A stretch of DNA of 64,000 bases from Isurus oxyrinchus. Taxonomy: Eukaryota. Position 1 is the first letter of the stretch, and each line of letters begins with the position of its first letter. The stretch covers positions 204,476,001 to 204,540,000 of the forward strand of contig JANJGN010000003.1 in NCBI GenBank assembly GCA_026770705.1, in the 5' to 3' direction. A program made the translations under genes and the position numbers. Below are positions 1 to 64,000 of this stretch, in pieces. The notes under the pieces are model-generated. The model was given only the letters and a program-made list of their open reading frames with translations. It did no database searches and was not told the DNA's origin.

Positions 1-120
1 CGTGTTAATTGGCCAGCCAGAGTGAAAACGCGGTCAGGGGCCAATCGAGGCCGGCAGTCCGTTTCCGACCTATCCCAGGCCTGCCGATTGCGCCCGCCCG
101 CCCAGCCAAAAATTCAGGCC
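1..120. mobile_element. Right terminus of a Harbinger-family element, cut by the window edge
   Basis: ttaattggccagccag...aaaattcaggcc matches the right ends of the elements ending at 9242 and 21653. Confidence 0.8.
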
Positions 121-244
121 AATGTTGTTGAAGTCTAGGCATATGCTCATGAAAAAGGATTTGAAATTTTGTTGTGACCAACTGAAGAGGTTGAATAGAG
201 GGGAGCCAATTCACTCTTTCTCACCTGGCTGTCACTTCAGTAGT

Positions 245-435
245 GTAAGGGTGGTGGAAGCAGATTCAATAATAGCTTTCGTAAGGGAATTTCATAAATA
301 CTTGATGGGGAAAAATCTGTGGGGAAAGAGAAAGGGAGTGGAATGTATTTAATGGTTCTTTCAAAGAACTAGCGCAGGCATAATGAGGAGAATGACCTTC
401 TTCAGTATTGTATTATTCCAAGGTTTTATGATTCT
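245..435 (+). mobile_element. CR1 LINE 3' end fragment
   Basis: gtggtggaagcagattcaataatagctttc... resembles the CR1 3' ends at 22170 and 31085; ends in ttatgattctga-like tail. Confidence 0.65.
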
Positions 436-880
436 GACGAGGGACATGCAATAAATGCTGGCATTACCAGTGACATCCTCACCCCAAGAATGGGTTAAAA
501 AAAAAACAGACACATGTCTGAATATTAAATGCTCAGACTGCCCATGGGAGAGTCCATCACTTCTGTATCTGAGAGAATATCAAGGGCAAGCCAGAAGCTT
601 GCAACACTCCTCATGGAAAAGTGTACGCTCATCCTTATTGTTCATTTGAGAAGGGAAACGAGCCATAAAAGGCACAGGTCATTTTCATCATTGAAATCAG
701 CTGACGTGATGATAGATTTTAGCATCAATTATATTGCTGTAATGTATGTTTATACACAAAAGCTAAAACATCGACCAAGCAATTGTGCTTTGCAAAAGTA
801 AACATGTGTCCCTTTTTAGCATTGTCAGAGGAAACTGTAAAGGGGAATAAGGAAATGGTAGGGTAAACAAATATTTTGTG

Positions 881-1637
881 GGAGGTGTTTAATGTGGGTA
901 ATTGCCAGCATCACCTTCTTTTGGGAAGTCCCACCGTATTAAGTGCCCATCAGGCACTTAAGTGGACAGCAATGGGCCTTTCATGGGATCAAGCCCCAAG
1001 GGAGTGCAGGGGTTCCGCCCCCCCCTCCCCCATCCGCCCCATCCCCTGAGAGCTGAAGGCTGATCAGAGGCCAGCAGTAGCCACACATTGCAGGCAGCGC
1101 CAGTGGGAGTTGTGGCTGCCGTTGGCAATGTACAGAGAGAGAAGCCCAGGATCACTGAGCGATCCAGGCCACAGGTGAGTGAGGGTGGTATGGGGGCCAT
1201 GGGGTGAGGGTCATGGGGGAGGGAAGGGGGTCAGCAGCAAGGGTGGACGGGTTGGGGGGGTAGGTGGTGGCTCTCAGCAGGGTCCCCATTTCCTGATGGT
1301 GGGTCTCTTGATCAGTCACTAAGTGCGTTTGAACAAGGAACCCTCTCAAGACCTCGGAACAGGTTTGCCTTTTGGGCTTCCCGCAAGACATGTCTCCTGC
1401 CTGCCACTGGCTGAGTGTCAGCTGTTGTGGGATGAGGCCCGTTTAAGGGCATTAATTGCCCACTTAAGAGCCTGAATTGGCAGTGGGGTGGGAGGGCATC
1501 TGCAAGCCTTCACTCTCTGGACTTAATCAGGGCAGAGGTGAGAGGGCAGCGGAGCACCCACCTGACATCCTCCCATCTGATTAAATGCCCGCACCCATGT
1601 CCAAGTTCACCTGGGGGGAGGGAATTAAATTCCGCTC
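881..1637. mobile_element. Harbinger-derived MITE with the left end eroded, inserted in CR1
   Basis: GC-rich, ttaag/ttaa-rich subterminal motifs; right end aattaaattccgctc; CR1 sequence caaatattttgtg / tgtgtctgcctt continues across it. Confidence 0.55.
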
Positions 1638-2231
1638 TGTGTCTGCCTTTGCATTGTAAGAAACAAAGAAAATATTGGAAATTGTGGAGAATCAAGGATA
1701 TAATGAAAGTGAGGAACTTAAAGTAATTAATATTGGTAAAGAAAATATATGGAAAAATTAGCGGTACTAAAAGCTGACTAACACTTTGAACCCTATGGCC
1801 TAAATCCCTAGACTTTTAAAAGTGGTGGCTGCAGAGATAACGAAGAGATTGACTTTGATCTCCAGAATTCTTTAGATTCTGGAAAGGTGCCTGCCATGGA
1901 TGCGAAGAAAGAAAATGTAATCCTGCTTTTCAAGAAAGGAGTGAGAAAAAAAAATAGGAAACTATAGGTCTGTTCGTCTGACAGCAGTAGTAGGGAAATG
2001 TAGGAATCTATTATTAATGACATAGTAATAGGGCACTTAGAAAATCACAATACGATCGAGGAAAGTAAATATAGTTTTATGAAAGGGAAATCACTTTGTT
2101 ATATCTATTAAAGTTTTTTGAGGATGCAGCCAGCAGCATAGATAAAAGGAAGGTCCAGTGAATGTAGTCAGTCTGGATTCTTCAGAAGGCGGGCGATAAG
2201 ATGCCAAACGAGAGGCTGTTACTGGGATGAG

Positions 2232-2941
2232 GTGCCAGATTTTCTTGTCCCAAATCAGGATGCAATGGAGGCAGGACGGCAAAAAAAATGGCAGTGGTGG
2301 CCTGGGAGTCTTTCAGCCACTCTGCTCCTGACTCTGGGGGAGAGCTGGTGGTGGCAGGGGCGAGGGGGGGTGGGGGGGGGGGGGGGGTGGGTGGTGGTGG
2401 GGGTGCGGTGGTGCAGTTGTTGGTGGGGGTGTGGTGGGTAGGAAAAGAAGTGGCCACCTTATCAATCGGGTGTGTTGAAGTTTTTAGGGAGCTTGTTAAG
2501 AGCTCGCCTTCTGACTTCCTGAGATTTGGACGTCTCTTAGCCTGACCAGCTGCAGCCTGGCAGGAACAGGGGTGGCAGCACTGAGACAGTTTTATTTTAT
2601 AGGCAAAAAGGGAAAGTTTGGACAAAACTGAGTTTGGGCTACTGAGTAGCAATGAAATTATAATAACTGAACTTTCACTACCCTGGGTCCCAGTTCCCCA
2701 TTTACCCTGGACACTTTGAAGGTAAAAATCCTTTCATTCTTTTTAAAGCCTGGATGGCAGCCATAGCAATGGCTACTAATTTGAGCCAGAACATAGCCCA
2801 CTTTGCTGGTCTCCCACCTCTACTTCTGTACCCGCTACTCCCCTGCACACCCCAGCCCCCCACCCGCCCCCCCAAGGAAATAGTTGCCGGCGAGCCAGTC
2901 TCTAGGGTCATTAAGACCCTGACTCCATGAAAATTGTGCTT
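2232..2941. mobile_element. MITE with Harbinger-type termini
   Basis: gtgccagattttc...gaaaattgtgc; G-rich left arm mirrored by C-rich right arm; interrupts CR1. Confidence 0.55.
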
Positions 2942-3102
2942 CACGGTAGGGTGAAGACAGAGGTGGGAACATAGCGTGGGCTCGGTTCCTTCTCCCACTT
3001 CCTGTGTCCAATGGAAATATCCAACCCTTAGGGCTCAAGGAATCAGGGGTAATATATTAACATGAATTGGGGATTGATAAGTGGACAAAAAACAGGTAAT
3101 AA

Positions 3103-3352
3103 TGTAGTGTAATGAGTTATAGAATAGTTATGATAATGAGTGACATAGATCGTGATGTAACAATGGCATCGGCAGTCATGTGCTAAACAGTCGGGATAAA
3201 GGGTGGAACAGTCTGTACTCGTGAGAGACATATCCACACTGTAACCCACCTTATACATGGTACAAATAAACCAGTGTGAAGTAAGTACCAGACTAGGACT
3301 ACAGTCTCTCAAGATTAGATAGGCCATGCATACCAAGAAGACAGTAACCACA
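3103..3352 (+). mobile_element. Probable solo LTR (Gypsy-type)
   Basis: 250 bp, TGTAGTG...ACCACA termini (same start as the sense-strand LTR of the Gypsy at 14148-19363), internal AATAAA at 3265; interrupts CR1; no clean TSD. Confidence 0.55.
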
Positions 3353-4597
3353 CCATTGCTATAAGAAACAAATAGATATAAATGGGTTTTTGGGGTTGTA
3401 ACTATTGGAGTGCTGTAAGGATCAATGCTTGTGCCTCAGTTATTTACGATCTTATGTCAATGACTGAGATGAGGAGAAAATCCTAGTTTACAATAAACAA
3501 AGCTGGGAGAAAAAAAGGCTGTAAGGTAGACATACAGACGCTGCAAAGGGATATAGACCGATTGATTGGGCAAGAAGTTGGCAGGTGGAGTATAATCTGG
3601 GGAAATGTGAAATTATTCATTTCTGTAGGAAAAGCAGAATTTTTTTTAAAAGGCAAGACATTAGTAGATGCTGGGATTCAGACGGAACTGGGTGTCCTTG
3701 CACACAATACAGAGAAAGTTAACATGCAGGTACAGTAAGCAATCAGGAAGGCAAATGACATGTTAGCCTTTATTGCAAGGGGTTTGCAATATTATATTAA
3801 GGAAGTCTTGTTGCAATTGTATGGGGCTTTGGTGAGACCACACCTGGAGCACTCTGTACAGTTTTGGTTCTACCTAAGAAAGAATATACTTGCCTTTGAA
3901 GCAGTGCAATGAAGATCCACTAGATTGATTCCTGGGATGAGAGTGTTGTCCTATGGAGAGCGGTTGAACAGAATGAGCCTATTTCCTCTGAAGTTCAGAA
4001 GAATGGGAGGTGATCCATTTGAAGCTCATTAAATTGTTGGAGGCCTTAACCATGTTGATGTTGAGAGTCTGTTTTCCCTGAGTGGGGAGTTGAGAACGAG
4101 GGATCACAGTCTCAGGATTAGGGGGTCGATCATTTAAGACTGGGATGAGGAGATAGTTCTTCACTCAGAGGGTTGTGAATCTTGGAATTCTCCACCTCAG
4201 AAGGCTCAGTCACTGAGCATATTCACAACTGAGATCGATTGACATTTTGGACACTCAGAGAATCAAGGGATATGGGGATAGGGTGGGAAAGTGGAGTTGA
4301 TGCATAAGTTCAGCCATAATTATGCTGAATGGCAAGCAGGTTCAAGGGAATGAATAGTCAGCTCCTTCTTCTGTTTCTTATGTTCTTATTCAGAAACAGC
4401 TCCTTTAAAGCAATCAGTTACCAGGTACACACAGGAGCAGAGCAGGAGGAAAACTGAAAACCAGGCATAAATCCAAACTGTAAAAACGTCTATATTTTAT
4501 CTTCAAAGATAACAAGGAGATCATAAATGAGGTGGTGATTGCTTTTAAAGCAGAACAATAATCCCATTTCTTTATTTAAAAAAAACCCAAATCATTG

Positions 4598-4667
4598 CAA
4601 GCAAAAGAAAAACAGAAAATGCCGGAAACATTCAACAGGTCGGGCAGCATCTGTGGGGACAGAAATA
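4598..4667. mobile_element. Old Penelope-like element end, left half (continues at 9547-9830)
   Basis: aaaacagaaaatgccggaaacattcaacaggtcgggcagcatctgtgg...; the consensus gaaacagagttaacg (cf. 52595-52620) is split by the insertion at 4668-9546. Confidence 0.7.
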
Positions 4668-4868
4668 GGCCCTGAGTTTTGCTCCGTAACCGGGTGCACA
4701 GAAGCAGCTCAGTGAACATGACCTTTAAAAATGACTGCCTGGACACCAGGTCTTCGGTCTGGGGTGGGTGTGTGGGGGTCTGGGGGTGCTGGATTAGAAG
4801 TCGGGCTGGGTGACCCGGGAAGAACTGAAGAGGATGTTGGGTGCGGAGATGGGCCAGGCAGAATTAAG

Positions 4869-5080
4869 ACAAAAACAGAATTACCTGGAAAAACTCAGCA
4901 GGTCTGGCAGCATCGGCGGAGAAGAAAAGAGTTGATGTTTCGAGTCCTCAACTGAGGACTCGAAACGTCAACTCTTTTCTTCTCCGCCGATGCTGCCAGA
5001 CCTGCTGAGTTTTTCCAGGTAATTCTGTTTTTGTTTTGGATTTCCAGCATCCGCAGTTTTCTTTGTTTTTATATATATTT
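4869..5080. mobile_element. Young fold-back Penelope-end insertion (82-bp-arm hairpin)
   Basis: Arms 4869-4950 and 4953-5034 are reverse complements with 1 mismatch and a 2-nt loop; 13-bp TSD aggcagaattaag at 4856-4868 and 5081-5093. Confidence 0.9.
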
Positions 5081-5655
5081 AGGCAGAATTAAGGCCTGCC
5101 GCGGGGCTCTGGCACTGTGTCCAAAGTATAAAAATAAAGATTAAAATATGTAAATCCCTCAAGCCCCTCACTCTCCTGCACACTCCCTATGCCCCGTCCT
5201 TGCCAACCCATGTATCCCACACACTCCCATAAACTCTCATAGCTTTGATGCCAACCTATGGCCCTCCACTCACCCCCATGGTCCTTTATAGCCTCTATGC
5301 CAGCCTTGTGCCAACTTATGCCAACCCAGGCGCCCCAACTAACACCCTTTGCCCTTACCCCTACCATGCCAACTCACCTAGAGTCCATCATGAGCAGACC
5401 TCAGTTCCCATGCAGAAGTGAGGCAGAATTTTACTCCTCATGGGTGGGTGCATGCATGGACCTGATCGGACGTAAAATAGCGTCAGAAGACATTGGGCAA
5501 ACGTCCCGAGGTCATCCCGCACGCCCGCAAACTTCGGGTTGGTGGGCGCACGGGTTTCGGAGCTGCACCTGCCATCAATTAAAAGGCCACTTAAGGCCAT
5601 TGTAAATCCAAATGATCCCAATTTTATGTTGTCCGTGCCTTCTGTTACCCTGGCG

Positions 5656-6764
5656 ATGGGGGTTGTGGTCTCCGCTGGTGGCACCTCCTCTGAGGAGGAA
5701 GAGAGGGCCAGAAGGAGAGGAGGCCAGGTGTTCCAATGCAGCTTCCAGGGGAGCGACCTGTGGGAGGAGAAGCACAGACACAGGGGGCACAGGGTAGACC
5801 AAGGCGGAAGGGGCCATAGAAGATGCCACTATCCTGCTACCAGGGTTTACAGGTGGCAGCTATCTCAAGATGTCTGAGGTGCAATGCCAAAGGAGGCTCT
5901 GCCTCTCCAGGGAGACTTTGAACTCTGAAGGTTACAGCGGCCCTCAACTTCTATGCCTTCGGCTCTTTCCAGGAGTCAGTGGGTGATCTTTGTGGAGTGT
6001 CCCAATCAGCTGTCCACAGTTACGTCAAGTTGGTGACAGAAGCTCTGTTCAGGTGGGCACTTAGCGAACCAGAGGTTTTGCAGCGATTGCTGGCTTCCCC
6101 CGCATCCAGGGTGCAATAGACTGCACACATGTGGCCATCAAGGCGCCAGTGGGTCAGCCAGGTGCCTTTGTCAACAGAAAGGGCTTCCACTCCATGAACA
6201 TCCAGATAATGTGTGACCAAAGGATGCAGATTCTGCAAGTCTGTGCAAGATACCCTGCAGCTCCCATGACACTTACATCCTCAGGCACTCAAAGATGTCA
6301 AGGCTATTCAGTGCTCCAGCCTGACTGGGTGGATAGTTGCTGGGTGACAAGGGCTATCCGTTGAAAAGGTGGCTTATGACACCTCTCTGCCATCCAAAAA
6401 CAGAGGCAGAGCAGCGTTATAATAGGAGTCTTGCCTCCATAAGGGCAGTGATATAGAGGATGATAGGTCTTCTGAAGATGTGCTTCTGATGCCTGAACTG
6501 TTCAGGGGGAGCACTACAATACTCTTCAGAGTGGGTGTCACTGGTAGTGTTTGCATGCTGTGCTCTCCACAGTCTGGCACTGGCAAGGGGGGACCCACTG
6601 GAGGAAGAGGATCTTGAAGCAGCTCCACAGGCCACAGAGGATGAATCCAGCAGAGTCAGAAGAGGAGCATGGTGAGGAGAAAGCTGAGGGTGGGGAAGCA
6701 GACCTCTGTATCCTTCAGGGAGGCAGGGACGCCAGAGAGGCCTTGATCCAAAGCTCCTATAGCT
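5656..6764 (+). pseudogene. Harbinger DDE transposase (HARBI1-like), frameshifted and internally deleted
   Basis: [47 protein letters not shown]; third catalytic E codon mutated to TAG; deletions versus copy 2 near 5920 and 6060. Confidence 0.92.
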
Positions 6765-7089
6765 AGGCTGCCAAAGATCTGCTTCCACCTCATGCCAGGG
6801 CTGCCGCCTCTTTCCCAGATGTCTGAAATGAATCTTTAACTTGAACCCAAAGCCCACTCATTGCCTGTGCAATAAAGTTTAGAGCCACTCACATCCAGCA
6901 TTACATACTGGCGTACACTGCAGGTGAAGGTGAAGAATACTCAGGCCATTACGACAAAAACAAAATTTATGTCATTTTCACAATCAAAACAAATTAACAT
7001 AACCATCTCTGTTGTTTATTTCTACACCAGTAAACATAAACAAAACATTACAGAACAGAAGATCACTCATGACCAGTCCCTCTTGTGCT

Positions 7090-8967
7090 CATGATGCCTT
7101 AAATTTACATTAACGGATGCTACGTCTTGGTGTCCCCACCTCGCTGGCAGCAGCATTGGAGACAGCCTGCTGACTCTGCTGTCTTGTTGGCCTTGATGAC
7201 CTTGGCGGTCGTCCTCTGGCCAGTAGAACCTGTGCTGGCCCTGCCTGGGAAGCAGCAGCCAGTGTCACGACTGGCATCTCCCCAGTCATCGCAGCCTCAT
7301 CCGATGCCAAGGTCACTGGCAGGGAGGTGAGGAGCTGCTACCATCACCCAGAGCACCCTGAGAGGATCTGGCAGAGACAACAAGCAGCTCATGCGCCAAT
7401 GTGAGGTCGCTCTGGACCTCCCTGCTCTCCATTAATGGATGGGCACCTAGCTGGGATACTGGGTGCCTCATCCATCTCCCACAATGGCGCTGACCACCTG
7501 AGGTCATTGCCTGTGTGAGAGCTTACAGTCTGAACGTAACCTCAGGAACCTCTGATTCTGTCCCTGGAGCTGCCTCTCCATGAGAGTTGCCACTCTCTCA
7601 ATGAAGGAGGCAGTGCGCCCAGCCATGAGAGTCAACGCAGTACTTGCGCTCTGCATGGACTCCTCCACAATGGAGACCATGGTACGCAGACCCTCATGGA
7701 TCTCTGCCAGATCCTCCCACACATCCCACTGGACATCCAGCATCTGCTACCTAATGAATGACTCCAGAGAATCATCATCCGACTTCGACAAGCATCGCCC
7801 TGGTCTCCAGCAGCCTCCAACTGCCAACGCCCTGGGCACTCTCTGCCTCCAGCTGCACCTCAGGTGAGTGTGAAGTGTCCTCACCACTGTGCTCGACATT
7901 CTAGCTGAAGACCTAAAGCCCACCGAGGTGCTGGTATCTGAGCTTGTGCATGGTTCAGAGAGCAGGGGTGTGACACAGATAGAGCTGCAGCCCGGCAGTC
8001 TCCTGGCATTAGGGTGGCTCTCCGGGGAGCTGGGAACGAATACCTGTGGTGAATTTGAGGGAGAACAATGACATGTCATTAATTTAAATCCTCACACTGT
8101 CACTGTGCATGTCAGGCACCCTGGTGAGACAATGGAGATCTGCATCATGGTGCCCTCATCTTTCAATGATCAATGGGGAATCCAGTTTTAGGGCTCCCGT
8201 TAATGAAGTGACCAGACAAGAATGTTTGCACTTTCCAAAACTCTCACCTCAGTGCACTGCACTCTTACCATGGTCTGACACCTCAGCCTCTCCGTGGTCA
8301 GTTGACCGAGGTACGTGGCGCCCTCCAGCTCCGAGGCATCCTGCTCCAATCTTATCAAGATTAGGAGGTTTGGGGTCCTCTGTCTGTCCGTGACCTCTCC
8401 ATGTGTTTATGGCTCACCTTCTCCTGAAAGGATAGAGGAGCGTTGATTATTCCACTCTCTATCTGCAGTGCCATTGCAGCCTGGCCAACCCCACGTGAGG
8501 AACATCTTGCAGGGCAGGTCTGAGTTGTGACCCTCAAGCCGCAAGGCACTCAGTCCAAACGGCCAGGGCTCACCCCCTTGGCCAGCTCCGGCATCATTGC
8601 CAGTTGGCACTCAGACTCTAACACACCTGAGATCCACAGAAGGATGGCCAGCCCTTAACACTTCACCACACCGATCCATGCCAACACGTTACTCACCCTT
8701 TCTGAGTGCAGCAGGTTGTTGAAGCTTTTGCGACACTGCACCCATGTGCGCCACACAACGTCATGGCTGCCAACCTCGGCTGCCACCTGCTCCCAAGCTC
8801 TTTTTGTTAGGTGCAATGGTCTCCTCCTTCAATCTCTGGGGACGAGGGCGTCCCTCCTGGCAGCCACCTCCTCCAATAGCACCACAAGGCTCTTGTCAAA
8901 AAACTGGAGGCCAAGTGTCCATCGACCTGCTTCCTGATCTGGCGTCTCCGGCCGCAGTTGAGGCCAT
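7090..8967 (-). pseudogene. Harbinger Myb/SANT-like DNA-binding protein gene, 3 exons (about 8967-8697, 8423-8269, 8043-7090)
   Basis: TKRAWEQVAAEVGSHDVVWRTWVQCRKSFNNL trihelix/SANT motif; GTGAGT donor at 8696, ctttcag acceptor at 8424; C-terminal helical region and basic tail; frameshifts. Confidence 0.85.
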
Positions 8968-9546
8968 AGCTTCGGCCTTCAGCACGCAGAAGGTATGTTC
9001 TTCCCTGGCAGCTTTCAAAGAGCTGTCTGCGCCGTTTTTAAACCGCTCGCCATGTCACCATTGGACCCGGCGCCTGACATGGCCCTTCCCGACCATTGGG
9101 AAGACGTGTTTTACGCTGGGCTGCCTTAATTGGCTAGCCAGCATAAAATCGCGGCTGTGGGCCAATCGCAGGCGGGGGCCTGTTTCATGGCCAGTCCTGG
9201 GCCCGCCAATCATGCGCGCCCATTAAGGGTAAAATTCAGGCCTAAGTGTACCTCTCCAAAGACTCTTGCTAGCCAAACCAATCCACAAAGCTCGGAGCAG
9301 TTCTTACCTGTTCTAAGCGGCACATGCCGGGTTTCACACTCCTGTCCTGCCAAAATCCCACTTCAATGGAGGCAGCTGATGATTTAAAGGGCCAGTTGCC
9401 TCCATAAGCTACCCATTTGTGAAACACACCCCGCTACCATTCTCGCCCCTGCGAAAGTGGGAGGTGCTGTGTTCATAAGCGTGTCTTACAATTTCCGCCT
9501 TTCTTGCCATGCGGAGAGGGTCTCCGTCATGGTGAAAACCTGGACC

Positions 9547-9830
9547 AGAGTTAACGCTGCAGGTCAATGGCCTTTCATCAGTGCTGGAAGATGTTAGAGG
9601 TTAACAGTTTTTGAGTAAGTGTGGAGCTAGGGAACAAGGCAGGAGAAGAACATAAGGAAAGGTCTGTGATAGAATGGAGGGCAGAAGTGATTGAATGACA
9701 ATTAAGGGATGATGGTGCAAGGCAAAACGGGTCAGTAATGGGGCAAGAAAAAAAACAAAAGATGGGGTCCAGGGGAAGTTCAAATTTTTACAAGAGACTA
9801 GCAGAGGAGATAGGAGCATCATAAATTTGC
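9547..9830. mobile_element. Old Penelope-like element, right half, with a minus-strand hammerhead relic
   Basis: agagttaacg...tttcatcag reads CUGAUGA...CGUUAACUC on the minus strand, followed by a purine-rich tract. Confidence 0.65.
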
Positions 9831-10866
9831 CAAAGAGGGGAAGGGTCCTGTGACTGAGAAAGTTGCAGAGAATGTTTGCAACTGCTGTTTCGATTTAACA
9901 CCCGGCCCTCAGTTCCTGTTAAACCAGCCAAGTGTTTACTTATTTCTTTAGCTGAAAAATATTCAGGTGGTCCAGCACAAAGGACAGTCCCCGGCCTTTT
10001 CCTCCTGCCAATCCTATTCTGCCCAGCACAAATACCAGTGTGTCATTTTGACATTGAAAAACTCACAAAGCCCAGCAACATGTTCAAACAGACCTTATTC
10101 CTCCAGCAAAGCTTATTTCCACCATTGCACACTGTTCTGGAAAAATGAACCATGGCATGCTTAAAAAAAAATCAAAGTTAATGTTGCCTTAGATAGATCT
10201 CCAAGCGTGAAGCAAAACCATTCAAAATCTGAAAATCAGCATTACTGCATCAGGTATCCATTACCACAGGGAATATAGTTTACAGCAGTTGTTTGGCTTG
10301 GAAATTGTAAAAATAAAAATCACACTTTGCTGCCTGTCTTTGGTGTATCATTTATGTATTTTTCCTGCAAAATATGACAGCACTGCTTGCTATGTAGGGA
10401 GAATGTAATTCCCACTGCACACTGTCTGAAAGAAGCAAATCTTTCCAACCATTTCAGGGCTATGAGAAAAGAATTGGGTAGCTATTTCAAAGAGCCGGCA
10501 GAGACAGATAGGGCCAAATGGCCTCCTTCTTGACACCTGAGGTTAATTGCACATCAAGCACAATCAACGTGCGTTCACATGGGAGGGTTTTCATTTATAT
10601 TAAGGTTAGAATAGTACATAGAACTTATAACATGGGTACTGGCCATTCTACCCAGCCTGTCCATGTTGGCATCTAACCTTCGCACAAACAAATTATTCTC
10701 ATCACATTGACACACCCTGTCCCAAATCTTTTTAATTCCTTTTTCTCCATCCACCTATCCAATCTAATCTTGAATGTTAACCTGGTTTTTGCCTCAGCTA
10801 TTAACCCAGGAATTCACTGTTCTGGCCGTGATCGTCACTGGATGTTTGGGATGGGAAATTGTTACA

Positions 10867-11210
10867 AACAAAAAAACTGCGGATGCTGGAAATCCAAAAC
10901 AAAAACAGAATTACCTGGAAAAACTCAGCAGGCCACTAAGTGAAACAGACAATGGGAAATGCACTTTGTATGTGAATAATTTGAAGTGTGACAATCACAG
11001 GCTAGCTGTAAAAATTTTCATTATGTAGATGGTTATTTGAAAGCTCAATTCCTTTACAATTATTTTTTGTTTGAATGGTTTAATACATTACCAAATATCT
11101 AAACCGCAGAGTTCTGTTGAAGGGTCATGAGGACTCAAAACGTCAACTCTTTTCTTCTCCGCCAATGCTGCCAGACCTGCTGAGTTTTTCCAGGTAATTC
11201 TGTTTTGGTT
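10867..11210. mobile_element. Fold-back Penelope-end insertion containing captured inverted genomic DNA
   Basis: 15-bp TSD tgggaaattgttaca at 10852-10866 and 11211-11225; inverted Penelope ends flank 181 bp matching the reverse complement of 11541-11721. Confidence 0.9.
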
Positions 11211-11721
11211 TGGGAAATTGTTACATTTACCAACATGACCAGCTTCACCTTGATGAAAAAAATGATCTGCATCACATGCACCGATTTGAATGGTGTCTTC
11301 CAAGTAGCCGTACACACCAGTGACTGTTTTTTTTCAGTTCTTGTACAGGATTTATCAAAAATAACATCCACAGGGACACATTTAAATAAGAGTCAAAGGC
11401 TTATCATTTAATAAAACTTTCTGCAGCCCTGGTCAACATTTACTGCAATTAGCACTACAAGCTGATATAGTCCTATTTGGAGGCAGCACAAAAAGGATTT
11501 GCAGCAAATTTACATTAAAATGAAGTAAAAGCAATGTTTCCTGCAGTTTAGATATTTGGTAATGTATTAAACCATTCAAATAAAAAATAATTGTAAAGGA
11601 ATTGAGCTTTCAAATAACCATCTACATAATGAAAATTTTTACAGCTAGCCTGTGATTGTCACACTTCAAATTATTCACATACAAAGTGCATTTCCCATTG
11701 TCTGTTTCACTTAGTGGCCTG
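10929..11721. repeat. 181-bp inverted duplication (10929-11109 vs 11541-11721)
   Basis: Near-identical reverse complements; the ORF track shows the same peptide (RPLSETDNGKCTLYVNNLKC...) on both strands. Confidence 0.95.
11108..11150 (+). ncRNA. Minimal type I hammerhead ribozyme-like motif (degenerate)
   Basis: Stem I agagtt/aactct, CUGUUGA, stem II gggtc/gactc, (G>A)AAAC, palindromic ACGU, GUC triplet. Confidence 0.6.
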
Positions 11722-11852
11722 TGAAATATCACATTAATAAAAAAAAGTAACAAAACACTTAAATGAATAATACTGATTTCCTTAAATATTACAGTAGCTA
11801 GGAAAAACACCAGTAAAGAATAAACAAAGATCGCAGAACTACCTAATAATAA

Positions 11853-12800
11853 CAGCACAGAAGGAGGCCATTCGGCCTGTCATGTTTGTGTCAGTTCTTC
11901 ATAGGAGAATTTACCTAGTGCCATTCCCCAGCGTTTTCCCCATAGCCCTGAACATTTCTTCCTTTTCAGATAATAATCAAATTCCCTCATGAATGCCTCA
12001 ATTGAATCTGCCCCATCACCTTCTTAGGCAGTGCATTCCCGATCTTAACCACTCACTGCATAAAAAGGTTTTCCCTCAAGTTTCCATTGCTTCGTTCTCT
12101 AATTACCTTAAATTTGAGCCCTTTTGTTCTTGATCCTTCCACTAATGGGAGCAGCTTTTTCCTATCTACTCTGTTTGGACCCCTCATGAATTTAAATATC
12201 TCTATCAAATCTCCTCTCAACCTTGTCTTGGCGAAGCAAAACAGCCTGAAATTCTCCAATCTATCTGCATAATTGAAGTTCCTCATCCCTGGAACCATTT
12301 TCATGAACCTTTGCTGCATTCTCTCGAATGCCTTTAATTCTTTCCTAAAGTGTGATGCCCAGGACTGGACACAAAACTCCAGCTAAGGCTGAACCCAAGT
12401 TCTATACAAGTTTAACATAATCTCCTTGCTTTGCTACTCTAAGTCCCTATTAATAAAACCCAGGATGTTGTATGCTTTAATAACTGTGATCTCAACCTGC
12501 CTTGCCACCTTCAATGACTTATGCACCCCCTTTAAAATTATATCCTTTACTCTATATTGTCTCTCCACATTCTTCCTACCTAAATGAATCACTTCACACT
12601 TCTTTGTGTTAAATTTCATCTGCCACATGTCCACTCATTTTACCAACATACATCCTTTTGAAGCTCTACACTATCCTCTTCATTCATGATGTTTTCAAGT
12701 TTTGTATTGTCTGCAAATTAGGTCATGAATACATATCAGGAAGAGCAAGGGTCATAACACCAACCCTTGGGGAACTTCACTACAAAACTTCCTCCAGGTT
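11853..12800 (-). mobile_element. CR1 LINE 3' fragment
   Basis: WQMKFNTKKCEVIHLG; RLRGDLIEIFK; RTKGLKFK. Confidence 0.9.
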
Positions 12801-13778
12801 CCAAAAAGAAACAAATCAAAGTGAAAACCTTAAGGTTTCAACTCCAGTTTCTCCTGCTGGAAAGTGTATGTGGAAGTTGGCTTGGGCTATGAAGAGCCTA
12901 TATGAACACCTAGGGCTTACAGATGAAAAATAGTCACTGGGTAGGAATTTGGCAAAAAAATAGAAAAATTGGCAAAAAAATTTGCCGGGAATACTCCAAA
13001 ATGGAACTGGGATGTGTTTTATTTCAATTCTGTTTTACATCAAATCACAGTGAAGAAACACTGATGGGAGATAGTGGTTTTCTTGTAATTAGATCATATG
13101 CCAACACACCGCCAACCCTACTTCTGTGTATAAATCTCTATGGGAGTAATTTTGACTGAGGACAGTATTGAATCAGCTGCCCATTGTACACTAATCTCCT
13201 GATTTTCATTCCTAACAACTTCAATGAAAAGGAAAGATCATGAGGGATTTAGCAAATCACGTGTTTTATACTATCTTCCAAAGCCCAAGTTACTGTTTTA
13301 CTTCATGGTCATAATGCCTGCTGTTTTTGCCATGCTGCTGGACCTAACTAGTTCCTTATATCTCTGGATTGATGAATGTGGGGTAAGTAGAAGATATTGA
13401 GTATAATTTTATCTTAATTCATTGAGTTCCTGACATGAATTCTTCAGTTTTTAAAGTTTGTTCAAAGTCACACTGCCCTTATCAACATCATTCACCAGCT
13501 GTTTTAATTCAGGTCTGCCATAATAGAATAGGAGTATAATTGGAGTGTGGGAGTTACCTTACAATGAAGCCTTAGACCTCCCTTGTCCAATGCTTCCCCA
13601 CCATGCTTGATCGTGATCACCACTTTCCCCATACTACTTACCTGAAATGCTGGAGATCGTTCCACTAGCCCCTGGCAATGTCCACCTATTACCCGAATCC
13701 ATGCTCCTGTGGACCAGACAGTGTTTTCTGCTGGTTGGACAAGGAGTTGGGGCCCAGAAGTGAGGCCTAGGAGTTTAT

Positions 13779-13905
13779 GGGCAAAGTTTTCCGCCCCTGC
13801 CCGCTGCTGGGATTGTCCGGTCCCACCGAAGGTCAATGGACTTTTGTCCGGGCCGTCGAGTCTCCCATGACGAGTCCTTCCATGGCGAGGTTGGAAAATC
13901 CTAGC
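13779..13905. mobile_element. Short (about 130 bp) Harbinger-type MITE
   Basis: gggcaaagttttcc...ggaaaatcctagc; internal gtcccacc / gtcaatggactttt shared with 45771 and 55199. Confidence 0.7.
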
Positions 13906-14147
13906 AATAAAGCTTGCATCTAAAAGTTAGAAATCTGGGCTGCTCATTATTTGCTAGATATCTCTAAAACTTTCCAGTGAAAACATTAACCAGATATTCT
14001 TGCTAAATTGTCAACAACTTCTACCACTTCAGGTCAGCATTTAAGATTTCTTATCAAACAGCATGATAACACAATGCTTGTTGTATTCAAGCAATAATTT
14101 TGTTGCCAGCTGGTCACTTGTAATGAGTCTTTAAATAAATTCATAGT

Positions 14148-14357
14148 TGTAATGACTTGATGTACCAGGCAGTTTTTTACTTGAAACAGATAACTTTATT
14201 ACAGAGATCTTTTCAGAAGCTACATACTTGAACCAGGTCCATGACTAAAAAAGCATTTCCCCCCCCACCAGATTACCTGCACTTAGGTCTCATTCATCAG
14301 AACAATCATATGACCCCTAATAGGCAGCAGGAAAAGGCTATACCTTCAATCACTACA
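14148..14357 (-). repeat. 3' LTR
   Basis: tgtaatgact...cactaca, direct repeat of 19166-19363; minus-strand polypurine tract taaaggagcaggaaa adjacent at 14358-14372. Confidence 0.95.
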
Positions 14358-14439
14358 TTTCCTGCTCCTTTAGTTTTTTGTTACACTTCCTATTTACAAA
14401 GAACACTTTAATCCACAACATATACATATGTACAGGTCA

Positions 14440-17400
14440 GGTGATTAAAGATCACGCCTCTGAGGTGTTTTTCTTATTCGGTTAGAGCGGTGTAACTCTA
14501 CCACTTGAGGTTCTCCCACTGGATCAGCATGATCAGGAACTGCAACATCAGGTACATTCTTAAAAAGTGGCAGTTCAGAGTTAGACAACTCTGCAGAGAC
14601 GTGTCTGGTATGTCTATTCTAGATCAATCTGTCACCTCAGGGATTAATAGTTTCCCGTTAATCACAGGCGGAATAGCTAGTTGTTGGAATGTCTATTCCT
14701 AAAATACTCCACATGTTTTTGAAAAATTCTGTCTTCCACTTCCACCTGGAAGGACAAAGGACCAGTTTCTGAGACAATTGTACCAGGAACACAACAAGGT
14801 CCACTTTCAAAATTCCACACTAAAATTGTATCTCCTGCAGTAAGACTTCGAGCTTTGCTATGAATATCATGGTTCCATTTTTGATTACTCTGATTCTTCT
14901 CTACCTTCCCCTCTAAGTTTGGAAACACCTGACTTAACCTTGTTTGTAAGTGGCATTTCATCAATAATTCAAATGGCATTGAGCCCATAGTTGAATGAGT
15001 TGAATGTAGTCATACGATAATTGAGAACAAAGTGGGAAAGTTGAGTTTTTAGAGTACCTTTGGACAACCTCTTCATTCCTGAATTGAAAGTTTACACTGC
15101 TCTTTCAGCTAACCCATTTGATGAGGGATGATATGGTGCTGTTTTAATGGGCAACATTTTCCTCCCATCGGGGTGGGGATGTGCGGGAGCGGGTGCGGGG
15201 GGTGGACGGGTTCCTAGTCGGCGCCCCCCAGTTGGGGGGCGCACCATCATTTTACATGGGCAGGCCAATTAAGGCCTGTCCAGCATGACATCCACCAGGA
15301 AGCATTATGTGCTCCCTGTGTAGGTGGAGGGGATTCCCTGAGCCGGGAGTGTGTGCATGCCGACGAAAGAACGCACAGATCTCCCTGAGTCAAAGTGCTG
15401 CCTCAGGGATATTGGCTCAGGTTTGAAACATTAAATAAAGATGAGAAAGAAAGTTACTGACATGTCCCCTCATGTGCCACTGTCACATGAGGTGGGATAT
15501 GTCAATTTCTTTTATTTAGAGATTTTATACAAATTTTAATAACCTCATGAAACTCATCCCGCCCATGGATGAGGTTTCATGTTTCTTCAGAAGCCCGCCT
15601 GGGCTCCCGGCCTACCCGCCAACCTTAAGGTCGGACAGGCAGGTCCATTAATCATGTTAATTACTTTTTTAATGGCCTCAATAGGCCATTGACAGTTCTG
15701 AAAATCTAAATGATGTGGGGTGATGTTGGGACGCACACCCGACGTATCCCCGTGTCATCTTACGCGTCGGCGAGTGGGCCCCGCCTCCCCCTCCCCCCAC
15801 GCCAACTGGAAGATAGAGCCCAATATGTTTGATTCCAAATAAACGCATGAATCTCTGAAATTTTGTACCATTACCTAAAACAATGACTTCCAGTAGGCCA
15901 TGTATACTAAAACATTGATGCAGCTTTTCAATAGTTGCACTCGATGTCGGTGATCTAACTTCATACATATCCATCCACTTAGAATGTGAATCTATAATCA
16001 ATAAAAACACCGGTACCTAAGAACAGACCTACATAATCAATATGTAGTCTAACCCAAGATCGACCAGGCCACTCCCACAGATGCAGTGGAGCTGAAACAG
16101 GCAATATCTGTTGTTGCTGACACTGGAGGCAGAGTTTGACCATGCTTTCAATATCACTGTCTATGCCTGGCCACCAGACATAGCTTCGCGCAAGCATTTT
16201 CATCTTCAATATGCCTGGATGTGCACTGTGAATCTCTGTCAAGAGTGGTTCTCTTCCTTGCGAAGGGACAACGACTCTTGATCCCCACAACAAGATTCCA
16301 TCTTGACAACTTAACTCTGCTTTTCAAGCACAGAATGATCTCATCTCTTCAAGAATGATCTCATCTCTTCAGACACTGGTGAATTTGACTACTCTTGCAA
16401 TACAAGGTCTCGGACTTATGACAAGATTGTATCTCTGTCCATCCAATTCCTCATTTGCTTCCCACACACAGGCAAAGAGTCCAAGAAATTCAGTACAAGC
16501 ACAACTTCTCTTGGCACTGGAGCATGTACAATGCTATCTGGTAACAGGAGACAACTGAGTGCATCCACATTTGCAATATGCAAGCCAGGATGGTTCTTAA
16601 CGGTTTACTCATATATAGTATCAAAGCCCAGCGTGTAATTCTTGCTGAGGCTATTGGCAGAATGGTTTTTTCCTCACTGAATAAACCCATTAATGGTTTA
16701 TGGTCCGACACTATGGTGAAATGTTGTCTATGCAGATACTGGTGGAATTTCTTAACTCCAAATATTACTGATAAACCTTTCTTTTCTAGTTGTGAATAAC
16801 CCTTCTCAGCTGCAGAGAGGGTTTGGGAGACATAGCCGATTAGCCTTTCAGAACCATCTTCCACCCTGTGTGAGTACACAGCTCCCACACCATAAGGAGA
16901 TGCATATGTTAATATTAATATTAATTCTTTTGATGAGTCATAATATACCAGTACACATGATGGATGTAATAGCTTCTTAACTTTCACAAAGGCTGCTTCT
17001 TGTTGTGAATTCCATGGCCAATGTTGATTCTTCTTTAATAACAAGTGTAAAGGTGCCAACATGTTGGCAAGTTTGATAAGAAACGGCTATAATAATTGAT
17101 CATGCCCAAAAAGGACAAGTTCAGTTGCACTGGATGGAGAGGGTGCCTTTTTGGATGCTGTAGCCTTCTACTCTACTGGATGCAACCCCATGTCATCCAC
17201 TCGGTGACCCAGGTAAGTAACTTCTGGCACTTGGAATGTGAATTTCTCTTTCTTTAATCATACACCAGCTGCTAAGAATCTTCTTAAAACCTCTTCCAGA
17301 TTGGCCAAATGCTTGGCTTCCATTGACCCTGCGATCAGAACATCATCTAGGTATACTGCTACTCGGGGATGTCTGAGCAAAAGATTTCCCATGGTTCTTT

Positions 17401-18200
17401 GGAAGATTGCACATACAGATGACACAGGCTGTTGTACATGTTGATGGTTACATACCTCTAAGTGTGCTATCCAGCTCTATCTGTTGGTATGCATGGCTCA
17501 TGTCCAGTTTGGTATAGGATTTGCCTCCAGCTAGCTTTACGTACAAGTCGTCTATCCTCAGGATAGGATATTTATCTGGTTTAGCTGCCTTGTTCATGGT
17601 CATTTTGTAGCCCCCACAAACACGTATAGTTTGGTTGGGTTTTAATACAGGGACTATGGGCACTGCCCATTCTAAAAATTGGACTGGCTGGATGATGCCT
17701 AGTTTCTCTAAACAGCACAATTCTACATCCGCCTTCTCCTTTAGGGCATAAGACACAGGTCTGGCCTTAAAGAAATGGTGTGTCACCTGAGAATCTATAT
17801 ATATTTTTGCTTGTAAGCCATTTAACTTTCTCAATTAATCACAAAATACACTGTTGTATTTCCTTAGCTGCTCAGGAACTCCTTCTGTTCTCACTTGAAA
17901 TATTTCAAACCAGTTGAATTTGATTTTTTGTAACCATTCTCGGCCCAGAAGGTCCTTCACCTGTCACAATGATCACTGGAAGCTAGGCTGTCTGTTGCCT
18001 ATAGAACACAGGTACTGTTGCGACACCCTTTACCTTTGTTGATTCTCCAGTGGGTGCCTTCAATTGAGCTGTGGTTCACTCCAGATTCAGTGGCTGGGTA
18101 CATTCATTTAGATATTTAAATGTGTGGTCTCCCACCACTGTGGTTGAGGCTCCCAAATCTACCTCATTGAATTGTGATGGTTATTTGTTCAGATTTTACT
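14440..18200 (-). pseudogene. Gypsy pol (protease, RT, RNase H, integrase)
   Basis: EVDLGASTTV; WAVPIVPVLKP, YPILRIDDL, TKLDMSHAYQQ, VYLDDV; ASPYGVGAV, YSQLEKKGL, SDHKPL; HSAHPG...CLQCQ, RLHIDY, IIDSHSKW, APYHPSSNGLAERAV; many frameshifts. Confidence 0.95.
15149..15821. mobile_element. Harbinger-derived MITE inserted in the Gypsy integrase
   Basis: gggcaacattttc / gaagatagagccc; perfect AAT TSD; splits GIKHI|KTAPYHP; arms similar to Harbinger copy 1/2 ends. Confidence 0.9.
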
Positions 18201-18279
18201 GCTTTGACATTTTACAGGCAGCTTCAGGTTCTGTTATATCATTCACTTCAATCATTTTGGTCTGCTGCCTTATGGGCTG

Positions 18280-19063
18280 TCTCAATTTTGCCCTGCATTG
18301 CTTTATTAAGTGCCTTTTCTTATTGCAGTAATGGCATTCTGCCTCCTTGAATCTGCAGGTGTCTGGTCTGTGGTTATCTCCACGTCTATAACATTAACGT
18401 CAGAGTCGCTGCTGAAATGCTTCCACTAGGCCTTTCCATTTTTCAAGCAGCAGACTGCCTCTCACTTTGCTGCTGTGTCTCTGGTTTTTCTGCGACGCCT
18501 GGCAGTAGGTTCTCGCCCCACCTGAAGAACAGTACCATGTTCCACATTCTGTAAAGCCTGTGAGTCCCTTGCAGCACTTTTCATGACTAGAGTTATTTCC
18601 ATGGTGCGCTTCAAATCGATGTTGACTTCTGCAAGTAAACAGAGCTGAATGGCACCATTGTGAATTCCACAAACTAATCGGTCCCGCAACATACCATTGT
18701 GTGTGTCTCTGAAGTCGCAATGCTCAATCAACTGCTTTACCTTAACTACATAGGTTGTGATGGACTCTTCCGGGGCCTTTACTCTGGAGTTAAACTTAAC
18801 TCTCTGCATTACAGATAGCTTTGGCTGAAAATATGTCTTTGTGAGGTCTATCAATTTATTTCAAGATTCAGAATTGGGCACTTTCGGGACCATCAGACTG
18901 CAATGAGGTTATATGTCTTGCTACCACAGACTCTCAAAAGAATTGCTTTCTGCTTCTTCACTGCAATTTTGTTCGCCATGAAATAAAAACCATGGTGCTT
19001 TAAAGACTGGCTCCAGTCTTCCATAGGCGCATCATAAGAGTCAATTCTGCCAAAGAGTGGCAT
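18280..19063 (-). pseudogene. Gypsy gag
   Basis: MPLFGRIDSYD; LRDRLVCGI; double zinc knuckle CY..GDNH...C / CHYCNKKRHLIKQC. Confidence 0.9.
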
Positions 19064-19145
19064 GATTGGTGAGTATACTTTTCTTTTTTTCTTAAGAACT
19101 CTTGTACTCACATTCGGTGCAGTGCAGAGGTGCAATGTCGGAGCT

Positions 19146-19163
19146 ATCCCATCTTCGCCACCA
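19146..19163 (-). promoter_or_regulatory. Primer binding site (tRNA-Leu-like)
   Basis: TGGTGGCGAAGATGGGAT begins 2 nt inside the 5' LTR boundary. Confidence 0.65.
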
Positions 19164-19165
19164 AA

Positions 19166-19363
19166 TGTAATGACTTTACGTACGGACGGGTTTCCACTTG
19201 AAACAGATAACTTTATTACAGAGAGCTCTTTCAGAAGCTACATGCTTGAACCAGGTCCACAACTAGAAAAGCACAGCCCCCCCTGCACTTAGGGCTTATT
19301 CACCAGAACAATCACGTTACCCCTAATAGGCAGTAGGAAAAGACTATACCTTCAATCACTACA
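19166..19363 (-). repeat. 5' LTR
   Basis: Direct repeat of 14148-14357 with substitutions and an indel; AATAAA on the minus strand. Confidence 0.95.
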
Positions 19364-19497
19364 ATAATAGTCTGACGTCTTGACCCAAAACCAATCAGGG
19401 GACTAAATTTAAACTCTACTGTTTAAGAACCCGAGAGGCAAATCTGTGGCCTTATATGTTGTGTTCCACTATTCAATTGTTCAGTGTTTGATTGTGT

Positions 19498-20734
19498 GAC
19501 CAGAATTTTCCAGTCCCATTGGCATCGGGCATCATGGCAATTGGGGGGGACAATATGGCAAGAAGGCCAAAAATCAGTTTCGCGAAAATAGTTTGTGATC
19601 ATCCGCTCCACCCGTCAATCGCGGGACCTGTTTCCCACCACCACACAATGGGAGTCAAATTTCAATATTTTAGCATCTCATTATAAACCCAGAATCATCC
19701 CCCCATGCTGGATGATCAGGGCACATCAGCATGCAGTCATGCCAACGTGTTTCACCACAGCACATAAGTAATGTGCACCTGGAGAGCTGCACTTTGTTCA
19801 GGACTTTGAGATTTGTTTGCCTACCTTGCTTCGGGCAGCACTCGCAGTTATCAGCGCCAGGCTTCGCAGACAGCACCACATCACTTTTTGGGAGGCTCAC
19901 AGGCAGATCTCTACCTACCAGACCAGCTGTAAGGGGGAGGGGGTGGCTTTTCAACGTCTGCAGGGCTAGGTCCTGCTTGGGGAATGTGGCAAAGTGGCCT
20001 TAGGCAAGGGAAGAGGCTGCAGGGCAAGGGCTGCACTGTGATGGAGGGTATCTCAGGGTGTGCGGGGGTTGTTCTGTGCAAGTGGCCTCAGATGGTGAGG
20101 ACTGAGGAGGCAGTGTCCAAAGGAGGTGAGGCCAGATGGAGAGGTGAGGCTTCGTGTGAGAAATGGTGGTGATGTCTCTTCGACTAGCAGTGAGTGAGAT
20201 GCCAGTGAATGTATGATGGGCTTGAGTGTGTGAGTTTAGAGTGATGAGATGGTTTCCATATCCTGGCCACACAGATGAGATCATTCATCCTCAACTGCAT
20301 TGGATGGCCAACCTCTTCTGTGCAGTGTTGGCACTGACCACCCCTGCCATCGCCCACCAAGCCAGAGTTGTAATGAGACCAGAGCGTGGGTGGAGGACAT
20401 CACAGCAGGCCTACATGACGTCCAAAAGCTCTCAAGGCCTGCAGTTTTGTTGCCTTTCGAGGCCCTGTCTTCTTTGCTGCAGTCCTGAGCTGGAAGCACT
20501 GAGCGCAGCTGTACTTCAAATGTGGTGCCTGGCCGGATGAAGCAGCGAGGTGATGGTGTCACAGGCGAATCAGAGCCCACCCGCCATTTAAATGGTGTGT
20601 TTCTCAGGAATGCATAACTAACGCGTCAGGTTTGGGATGATACGGCGTGAAAAGCTGCCCTTGTAGCCAGTGGGTGAAATGTTGTTTTACTCGCCTGCTA
20701 CTGCACTTAGTGCAAATCTGGGGTGATTCTGCCC
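19498..20734 (-). mobile_element. 1.2-kb non-autonomous Harbinger retaining Myb exon 1 (copy A)
   Basis: Termini gaccagaattttcc / ggtgattctgccc; degenerate W...VVSANTAQKR.AIQC..RMNDLI on minus; colinear with 42210-43448. Confidence 0.8.
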
Positions 20735-21003
20735 AGGGATTCTATTCTTCGTGCCTCATAAAATGGTGCACTTGAATTTCTAACCCATTCTGTGCAATGA
20801 AAACGTTTTTACAATCAGCTCCAGTACATTATAGTCACTACAGTATTTAGGAATAGCATTTCAGCCATTAAGTCCATCATGCCTGTGATTCCCAGTTTGA
20901 AAGGGCTATTGATTTAGTCCCATTCCTCTGGTCTTACTTCATAACCTTGTGATGGTTGGACAATCTTGCTTATTTAACAGTGTGTGCATAGTAGGGATTA
21001 TAT

Positions 21004-21653
21004 GGCAGGAATTTTACATCCTGTGGGCTTGACATAATGTTGGGCGAGCGTCCTGATGTCATCACGCACGCCCACGATATTATGCTCGGTGGGCGTGCAC
21101 AGAAATCGGTAGAGCGCCCGCTGACAATTAAGCCCATTAACGGCTCATTTGAAATCGATTTTTCGTAGCCCATCCGACTTTATGATTTGCAGGCGGGCCA
21201 ATCGGCCAGGCGGGCTTTTCAATTTTGATGAACCCGCAAGCAAGGGTGGGATGAAATCTCCGTTCGGATTTAAAATAAAAAGAAATATCTGGGGACTTTT
21301 TTTTTAAATGAGGTACGCTTTCAGGTACTTCATTGTGCTGCATGAACATGTTTTACAACATTTATGTGCTTTATTGCATTATTTGGAGGTCTGCAGCTCC
21401 CTGAGGCAGCTGCCTGCCTTCAGGGAGCTCAGTGGAAGCGCTCACCAGCACCCAGGGTGATCTCAGCGCCTGCCCGTTCCCATCCCTAAAGGCAGTGCTG
21501 AGCCTTTCTCCGGGCGCGTTTCACGCTGGCTGGCCGTTAATTGGCCAGCCAGCATAAGATCGTGTTCACAGCACGATCTCAGCCAGGAGCAGGTTTTATA
21601 TCTGCTTCCGGCGGCGCCGAGTTTGGGTGCGCCCCAAGAGTAAAATTCAGGCC
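21004..21653. mobile_element. Harbinger-derived MITE
   Basis: ggcaggaattttac / gtaaaattcaggcc; both arms resemble Harbinger copy 1/2 ends. Confidence 0.85.
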
Positions 21654-21964
21654 CGGAGTTTTACTTTATATCCAAGGAAACATTTTTTCAGTGTTTGACA
21701 AGCACTGGTTAAAAAAAAGACTGTTAATGTTATGCATTTTTCTGAGCTTTCGATGCCCGCAACTATGATCAAGCCTCTCTACCTGTCAAAAACAATGAAG
21801 CCAGATGCCTTAAAATGTTTGAAACTAACCCAAAGGCAAAACTATAGGGATGGCTCAATTGTATATCAAGCTGGCTACTTTTAAAATTGCCCCGTTGAGA
21901 TGTGTTCGTGATATGACTCATGCCCGCAACACAAGCTCACAATTTGTGAATAAACTATAAAAAA

Positions 21965-22362
21965 GGCAGTGATAGAACTTGATAGAAGTTTTCAAAATCA
22001 TGAGGGGTCTGGACAGAGTAGAGAGGGAGAAACTGTTCCTGTTTGTAAATGGATCGTGAACCAGAGGGCACAGTTTTAAAGCATTTTGCAAAAGAAGCAA
22101 ATATGAGGTGGGAATAAACCATTTTCACATGGTGAGTAGTTAGGGTTTGGAATGCACTGCCTGGAAGTGTGGTGGAGGCAGGTTCAATTGAGGCATTCGA
22201 GAGGGCATTGGATGATTATTGAAATAGAAACAATGTGACAATGTGCAGGGTTATGGGGAAAAGGCAGGAGTTTGGTACTACTTCAAAATGCTCAGGTAGC
22301 CAGTGCAAACATGATGAACTGAATGGCCTCTTACACCATAACAATTCTGTGATTCTGTGATA
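21965..22362 (+). mobile_element. CR1 3' fragment
   Basis: LIEVFKIMRGLDRV; tail attctgtgattctgtgat. Confidence 0.85.
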
Positions 22363-22765
22363 TAAACCTCACATTGCATTGAATAATGCTCAGTATTTAA
22401 TATAATAGTTACCTTTATATGGTATCTTCCTTTGTCGAATCTTCACAAAGTACTTCATAAAATGATTCATAGAAAGACTTGCATTTAAAATGTGCCTTTC
22501 ATGACGTCCAAACATTCCAAAGTGGTTCACAGCCAATGAAATACTTTTGAAGTGTAGCTACTATTATAATGTAGGAAACACGGTAACCTAGTTGCACATA
22601 GCAAAAGTCCAACAAACCGCAATCAGATAATGACCAGATTATCTGTTTTTAGGTGTTTGTTAAGTCATTAATATTCACCAGGTCAACAAGGAGAATTCAC
22701 CTGTTCTCCCTCAAATAATGTCATGGGATCATTTATGCTTACCTGAAATGGCAGCTATAGTCTTG

Positions 22766-23871
22766 GGGCTGGATTCTACCAGCCTGCTGGGGGTGGGGAA
22801 GCCTGTGAAATAGTGAGGGAAGGTGGCAGGTGGTGTCCATTGTCTTCCGACCACAATGCCATCTTGCCAGTACAGGGAAGGTGACAGGCAACCCTGCAGT
22901 CCAGAGTCCAATTGAAGGGCTTAAGTAGCCAGTTAAGGACTTCTTCCTATCTCCCCTGGCATTTAACCAGTGACAGGGAAGGGACAGCTGAAATATGCCT
23001 TTAAAGGAAAGCAGCACACCATCACTAGAAGGGAAGTGCATCATGTGATCCCGTCTCAGTTTCACTTTGGCCTGTGAGCAGAACGTAGCACATATAGCCC
23101 AGTTGCTGATGTCTCCAATTTTTCTAGCTTTGTATGAATGTTCTCATGTGCCTAGGCTAAGTAAGTGAACACACAGGGTGTTTGCACAAACCCTTATGAG
23201 TGATTGGGGCCTTTATATCATTATAACAACACACCAGGGTCCTTCACCAAGTGGGGAGACCTCTTGGCAAGTTAGGTGGAGCGGGGTCTTCCATTTCAGG
23301 CATTATTTGGCAATTGCTGCTCCAAGGCAATTTTGATACCTGCCCTCACCAACAGCCCCTCCCCACCCCTGCTGGGGCCAGCCAGACTAGCCCCAGTGCC
23401 CCCAGACTGCACCTACCTGGTTGTGAGGTTGTATGGCCCTCACTGCACCTTCCTCCTCCAGGTGCTGCCCCTGCACTGACCACCACTCCCAGTGGTGCTG
23501 CTTGAGTTTGCCAGCTAGCTGATTGAACGCTGCTCTTAGGGGTGGGTGGACATCCATATTTAGCTGCCGCTGACATGATGCAACCCACCGGGAAGGGAGA
23601 AACAGTTTGGACCAGTATTCTTATTCCCCAGTTTTTACTGGTGTTCCCTTATAAGGCATACAAGACCAGTTCAGGCCAGTATTCTACTTTCCCAGTTTTT
23701 ACTGATGTTCCATTATAAGATATACAAGACCAGTTCAGACTAGTATTCTTCTTTCCCAATTTTTACTGTTTTTTCCCTTCTGGGTCAGGTCCCACTGACT
23801 GCCAAAGTAGGTTTGCTCCCCTCTTTCAAGCCTGCCAGCTGGATCCCTGCTGCCAGCACTAAATCCAGCCC
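22766..23871. mobile_element. Harbinger-type MITE
   Basis: gggctggatt / aatccagccc TIR; perfect TTG TSD. Confidence 0.88.
23610..23768. repeat. 64-bp minisatellite, about 2.5 copies
   Basis: ccagtattc recurs at 23612, 23676 and 23740. Confidence 0.9.
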
Positions 23872-23880
23872 TTGGTTTCA

Positions 23881-23975
23881 GTCGAAGGGTCATGAGGACT
23901 CGAAACGTCAACTCTTTTCTTCTCCGCCGATGCTGCCAGACCTGCTGAGTTTTTCCAGGTAATTCTGTTTTTGTT
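23881..23975 (+). mobile_element. Young single-arm Penelope-end insertion
   Basis: Essentially identical to 4953-5034; 9-bp TSD ttggtttca at 23872-23880 and 23976-23984. Confidence 0.88.
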
Positions 23976-25724
23976 TTGGTTTCACATCTCATCTGAGCTG
24001 GATAGTGGAACACTCCCTCAGTACTGTAATAGAGTGCCAGCCTGGATTTTATGCTCTGGAATGAGACTTCCGTTTCCAGCCTACTTGACTCTGAGGTGAG
24101 AATGCTGATAACTGAGCCACAGCTAATCCTGAGCTGACTTTATAAAGTTTGGTGACTGCTATCACACTGACACATGTGGCAACCGTTCTGGCAAACCCTC
24201 ACAAACAATGAGGCAGGTAACCCACTAATCCATTTCTTTTTGGTAGTGGATGAGGAAGGAGTGCCAGACTGTACACACTGTAAGAACTGACATTATTGTG
24301 TTTGGTGAAAAAGTGGCTCCTCTATAGGCCCCTGCATGAAATATTGCACTGAACAAAGAAGCATAAGCCAGGATATGATACATATAAAAATCCTAACAAG
24401 CTAATAGTTACAGCCCAAATTTCCCCAGGTCACGATCCCAGTGTGTTAGGGCACTCTGCAGATAGCGGAGTCAATGAGAGGGCACCTCATTTACGTGGGA
24501 TTAGTGGGTGTAAACCCCACATCAATGAGTCTTTGCACTTCCTGCCTATGGCTGCCAGAATGTAAGGAGGGAGACTCCGAGCAACCTTCAGATCTCACCA
24601 AATCTCCTTAGTCCCTGAGCATTGGTGCTGATCACTAATTTTTCCTTTTGCAGAATTTCTACTCTTAAAGTCAATGGTATCCACATAGTCCCTGTGAAGG
24701 TGTGTAAGCCCCCTTTCTCTTCTTGTGTTGATCTCCATTGCACCCCTAACTGTCACTTCTCTTGCAGTTGGGGAGGAGTGGGGGTTGGGGTTGTTGAATG
24801 TTCACACTCGGACACTCATTGTCATGGTTAATGGATAATGATCACTTTGATGAGGTGCCAAACAGCCATACAAAGCAAAGACAGGGGAGAAATTAGAGGA
24901 GGAAAAGCATTTCAAAATTAATTTTGAAGGAATACCTGTTTCCCATCCTCTGACAGTGAAAACTGCTAAAAGAGTCTCCAAAGCAAGCAATAGATTCTAT
25001 CAGGTAACTGGATAAACCTTTAATATTAAACTCACACTAACTTATGTAGATGAAGTGAGAAAACAAATGTTGCTCCTACAATCCGGACATTGGAGCTAAC
25101 TGAATTGGACCCTGGACTTTGCCTTTTTTCTCCCCCCCAGTTTTTTCTCTCCTCTCCTTCAGATACTTTTACTAGGAATAGATCAAAGTGTAGTTCAGTC
25201 ATAAGTGGTCACCTTTAATTGGATTGCCTCCTTCCTCACCACCAATCTTTATCCTCACCAAATGTCCACTCACAAGAGCTTCCCAATATGGATCACAGAA
25301 TAGCAATTGATAGCAACATCATCCCACACGCATGCAATCTTCAGGTCGGCGGGCGCGTGGGTATCGGAACCACCCCGCCATCAATTAAGTGTCCACTTAA
25401 GGCCATTAAAAAAACGAATTGAACCCGATTTCGTGCCCATCGCACGGGAAAAAACGGGCAAGCGGGCAGCCCACGTTTTGCAAAAACTCATCCGAGGGTG
25501 GGATAAAAAGGGTCAGCACCATTTCCATTGTGAGTGGTGATGGGTTTAGGAGATAGTTTGTAGCTGGTTGCTGATTTGAACATGCCAGCTACATGTCTGT
25601 TCTGAGCTTCATTGTTAGCATTTCTAGGCTTCATTTTAGGACTCATTAGTGTCTCCAAGGCCTCCGGATGATTTAGACTGTGTGGGTCCTTTCAGGTATC
25701 AGACAGCCTTCCGTTACCCTGGTA

Positions 25725-26982
25725 ATGGGGACTGTAGTCTCTGCTGGTGGGCATCTCCTCTGAGGAGGAAGAGAGGGGCAGAAGAGAGAGGGGGCCAGGT
25801 GTCCCTATTCAGCTTCTAGGGGAGCGACCCGTGGGAGGAGAGGCACAGGCGCAAGGGTAGCAGGGCCTGCAGGTAGTCCAAGGCAGAAGGGGCCACAGAA
25901 GATGCCACTATCCTGCTGCCAGCGTTCGCAGGCAGTGATGCAGCTACCTCAATATGTCTGAGGTGCAATGCAGAAGGAGGATCCATCTCTCCAGGGAGAC
26001 CGTCATCTCCTCTAGCCAGATGATTGGGCCTGAGATCAGCTCCGACCGTGTGGGTGGACACCCCATGCCAGTGGCTCTGAAGGTCACAGTGGCCCTCAAC
26101 TTCTATGCCTCCGGCTCTTTCCAGGGGTCAGTGGGGGATCTATGTGGAGTCTCCCAATCAGCTGTCCACAGTTGCGTCAAGCTGGTGATAGAAGCTCTGT
26201 TCAGGAGGGTGCTGACATTTATTCATATCCATATGGACAAGGCCAGTCAGGCTGAGTGAGCCAGAGGCTTTGCAACAATTGCTGGCTTCCCCCGCATCCA
26301 GGGTGCAACCGACTGCACACATGTGGCCATTAAGGTGCCAGCCGGTCAGCCGGATGCCTTTGTCAACAGGAAGGGATTCCACTTCATGAATGTCCAGTTG
26401 GTTGGTGACCACATGACACAGATTCTGCCAGCCTGTGCAATGTGACCTGGCAGTTCCAATGACACTTATATCCTGAGACACTCCCAGCTGCTGAGGCCAT
26501 TCAGTGCTCCAGCCCAACTGGGTGGATGGCTACTGGGTGACAAGGGCTATCCGTTGAAAAGGTGGCTAATGACACCTCTCTGCCACCCAAGAACTGAGGC
26601 AGAGCAGCATTATAATAGGAGTCATGCTTCCAGAAGGGCAGTGATAGAGAGGACCATAGGTCTTCTGAAGATGTGCTTCCAATGCTTGGACCGTTCAGGG
26701 GGTGCACTACAATACCCACCCAGAGTGGGTGTCATTGATAGTGGTTGCATGCTGCGCTCTCCACAATCTGGTATTGGCGGGGGGGCGGGGGGGGGGCGGG
26801 GGTGGGCGGCACTGGAGGAAGAGGATCTTGACACAGCTCCACAGGCCACAGAGGATGACTCCAGTGGTGAGTCAGAAGAGGAGCTCGGTGAGGAGAAAGC
26901 TGAGGGCATGGAGGCAGACCTCTGTATCCTTCAGGGAGGCAGGAACACCTGGGATGCCTTAATCCAACATTCCTTCAGCTAG
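25725..26982 (+). pseudogene. Harbinger transposase
   Basis: [37 protein letters not shown] (D-D-E retained); stops and frameshifts. Confidence 0.93.
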
Positions 26983-27299
26983 GCTGTCAAAGATCTGCTT
27001 CCATCTCATGCCAGGGCTGCCGCCTCCATGCTGGATGTCTGAAAGGAATCTTTCATTTGAACCCAAATTCCACTCAGTGCCTGTGCAATAAAGTTTAAAG
27101 CCACTCATGTCCAGCATTACATAATGGCATACCCTGCACCAAATGAGTAAAAGGGTGAAACATATTAAGACCCTTATGACAAAAACAGAATTAATCTCAT
27201 TTTAAGAATCCAAAAAAACTAACATAACCTTCTCTGGTCTTTATTCCCAGACCAGTAAACATAAACAAAACATTACACAACAGAATATCCCTCTTGTGC

Positions 27300-29165
27300 T
27301 CGTGGTGCCTTAACCTTACGTTTATGAGTGCTATGCCTTGGTGCCACCCCCCCACCCCCCCACCAACCCCCTCGCTGGCAGCAGCATTGGAGACAGCCTG
27401 GTGACTCTGGTGTCTTGTTGCCCTTGATGACCTTGGCGGTCACCCTCTGGCCAGTGGAGCCTGTGCTGGCCCCGCCTGGGAGGGAGCAGCCAGTGCCACG
27501 GATGGCATCTCCCCAGTCATCGCAGACTCATCAGATGCCGGGGTCACTGGCGGCAGGGCGGAGGAGCTGCTGCTGTCATCCAGAGCAACCTGAGAGTTGC
27601 CCACAGAGATGACAAGCTGCTCGTGTGCAACGTGAGGTTGCTCTGGGCCTCCCTGCTCACTATTGATGGATGGGCATCTAGCTGGGATACTGGGTGCCTC
27701 ATCCATCTTCCACACTGGCACTGACCACCTGAGGTCATTGCCTGTGTGAGGGCTTGCAGGTCTGAGCGCAACCCCAGGAACCCCTGATTCTGACCCTGGA
27801 GTTGCCTCTCCATGAGAGTTGCCGCACTCTCAATGGAGGAGGCAGTGCACTCGGCCATAAGGGTCAATGCAGTGCTCATGCTCCACATGGACTCCTCCAC
27901 AACAGAGACAATGGCATGTATACCCTCATGGATCTCCACCAGATCCTCCTGCACATCCCACTGGACATCCAGTGTCTGCTGCCTAATGGATGACTCCAGA
28001 GGCTCATCATCTGCCTTCAACTCAGCATCATCCTTGTCTCCAGCAATCCTCCGATTGCCGATGCCCTGGGTACTCTCTGCCTCCTCCTGCTCCTCAGTGT
28101 GTGAAGTGCCCTCATCGCTGTGCTCCAACATTCTAGCCGAAGATCTAATGCTCACCGAGGTGCTGGTATCTGTGGTAATGCCTGGTTCAGAGAGTGGGTG
28201 TGATGCATGTGCAAGTGAAGTCTGGCGGTCCTCTGGCATCAGGAGTGAGTCTTCGGGGTCCTGCGATTGAGTGCGTGCTAGCGAATCTAAGGGAGAACAA
28301 CAACTTGTCATTAGTCTAAGTCATCACACTGTCACTGTACATGCCAGGCACCCTGGGGAGACAATGGAGATCTGCAACATGGTGCCATCGTCTTTCAATG
28401 ATCAATGGGGAATCCAATTTTGAGGCTCCCATCAATTATGTTTGCACCATCCAAAACTCTCACCTCTGTGCACTGCACTCTTACCTTCGTCTGACACCCA
28501 GCCTCTCCACAGCTGGTTGACTAAGGTGAGTGGTGCCTCTCCAGTTCCAAGGTATTTTGCTCAAATCTGGATAGGATTAGGAGGTTAGCGGGGCCTCCTC
28601 CTGTCCGTGACCTTTCAATGTTGTTATGGGCTGTCTTCTCTTGAAAGGACAGAGGAGCCTTGACTAGTCCACTCTGTACCTGCACCACCATTGCAGCTTG
28701 GCCAACTCTACCTGAGGAACACCTGGCAGAGCAGATCTGAGTTGTGGCCCTCAAGCCGCAAGGCACTCAGTCCAAGCAGCCAGGGCTCACCCCCTAGGCC
28801 AGCTCGGGCGTCATTGACAGTTGGCACTCAGACTCTAACACCCCTGAGCTCCACTTCTCCACTCTGATCTGTGCCAACATGGTACTCGCCCTTGCCAAGC
28901 GCAGCAGGTCATTAAACCTTTTTGCCGCTCTGCACCCATGGGCACTGTACAGTGTCATGGCTGCTTACCTGGGCTGTCACCTGTTCCCAAGCTCTTTTTG
29001 TTAGGTGCGGTGCCTCCTCCTTCCACCTCTGGGGATAAGGGCATCCCTCCAGGCTGCTACCTCCTGCAGGAGGTCTACAAGGCACTTGTCTGAAAACTGG
29101 GGAGGCCGAGTGCCCACCTGACCTGCCCTCCTGCCTGGCGTCTCCAGCCACACTTGAGGCTATAA
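27300..29165 (-). pseudogene. Harbinger Myb/SANT gene, 3 exons
   Basis: LTKRAWEQVTAQVSSHDTVQCPWVQSGK; exon 2 EKTAHNNIERSRTGGGP; 255-aa open exon-3 stretch at 27544-28311. Confidence 0.85.
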
Positions 29166-30174
29166 CTTAGGTCTTTAGAACACTGTAACTATATTCTTCC
29201 CCGGCAGACTTCAAGGAGCTGCCTGTGCCATTTTTAAACTGGCCGCCAGGTCGCCATTGATCCCAGTGGCCGACAGGCCCCCATCCCCACCCCCATCCCC
29301 ACCCCACCGGCCCTTCCTGATAAGTGGGAAGACGGCTTTCATGCTAGGCGGGTTTTATTTGACCAGCCAGCGTGAAATCACAGTCGGGGTCCGATCGCGA
29401 GCAGCAGCCTCTTTCCTGACCGGTCGTGGGCCTGCCAATTGCACCCGCTCGCCAAGGGTAAAATTCAGACCCAAGAATCCTTCCTGATTTCTTCCCCTCG
29501 TAGCTAATGATAATACCCTTGCCATTGTTCTAGCTGGAGTTAACTCACACAGAACAGTTCCAAAAATGAACTCTGCTCAGTGTGGTTCATTTCCATGACG
29601 TGGCACAATTTCCTATTAAACAACTAGGACCTTCCAAATTCTCCTCAAGCCCCAAAGCTGAATGATTACCGCTGCATTGGTAAGAGGTTTTTTTTTGTAT
29701 TCTGTGGTGATGGGGAAGATGGTGAATTGCCAACATCTGAGTACCTTGAGGGCAATTTATTGCACAACTGTAGAAACACACCAGAGAAGGCTGGCAGGAC
29801 ATAATTATTTTCAACTACTTTTTTTACTCACCATCTGTTATTTCAGGAGAAATTTTGATATACAGTTTTGACATGGTTTTGATGTCTCATCTTACAGCCT
29901 GTTGGCATCATGCCTACTTTTAGTCATTCTGCAATGGAGGAAGAGAGCAACTTCCATTGATGAATCTTAATATATACATCTTAGGAACTATCTGAATCAA
30001 GAGGTTGTGGAGAGGCTTCCATTTCCTTACCGTCTTTTCACCTGGAAAGACTAGTGTGATCAAATGACCAGCCTTATTCTAACTTTGATTGAAGATAATT
30101 CTATTTATTTTGCATTTCCACTTCAAGAAAGATCATTCAGTAATTGTTAAAAAATATTTCCAAACGTTTCCTAG

Positions 30175-31275
30175 TACCGATCCTCAGGGGTTGGTGATAG
30201 GATCACAGCTTTTCTTGATCTATATTAATGACCTAGACTTGAGCATATAGGACACAAGGTCAAAATTTATAGGTGACACAAAACTTGTAAGTATTGTGAA
30301 CTGTGAGGAGGATAGATTTCAAGAGAGCATAGTTGATGGAATCGGCTGGGCATATGTCAGATGAAATTTAATACAGGGAAGTGTGAAACAAGACATTTTT
30401 GATAGCAGAAGGAGGAGAGGCAATATAAACTGAAGGATACTATTCGAAAGGAGGGTCCAAGGACAAAGCAGCCTGGGGTGTGCATGTGCACAAATCCTTG
30501 AATTGGCATGGCAGGATGAAAAAATGGTTAAAAAGACACACAGGACCCTGGGCTTCATAAAGAGATGCATAGAATACAAAAGCAAGGAAGTTATACCGAA
30601 CCTTTACTGGTTCAACTGGCGTGTTGTGTTCAATTGTGGATAATCTTACTTTAGGATGGTTGGGAAGACTTTAGAGAGGGCACAGGAAAGATCTCTGAGA
30701 ATAGTTCTAGGGATGAGAGATTTCAGTTATGTGGTTAGATTGGAGAAGCTGAGGTTGTTCTTCGAGCAGAGAACGTTCAGAGGAGATTTGATAAAGGTGT
30801 CAAAAATCATGAAGGATCTAGACAGAATAGATGGGCCCGGATTTTTGCACCCAAGGTGGTTAGCGTGAGTTGGGAAATTTCCTGGCATGTCGCACCCGCC
30901 CCGGAAGAAACTCTCCTGATAAAAGGGATCTTCGATCTGGGATGGGGATGGGGGATGGATTTGGAATAGAGTCAGACCTACTGCTCCCAGATGCAATTCA
31001 GAGGCAGCCAGAGGGGCTGCCAAGTGCCGAGGAAAAGTTTTTTCAAGCCTCAAGTGGTCAGTATCTGAATGCACTGCCTGAGAGTGTGGTGGAGGCAGAT
31101 TCAATAATGACTTTCAAAAGGAGATGAATAAGCTCCTGAAGAGAAATAAAATGGAAGGACACTGGAAGAAGGGCAAAAGTATGGGAGTAACTGAATTGTT
31201 CTTCAGAGGGCTGGCACAGACAGGATGGGCCAAATGGCTCCCTGCTCTGCTGCAACTGTTCTACGATCCTATGAT
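30175..31275 (+). mobile_element. CR1 3' fragment with a GC-rich MITE-like insert near 30833-31030
   Basis: FLIYINDLD, KFIGDTKL, RGDLIKVSK. Confidence 0.85.
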
Positions 31276-32659
31276 ACATTAAGTAAAAAAAGGAATAACT
31301 TGCTTTATGTAGCATCTTTCATGACCTTAGGCAGTCTCAAAGATCTTCACAGTCAGTGAGGATGGCATTGTGTCTTAAACCTTCTGAAAAGCTCTGGTGA
31401 ACGTACCTGATTGGTCTTCAATTCTTTAATGCATGTATTATATCAAAACATTTTATAGAGTTAATATCTATTTGGTTAATATAAATTCCTGTTATTTTAA
31501 ACTAATTCCATCTTATGATGTTTTCAATGCAGGCAGCATGTGAATCACAGAGATTGCTTTCCAATCCACAATTTGTGTTTCAGAATGCAGGGAGAGTATT
31601 GGGATTTAACATATTCCCTTTGTTAATAATGCATGAGGGAAACATTCAACCTACATTATCTCTGAGAGGTCTTCAAATATATCTCAAGTCCTATACATAA
31701 TGCTTTAAAATGTGGTGACTTACTGACATTACTTTGCATGAATTCCAGTAACATAATTTGTTTTTGCCATGTTTATATAACTAATGCTTGTTACAGACAT
31801 TCAAGCATTTTGCACACACCCAATACAAGATGCAAAGTACTGCATTTGTCCAAAAAAGATAGTTAATTAGATTTTATGGGTCAAATCAGTTGTTGTTCAA
31901 TTATAAATTTAGTAAGTACGGGAGAACATTCTTACTCCACTACAGCTATTCAGTCTACAGAAGTCAATTAATGACTAATTAACCATAATAAAAGCAATAG
32001 TATTAGCATTTATATAGCACTTTTAACAGTGTAAAACAGCACAAGACACTTCACAGTGGCATAAGGCAGATAACTAAAAGCTAGGTTTCAAGGAGCATTT
32101 TAAAGGAAGAAAGGGAGATAGAGAGTCAAACAAGAGGGGATTCCAGAGTCGAGGCCTAGATGCCTGAAGGCATAGCCACCAATGACGGCATGGTTAAAGT
32201 TGATGTGTGCAAGAGGCCAGAATTGGAAAAGCACAAATATCTCAGAGGGCTGTAGGGCTGGAAGAGGCTACAGAGATAGATCATGTACCACTATGCACTT
32301 GGATTTCTTATTTACGCTATGTGGAACAAAAACCCATTTTTTACAAACATAATTATAATGTCACAACACGTACAGGGGTAATTTCCTCGGGGAAATTTCC
32401 TCAGGTGGGGTGGCAGGGGCCGGGGGTAATTGGTGGGGAACTCTCCCAATGGGTCATCACAACCTTGCAGAAAATTGGTAGAAACCCCAGAGAGGTTCAA
32501 AAATATTAGGAACTGAACTGGCAGAACCTCCTAAAAAGCTTCCTGCGTTAACATGCAGAGGAATTCTTATTCGCATAGCTAATGATCAACATATCGTATT
32601 ATAATCACAATAGAATATGAATGTCTATGCTCCTGAGTATGCTCTTCTAATCTCTCACT

Positions 32660-33690
32660 CATAATGACCAGGTGAGAAGGAGTGAGCTGGCTCCCCTTTA
32701 TTCAACCGCCTCGATTGGTCACAACAAATGTTGTGAGGATATGCCTTTTTCAAATCAGAATGTATTTAACTATTTATGCAGTGGGCAATAGTAAGTCAAT
32801 AAAACAAGGTTTTCTTGAGTTGAAGAAGAGCAAATTTATTACCCACTAAACCTAAGAAAAATAATAAAAATAGCACATGAAACATTCTGCCCTCANNNNN
32901 NNNNNNNNNNNNNNNNNNNNNNNNNNNNNNNNNNNNNNNNNNNNNNNNNNNNNNNNNNNNNNNNNNNNNNNNNNNNNNNNNNNNNNNNNNNNNNNNNNNN
33001 NNNNNNNNNNNNNNNNNNNNNNNNNNNNNNNNNNNNNNNNNNNNNNNNNNNNNNNNNNNNNNNNNNNNNNNNGAGTCAAATGCAGAAGATGTTGCAATTG
33101 AGACCTCAGCTTATTTGTAGATTTCTAGTAAAGTTGTCTTCTGAAACCAGGTAATACACTTGTTCCAAGAGAGAGGGTGAGAGTGAGCACAGCTTTTCAA
33201 CCTGTTTTGTCTGCTGATAATTCTCTTGATACTACCTGTGTCACTTGCAATCGCTCTACAGTGGCTGCAGACTGGCCTGATATACTTCAACCATTGTGGA
33301 TGTCCAAGGATTTTTGGGTGGGTCTATCTGTGGCAGCCAGTGTCTCAATATTCAGCACTTTGCATTTTAATGTCCCTTCCTTAGGCAGTGATGAGTTTCA
33401 ATGAGTCTGAATGTTTGTTTGTTTTTCACCTTGGAAGATGGTTCTGCATTTTTAAGTAATTTTCTCTGTCTCAGTTCAAATTGCAAAGTTTGAATTGTAA
33501 TTCCACATCAGAACTTTCCAGAAGCTAGTCAACTGATAATACCAGGTGTCAGGTGACTTGTGGCAGCCATCTTCAGTCAGCGTCCTTTCTTTGAATTTTA
33601 AATAGACCTTTTTAAACAGTTTGGTATATGTTTGGTCAGCCAGTGAAATTGCAAATTTATCCCTCATGCACAAGTCACAGCATCATGAAA
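32660..33690. mobile_element. Probable solo LTR spanning the assembly gap
   Basis: ataatgacc...catcatgaaa approximately inverted termini; family assignment is by recall only. Confidence 0.35.
32896..33072. other. Assembly gap (177 N)
   Basis: Run of n. Confidence 1.
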
Positions 33691-33892
33691 CACTGTAATT
33701 TTGGTGGAACTTTGGCTTTAGAGGATAGTGTAAAGGGGGTGATGGTGAATCAGTGAACGGTTTTACATATCTCATGATTTTTGTCCCCATTATGCAATGC
33801 CATGGGAGATGACCCAGTATTACATTAAAAGGCTTACTTCTATTATCCACATCCTATAGCATCCTATAGCTATTTCAAAGTAAAACAGTGGC

Positions 33893-34254
33893 ATTCTCCT
33901 GATATCCTGGCTAATACTTATCCATCAACCAACACCCTAAAGAATATCTGACCATTATCATATTGCCATTTGTAGGATCTTTCTGTGCACAAGCTGGCTG
34001 CCATGTCACTGACGTTGCAACAGTAATTTCATTGGCTATGACAAAAGCAAAATACTGTGGATGTTGGAAATGCTCAGCAGGTCTGGCACCATCTTTGGAG
34101 GGAAAACCGAGGGTTATGGTTTTGAGTCAAACATGACTCTTATTGGATCCAAAATGTTTTCTCTGTTTATCTCTTCACCGGCTGTGAAGCATTTTGGAAC
34201 GTCCTGAGGTTTCAAAAGGTGCCATGTAAATGCAAGTTATTTTTCTTTCTTTCA
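33893..34254 (+). mobile_element. Deu-domain SINE 3' half, interrupted at about 34041-34177 by an old Penelope-end insertion
   Basis: catcaaccaacacc...tcattggct|gtgaagcattttgg...taaatgcaagt(tctt)n; degenerate TSD ggctatga/ggctgtga. Confidence 0.7.
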
Positions 34255-35029
34255 CGTTTTCCACCACACATTGTTGGTAACACCCCTCCTGATATAAAAC
34301 AACATGTTGTCCAACTAAGCATGAGCAATGCCATGGAAGATCGGTGAATAACAAATAATTTTCACCATTATAGAAATATAGCACCTTCTCATTATATTTT
34401 TTTGCATTATTGTATGCTTCAGGAATATTGCTATTTAACTGCAACAAAATTGTTCTGTGTTCAAGAGATCTTTGTCTGAAATTTTCTATGATCATCAATA
34501 GCAGGAAAATGAAGAAAACTTTTACAGAGGTATATTTTAGCTTCCTCCCCGACCTGCCCTCATCTTTGATGAGATGTTATTGTTTACAGTAAAAAGGCTA
34601 ATGTCCAGGGTATTTCTGTGAGCACGCAGGAGAAAATTATACGGATGCTTAAAACGGTGGGTTTTTATAATTTCTTTCTGTACTTTTGCTAATTAGTTAT
34701 AATAATGGATATTATTATAATAATTATGTCATAATATTAAACTAGAGTCAAGAATGATCTAAATTGGGTAAGGAAGAGTCCATTCACTTTCTGTTTGTGT
34801 GGGAAGGCGTGTGTATTGAGAATGGGTATGTTGGATGAAAAATGGGAAGAGTCTGGGGGTGACTAGCTGAAGATGGGAGGTCATGTGATGAAATCTCAAG
34901 GAATAGGTTGATAGGTTGAACATGAGTTGGCAACGCTGAACCGAGGGCCTGTCCACTGGTTCTGATGGATGTGAAAGATCTAATGGAACTATGAAAGGAA
35001 GAGTAGAGAGTTCTTCCAGTGTTTCGCGC

Positions 35030-35235
35030 AACATTCCAAAATTCATCTATCAACCAACACCACCAAAAATCAATAATCTGGTCATTTAATTCCTTTGCTG
35101 TTTGTGGGACTTTGCTGTGAATAAATTAATAGCTGTGCATGCTACAATATGACAGTGGCTACAATTCCAAAGTAATTGACAGTAATTTGAGATCTGAGGA
35201 TTTAATAAGGTATCATATTAGTGAAAGTTCTTTCT
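35030..35235 (+). mobile_element. Deu-domain SINE fragment
   Basis: caaccaacaccacc...tctggtcatt...gctgtttgtgggac..tgctgtg. Confidence 0.6.
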
Positions 35236-35415
35236 CCATAAAGTTAGAAACTTTGGATATCCTTTCAAATCTTGGGCTTTATTGTTGTCACATGTTTACT
35301 AAACTATTATTGAACATTTGTCAAAGATTAGATATCAAACTGAAATGATCAAAGAGTACCTTTTTAAAAATTAATTTCTCTCCAAATGTTCCCTTTATTA
35401 ACAAAAAAACATCTG

Positions 35416-36915
35416 GGGCCAAATTGCTGTCTCAGCTCAGGAAACCCAACTTGTGGACATGTGTGGCTTGTTGAATACATGTCTGACCCAAAAGTGATTT
35501 TATAAGGAATTTTCATCCTTTCACACAGGGTCAGGCTTGTGGTGCATTTTACAAGCCGCAATGGTATGCGTGAAGAGTGTGGATGTGGAGGCAGGCTGGT
35601 TAGAAGGCCTCCCTTGGTTCTAGAACACTGCAGCCAAGCTTCCATAATCACTTAAAGGCCCGCTAAACCTTCATCCCCTCATACTCCATGTCACTCCATG
35701 CCACCTTAGATTGCTGAAGCCACCCCATGCTGTCTCACATTCTCTCATGCCATCCCATGCCGCTCACATTACCCCATGCTACCTCTATGCTCCATGTCAC
35801 CCCATGCCAACTCTACACTCATGTGCCACACCATGACACCTCTATACCCCCCATGTATCCTCCATAGCCACTGACCTAGTATGCACTATGTACAGTTCCC
35901 AGTAGCCATGCAGTAGCAATGGGAATTATTTTAAAATCATTACAAAGCCATTAAACATTTAACAATCTAAGAAAGCTCTGAATTCAAGCTCAATGTAATT
36001 GATAGTGGATGAAAAACCCTCAGGTAAAAGAAAAGTTGTAATCCTTTAAGTGTCTATTATGCATGTAAACAAACAAGAACCAACACCAAATATTTATTCT
36101 GTTATTATAGGCTTGTAAAAGTTTCAATAGTTCTTTGATCAATAAGACCACTGCTGAGCTGAAGATTTTGAAACCCAACCAAGCATTCATAATGGAACAG
36201 CTGTCATAACAAAAGCCCCCAGCTCCACTGACAGAACAGATATCTATTCTCATTTCGAAGCAGCGTGCCTGTCAATCAATGGAGGACGAGCAGGAGCAGA
36301 CCATTTTCTCTACCCTCATAAACAGGGATTTAAAAAAAAGGCAGATCCGCTAGTCCAATTAAATCAAGCACAAAAACATGACAACAGAGGGCGTTTTAAA
36401 ATATTTTTTGATACATTACGGTACTTTCTCCAAGAAAAAGTACTGTAATGCATGTGAAAATTACACCATGCTAGTCTAACTTAACTTTGCTGAACAGATC
36501 CCTGTGATGAATCACTGTATTAAAAACACCTGTACATTACAATAGAGACCTAATAGTGACCTTTCACTTCACTTTTCAGACTGTTCCCAACTCCTTAGCA
36601 GATCTTACATCTTCTTTGTGAATTCTCAAACCTGGTGTGCTTTGGATGGGCTTCCAAAACTTGGCACTGCCAGGCAAAAATGGTGTGCCGGAGGAAATCC
36701 AATCTTCTTCTCCCAAATTAAGGTGGGAAACCTGACCTCAGCGGGGAGGAGGGTGTGCGTTTTGCATGCGATGCATTCCCGCCCTGCAAAAAGGCCAGAG
36801 GAAAATGATACAGGGCCAGGAACCCAGAGGAAAATCAGACTGGCTCCAAAACAAACCAAAGTTTGGACAATTGCACACCAAAAAGCACCTCTGCATCCAG
36901 ACAAAAACTCAGCCC
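35416..36915. mobile_element. 1.5-kb Harbinger-type non-autonomous element
   Basis: gggccaaatt / aactcagccc; perfect CTG TSD; ccatgcca-like tandem tract at 35680-35870. Confidence 0.75.
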
Positions 36916-38025
36916 CTGATTTATAAAATAGCTATGTGGCCATTAGGCACGACGGAGTGAGAAACATTTTATTTGTCCTTGAAGTGACAGCTCTTTTTTC
37001 AAGTAACCACATTTTCAGATTTCATAAACATTTCATTGCACATTTTAAATATGATTTTCCATCATTTCCTCTATCAGGGGATTTACTTTTTGAAGGTTGT
37101 GTATCACCTGAGTATTCCAGTCATGTGTGCGGTAACATTAGAGACACATTAAATAAATCAGCAACATGTCGGCTAAAACAATTAAGGAAAAGTACCCAGC
37201 TCATGCAAGTGATGAGCAGTACTTTATGGCAAAATGAAATCACAGCCACGCACCAGCAGTTGTGAATGTATTGGCCCCATTCTTACCCTTATATAATCCT
37301 ATTTCAAAATGCCATTCTGAAATTCTGAAAATGAAGCTATTTTAAATCAGGAATGCAAACTAATGATGCACAGTGTGACCAGAGGACAATGGTAGTTGAA
37401 AACTATGAGAAAAAGATCAGGCTTCTATTTAGGAATCAGAATTGCTATTCCAACCAATTATTATTAGCATTACAAATAAATTCTGCCTCTATAAAATGTA
37501 TCTTCGACACATTTTCTCTGAAGATCAAGGCACCATACGGAATGTGAGAAGAAAGCAGACTGTCTGGGCCTTGAGGTTCAGTTCTTGGGTTCTATAAATA
37601 GCGGCACTGAACATCTTTTAAAAACGCTACTGGTGTGACTGCATTTAACATCATTTGTTCCTTTTGAGTGCTGAACTGAAGGCTACTTTGAATTCCGTAC
37701 ATTCAGAATGGGATAGGAGAATGAGGCCTCATGCTGAGAACTAACAGTAAATTGCCTACCACATTGCAAATGCAATAAATATAGGATATTTCAATGACCC
37801 CAGTAGACAAGGTCAGTTCCTGCTGCTTTACATGAGCAGGTGAAGCTTGCCATCTTAACTTGCATCAGAAACAAACTGATGTGCGGTATGAGGTTTCATC
37901 CTGTTTTCCCTGTTGCTAAATGGAAGAGATATTGTAAAGGATATTGTACTTCTAATAGAATCTATAACTAAAGATAGGCTAAAATCCTAAATAGAGTAAG
38001 GTGCATTTATTAATTAAGAGACAAA

Positions 38026-41000
38026 GGGCAGAATTCTCCCATCTGGGACTAAGTCCCATGGTGGGGGCCGGAATGGGGATGTTTCCTGCTGTGGCAGTTG
38101 ATGGGAAATCCTGCAGAATCTTACATCCCCAGTGTCATTAATTATGCAGTTGGGGGTTTGCCAATGCCTGACGCGTTGGGGCGGGCTGAATGGCGCACTC
38201 CCCACTGTCATATTCAGATGCCATATTTAAAAGATGCCCGGAGATCCAGCTAACTGTCAATCCTTATAGAGTTGACAGGAAGGGGAAAGAGAGGTCCAGT
38301 GTCCAAGGTCAATGACACCTCCCTGCGTTTCCTCCTCATGTGGAGGCCAGGAGGAGTGTTCGATACCCTGCTGATGGGAAGAGGTGGCCGAGCAGGGAAG
38401 CCAACCCTGCAAGGGCGCAGCTCGCCAATGCTCTAAGTACCCAGGCTGTCCAGCGCTGGCCAGCCACCCAATGTGGGAGAAGGATGAATGACCTCATCCA
38501 GTCCACCAAGGGAATTGAAGATACAGCGCTCACACTAACCACAATGAAGCCCATGAATGTCAGGAGACATGGGCGTCAGTAGCAACAGCATAAGTTTGTG
38601 TCTCACAGTCCTGCTGCAGTACATCCACTCTCTGGTGGAGAGACTACCGTGCTTCCTTCACCCTGCTGTATGGAAGGTGGTGGGGATTGGGGAAAGTGAA
38701 ATGGGCTCAGGCGCAGACAGCACCAGTTACCTCCATGAATGAGGTACCTCCCTGAGCCTGATCCTTGCATGTGGATGGGCTTAGCACTCTGGAGAGAGCT
38801 GGCCCACAACCCTTCTAGACAACTTGCAGAGCATTAATGCCATGCCACACAATCCAGTGGGTTATCTCAGAATGGAAGGATGAGAAATGAACGTAAAATA
38901 GCTATGCACAAATGGATGCAACATATAATTCCTCCCAAACCCACCTTTTCTGTTGTCTTTGAACAGGATAAGTTGTGATACAACCAGCATGAATGTTAAA
39001 AGACATCTGAAGGTTCTCACAGAGTTTGAGGAGAGGGCAGCCCGGCTGGCAAGTGTGGAGTGGGACCGAGCAATTGGCAATGGGGAGCTGGGATTTGGGC
39101 CTTCACCTGTAAGGATCCATGCATGGTATAGAAACCTGAGGGCCCAGGGTGCCTCCATGTTGGAGGCTGCTCATACTGTCACTCGCTCTCTCCTCTCTCA
39201 CTTTCAGGTGCCACCAGAAAGAGACCAAAACCCGAGCCAGTGGAATCCATGTCAGGCCTCAGCAGAAGCCTTAGCTCGGAGAGGAGCCAGGAGAGAAGAC
39301 AAGAGGAGAGATGTGCACCTGTTGAGGCGTAACATCAGACATCTTCACCCTCCAGCACCTCGGTGGGTATGAACTCTAGCATAGGATGGGTCTCACACTC
39401 TGGTGGTCACCAGACGGACACGTGTCCACATCAGGAGAAGATGGGGTAAGCCGAGCTCACCAACACTCAGAGGAATGCTGGGGGAGAGGCATCTGCGAGG
39501 TCCAAGTCCGATGGCTGGCCTTTGGAATCGGCCTTCCAGCTGATGGTGGAAAGCTAGAAAGAGGCAGGGAACATCAGGCAGAAGTGTTGGAGGCCCTTAA
39601 GTGGGTGACTTGCGAGACAGAGGGGTCATCTTCCTGCTGGCTGGTGAAGTGGTGCCGTCCTGTGCATGCATCAAGGTCTCCATGGGGTGGTTGGTGGACT
39701 CCATGGAAATCCTAGTGCATCAGGCCCTGCCGGAGGTAGATGCAGACCTGCACTCAACTACAGTAGCCATGGGGAAGCTTCTGCATTTGGCATATAAGAG
39801 GGGGCCGGGGCATCTTGGCTTTCCTCCAGGTGCCCCTGTCCTCAAGGAATCAGACTGGGATCTTCAGGCGCCCAAAGGGAGGAGGAGCGGCAGCTGGACG
39901 CCCCTGGGTCATCCATTCAGAAATCTCAGAGGCTGTCCAGACCTTCCAAATCCCCTCTGCCTGTGATCGCTTCAATCTCATCCTCTGTCACTGCAGGGGG
40001 AGCAGCTGGCCCACATCCAAATGAAGATGAGGCCCTCTAGGCCTTGGCTCTCCAGAGGATGGCCACCAAAGTCATCTGAGGTAACGAGGTCAACCGGTCA
40101 GCAGGCTGCCTGCACCCCTGCTGTGGATGTCGGGGGAGCACCTAGAAGTAGTAGGCCAAGGAAAATCAAGAAATATTGATCACAACTGGTTACATAGGTG
40201 AGCAATTGCTTGTCACAATTAGGAAATTTATGTAAATACAATCATTTTCGCTTCAGTAGTGTCTACTGTCTTATCTCAGTGCGGTCCTTAAGGCTTACTG
40301 AATGCCCCCCAACCCCTCCACCGCCCTGCCTTCCCTCCTGTGGACACCCAGCCCCCCCAAATGAATCTGCAGGGGGTCAAGGGTATGTTCCAGGGCCCTT
40401 GTGGGCCATGTGGAAGCACATTCGCATGTATGCTGAGCCTTCATCTATCAAAGTCTGATGTGTTCCGGGTCGCTAGCATTGTCAAAGCTTTGCTGCTGGG
40501 GTTCCCTTTCAGTTGTCCAGTTCAGGTGGCCTGCATCTTCATCCATCCACTGATCCAGCTTGCATGCTGCGTCTCGGGATCTCCACCACGAGACTCTGCT
40601 CAGTTTTGACCAGGCCAGCAAAGGTGGTAGTCACATTCTTTATGAGCTCCGGCACCGTGTCCCCTCCGCTAGTCATCCGCAACCTTTCCCCCATTACCGT
40701 TGACCCCCAGCATTACTTTCAGCCTCCACATCATTACCCTTCAGCCATCTCACTTCTCTTCTGACAATGTCTAAGTTAACATCCATGTACCCTTCCTCCT
40801 CATAACCATTGACCTGCCTGCCCTCCTCCTGGCCACCAACAACCCTCAGTCCCTTCATGTGACCACGTCGCACCCTCACCCTCCCACCCTACTGGTTCCC
40901 CCTGCTTCCTGTGACCCTCACCATTCCGTCTTACCACACCGACCCTCAGTTTGCCCATTAGTAGGCTGGAAATCAATTTCACGCTGGCCTCTGGTGGGAA

Positions 41001-41145
41001 TTGCGACCCGCCATGGTGGGCAGCATTGGAAGATCCCACAGTCATTTCACGCCGGTGTGAAACTGATTTTTGGGCTTCATGTTCAATTCTCCCCCTTCCT
41101 GTCCGCCATTGAACCTGCCAACGAGGTCATGGGAAAATTCAGCCC
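38026..41145 (+). mobile_element. Harbinger derivative with a Myb/SANT gene but no transposase
   Basis: TIR gggcagaattctccc / gggaaaattcagccc; AAA TSD. Confidence 0.88.
38265..40180 (+). pseudogene. Myb/SANT gene remnant
   Basis: YPADGKRWP...ATQCGRRMNDLI; ctttcag acceptor at 39207; basic tail PRSSRPRKIKKY*. Confidence 0.7.
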
Positions 41146-41744
41146 AAAGTGTTAATTATAGTCAGTTCCTTATTTTAAATCTGCTATCAATATGTATTCT
41201 TGAACCTTGGAGAATTAAATTGGTACTGTTTTATCACCAAGAAGTCATCTCCTATACATCTGTACTGACTGCCATTGCCTTTCAGTGTACTCTGTGTTTT
41301 CCTAGTTTATATCTATGTATAATGTCTCTATAATATAAAATTGGTACATCTGTGCATACTTCCTATCTGTCACACCTCATGCATTATATTTGAACATCAT
41401 CCTCTGCAGCTATAATCTAATATTATCCTCTAGTTTCATATTCTGGAGTCACAATCCAACAACATTTTCTGGAGTCAAGTTAATAGAAACAAATCAGAAC
41501 TGAGGAGATGGGGAACCTACCAGGGGAATTTTAACCTAGAGGTGCAGGATTGTTTTGGTTTAGGTAAGGATTTAAAAACAGCAAAAATTGCAGCATGTTG
41601 GGAATTCAGCTCCAGCCCACCAACTTCCGCAACTGGAGTGTATTCGGCTGCCTGTGCATAACCCCTCAGGAGTAGTGGTCACTTATTTTCATAGGATAAT
41701 CACTCAAGTAGAACGATATTTGTCAGGAGTTGTTGTGAAGGGAG

Positions 41745-42066
41745 ATGGTAGTGTAATGGTAAAATCACTACACTACCAATCCAGGCCCAGACCTAATGCG
41801 CTGGGGATATGGGTTCAAATCCCACCATGGCAGCTGCTGAAATTTGAATTCTATTATCAGTAATGGTGACCATGCAACAAATGTTTATAAAAACCCCATC
41901 TGGCCTGGTCTGGCCTAGACATGATTCCATGCGCACAGCAATGTGCCCAGCTCTTAACTCCCCACTGCAATGGTCTAGTAAGCCACTCAGTTGAAGGGCA
42001 ATTAGGGATGGGCAACAAATGCTGGCCTTGCCAGATACCCACACCCCCTGAAGGAATTTTAAAAAA
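41745..42066 (+). mobile_element. HE1-type elasmobranch SINE
   Basis: B box ggttcaaatccc; tail gggcaattagggatgggcaacaaatgctggccttgccag (tail remnants also at about 445-500 and 56455-56500). Confidence 0.75.
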
Positions 42067-42209
42067 GACATTTCAACTTGCATTTCAAATTTAAAGTCTG
42101 TAATGACGGCAACTCAAGAAGGTAACGGCAACTGAGGAGAAATCTGGAGAGGAGGGGAGCAGCAGAGAGGTTCAGCTCACTGGAGGCAATGCTCATGAAA
42201 CAGGCAGAG

Positions 42210-43448
42210 GCTGGGATTTTCTGCGTCCGCTGGTATCAAGAGTGTTACGTGGCATGAGCAGACAATATGGAGCAATCAGTTTCTCAACAGCATGAAACCA
42301 GTTTGCAGTATTTCTGGACATCGGGGCCCTCATTGTAATATGTCTGCATTATTATTAGGCCAGCCCAATGGAATTGTTCCCCCCGCTGCCTCGCTGGATC
42401 GTCCACTCAGGTCAGCAAGAATCACAACAGCACATAAGCGACATGCACCTGGCAGTTTGCACTTTGCTTGGAGCTTCAAGGTTTGTTTGCCTACTTTGCT
42501 TCAGTCAGCACTCGCAGTCATCAGCACCAGGCTTCACAGACAGCACCTCATCACTTTTAGGGGGGCTTTCTGTAGGTCTCTGCCAGATCAACCAAATGTG
42601 GGTGGCTTTTCAATGGCTGCAGGGCAAGGTTTTGCTTGGCAAAGGGGGGGAAGAGGCCTTAGGCAAGAGAAGAGGCTGCAGGGTGAGGGCTGTACTGGGG
42701 AAGGAGGGTAACCCAGGGTGTGTATGGGGCACATGTTGATCTGTGCAAATGGCCTCAAGATGGTGAGGGCTGAGGAGGCAGTCTCCAGAGGAGATGAGGC
42801 CAGAAGGAGATGTGAGGGTGTATGTGAGAGTGAGTGGTGATGCCCCTTGAGCTGGCAGTGAGTGAGATGCCAGTGGATGTGTGATGGGCTTGTGGGTGTG
42901 TGGATTTAGAATGATGAGATATTTGCCATGCCCTGCTGCACAGATGAGGTGGTTCATCCTCGATCTGCATTGGATGGCTATCTTCTTGCATGCAGCACTG
43001 GCACTGATCACCACTGCCACCACCTCCTAAGCCTGGTTGGTCACGCCACTGCCCATCCTGCAGCCAGAGTGGGGGTAGAGGACATCATGGTGGGCCTCCA
43101 CACCATCCAAAAGCCATTCCAGTGACACGTCACTAAACCTGGAGGCTGCAGTCTTTTTGCCTCTCGTGGACAACTTCCCTGCAGTAGTCATGGGCTGGAA
43201 GCACTGAGATGTGTGCACACAGCTGGACTTTAAATATAGTGCCCAGCATGATGAAGCAGCAAGGTGATGGTGTAGTGGACGAATGAGAGCCTACCTGCCA
43301 TTGAAATGGTGTGTTTCCCGGGAATGCATAACTAATGCGGTGGGTTTGGGATGATACAATGTGAAAACCTGCCTTTGCGGCTGGTGGCTAAAACGTTGTT
43401 TTACCTGCCTGCTACTGTACTTAGTGTAAATCTGGGATGTTTCCACCC
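42210..43448 (-). mobile_element. 1.2-kb non-autonomous Harbinger retaining Myb exon 1 (copy B)
   Basis: RGKKTAASRFSDVSLEWLLDGVEAHHDVLYP; ACKKIAIQCRSRMNHLI; termini gctgggattttc / gatgtttccaccc. Confidence 0.82.
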
Positions 43449-43529
43449 AGAGGCCGAGTTTCCATAATATGTCTGATCCAAAAAGATCTGTCTACCCTCT
43501 GGGCTGGATATAAAAATCCCATGACACCA

Positions 43530-43760
43530 TTTTCAAGAAGAAGAGGAGAGACATCCCTGATGTGCTGCTCAATATTTATCCCTCAATCAACATCACAAAA
43601 ACAGGTTATTTGGTTAATATTATATTGCTGTTTGTAGGAATTTGCTGTGTGCAAATTGGCTGTCATGTTTCCTATGTTATAAACGTAGTATATTTCATTG
43701 GCTGTAAAGTGCTTTGAGATGTTCTGAAGTGACAAAAGGCACTATATAAATGCGAGTCCC
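43530..43760 (+). mobile_element. Deu-domain SINE fragment
   Basis: caatatttatccctcaatcaacatcac...tcattggctgtaaagtgctttg...tatataaatgc. Confidence 0.7.
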
Positions 43761-45770
43761 AGCATCGAATAGGGAGTGTACCCCAAAGATGCACTGGGGA
43801 ATCCTTCCCAGAACTGCACAGGTAAGCATTTGCACACAATTGCCCAGAAGTACACACTTCCTCTGGGCAATTGCGCTGCACTGGGAACCATCAAAAAATG
43901 CAATTTAAAATGCAAACTTCGGACAGTTCTGGCAGGGTTACACCAATAGTTACCCAGAAAAAGTTAGAAGAATTAAAACCTCTTCTAACTTCTGGATAAC
44001 AACTGTCAAGACCCAGACCTATCCCGCCACGGAACTCCTCCTCACCCCTGACTAACCACCTCCTCATGGTATTCCCCACCTCTGACCCCCCATGGGATTC
44101 CCCCCACCCATTTAGGGCTCCTCACTCAAACTCCTCCCAACTCCTGTGCTCAACTTTCATCTCCCCTGACCCAACTGGACCTCCCACCCTTAGCTAGTGC
44201 TGGAAAAAAGGGAGGGCATGTGCTCCTTCAATTTGACAGTGCTGGACTGCGATGCTGGACTTTGGAGACACTGTGCTGCCTGGATCTCACCGGGCCTGAG
44301 TCAGAAGGTCAGGCTAGACAGGCATGGAAGAACTTTAACATAGGTAAGTGGGTATGGAGTGGCAATCTGGTGCTGATTGCCACTCCAAGGTAGTTATGGA
44401 CCTATATTTTTGTCATCACTGGCAAAGTCGACTGCTCACTGGCGTAGCAGCCCATTACTCACGGACCATACAAATTGGGGAATGACCAGGCCCAGTGTAA
44501 GATGAAGGGATAACTGAAAGCAGGTTTGGGAATATTATTAATTTGGCAGTTATGAGTTTTCAGGATTACTTAATTTGCCATTCATTCTTCTTTACTGCCC
44601 TTGAGTAAATCACATCGTAATGTGGGAGATAAAACCTGCACCTTCCTTGATTTCAGCAAAAATTGGGTCCAAGAAGTGCAAGACGTGAAAAGGTTGAACT
44701 GCAATAGAAATTACTTTGCGTTTTATCAATGTTTAGCTGTGCTCTGGTCACTTCTACCCCTCTAAAGCTGGAGCAATGAGTGCCAGCAAAAGGTGACAGA
44801 AAATACAATTTGTTGCTTGCCAAGTCCTTGATGAGGTTGCCTTTTATCTGCGTTTATCAAAATAGTGGGTGCTGTACTTCTGGCACATAATGAGCATCCA
44901 CCATGTTGGATGCTTTATGAAGGAATGCAGCTATAAATACAAAGTTAACAGAGAATCCAGGTATAAATAACAAGTTATAAGATTAAAAAGAGTGATTCTC
45001 CTATGAAATAGGGATTAAAAATTAAAAGCAGAGTTCAAATTAAAAGCAGAGTTCATCTGCTCGACCAAAGGAAAAGGTTTAAAAAGTTTATAAAAATGTC
45101 TGTACAACAATATCCTGTGACATATTATTTAACACAAGGCAGTTCTGAAAACAAGCAGAAACCTGGCCTTTACTTCACCTCAGCAAGGCATTGATAAATT
45201 GTAAGATACTACAATTTAACAATGGATAGGATGGTGATCCTAAATAACTTGTTAACTTGAACCTTGGAAACTAGGTGTTGCAAGGAAGCAATCATTATCT
45301 GCACCTCTCAGTATCCTGTTTGCTTGAAGGATGTTGATGAAAAGCAAAAGATGATGACCAGTATGAGTGCTCAGCAGGCTTCCTGCGGGTTTAGCTCTTT
45401 CAGGGTATAAATATTGGAAGTACATAGTAGGATTTTTAGATTCATTAGATTCACTCCGGTGTCTCTCAAATAAAGGTATGTTGCTGTTATGTAGTGATGA
45501 TAGTTCTCCCCTTAACTGGAATAGAGATATCCTTGCTAGAATCCATAGCTTTCTACTTGGGGATTTAAGGTAAATACTACTTCAAATATTGATGGATATC
45601 TTAAATATCTCACGCAATATAAATAAGATCCAGGTTCTCTGTTAGAAACAAGATTGTAGTTACTTCTCCTGGAACTGTTAATGTCACAATTGAATTACCA
45701 TCAAAAGTGAATTGCATATTTGGTTCTGAAAAAGACTCTTCATATAATGTAGAAAATATATTACGCAGAA

Positions 45771-45922
45771 TTTTACCCTCCCCCCCGCACCCCCCCCCCC
45801 CCCCACCCCCCACCCACCCCCTCCACCCCCCCACCGGCAGGATTTTCTGGTCCCGCCTAAGATAATGGACTTTTGGATGGTTTGCTGCATCTTACAGCCC
45901 TTCCCACCGTAAATTTCCACCC
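45771..45922. mobile_element. Short MITE
   Basis: cgcagaattttac / gtaaatttccaccc; same family as 13779. Confidence 0.6.
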
Positions 45923-48619
45923 ATTGTCTCATACAGACTCCTGTATCCAAACTTGAAAACCCATCTCTGTTGACTTGTTAGTGGAGAGGTACACTGTTGA
46001 GCAGAGATACCCGGGCTCTTACAATATCCAGATTGTTTTAATCTAGTTGACAATGTTAAAAACGCTACCTGGAGGATTATTAGTTTACACCAGTGAAGTG
46101 CCTAAGGTTGAGTTATTTTTAGGCTGTGCCACAAATACTGGAAAAAACAAAGCATTTAATCAGTCACATTTGACAAGTGCTGGACCTTCAATGCCCCAAT
46201 CACATAGCCAGAACTCATGGGAGGAGGACATGGCTCTGACATCTCAGTCTATTGACAATGGCGGTAATTTTCCCATCATGGTTTCATGTCAGGAGGGAGG
46301 GGAGAGTTTAGGAGGAAGCCAAAAATCAGCAACCCACCAACGTAAAAATAATTTGCAATTCTCCTGATGGCAGGTTAATGGTAGACCAGGTATCCCCCTA
46401 AGCAGTGGAGTGAATGCCATTTGCATTCATTACCATGCCATGAATGCTCAGTAAATTAGTTTCTCACCAGAACTATGTGCCACCTTCCAATCTTGCATCA
46501 CGCCAGCAGCAAAACATACCAGCCTGAATCTCGATTGAAAAAGGGTGGCTTTCACAGGTCGGAACTCACTTCACTCGCAGCTTCGAGGTGAGTGCAACAT
46601 ACATAGCCTACTTTCAATAGCTCTGCGCCAGTCTCATTGCGATGCCAGTGGAATGTCACACTGCTGGGGCTGTAGGATTGGTCTGCTCCAGGTGCTTGCC
46701 TCCAGAGTCACAAGGACACCACTGTGCAGCGGTACTCAGGCAGGGCTCAACTGAGACACTGACCAGCATTGTGACTGGGGTAGGGTGGGTGGGGGTGGTG
46801 TGTAGGGGTGGTCTGCTCTCCCAGTGGGTGTCACCATTGTCTGGAAGGATAGTACTGTGCAGCAGTACACAGACAGGGGTGCACATTCAGAAACCAGCAT
46901 ATCGACCGAGGAAGGGGGTGGTAGGGAAAGGTGAACACACGGGGGCAATGGCAAAGGAAGGCATTGCAAGAGGTTCACAGGGGAAGGGGGCATGATGGAA
47001 GGCAGATGGGCAGAAAGGCCTTGAACTAATTGGAGGAGGAGGGGAAATGATGGTAGGCAGAGATGTGGGACGCTGGAGCCTGACAAGGATAACTGAAGGG
47101 GGTGAAAGGGATACCACATGTATGAATGGAAGGGGGATGCTTGCAGGCTCTGGAATAGGAAAGGGTTGGGAGGTAGTTAGTGTGCCACAAGAGATGTGGG
47201 TCACATGCAAACTCATAAATGGGATGTGGGGTTTGGACAGGAGACAGTCCTGAGTGTAATGGGGAACTCTGTCAAAGTCAAAGTCCTTGGTCTGGGGCTT
47301 ACAGTCAGGAGTCAGAGTAGAGACACTCCTTGGGCTCTGTGGATCACACAGTCAACAGTCAGAGAGTAGAGACAGTCATGGGGCTCTGTGGCGCACACAG
47401 TCTCCTCCAAGGAGTGGCAAGGGCTGTGTGGTCAGTAGGAATAATGCACAGCTGGCTCACAGTTGCTGTCCATGGGCTTGTCTATCTCTGTGTTGGGCTG
47501 CAGAAGGTGATGGTATGGGAATGGGAGGCATCTGCAGCCTGTATTTGGAGAACACGTAATGAAGGGGGTGGGGGTATGTGAATCTTTCCTGGTGGGGTGC
47601 ACCTCAGTAGGTGACCGTGCACACAGCCTCCAGATGGGGAAGGTAGAGGTCCACGTGGGGCATTGGTGCTTCAGTAAAGATGGGCTCGGGGGAGGGTATG
47701 AATATCCACCACAACAACAATGGGAACCAGTATCATTGGAGGAGGCTAGAGAATAATGGGAGGAAGCTCTAACTTCACATTGTGAGGATGCAGGTAGATT
47801 CCTGGGACATGGACGGTGAGAGGGGGAATGGCAAAGCTTATTTCAAAATAGTAGTGCAGGACCACCTTGTTGCTCCATTGGAGTTATGGCACAGTTGTAA
47901 ATTGAAAGTAGAAGTAGAAACTGAATTGAAGGGGTGTCAGGCTGTATGGGAGGAGTGCACTGCTGGAGTAAATGGCCCTTTCTGGGGGCACCCTCTAACT
48001 TGTTTGCAAGAGTGAACTGGAGTCTGATTACAGAGAAAGGTGGAAGACTTCCTTGTGAAGAAAGCCATTGGAAGCCAAAGCATTTATCAGTGCTGTACCA
48101 GAGATATTCATAAGTCAATGGCTTCACATCACATTTGCTGTATATCAGCATTAACAGATTGGAATGTATAATTTGGGAATGCAGGCATTCAGGGAGGAGG
48201 TGTGGGTGCAGCATTTCTGGCATTCCATTTATGGAGGCCAGTCAGATGTTCTCCAGAATTGACATTCATGATGGGCCAAAGGGCATTCTGTCATTAATCA
48301 TCAGCAATTAATTGTTAATTGGAATGCCAGATCAGAGATTGGTGCATTGAGCCAGGTTAGGTAGCGCTTGTCATTCAAGCCTTTACATAGCAATGTTAAA
48401 TTCAGAAGGAACATTTTTGGGATGGCATCAATGTGGTGGTAGTGAGTCAAAGACAAGGCAGCATCAGTCACAATGCAACTGTAGACCAATACAGTTGTTA
48501 TTGGTGGCAGACTGTGAGCTTCACTATCTTGACCCGTTCCTCATTAATGTCTTCAATATTTCATTTCAGAAAGAAGGTAAAAATCAAAAATGAATAGCTG
48601 TCTTTTTGAGCGTCCTGTT

Positions 48620-49752
48620 GCAATGAAGGAGGCGAAGGAGGGAGAGGCAATGCGGCGTGCAACTCAACCAGGAGATCCTGCCTGATGGCAAAGGTGAAGG
48701 CGGAACCAAAGCAAGAATAAGAGGGTCAGAGAAGAGACCCAGACAACAGACGAATCACTAGATCAAGGGCATACCAAAGAAGACTCTCCTATTTATAAAT
48801 GAGTGAGAGACAATGCGCTCGTCCCGAGCTATGGTAGATCACAAATGCCACATTCTTCGTGAAGACCTGACACCCTGTGGGGTTGGAGGGTATCCCCTGC
48901 CAGTGGTTTTAAAGATGACCACCGCACTCAATTTATTTGCCTGTGGGTATTTCCAAGGATCAATAGGGGACCTCTGTGGCATCTTGCACACATAGATGCA
49001 GAAAGGAGATCACAGATGCCCTTTACAGCAAGGCACATCACTATGTGAGATTTACTCTGGACTAAGGTAGCCAGGCTGTGAGATTCACTGTCTTCGCAGC
49101 TATCTCAGGCTTCCCAAGAGTGCAGGGTGCAATCGATTGCACCCATGTGGCTTTAAGGGCTCCATGACAGCAGGCCCATGTTTATAAACTACAAAGGCTA
49201 CCATTCCATCAATGTACAATGGGTGTGTGATCATCAGAAGCATATCATGCATGTTTGTGTCATTTACCCTTGGAGTTGCCACAACTCCTATATTCTGAGT
49301 CACTCCCAGGTGCCCGAGATTTTCAAAGGGTCTGAATGTCTGCAGGGATGGTTGCTTGGGGATGAGGGGTGCCCACTGAAATGCTGGCTGATGACACCGG
49401 TACATCGGCCTCAGAGTCGTTCCGAGGAAAGGTACAACACTGCTCACAGCTCCACATGCTCCCTAATAAAACAGACCATTGGGATTCTGAAGATGCCTGG
49501 AGCACTCAGGTGGCGCACTACAATACACTGTTGCTAGGTTTCATACAGCATCGGTATGTTGTGCCCTTCACAACCTGGCGCTGCAAAGGGGTGATCCTTT
49601 GCCAGAGGGTGAAATGGAAGAAAGAGGATGAAGATCAGGAGGCCCAGGAATCTCAAGAAGGTGATGATGGTCAGTTTGAAGGCAATGACACCATGGAGGA
49701 AGCAAGACATGGGAGACGTGCCCGTGATATTTTAATCACTGCCAGATTCTAG
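48620..49752 (+). pseudogene. Harbinger transposase
   Basis: LKMTTALNLFACGYFQ, ISGFPRVQGAIDCTHV, NYKGYHSINVQ, LLGDEGCPL, IKQTIGILK, acidic tail, RDILITARF*. Confidence 0.92.
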
Positions 49753-50394
49753 GAGGAGGAAATTGAAGGCAAGGGAAGGTGGCCACTGTCCTCCTATCCC
49801 TCAATGCCATTCCTTTTCATCTCACGGGATTCCCAACTAATTGATTTGAGAATGAGTCCAGCATTCACACTTGCACCTTCTGGCATCATGATTCACAAGA
49901 CTATGATTTCCATAAAGGTCTGCGGTGTCCTCTGTATGCAGTCAGTCTGGGGTGTGAGAGTCCACTCAACAATGAAAGCAATGTGAGAAGTGACTTGAAG
50001 CAGTCATCACCACATATTTAAGCAACTACAGCGGACAGTTAGATGGCATGTTTAGGGATTTCCTCCTCCTGTCCATGTCTTCTCCTTTCCCGCTACCGCT
50101 TAGGACACCTAAGTGCCGCTGATCAATCAAGGCTGCTGAGCATAATTCACGCACTTCACATCTCCCTGACATGACACAAGGGTGTGGAGATTATCTTCAC
50201 TGAGGTTGACATCACATGAATGTGAAACTCACATACGGAGACTATCACTGAGCGGGAGGCTGGATAAATCTCAAAATAAGAGGATTCAAATATACATAAT
50301 CAGAATGCCTTCAGCTGACCAAACCATTCAGATCAACATCAAATGTATTAACAAAAGTGCAAAATTTATACAGGGGTCTCACACTCGTGACCCA

Positions 50395-52128
50395 AAATTG
50401 AATTCAGAATTTCTTTATTTTCCTAACCTTACTGCTACGCCTGGGTGCAGCCCTGACATCCACAGCAGAGGTGGAGGCTGCCTGCTGACCGCTACATCCT
50501 TATGTCTGTGATGACCTTGGTGTATGTGCTGTGGTGGCCAGGCCTTGGTCTGATAAGGATCTCCTGCTCAGGGGCAGATGCACCCTCCTTGGCCTGAGCA
50601 GCTGGGGTGGATGAGGTCACAGGCAGAGGGGAATCAGAATGGCACAACACCATTGGAGTGTCCTGAGAGGAGGTCCAGAGGGGGTGCGGTTCCAGCTGAC
50701 GTCCATCCTCCTTGTGGGTGCCCGAGAGCTCCTCCTTGACTCCTCGAGGAGATGGTCAAGCTGCCTCATCCACCTCTCACCTATACCTGGATGGTGCCCA
50801 GCAGGGTATGTGGTCATGGAGTCCAGGCCCGAGCGCAATCCAGCTCAATCTGCTGGATCAAGGTGTCAATGGCGGTTGCCAACTTTTCCATGGCGACCTC
50901 GAGGCGCCGGCATGTCAGAGCCACAACATCAGACAGAACACAAATGAACTCCTCCATCCTTTGCTCTCGTCTGTTGAGTTACTGCTGAATCTCTGCCTAA
51001 TGTTCCGCCACAGTCTGTTTTGTCTCCAGTGTTGTGTTGGCAGCTGCTCGTCAGAGGCTCAACATCTGACTCGGATTGAACAGGGGGCTGATCTCCAGCA
51101 GCTGTCCGAGTGCCGGAGGCCTAGTCTGCCCCTGCCTCCAACTGCTGCAGGGATGTGTCAGTGATGTGTTCTTCAGTAGGTGAGCCCAAGTCTAATCTAT
51201 AACTATGCCCCACCAAGGTGTGTGTCTCTGCGCTGGTGGAGGGTGTGGGTGCGTGCAGTGATGGTTCTTTCTCAGCTTCCTCTTTGGACATGGTCTGGGT
51301 GCTGGGACTTTTGACTGGCATCTTTGTGGGCCTCAATCTGCCTAAAAGATAGAGAATAGAGTTTCAGTTAATAAGCATGAGGAAGACAATTCTGCATGTC
51401 ACTCACTGTGATTGTCAGGATGTGATGAACTGAAGGAGGTGTGATCCATACAAGATTGCTGGGACAGTCCAACCTCCCCTTCCCCACTGGGGTGATCCCT
51501 GTCCTCCCCAGTGATCTCAGTGGCATCCTCCTCGAATTGTGTGAGGCCAATGATGTCGGCCACCCCCAGTATGCAATCTGTTCCGTCTGTTGTGGGCAAG
51601 CTTGCCCTGGATGAAGACACAAGAAAGGCATGTGCTGAGAAGGGGTAGAGCAGAGTTTAGGAAAGATGCATGCCCCCTGTGTGTGGTGAGTCCTCCCAAG
51701 AAGGGGCTGAGGGTGGAGTGTCCACAGCATAATCGATTGGATAGTGGTGATGTGAAAGTTTCCATGAGACAATCAGTGGTGATATGTGTCTCCTGCTAAT
51801 GGTTGTGTGAGATCCCTGAAGAGAGTAGCCCTTTAAGTGCATGATGCCATGGTGAGAGTTTCATATTGCAGGGGGAGCTGAAGGATGACTTACCCTGGCA
51901 GAGTGGATGAGATCATTCATCCTCTTCCTGCACTGGACAGCCTTCCGGGCACAGTTGCCAGTGCTGTGCCCTGCGATGGTCTCCCAAGCCAGAGAGGTGA
52001 GGCTGCCTGTACTTCCTGAACCCATCCCTAGGATACAGGACATCCCTGTGCGCCTGCACTTTGATCAAGTCCTTGGGAACCTGATGGGTGAAGCAGGGTG
52101 CAACCTTCTTCTTCTGGCTTGACAACAT
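50395..52128 (-). pseudogene. Harbinger Myb/SANT gene, 3 exons
   Basis: MLSSQKKKVAPCF; AWETIA...RKAVQCRKRMNDLIHSAR then GTAAG donor (51893); acceptors near 51606 and 51341; exon 2 GKLAHNRRNRLHTGGG. Confidence 0.85.
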
Positions 52129-52477
52129 CTCTGTGCATGTCCTGGAGACAGGTGGGGTGGAGAAAGTGAGATGACTGTGTTTAGGTGGTGTTTAAATATG
52201 TCAGCCGGATTTTTGACCCCACCAGCTAATGGTGGACGGACCAATCAGCTCCTGACCCACCGGGTGATTCAGTCCAATACTTGCCTGTGCATAATTAGTT
52301 TCCAAGCGTGGAATCGGGCGCGGGTTCCCACCATTCCATGCAGCGGAGTAGATGCCGCCAATCCCGCCCACCACTGCACTTAGTCTCAAAAATGGAAAAT
52401 TCCACTCAATGTCTTTGAAGTGATGCACTTTAGTCTCACCCAGATGGGTAGGTACTTTATAATATTACACATACAAT

Positions 52478-52661
52478 AATATAAAAGCAAAATACTGCAG
52501 ATGTTGGAAATCTGAAATCAAAACAGGGAATGCTGGAAAGACTCAGCAGATCTGGCAGCAACTGTGCTCTGAAGAGGTCAAATGGACTTAAAACGTTAAC
52601 TCTGTTTCTCTCTCCACAGATGTTGCCAGACCTATTGAGTTTTTCCAGAATTTCCTGTTTT
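52478..52661. mobile_element. Older fold-back Penelope-end insertion with a CUGAAGA hammerhead relic
   Basis: Inverted arms; 15-bp TSD tattacacata(c/t)aat at 52463-52477 and 52662-52676. Confidence 0.85.
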
Positions 52662-53582
52662 TATTACACATATAATGTCTTGTCTTGGGATTCAAATTGG
52701 AAAATGATCTTGGAATGCTGCATTTTCTTTGTTTATCCTCTAGGATAATGATTCCTTAACTTATTAAATCCTTCCTGCATGACCATATTCCTAGATCCTT
52801 GGATTTCCAATGGGCTTTTATGAAAAACCCAGATCTTACAGGAAATGTAGCGGTAATATAAATAGACTATCAAAAACATCTAACATCATACTGTTCCTTA
52901 ATCTATAATACTAATATTCCATTTTAAGCCTTGTTCTTCAGGCTACCCATGACAATGCTCAGTCTTTAGTTCAACTTGTGTCACTTAGATATTGAGGGCC
53001 ATGGATCTTAGTGCACTCAGAGCTGCCATGTGCTATGTGGCAACTGGTCTAGAGCTTGTTTCCTTCTCTCTTCAACTCTTATAGAATCCTAAGTTCCTCC
53101 CCTCCCCCCTTCAGCTGAGAGAGGTTTTTTTTCTGTTGATCTAAAACAAGATATAACTTTATTACCTACAGTATGGGCATCATTGCATCATTATAATTTC
53201 CAGTGCTTTGTTGAATAATATCACCAGCAATGCAGAATTCACTCTTAGTTCCCACAAATTAAAAACTCCCAAGCCTAATGCTTCAAGTGCATACATATCA
53301 CTCATTTAGTGACAATTGTATTGGAACAGTAGATGATATTTTCCATTTTCCAGTGGACAGATTGCATAACATTGGGCTGCATAACTACTGGCCAATAAAG
53401 ACCTCTGAAAAGGGCAAAAGGCACTTGTCAGAACTCTTTAAGTCCAAAAGACTAAAGAAATGCAGAGATAACAGAAACATTATTTAACTTTTAAATAAAG
53501 TATTGAAACTGAAGGAAATATCTATTCTCAATGAAATGCACCTATTTCAATTTGTGATACATCGAATAATACTACTGAAAGA

Positions 53583-53586
53583 ATAT

Positions 53587-53627
<41 letters not shown>

Positions 53628-53628
53628 T
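53583..53628. repeat. (TA)n microsatellite
   Basis: Direct reading. Confidence 0.95.
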
Positions 53629-54188
53629 CCGAATGTGAAATACGTGCTGCTAGGAATGAAAGATTTTTTTGTTCTCACAACTTTATCTCATCTAAACTTC
53701 ACTAAATATTAATTGAATTTGTTTAATTGAGATTTAAATGGATGTTATTATCCATTTGTGCTTCATTAATGGCAATTTTTGCTTGCTTTATAAATCTTCC
53801 CAGAGGCAATATTTTGTCAGTTCACTTTTATTGGCCATTGCCTTCTCACTGCTGCTGCCAGTAACTTTGGAAAATAAGCAGTGAACTTGTGGAATGGACA
53901 TTTGCAGCTCTGGGTCAGCCCACATCCTTGCCAAGATGTTTTCCATCTTTTTCATATTTGCTCCCATTTCCCTCCTTTCTAGATGCCAATGATTCATGCT
54001 GAGGTGTGAATCTATGACTAGTGACACTCCTCCAGTACTCATTCTGTATGGGTGAACCTGCAAAGTAAAGGAAGGTGGCCTATTTAAATGCAGTGACCAA
54101 CCTAGCCAAGCCTAATGACCACACAATGTGGAGGAGGTTACTAGATACTAAATGCTTACAACTTAAGTAATCTTTCTGCATAAGCAAT

Positions 54189-54938
54189 GGTCTGGACTTT
54201 GTGGTCAGTGGTGAAGTGATGGTACTCACTGCTGACTTTGAAGAAAGCTGCCCACAAAGGTCTATAACAATCTCTGTGGTGTGGATTTCACCTTTTCCTA
54301 TATTAATTTGATCCTGGTGTCATGTCAGGGGAACCTCCTGGAGACCTGTTAATAGTGATGTTACCATGCAGGGTAAGTAGCCAATCACAATGAAGTATTC
54401 TTACAGACAGCACATGAAGAAGTAAAACACACTGATTATTCTTTGCTTCTTATAATTTTTTTTTGGATGGTGAAATAAAGATTGGGACATACCCAAGTAA
54501 CTGAAGAGCCATAAGCAAACTTAAAAAAACTAGTTTTTATTAAATTAAAGCCTATGTATTTTTTTTACAAGATTGGAGAAGTTTGATCTTATGCAAATAT
54601 AAAATTTGTTTTCCAAGGCTGTCGGTTGTTATGATTTAGTGGCTTCAGTAAAAATCCAGTTATACCACATCAACAAAGATGAATGCTTTTAGGGGTTTTT
54701 AATGATATTACAGTGTACTAGGGGAGGGTTCTCATCAGTTCAGTGATTTTGAAAGATTACCATCCAGAGAGACTTCAACAGTGCACCTTGCAGAGGAGAA
54801 GGGAATCACTGACAGCAACTTCCTGATTTCCGCATTTGACTGTGCCTGTATGGACACCAGAAATTGCTATCAGTTTCACAAGGTAATGACAATGAATGCC
54901 AACAATTTTGCCATCATTGCAACCACAATATGTAGGCC
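54189..54938. mobile_element. Old MITE
   Basis: ggtctggactttgtgg / ccacaatatgtaggcc imperfect TIR with extended arm complementarity. Confidence 0.55.
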
Positions 54939-55198
54939 ATGAGTGAGTGGGCAATATATAAGATGAACTCTCCGGGGAGACGTTGAAAGCAGTTTGTATT
55001 GATTAATTCAGGTTCAAACTAGATAGGGCTCTTTTAGAAAATAACATTTTGAGTTACAGTATATGAGTGTTTTGAGACATGACATTTAAGAACCGCAGCA
55101 TGTTTAGGAGGAAGAAGGTGACTTTGTACCTTTAGTTCCAGAAGCTCTCAACAACTAGGGTTTTCCTTGTGTCATTTCTGAGTACATGTAGAGTAGTT

Positions 55199-55335
55199 GG
55201 CTGGGATTTTCCAGTCCCGCCCACAGTGGGAATCAGTGCGGGCAGGACCAGAAAATTTGGAGAGCAACCAAAAGCCTGTTGACTTTGGGCAGGAATTTCT
55301 GGTTCCATCACTGGTGGGATTGGAAAATCCCGTCC
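55199..55335. mobile_element. Short MITE
   Basis: ggctgggattttcca / tggaaaatcccgtcc. Confidence 0.75.
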
Positions 55336-57887
55336 TTTGATAAAGATTGATTGCAATAATTAGTCCACAACATTGTATCATGTAACTACAAGGATGGTGG
55401 AAGACAAGCGAGGTAGTCCTTGGTCCTGTTTTGGCCATTATTTCTTCTGTTCCTTTCAGCAAAAATCCTAGGCAATTCTGAGGTCCTACTGTAGAAATTA
55501 ATTGTTGTCTGACTGAGATAAATTCTCTCAGCAGAGATTAAACCAGGAATCTTCCGATTGTTATCTAGTTCAATTATGGATACAGTAGTATATTTACCCA
55601 ATGCACCATTCACAAGACTGGGAGCCTCTTTTTAATCAGCCTAAGTTGCATTTTTTGAATTCAGATAGTTCATCCGTTAAAGTAGTTATTCATTGTTAAA
55701 AGTAATGGGGTGTACAATGCAATACTCAAAGAGTTTGCTACTAATCTTTTTGTTCCTTTGCTAAGATTTAGAGCAGGATATGCAGTAATACGTTTTATAA
55801 CAGTATTTTTCTCCTGTGCTACAAGACTCTCCCATGGTGGAATGGCAGACAGCTAGTTGTTAAGTTCTAAATGTCAGCATTTTTTTCAGTGACATGCTGA
55901 GTAGATGTGAGGTGCTTTCTTATCCAGAGGGAGGGAAAATCAAAGTAAGTGCCATCCAATGACACACTCAAGCCCTTTTTATAGTGCCAAGTTACAGGGC
56001 AGCAAGGCTAGAGATCATCTGCTGTTTTCTAAACCCATTGTGGGACAGTGTTTGGAACAAGAGCTGGGTTGAGAAAATGTGGAAAAGATGCACCACAACC
56101 CAACAAAGACAAAAATGACTATAATTCTGTTTCATTCTACACATTTATATCTAGTGAAAAAAGACTCCATTAAACTTGTCCCTATTCTGCTTCACGTATG
56201 CACATTGATATTCAGAACATTGATGCTTTAATTACGAGCATTTTTGTTGTAGATCAAAGTGTTCTTTTCTACATGTCTAAATGTATGAGGTATCCCATTA
56301 GCTGTTCTGTGAAGCATGCTACAGGTTTTTTCATGTGGCCTTAAGGTAAGACCAAAACTGGATGATGCGATCTGTTGATAGATCAAATAATTAATGGCTT
56401 TGACAGGCAGAATAGTTATGGTGGAAGCGTTCTTTCAAGGCCCACTACCGCCTCCTGAGGGCAATTAGCAATGAGCAATAAATGCAGCCTTGGCAGAATT
56501 GTCAGCTAGTTTGAGAGCACCTTTGAAGAAAAAAATGTTATCCTATTAACAGTGCAGTAAATGGTTATAAGATAATATCTTTTGATTGTGAGATCTGCAT
56601 TTGATTCCAATACTTGCCCTGGGTGCATTTGTTCTGAGTTTCTTCAGCTTTGCAATGCTAACTTCCAAGTCACAAAGCTGAAGAAAAAAGGGACAGAGAC
56701 CAGTGATCCCAGGTGCTTTGCTCCCTTCGCCTTTCCCTTGATCTTCCAGGGATTCTCCTGAGGGGGATTGTCTACATTTGGAGCAAGGAATGAAACAGTG
56801 CACAACTGAAGCAGTTAATGACATCGCCATGGCTCCTGCCTCAGTTTCTTGGGTCACGATTTGCCAGCCACGCCAAACAAAATGTTCCCCAGCAGCAACC
56901 TGACTTCACTGCTTGTATCCGGCCCCCTTCAGATCAGGTGATCTGAAAGAGGCAGGTAGCAATTACATGAAAGACCCAAAAACTTTAGTACAATTTTATC
57001 TCAGGGAATTTGGGAAGACTACTGGGTTTTCTTGCTGCTGTTTGTGAATATTTTACTACTCAACGTTTTACTTCAATAATTCTTTTTCTCAAAATCCTTA
57101 AATATTCGATCCATCAACTTATCAGCAGTCACCCACCAAACCATGCAATACACCACATTACCCCTCAGTTTGTCAGTCCCTTAAACTGTTCCTCCCTCGC
57201 TCGCTCCCTCCATCCTTCTTCCCTCCCTTCCTTCCTTCCTCCCTTTCTCTCTCCCCACCTGATTTGTGCAGTCTATTAGACACAAAGTTCTTGAGCAGCT
57301 GGACTATTTTGTGTCAGAGGCGCGTTTTCCGGCACGATTTTACTAGAGCCAATTAACAGGCTACCTCCATGTTCACCATCCAATTAGGGGAGGCAGATGG
57401 GAGACCTGGCCAGTAGTGGATTGAGAGCTCTATATTTAAGGGGATCTCAGTGCTTGTATAGTGTACCCTCACCCCCACCACCCCACCTCGTGATGACTGA
57501 CTCAGTCAAAAATGACCATCACTGCTTCACACATCTGCTCCCTTGGCTTTCTCACTATTCTCAGAGTAGTAAATTATTCATAGATGATCATTTGTTTTGA
57601 GCTCTTTTACTTTGCCTCAGGCTTCTAGCTGATGAATACTGAAGTTAACTCTACTTGGAGTATTAGTACCGAGGGAGACAATGGTGTGCAATATTTCTTC
57701 TTGTATATATTGGATTATTTATTATACTATCTCAGGTTCGCCCTCAGATTCCATTTGGTTTACATCTCTTCACCTACCTTCTTAATGTTGTACCACTACA
57801 ATACTAAATTACTGTTATGTTTTGTATTTCCCGTTATACTTTTTATAGGTTCGTTTTTTAACTTTCATCCAGCCCATAAGACAACAG

Positions 57888-58292
57888 GTTAGGGTCTCTT
57901 TACTCCAGAAAGGAAAGGTTAATGATGACCTGGTAAAAATCTAAGATTCTGAAGGTGTTTGACAGGGTAGACATAGAAAAGATGTTTCCATTTGTCAGAA
58001 GATCAAAACTGGAGGCCATATATCTAAGATGGTGACTAGTAAACCCAATAGGGAATTTAGGGAATATGTCTTTACTCAGAGAGTGATTGGAATATGGAGC
58101 TTGCTACCACATTGAAGTGAATAGTGTAGATGTATTTAAGGGAAAGCTAGGGAGGTACATGGGGGAGAAAGGAATTGAAGGATGTGTCAATACTGTTAGA
58201 TGTAGTAAGATGGGACCAGGCTCCTTTCGAGCATAAATGGACTGATTGGGCTGTAATTTTCCATTAATTTCTATGCAATTTTGTATGATTCT
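57888..58292 (+). mobile_element. CR1 3' fragment
   Basis: KGV.DRVDIEKMFP; FTQRVIGIW; tail gtatgattct. Confidence 0.75.
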
Positions 58293-59355
58293 GAAAACAC
58301 CAATTTCACTCTCATTTGGGTCAGTTTTGAATTTTGGGCATATTTACAGCGATGGATTTTGAGGCATCAGGCTGGTGAGTTGTGGAATGTCAAATGGGAA
58401 TTCAGATAAAACTCAATGAATTGAGATCTCTTAGTATTGGGCTGCTCCAGTCTCTAGCATGGGAGGGGGTGGGTGCACCATGATCATTGAGAGCTGGCAT
58501 TCCAATGCACAAATGGCCCGTCATTATTTTTGTAGGGATCTGAAGGACCATCCCCGCCTTACCATCCCAAAAAAATAATTCCAAACTTACTTTAGTTGGG
58601 TCTCATTGATGCTATCCAGGATGCACGGTGCACATTCTGACCAGTTTCAACCAAAAATGATAAACGGGGCCCTGAAAAATTGCTTACAACATTAGACAGG
58701 CAAGAGCTACAGGCACCCAATGGTAGGCTGCCTTCAAAATATCACTGGTTTATTCATCAGTGTAAAAAGGAACTCTTTCTCTCTTCAAACTATTTGTGAA
58801 CTTATTCAAACTGTAGCTTTGTTTATCAAATACGCAGAGGAAACTGGTCATTCTGCTACCCTGTTGTTAAGATTGTTAAGTCGCTGCACTTAATTTTGTG
58901 AGAGAATTTGCTAGATGACTAAACAGCTTAATATCTCCCCACTGTAAAAAGCCAGTTTTTGGATGTTAAACCTGCAATTATATTTCTTAAAGATTTATAA
59001 ACATTTGCACATCAATGTTGCGATGAGGCCGAATCAACTAGAACAAAGCACGAGCATTTGGTTAGAAATGTGGACACTGTTAGCCCGCCATACAAAATTG
59101 TTTTAAACTATAAGAAATCTATTTCCTTGGATTATAATCAGCTTGAAAATAAGTCCGAATTAAGCAAACTACAATGTTTGTAACCTGGACCATAGCTTAG
59201 TCCTGCCATACTGCATAGGCTGCACATTCTCTCCTCCAACTTTAATCACATTGTGCTTAAACACAAAAGCAAATTTTAGGAATCACAGATAATAAACCAC
59301 TAACTCATAGACACTTTGAAATAACTGTTAGAACTATAATGATTATAACATGACA

Positions 59356-60115
59356 GGGCAAATTTCATTCACATCTGCATTAAAACGTCACATTTGGTTT
59401 GTAGTTTGATACCAATTAAGGACACTTGGGGCCTGCGAAGGCTTTGAGAGAGCAGCACTGTTACTTATGAGGGAATGGGGAGGATGCAGGGGAAGGTCGA
59501 AAATAGCTGAAGAACCTGTCAAGGCCGGGAATGCAGAACTTAATGGCAGAAACTCGCTATCATTATTTGGATCCACTTCCTACCTGGCAGCTGACCAAAT
59601 GGACAGTGGGTGAGAAGGAAAACCAACAGCAGGTGGTCGCTGCCAGGAATCTATGGGGATGGTGCCTTGCAATCGGAAAGACAGTGGTTGGCCTTTTCAA
59701 CAGGGGAGGAATGAGAGAACATCATGCGGAGGGGTTGTTGGTGGAGCTTAGTGACCAGAAGGGGAAGAGAGGAAGCATTCTTGCTTCTCCTATTCCACAG
59801 GAGTGCTGGAAAAGTTACCTTGTGGAGCTGGCACCTCTTACCCCTCTTTCACTGCCACATTTTTCAGTTCCAGGGAAACCACAGCTGAAGATGTTATTTT
59901 AAATTGGGATCCCAATGTACTTTGGAAGCCCAATTTGAATATGTTATTAATGTATCCGGCCTCTCCACGGTTGGACACAAGGAAGCCATGAAACTCTCTT
60001 CACAATGGAAATGTATGTGTCCGTAGTTTAAAAGGATTGGGCTTTGTGCATTTGATGGTTTAACCATCTTGCCAATCCGCTCCTGCTCATCATGGCATGG
60101 ATTAATATCAAGGCC
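59356..60115. mobile_element. Probable old MITE
   Basis: gggcaaatttc...aatatcaaggcc; ccaattaagg subterminal motif. Confidence 0.4.
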
Positions 60116-60249
60116 AATATCTCAGACCCAGATGCTGGAGTTTGAGGACTCAACGTCAGAATATTTGGGGCTGAATTTGGACTTTAGATGTAAATCAATT
60201 CTAATTTGTTTTGCAATGGTTTAACATCTGCCTAAATCATTCGTGTAAA

Positions 60250-60470
60250 TAGAATCATAGAATTATGCAGCACAGAAGGATACCATTCAGCCCATCATGC
60301 CTGTGTTAGCGCTTGAAAAGAAAGAGTCAACTATTCCATTTCCTCTGCTCTTTGCCAGTAGTTACACAAATTGTTCTTTTTCAAGTATTTATCCAACTGT
60401 CTTTTTAAAGTTACTGTTTCCTCCACTCTTTCAGGAAGTGCATCCCAGATTATAACATCTTGCTTCGTAA
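60250..60470 (-). mobile_element. CR1 3' tail fragment
   Basis: agaatcatagaa...ccattcagcccatcatgcctgtg. Confidence 0.7.
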
Positions 60471-62042
60471 TGTTGTGGTCTAACTTCACTTGCATAATTA
60501 CTCACAACATCCGGTGCAAAATCAGATGGATGTAGGGATGAGACCAATGGTGAGAGAGGAAAATTGCGTGTATTTGTGATTTGATAGGGTGGGGGCAATT
60601 GAAGAAGAGTGTCATAAAGAGGGGTACAACAATTTAGATAGCCCCTGGAGACCATTAAATAGCATCTTGATCCCAGCAATCTTTTCCAAGGTTGAAAGTG
60701 TAGAGAATGAGAAGAGACAGTCCAGAATGAGAGAAAGGGGACCTTGGGATGCAGACGCGTGTCTCAAACAAGTGATTGCACTGACTCGCAACCAGAGTTC
60801 TCTTTGGTTTCTCCTGAATTTGAGATGGCGGTACATGAAATGCTCCTCCTAGGTCAATGCAGAAGAATATGTTGCATTATTGAATCTTCTTATAAAAATG
60901 CATGATATGAAGGCAAGTTGTTGCTGCTATATGGGGAAAATTTTCTTATAATATTCAGGAATTTCTATACGTATCACAGCAGTATTATTTAAAAAGATGA
61001 GTTATGCAACAACAGACAACTCTGCGATACCGACCTTTAGCATTGTGATGCAGGGATGAACAACAAGTTGCTCTGTAAATGCGCAATGTAACTTTTTAAT
61101 GTCCTGTTACAACTCCGTTCAATGGAATGGTAGCTGGTAGTCGTCAGCTGTGGCAGGAGAGGACTTTATTTCACCTCTTTCATTTCAGAATCTGTTTATT
61201 CCCATTGGGTGTCTAATGTGAGAGTTTGGTGGGACTGTGCATGGGAAGGGGAAGAAGTTTGCATCTGATACCTAGCAATATAATGATGCTATATATGATT
61301 TTTGTCCAGATATGATTAAATTAAATAGGGTGGGTTGAGTCTTAGACTAGCTGGGCCAAATGGCCTGGTTCTGCACTGTACATTCTGCGTAATTCCTTGG
61401 CAACAATAGACGCTCATCAAGAGACCCTTTAGACTTAAGTGATACTGGTCTCAATATTACCTTGTGTAAGGTGTAGATGAGAGAATTGATTGGATTTATA
61501 CTGCAAGCTTCAAATAACTCTTCATATGATTGATTTTATACTGCCAAAAATATGCACTATAAATAGAACTGAAGTCACAAATCTTTTCTTTCTTTCTGTG
61601 ATATTCCTTAGGGAATATTTCCAAAGGGAAAACTATTCATTTTGTGAAAATAAAATTGACTGGAATTCATTATCCTACTCTACTGTACAATTGCTGCATT
61701 TCCATTTCGAGTGATAGTTGAAGGATATGTGCTAAAGCACAGAGCCATGAGCTCAAAACATAGGTGAATCTGCTGAACAGAGTGGCTTCCTAAACAAAGC
61801 GGCAGCAGGAATTTGATCAAAATGGGAATTCTGTGCAAGAGGGAAAGGAGGTGCTAAGTAATTTAAACCAAGGGGCAACAAAATGTATAGAAGTACATAA
61901 TTATATTGAATGGGATAAAAATAAAAATAACAAATTAGATAATACACCAGGGATCTGAGCTTCATTAAATAAATTCTGATATGCATAAGCAATAAAACAA
62001 TAAATAGGATTAAGGTGATGCTAAATTTAAAAAAAATATACA

Positions 62043-62651
62043 GGGTAGAATTTTCGGGCCTGTGGGCAGTCGCAGTCGGTGGGCCTGGGAGCAGCCACAG
62101 AACGGACCACCGACCGCTATCGACCCCTGACTGCCATTTCATGTTGCATGGCCAATCAATACCAGCCAGCGTGAAACACGCGCTGATAGGTTCAGCGCTG
62201 TTGGGGTGGGGGCAGAGAGATGCCTCAGGGAGCTGAAGAAGTTAAAACCAATCAATAAAGATTTGAAACCACAGAAAAAAATGCCCACACATCAGATTCA
62301 CTCACATGGAAATGTAGAGGATGAAAATTCTGTCCAAACATTTTTTTTAATTAAAGCGGAAACCTCATCCCACCCTTGGATAAGGTTACATCAAAAAGGC
62401 AAAGTCCGCATGCAGATTTGCCCACCCACCAACTGTAATGCTGGGCAGGCAATGAAAAATCGCCGCCAGTTGCTACTTTCATGGCCTCCTAATTGTCGGC
62501 GGGCGCGCTGCCAACTCTCGAGCACACCCACCGACTGAAATATCGCGCGAGTATGCGATGAAGTTGGGAGGCTCGCCTGACGTCATCGTGTGCTATTTCA
62601 CGCTCGAGCGTGACGGACTCGCGCCCACACGCTGAGCAGAAAATTCTGCCC
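62043..62651. mobile_element. Harbinger-derived MITE
   Basis: gggtagaattttc / gaaaattctgccc; flanks aca/ata; same family as 15149 and 21004. Confidence 0.88.
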
Positions 62652-62699
62652 ATAACATATAAGTAGATAGGCTTTTAAGTAATTTCTTTGCCATAAGGG

Positions 62700-63450
62700 A
62701 ACTCCATGTGTCCTGCATTATCATATGTGCACAAAGTGCTCCGGTTACTTGAACTCAAACTCTGGGTTGCTGAGCTTGAAGGGCAACTGGAGTCACTCAG
62801 CATTTGAAAGGCTGAAAATTTCCTGGAGGTAGTTACCCCTCAGCTACATGAGAGTCCAGAGGAACAGTAAGTGGATGGCTATCTGGCAGGAAAGGGAGAG
62901 ACATTGAGTGCAGTAATCGCCTGGGATTGAGGCACTCTTTAGACGATTTTCAGTACTGCATATTGGTAAGGGTGCTAATACCTCGGGGCACTGCAGCCTA
63001 GAGCAGGTCTACTGCATTGTGGGGCAAATGACTTCATGGGTGGTGGGGGGCACAACAAAGTGTAGAAATACAATGGTCAATGGGAATTCAATGGTCAGGG
63101 GGATAGAGAGGCATTTCTGCTACTGCAGGCATGAGCCTTGCATGGTGTGTTGCCTCCTGGGTGTCATGGTAAAGGACATAATTGAATGGGTTTTTGTGGG
63201 GGCAAGGAAAACAACTAGAAGCCATGGTCCATGTTGAAGCCAATGACACTGGAAGGAAAAGAGTTAAGGCCCTACAGGGAGGGTTTCAGGAGCTGGGGAG
63301 GAAGTTAAAGCACAAGGCCTCAAAGAATTACTCTCAATGGTACTTGCCAATGAGTAAAGGAGCAATAAGATAAGACAGGTTACTGCTTTGAGGGCTTCAG
63401 GTTCCAGAGTCACTGGAACCAGGACTGGAGCACAAGGGACTGCTAACACG
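62700..63450 (+). pseudogene. CR1 ORF1 remnant (zinc finger, coiled coil, SGNH esterase)
   Basis: HMCTKC...ELE; GNSMVRGI (GDS-like), MVCCLLG.MVKDI, VHVEANDTGR. Confidence 0.75.
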
Positions 63451-63557
63451 CTCGTTCCACAAGAGCTAGTGTTGTTAAATTTTTTGGATTTATTACCTGT
63501 ATGTGCTAAATAGATACAGAATTGGACGAGCAGAGACCCAGTACTGTCAAAGTCAAA

Positions 63558-64000
63558 GGGCAGAATCGCCCCAGATTTGCATTAAGTGCGGTAGCGGGCA
63601 GGGAAAACTGCTGGCCACAATGGTGGCTTCTCACTCCGCATCATCCCAAACCCACTAACTATGCATTAACTACGCATTCCCAGGAAAAACGCCGTTTCCA
63701 TGGCAGGCAGGCAAGCTCCGATTCACCCATCACACCATCACCTCACTTCTTCATCACACCAGGCGCCACATTTAAAGTATACCCGCAGGCACCTCTCAGT
63801 GCTTCCAGCCCAGGACTGCTGCAGATAAGACAAGGCCCCAAAAGGCAAGAACACTGTGCTCCCAGGTTTAGTGACGTGTCTCTCAAGCACTTTTTGGAAG
63901 CTGTGGAGGCCTGTCATGATGTTCTCTCCTCCGCCATGATGTTCTCTATCCCTGCTCTAGCTGCAGGAGGAGCAGCACCATTACTACTCCGGCTTGTAGG
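63558..64000 (+). mobile_element. Third copy of the Myb-exon-1 Harbinger family, opposite orientation, cut by the window edge
   Basis: gggcagaatcgccccagatttgca is the reverse complement of the 20734 end; KGKNTVLPG / FSDVSLKHFLEAVEACHDVL. Confidence 0.85.

Follow-up and report, generated by a model that had tools for sequence, protein, structure and literature searches.

Insertions of Penelope-like elements (PLEs) have been described as carrying a tail of 30–40 bp at one end together with an inverted, 5'-truncated copy of the element, and the origin of these inverted repeats and of the one-sided tail was stated to be unresolved (Craig 2021, PMC8557442). There is a single in vitro PLE system, PAc (Frangieh 2024, PMC11167929), which nicks and extends both strands, using two adjacent internal start sites on unprocessed RNA. 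These sites lie approximately 111–118 nt into the ORF, close to the 5' end of the mRNA, and initiation is independent of target homology. The hammerheads of PLEs mostly occur as single motifs; dual motifs, located 100–700 bp apart on opposite strands, were ascribed to truncated PLEs (PMC4209133). A class of short, inverted PLE stubs that bear minimal hammerheads has already been described, and the insertions presented here are ordinary debris of this known kind. Their junctions give clues to the route by which PLEs insert.

The window analysed is a stretch of 64,000 nt from the shark Isurus oxyrinchus. Five small insertions that an earlier note had placed at 4869, 10867, 23881, about 34041, and 52478 (loci A to E) were all recovered, with 212, 344, 95, 138, and 184 bp, respectively, between the TSDs. 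Probably the RT/GIY-YIG protein of a PLE produced each of these very short insertions independently, usually with both nicked ends priming. The clean TSDs of 9–15 bp reported for four loci were found as exact repeats at 4869, 10867, 23881, and 52478; that of locus D (34034–34041/34180–34187) is 8 bp long with one mismatch. Over the five loci, TSD length varies (13, 15, 9, 8, and 11–15 bp, the last being either 11 bp exact or 15 bp with one mismatch). As a control, 1488 pairs of 40-nt windows were drawn at random, with 230 nt between the members of a pair, and scored for exact matches; 16 pairs had a match of at least 9 nt, one of at least 11 nt, and none of at least 13 nt. By its length alone, the 9-bp TSD of 23881 is only moderately significant, yet its position is exact at the repeat borders. 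The 8-bp TSD at 34041 is backed by two empty paralogous sites: minus the insert and one TSD copy, the site is gapless at this point against both of the two paralogous host repeats tested.

The proposals that at least two age classes exist and that the young copies are nearly identical were borne out by the arm identities. The arms of 4869 and 23881 are 99–100 % identical and those of 10867 are 95–100 % identical to both, while the copies at 34041, 52478, and 4603 show 56–77 % identity to this young group. The last of these (locus F) is a sixth, old copy that had been overlooked, a single decayed arm at approximately 4603–4668. Six copies per 64 kb suggest that the family is very abundant. Two inverted arms, said to be the usual build, are present as long pairs at three of the five loci, next to a weak second arm at 34041 and a single arm at 23881. 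The description of the insertions as built only from the terminal repeat fails at 10867, where 181 of the 344 bp duplicate the flank of the locus in inverted orientation.

Locus A (4856–5093, both strands) is young and is bordered by TSDs at 4856–4868 and 5081–5093. Its short-ended antisense arm (4869–4950) is separated by a 2-nt spacer from a sense arm with a tail (4953–5080). Both arms break off within loop II of the hammerhead, at a point 17 nt upstream of the cleavage site that is also the midpoint of a 6-bp palindrome; this is the sole perfect 6-bp palindrome within the 95-nt arm of locus C. Locus A is nested in a Harbinger-type DNA transposon (about 4669–9242); an empty site was sought in the second Harbinger copy and was not found, as that part does not align. 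Locus F (4603–4668, minus strand) adjoins the Harbinger-type terminus at 4669. Its arm ends before reaching the hammerhead, and neither a TSD nor a continuation was seen around 4603–4668.

Locus B (10852–11225, both strands; TSDs 10852–10866/11211–11225) is young with CpG decay and consists of an antisense arm with a tail (10867–10932), captured flank (10929–11109), and a short-ended sense arm (11109–11210). The captured 181 nt are the reverse complement of 11541–11721, located 316–496 nt downstream of the right TSD, with 179 of the 181 positions identical, and the junction with the arm shows a 4-nt microhomology. Since the spacer was copied from its own flank, locus B was assembled on site. 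The youngest-looking copy, locus C (23872–23984, plus strand; TSDs 23872–23880/23976–23984), has intact CpGs and a single short-ended sense arm (23881–23975) that starts at core G5 and whose 3' end shares 4 nt of microhomology with the TSD. Loci B and C differ at 4 of 95 sites, three of them CpG, and share U6.

The two remaining loci are old. Locus D (34034–34187, minus strand), residing in a SINE-like host repeat, has an antisense arm with a tail (about 34042–34150), from which one duplicated unit has been deleted internally, and a weak 29-nt sense arm (34151–34179; blastn E about 0.04), which ends short of any start site. In locus E (52463–52676, both strands; TSDs 52463–52477/52662–52676), an antisense arm with a tail (52478–52566) is followed by a short-ended sense arm (52567–52661).

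Of the minimal hammerhead that the insertions were said to carry, the architecture could be confirmed and the intact motif could not, as no copy has an intact core. The only full-length motif is that of locus B (11109–11149, plus strand), which has the minimal type-I architecture of the consensus in Fig. S3 of PMC4209133: stem I (11109–11113/11145–11149), stem II (11122–11126/11132–11136), an extra nucleotide (11121), and the palindromic CG. Its core (11114–11120) has a U at position 6, its GAAA box (11137–11140) has lost G12 by CpG decay, and the cleavage site follows 11144. Locus A holds only the 3' half of the motif, and the hammerheads of loci D and E have decayed; that of E has kept A6, lacks G12, and misses 1–2 nt after the first core box. 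A hammerhead descriptor with exact cores gave no matches on either strand of the window, and allowing one mismatch per core box gave one match, at 11114; 3 of 200 dinucleotide shuffles had any match to this relaxed descriptor. Rfam yielded no matches at the gathering score and, at E values up to 10, 17 matches, none of them a hammerhead; the top ones were hairpin families on the palindrome of locus A. Core position 6 is covered by two of the young copies (B and C), and both carry A6U. The young source element appears to have had this core; its ribozyme was probably weak or dead, which did not prevent insertion.

The arms have two fixed outer ends, each of which closes one of two diverged copies of a unit of approximately 29 nt. 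The arms are inverted, head to head, at A, B, and E and, weakly, at D. In all three long two-armed loci (A, B, and E), one arm is tailed and the other is short-ended, a mixture with a chance probability of 1/8 in a sample of six loci; the two ends are offset by about 46, 32, and 38–42 nt, respectively. The short end also occurs alone at locus C and thus represents a genuine start site rather than the accidental terminus of a fold-back. At C and E, the short ends match the TSD over 4 nt of exact microhomology, whereas at A and B the match is partial. At all five loci, the longest arm passes through the cleavage site, and the template RNA had therefore not been self-cleaved. Five of the seven independent arms stop inside the hammerhead, in a 20-nt window 17–36 nt upstream of the cleavage site; none extends beyond stem I, and two (three with locus F) stop downstream of the ribozyme. 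A post hoc simulation with these seven arms, leaving out locus F and the short arm of D, gave P values of 0.013, 0.006, and 0.0002 for the clustering under three truncation means. This clustering departs from the expectation for random truncation and equally suits a short dedicated template.

The head-to-head arms, the tail at one end, the variable TSDs, the minimal hammerhead architecture, and the unique junctions all fit truncation products of a Penelope-like element, one of the two options left by the earlier note. The process would start with nicks staggered by 8–15 nt, as recorded in the TSDs. By analogy with Anolis PAc, each nicked 3' end would then prime cDNA synthesis within the RNA of the element, with two U-rich sites approximately 30–45 nt apart serving as alternative starts, one for the short end and one for the tail end; the short ends with their target microhomology are a counterpoint to this analogy. 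Synthesis on the uncleaved template would usually stop in the 5' half of the hammerhead, where the 5' ends cluster, possibly as a consequence of a structural stall or of the RNA reaching its 5' end. The two cDNAs may finally be joined via short annealing. From the products, joining could have taken place through the loop II palindrome at locus A, by plain end-joining at locus E, and, at locus B, via a snap-back in which 181 nt of neighbouring DNA were copied, while locus C would have been primed from one end only. These products are dead copies and do not make up a replicating family.

The coding partner of the family was sought in the window. Pfam analysis of all 360 stop-to-stop ORFs of at least 62 aa revealed neither a GIY-YIG nor a Penelope-type domain; the matches comprised Harbinger DDE_Tnp_4 (three times), a Gypsy-type RT/RNaseH/integrase set, and a few weak ones below the cut-off. 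No long PLE copy, around which direct pLTRs or a partial tandem arrangement might be expected, lies in the window. Two translations of the repeat, taken as possible N-termini of the ORF, found nothing in protein searches, which is weak evidence. In the frame starting at a conserved ATG just 3' of the ribozyme, 8 of 21 changed codons are synonymous (4/18 and 3/18 in the other frames); this is suggestive only, and a stop interrupts the frame in the young copies. A 21-nt pattern had one match in prokaryotic genomes (L001), which was taken as chance in view of its unrelated flanks. The literature search found nothing linking the 12-nt repeat motif with shark, nothing on A6U in the catalytic core of hammerheads, and no published description of this repeat family, which may well be catalogued in Repbase or Dfam; the supplement of Craig 2021 had no match to two repeat motifs or three shark terms.

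An inverted arm could also arise if a singly primed cDNA snapped back and copied itself. Snap-back is documented for R2 insertions, self-priming has been proposed for PLE palindromes, the two arms of locus A share their terminal base and form a near-perfect palindrome, and the second arm of locus D is short. However, the arms at B and E are unequal and their inner ends are not mirrored, and fold-back would not lead one to expect what all three loci with long arms show, namely a second arm that terminates at the same short site that locus C uses by itself. As a general account fold-back is improbable, although it may explain D and possibly A. Alternatively, the same enzyme, again with double priming, might have copied a short RNA of approximately 140–150 nt that begins a little 5' of the hammerhead and extends to the tail. 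This RNA could be the 5' leader of the PLE mRNA, on which priming at the 5'-proximal start sites would give a run-off cDNA similar to a strong stop, or it could be transcribed from a solo repeat that serves as a non-autonomous source in the manner of a SINE. The 20-nt window of arm ends, the lack of arms past stem I, the PAc starts near the mRNA 5' end, and an A6U source, as relaxed selection on a non-autonomous template would allow, are in line with this. On the other hand, the ends are scattered over 20 nt instead of falling on one base, the arms that stop downstream of the ribozyme do not fit, a Pol III A box and a tRNA are both absent, and the clustering rests on the small post hoc sample given above; a short template is considered unlikely.

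The other option of the earlier note, a retrozyme-like family replicating via self-cleaved circular RNA, has in its favour that the insertions are short, noncoding, and hammerhead-bearing, that young copies are 99–100 % alike, and that animal retrozymes are related to PLE pLTRs and are present in one chondrichthyan genome. Two consecutive complete hammerheads on the same strand, in head-to-tail units of 150–450 bp, are not present at these loci; as the arms lie on opposite strands, no transcript holds two sense ribozymes. The 15 TRF rows contain no tandem array of this unit, no core is intact, and the cDNAs cross the cleavage site. A check for shared junctions, run on the five loci of the window, found none, all five central junctions being different, and locus B was built on site. 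With unique junctions, no head-to-tail repeats, and no two ribozymes on the same strand, the retrozyme reading fails and is hardly credible. An origin outside the PLEs (the end of a twin-primed non-LTR retroelement, a MITE, or a SINE resembling a hammerhead by chance) is very improbable. It would account for the lack of a partner ORF among those of the window, similar junctions are produced by L1 when twin priming is combined with internal duplication and templated insertions, and the strand opposite the ribozyme contains a sequence that resembles a B box, with one mismatch; yet the relaxed hammerhead match is rare in shuffles, and one-sided tails are described as unique to PLEs (Frangieh 2024, PMC11167929). 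Of the candidates tried, a MITE was ruled out by the variable TSDs (8–15 bp) and the unequal or single arms, a tRNA-derived SINE by an A box in 0 of 10 strand scans, a B-box-like sequence with one mismatch in 3 of 10, and no tRNA, and a solo LTR by ends that are not TG...CA and by the variable TSDs.

The insertions of this family are tiny and fully readable and could be used to distinguish double priming from self-priming by counting. If A6U were to hold for the young subfamily genome-wide, it would be natural evidence that mobility needs no ribozyme cleavage. A more specific source is conceivable, though doubtful: a template of approximately 150 nt from hammerhead to tail, with its core disabled by A6U and its stems kept, that is Penelope-primed from both nicks at the duplicated U-rich sites. 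Such a source would amount to a SINE-like element that depends on a PLE, or to a strong-stop product, in which the hammerhead fold serves as a structural boundary instead of a catalyst, and the junctions would be a natural record of the double priming behind the inverted repeats and tails of PLEs.

The EN+ PLEs (Penelope/Poseidon and Neptune; Arkhipova 2013, PMC3846280; Craig 2021, PMC8557442) share with these loci a head-to-head inverted terminal copy, a palindromic inverted junction, a 30- to 40-bp tail at one end, TSDs (reported as 8–10 bp), and the capture of unrelated DNA between solo pLTRs flanked by TSDs. They differ in that only approximately 70–140 nt of the terminus are present here, neither an ORF nor a direct pLTR having been seen, and in that the captured DNA was traced to the immediate flank, inverted. 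As in the PLE hammerheads of PMC4209133, the motif is of type I, without helix III, with an extra nucleotide between 9 and 10.1, G10.1-C11.1, and a palindromic 15.2–16.2. The young copies have U6, whereas all 56 rows of Fig. S3 in that paper have A, which the descriptor demanded for most; none of the rows is chondrichthyan. PAc, a Poseidon of Anolis carolinensis studied in vitro (Frangieh 2024, PMC11167929), is alike in the nicking and extension of both strands, an adjacent pair of internal starts that defines the tail, an uncleaved RNA template, and a ribozyme activity that is dispensable for insertion. Its start is an AC-rich stem-loop without target homology, whereas here each of the two starts is a U-tract at the end of a duplicated 29-nt unit, and microhomology with the target is seen at the short ends. 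Non-LTR retrozymes (Cervera 2020, PMC7229834; Li 2026, bioRxiv 10.64898/2026.07.22.740005) are likewise short, noncoding, and related to PLE termini but consist of head-to-tail tandem units, each with a complete ribozyme, and form circular RNA. Twin priming and templated insertions of L1 and the snap-back of R2 (bioRxiv 10.1101/2024.08.27.596794; PMC11371274) resemble the present loci in the microhomology-primed second nick, the joining of two cDNAs, and the copying of nearby genomic DNA (<250 bp). The enzyme class is different, however, and the second priming site is fixed here and not spurious; for L1, the template is usually no more than 15 bp from the site, whereas that of locus B is 316–496 nt away.

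The feature is real: all five short insertions of the earlier note (loci A to E) were found where it had placed them. Between their target-site duplications (TSDs), they measure 212 bp (A, 4869), 344 bp (B, 10867), 95 bp (C, 23881), 138 bp (D, 34042) and 184 bp (E, 52478). The four TSDs of 9 to 15 bp were confirmed as exact repeats of 13, 15 and 9 bp at A, B and C and of 11 bp at E (15 bp with one mismatch); among random window pairs used as a control, exact common strings of at least 9 nt occurred in 16 of 1488 and of at least 13 nt in 0 of 1488. The 8-bp TSD of D, which carries one mismatch, is real since the reconstructed empty site aligns across the insertion point with both of the two paralogous copies tested. 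The repeat hosting D is one of four copies that we take to be SINE-like (22476-22760, 33890-34240, 35061-35177 and 43516-43760). Blastn and profile searches of the window yielded one extra, decayed copy (F, around 4603-4668) and no further copies of substance. At least two age classes are present, as had been proposed: A and C are 99-100 % identical, B and C disagree at 4 of 95 sites (three at CpG), and D, E and F share 56-77 % identity with this young group.

Locus A is inserted within, and is therefore younger than, the first of three related Harbinger/PIF-type DNA transposon remnants with DDE_Tnp_4 matches (4669-9242, around 25300-29471 and around 48900-49500), the first two of which are 78 % identical over 3.4 kb. 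The minus strand carries a decayed LTR retrotransposon of Gypsy type (14148-19363), which retains fragments of RT, RNase H and an integrase zinc finger; its LTR-like direct repeats (14148-14357 and 19166-19363), with TG...CA ends, are 82 % identical. The window also contains a repeat family of about 1 kb without a Pfam match (19752-20736, 42422-43450 and 63558-63927; 72-74 % identity), decayed LINE-like 3' fragments in both orientations, presumably CR1/L2 (11916-12633, 21979-22280 and 30347-30835), and an assembly gap of 177 N (32896-33072).

The arms are copies of what is probably the terminal repeat of a Penelope-like element (PLE). Read on the ribozyme strand, they face each other head-to-head, and their 3' ends adjoin the TSDs. 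Their outer ends occupy two positions: the short end and, some 32-46 nt further, the tail end. Loci A, B and E combine both, C has a short end only, and D has a tail end. The preceding unit recurs in diverged form as the tail, with a 29-nt period in A and E; each unit ends in a U-tract, and D is without one unit. Microhomology between short end and TSD is exact over 4 nt at C and E and partial at A and B. The inner (5', hammerhead-side) ends lie upstream of the cleavage site by 17 nt (both arms of A), 36 nt (B), 29 nt (C), about 34 nt (D, decayed) and about 31 nt (E), or downstream by about 32 nt (B) and 18 nt (E). They do not reflect alignment drop-off, each being delimited by the opposite arm, by the TSD or by captured DNA, and none among these arms falls at the cleavage site or beyond stem I. 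In a post hoc simulation of geometric truncation, in which A was entered once, F and the short arm of D were omitted and values of +31 and +16 were used for the two downstream ends, a 20-nt span at any position contained five of seven ends with P values of 0.013, 0.006 and 0.0002, depending on the mean.

The minimal hammerhead ascribed to the insertions stood as an architecture but not as an intact ribozyme. An exact descriptor gave no match within the window, and an intact core is absent from every copy; with one mismatch allowed per core box, a single match was obtained at 11114 (in shuffles, 3 of 200). As in the PLE consensus outlined by Cervera and de la Pena (PMC4209133), the latter motif has a 5-bp stem I, an extra nucleotide after A9, a 5-bp stem II opening with G-C, no helix III and a palindromic CG. 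Core base G12 was lost in B by CpG decay and kept in A and C. Both young copies that cover core position 6 have U there (B, 11117; C, 23882). In C, this call is based on three bases adjoining the TSD, where a two-base match would arise by chance about once in 16; E, an old locus, retains A6. A6 occupies 56 of 56 rows of the published PLE alignment, made with a search that favoured it (PMC4209133), and a natural A6C variant and changes at position 6 are described with low activity (Perreault 2011). We infer that the young source ribozyme was weak or dead. In the open-access papers searched, neither an A6U hammerhead nor this repeat family was found described. Antisense to the hammerhead GAAA box and stem II, the arms of A and C show a Pol III B-box pattern with one mismatch (4935-4945), alongside which no A box was found; this match is probably a coincidence.

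The 360 ORFs of the window contained no PLE ORF in a Pfam search, which returned three Harbinger transposase fragments and the Gypsy-type polyprotein remnant. Searches with translations of the repeat gave no matches, and one prokaryotic DNA match was dismissed as chance. The probable assignment of the loci to PLEs is based on non-coding signatures. Just 3' of the ribozyme, a conserved ATG opens a short frame (4984-5012 in A, with equivalents in D, E and F), which terminates at an AG/GT donor-like site in the young copies but stays open through the tail in the left arm of E; by analogy with other PLE terminal repeats, it could be an ORF start. Searches with translations of this frame were empty.

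Locus B contradicts the notion that the insertions are built only from the terminal repeat. Its segment 10929-11109 matches 11541-11721 in reverse complement at 179 of 181 positions, and this source stretch lies 316-496 nt beyond the right TSD, on its downstream side; B was therefore assembled on site and is no whole copy of a master. The segment and the left arm have 4 nt in common at their junction. By the simplest route, one cDNA end would have folded back to the strand flanking it, used this as template for 181 nt and then annealed to the other cDNA through these 4 nt, although the segment may instead have been copied from a local transcript or stem from a repair event shortly after insertion. 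Locally templated inserts are known for L1, mostly far closer to the site than the source in B, and unrelated DNA caught between TSD-flanked solo terminal repeats is reported in Arkhipova 2013 (PMC3846280).

What the copies show directly is that the target was nicked in a staggered manner, that the outer ends fall at two fixed positions, that synthesis ran through the cleavage site, that every junction is unique and that DNA was captured locally. The copies are probably independent, very short PLE-type insertions that arose by double priming: both nicked ends would prime reverse transcription, at two U-rich sites, cDNA synthesis would end inside the hammerhead, and repair would join the cDNAs. 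The centre of A is a 2-nt insertion in TCATGA, the sole perfect 6-bp palindrome of the C arm; nowhere else can two cDNAs of the same polarity anneal. Pure fold-back, with precedents in Arkhipova 2013 (PMC3846280) and R2 snap-back, may apply to D and perhaps to A, but it does not explain why the arms differ in length at B and E or why the short end recurs. The chief competing explanation is a dedicated short template, by which the end clustering is better accounted for than by random truncation; that such a template used the disabled ribozyme as its boundary is considered unlikely. For these copies, the retrozyme-like reading of the earlier note fails, as retrozymes are characterized as tandem repeats carrying complete ribozymes (Cervera 2020, PMC7229834; Li 2026, 10.64898/2026.07.22.740005) and the present copies show neither feature.

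Inverted truncated copies and a one-ended tail are already mentioned for PLEs (Craig 2021, PMC8557442; Goubert guide), and minimal hammerheads occurring mostly singly, or as opposite-strand pairs 100-700 bp apart, were attributed to truncated PLEs (Cervera 2014, PMC4209133). For the double-primed reading, an enzymatic precedent is provided by the system of Frangieh 2024 (PMC11167929), in which nicks are made in both strands and extended, reverse transcription begins at two neighbouring internal sites that set the tail, and the RNA serving as substrate is uncleaved; that system initiates without target homology, unlike the short ends described here.
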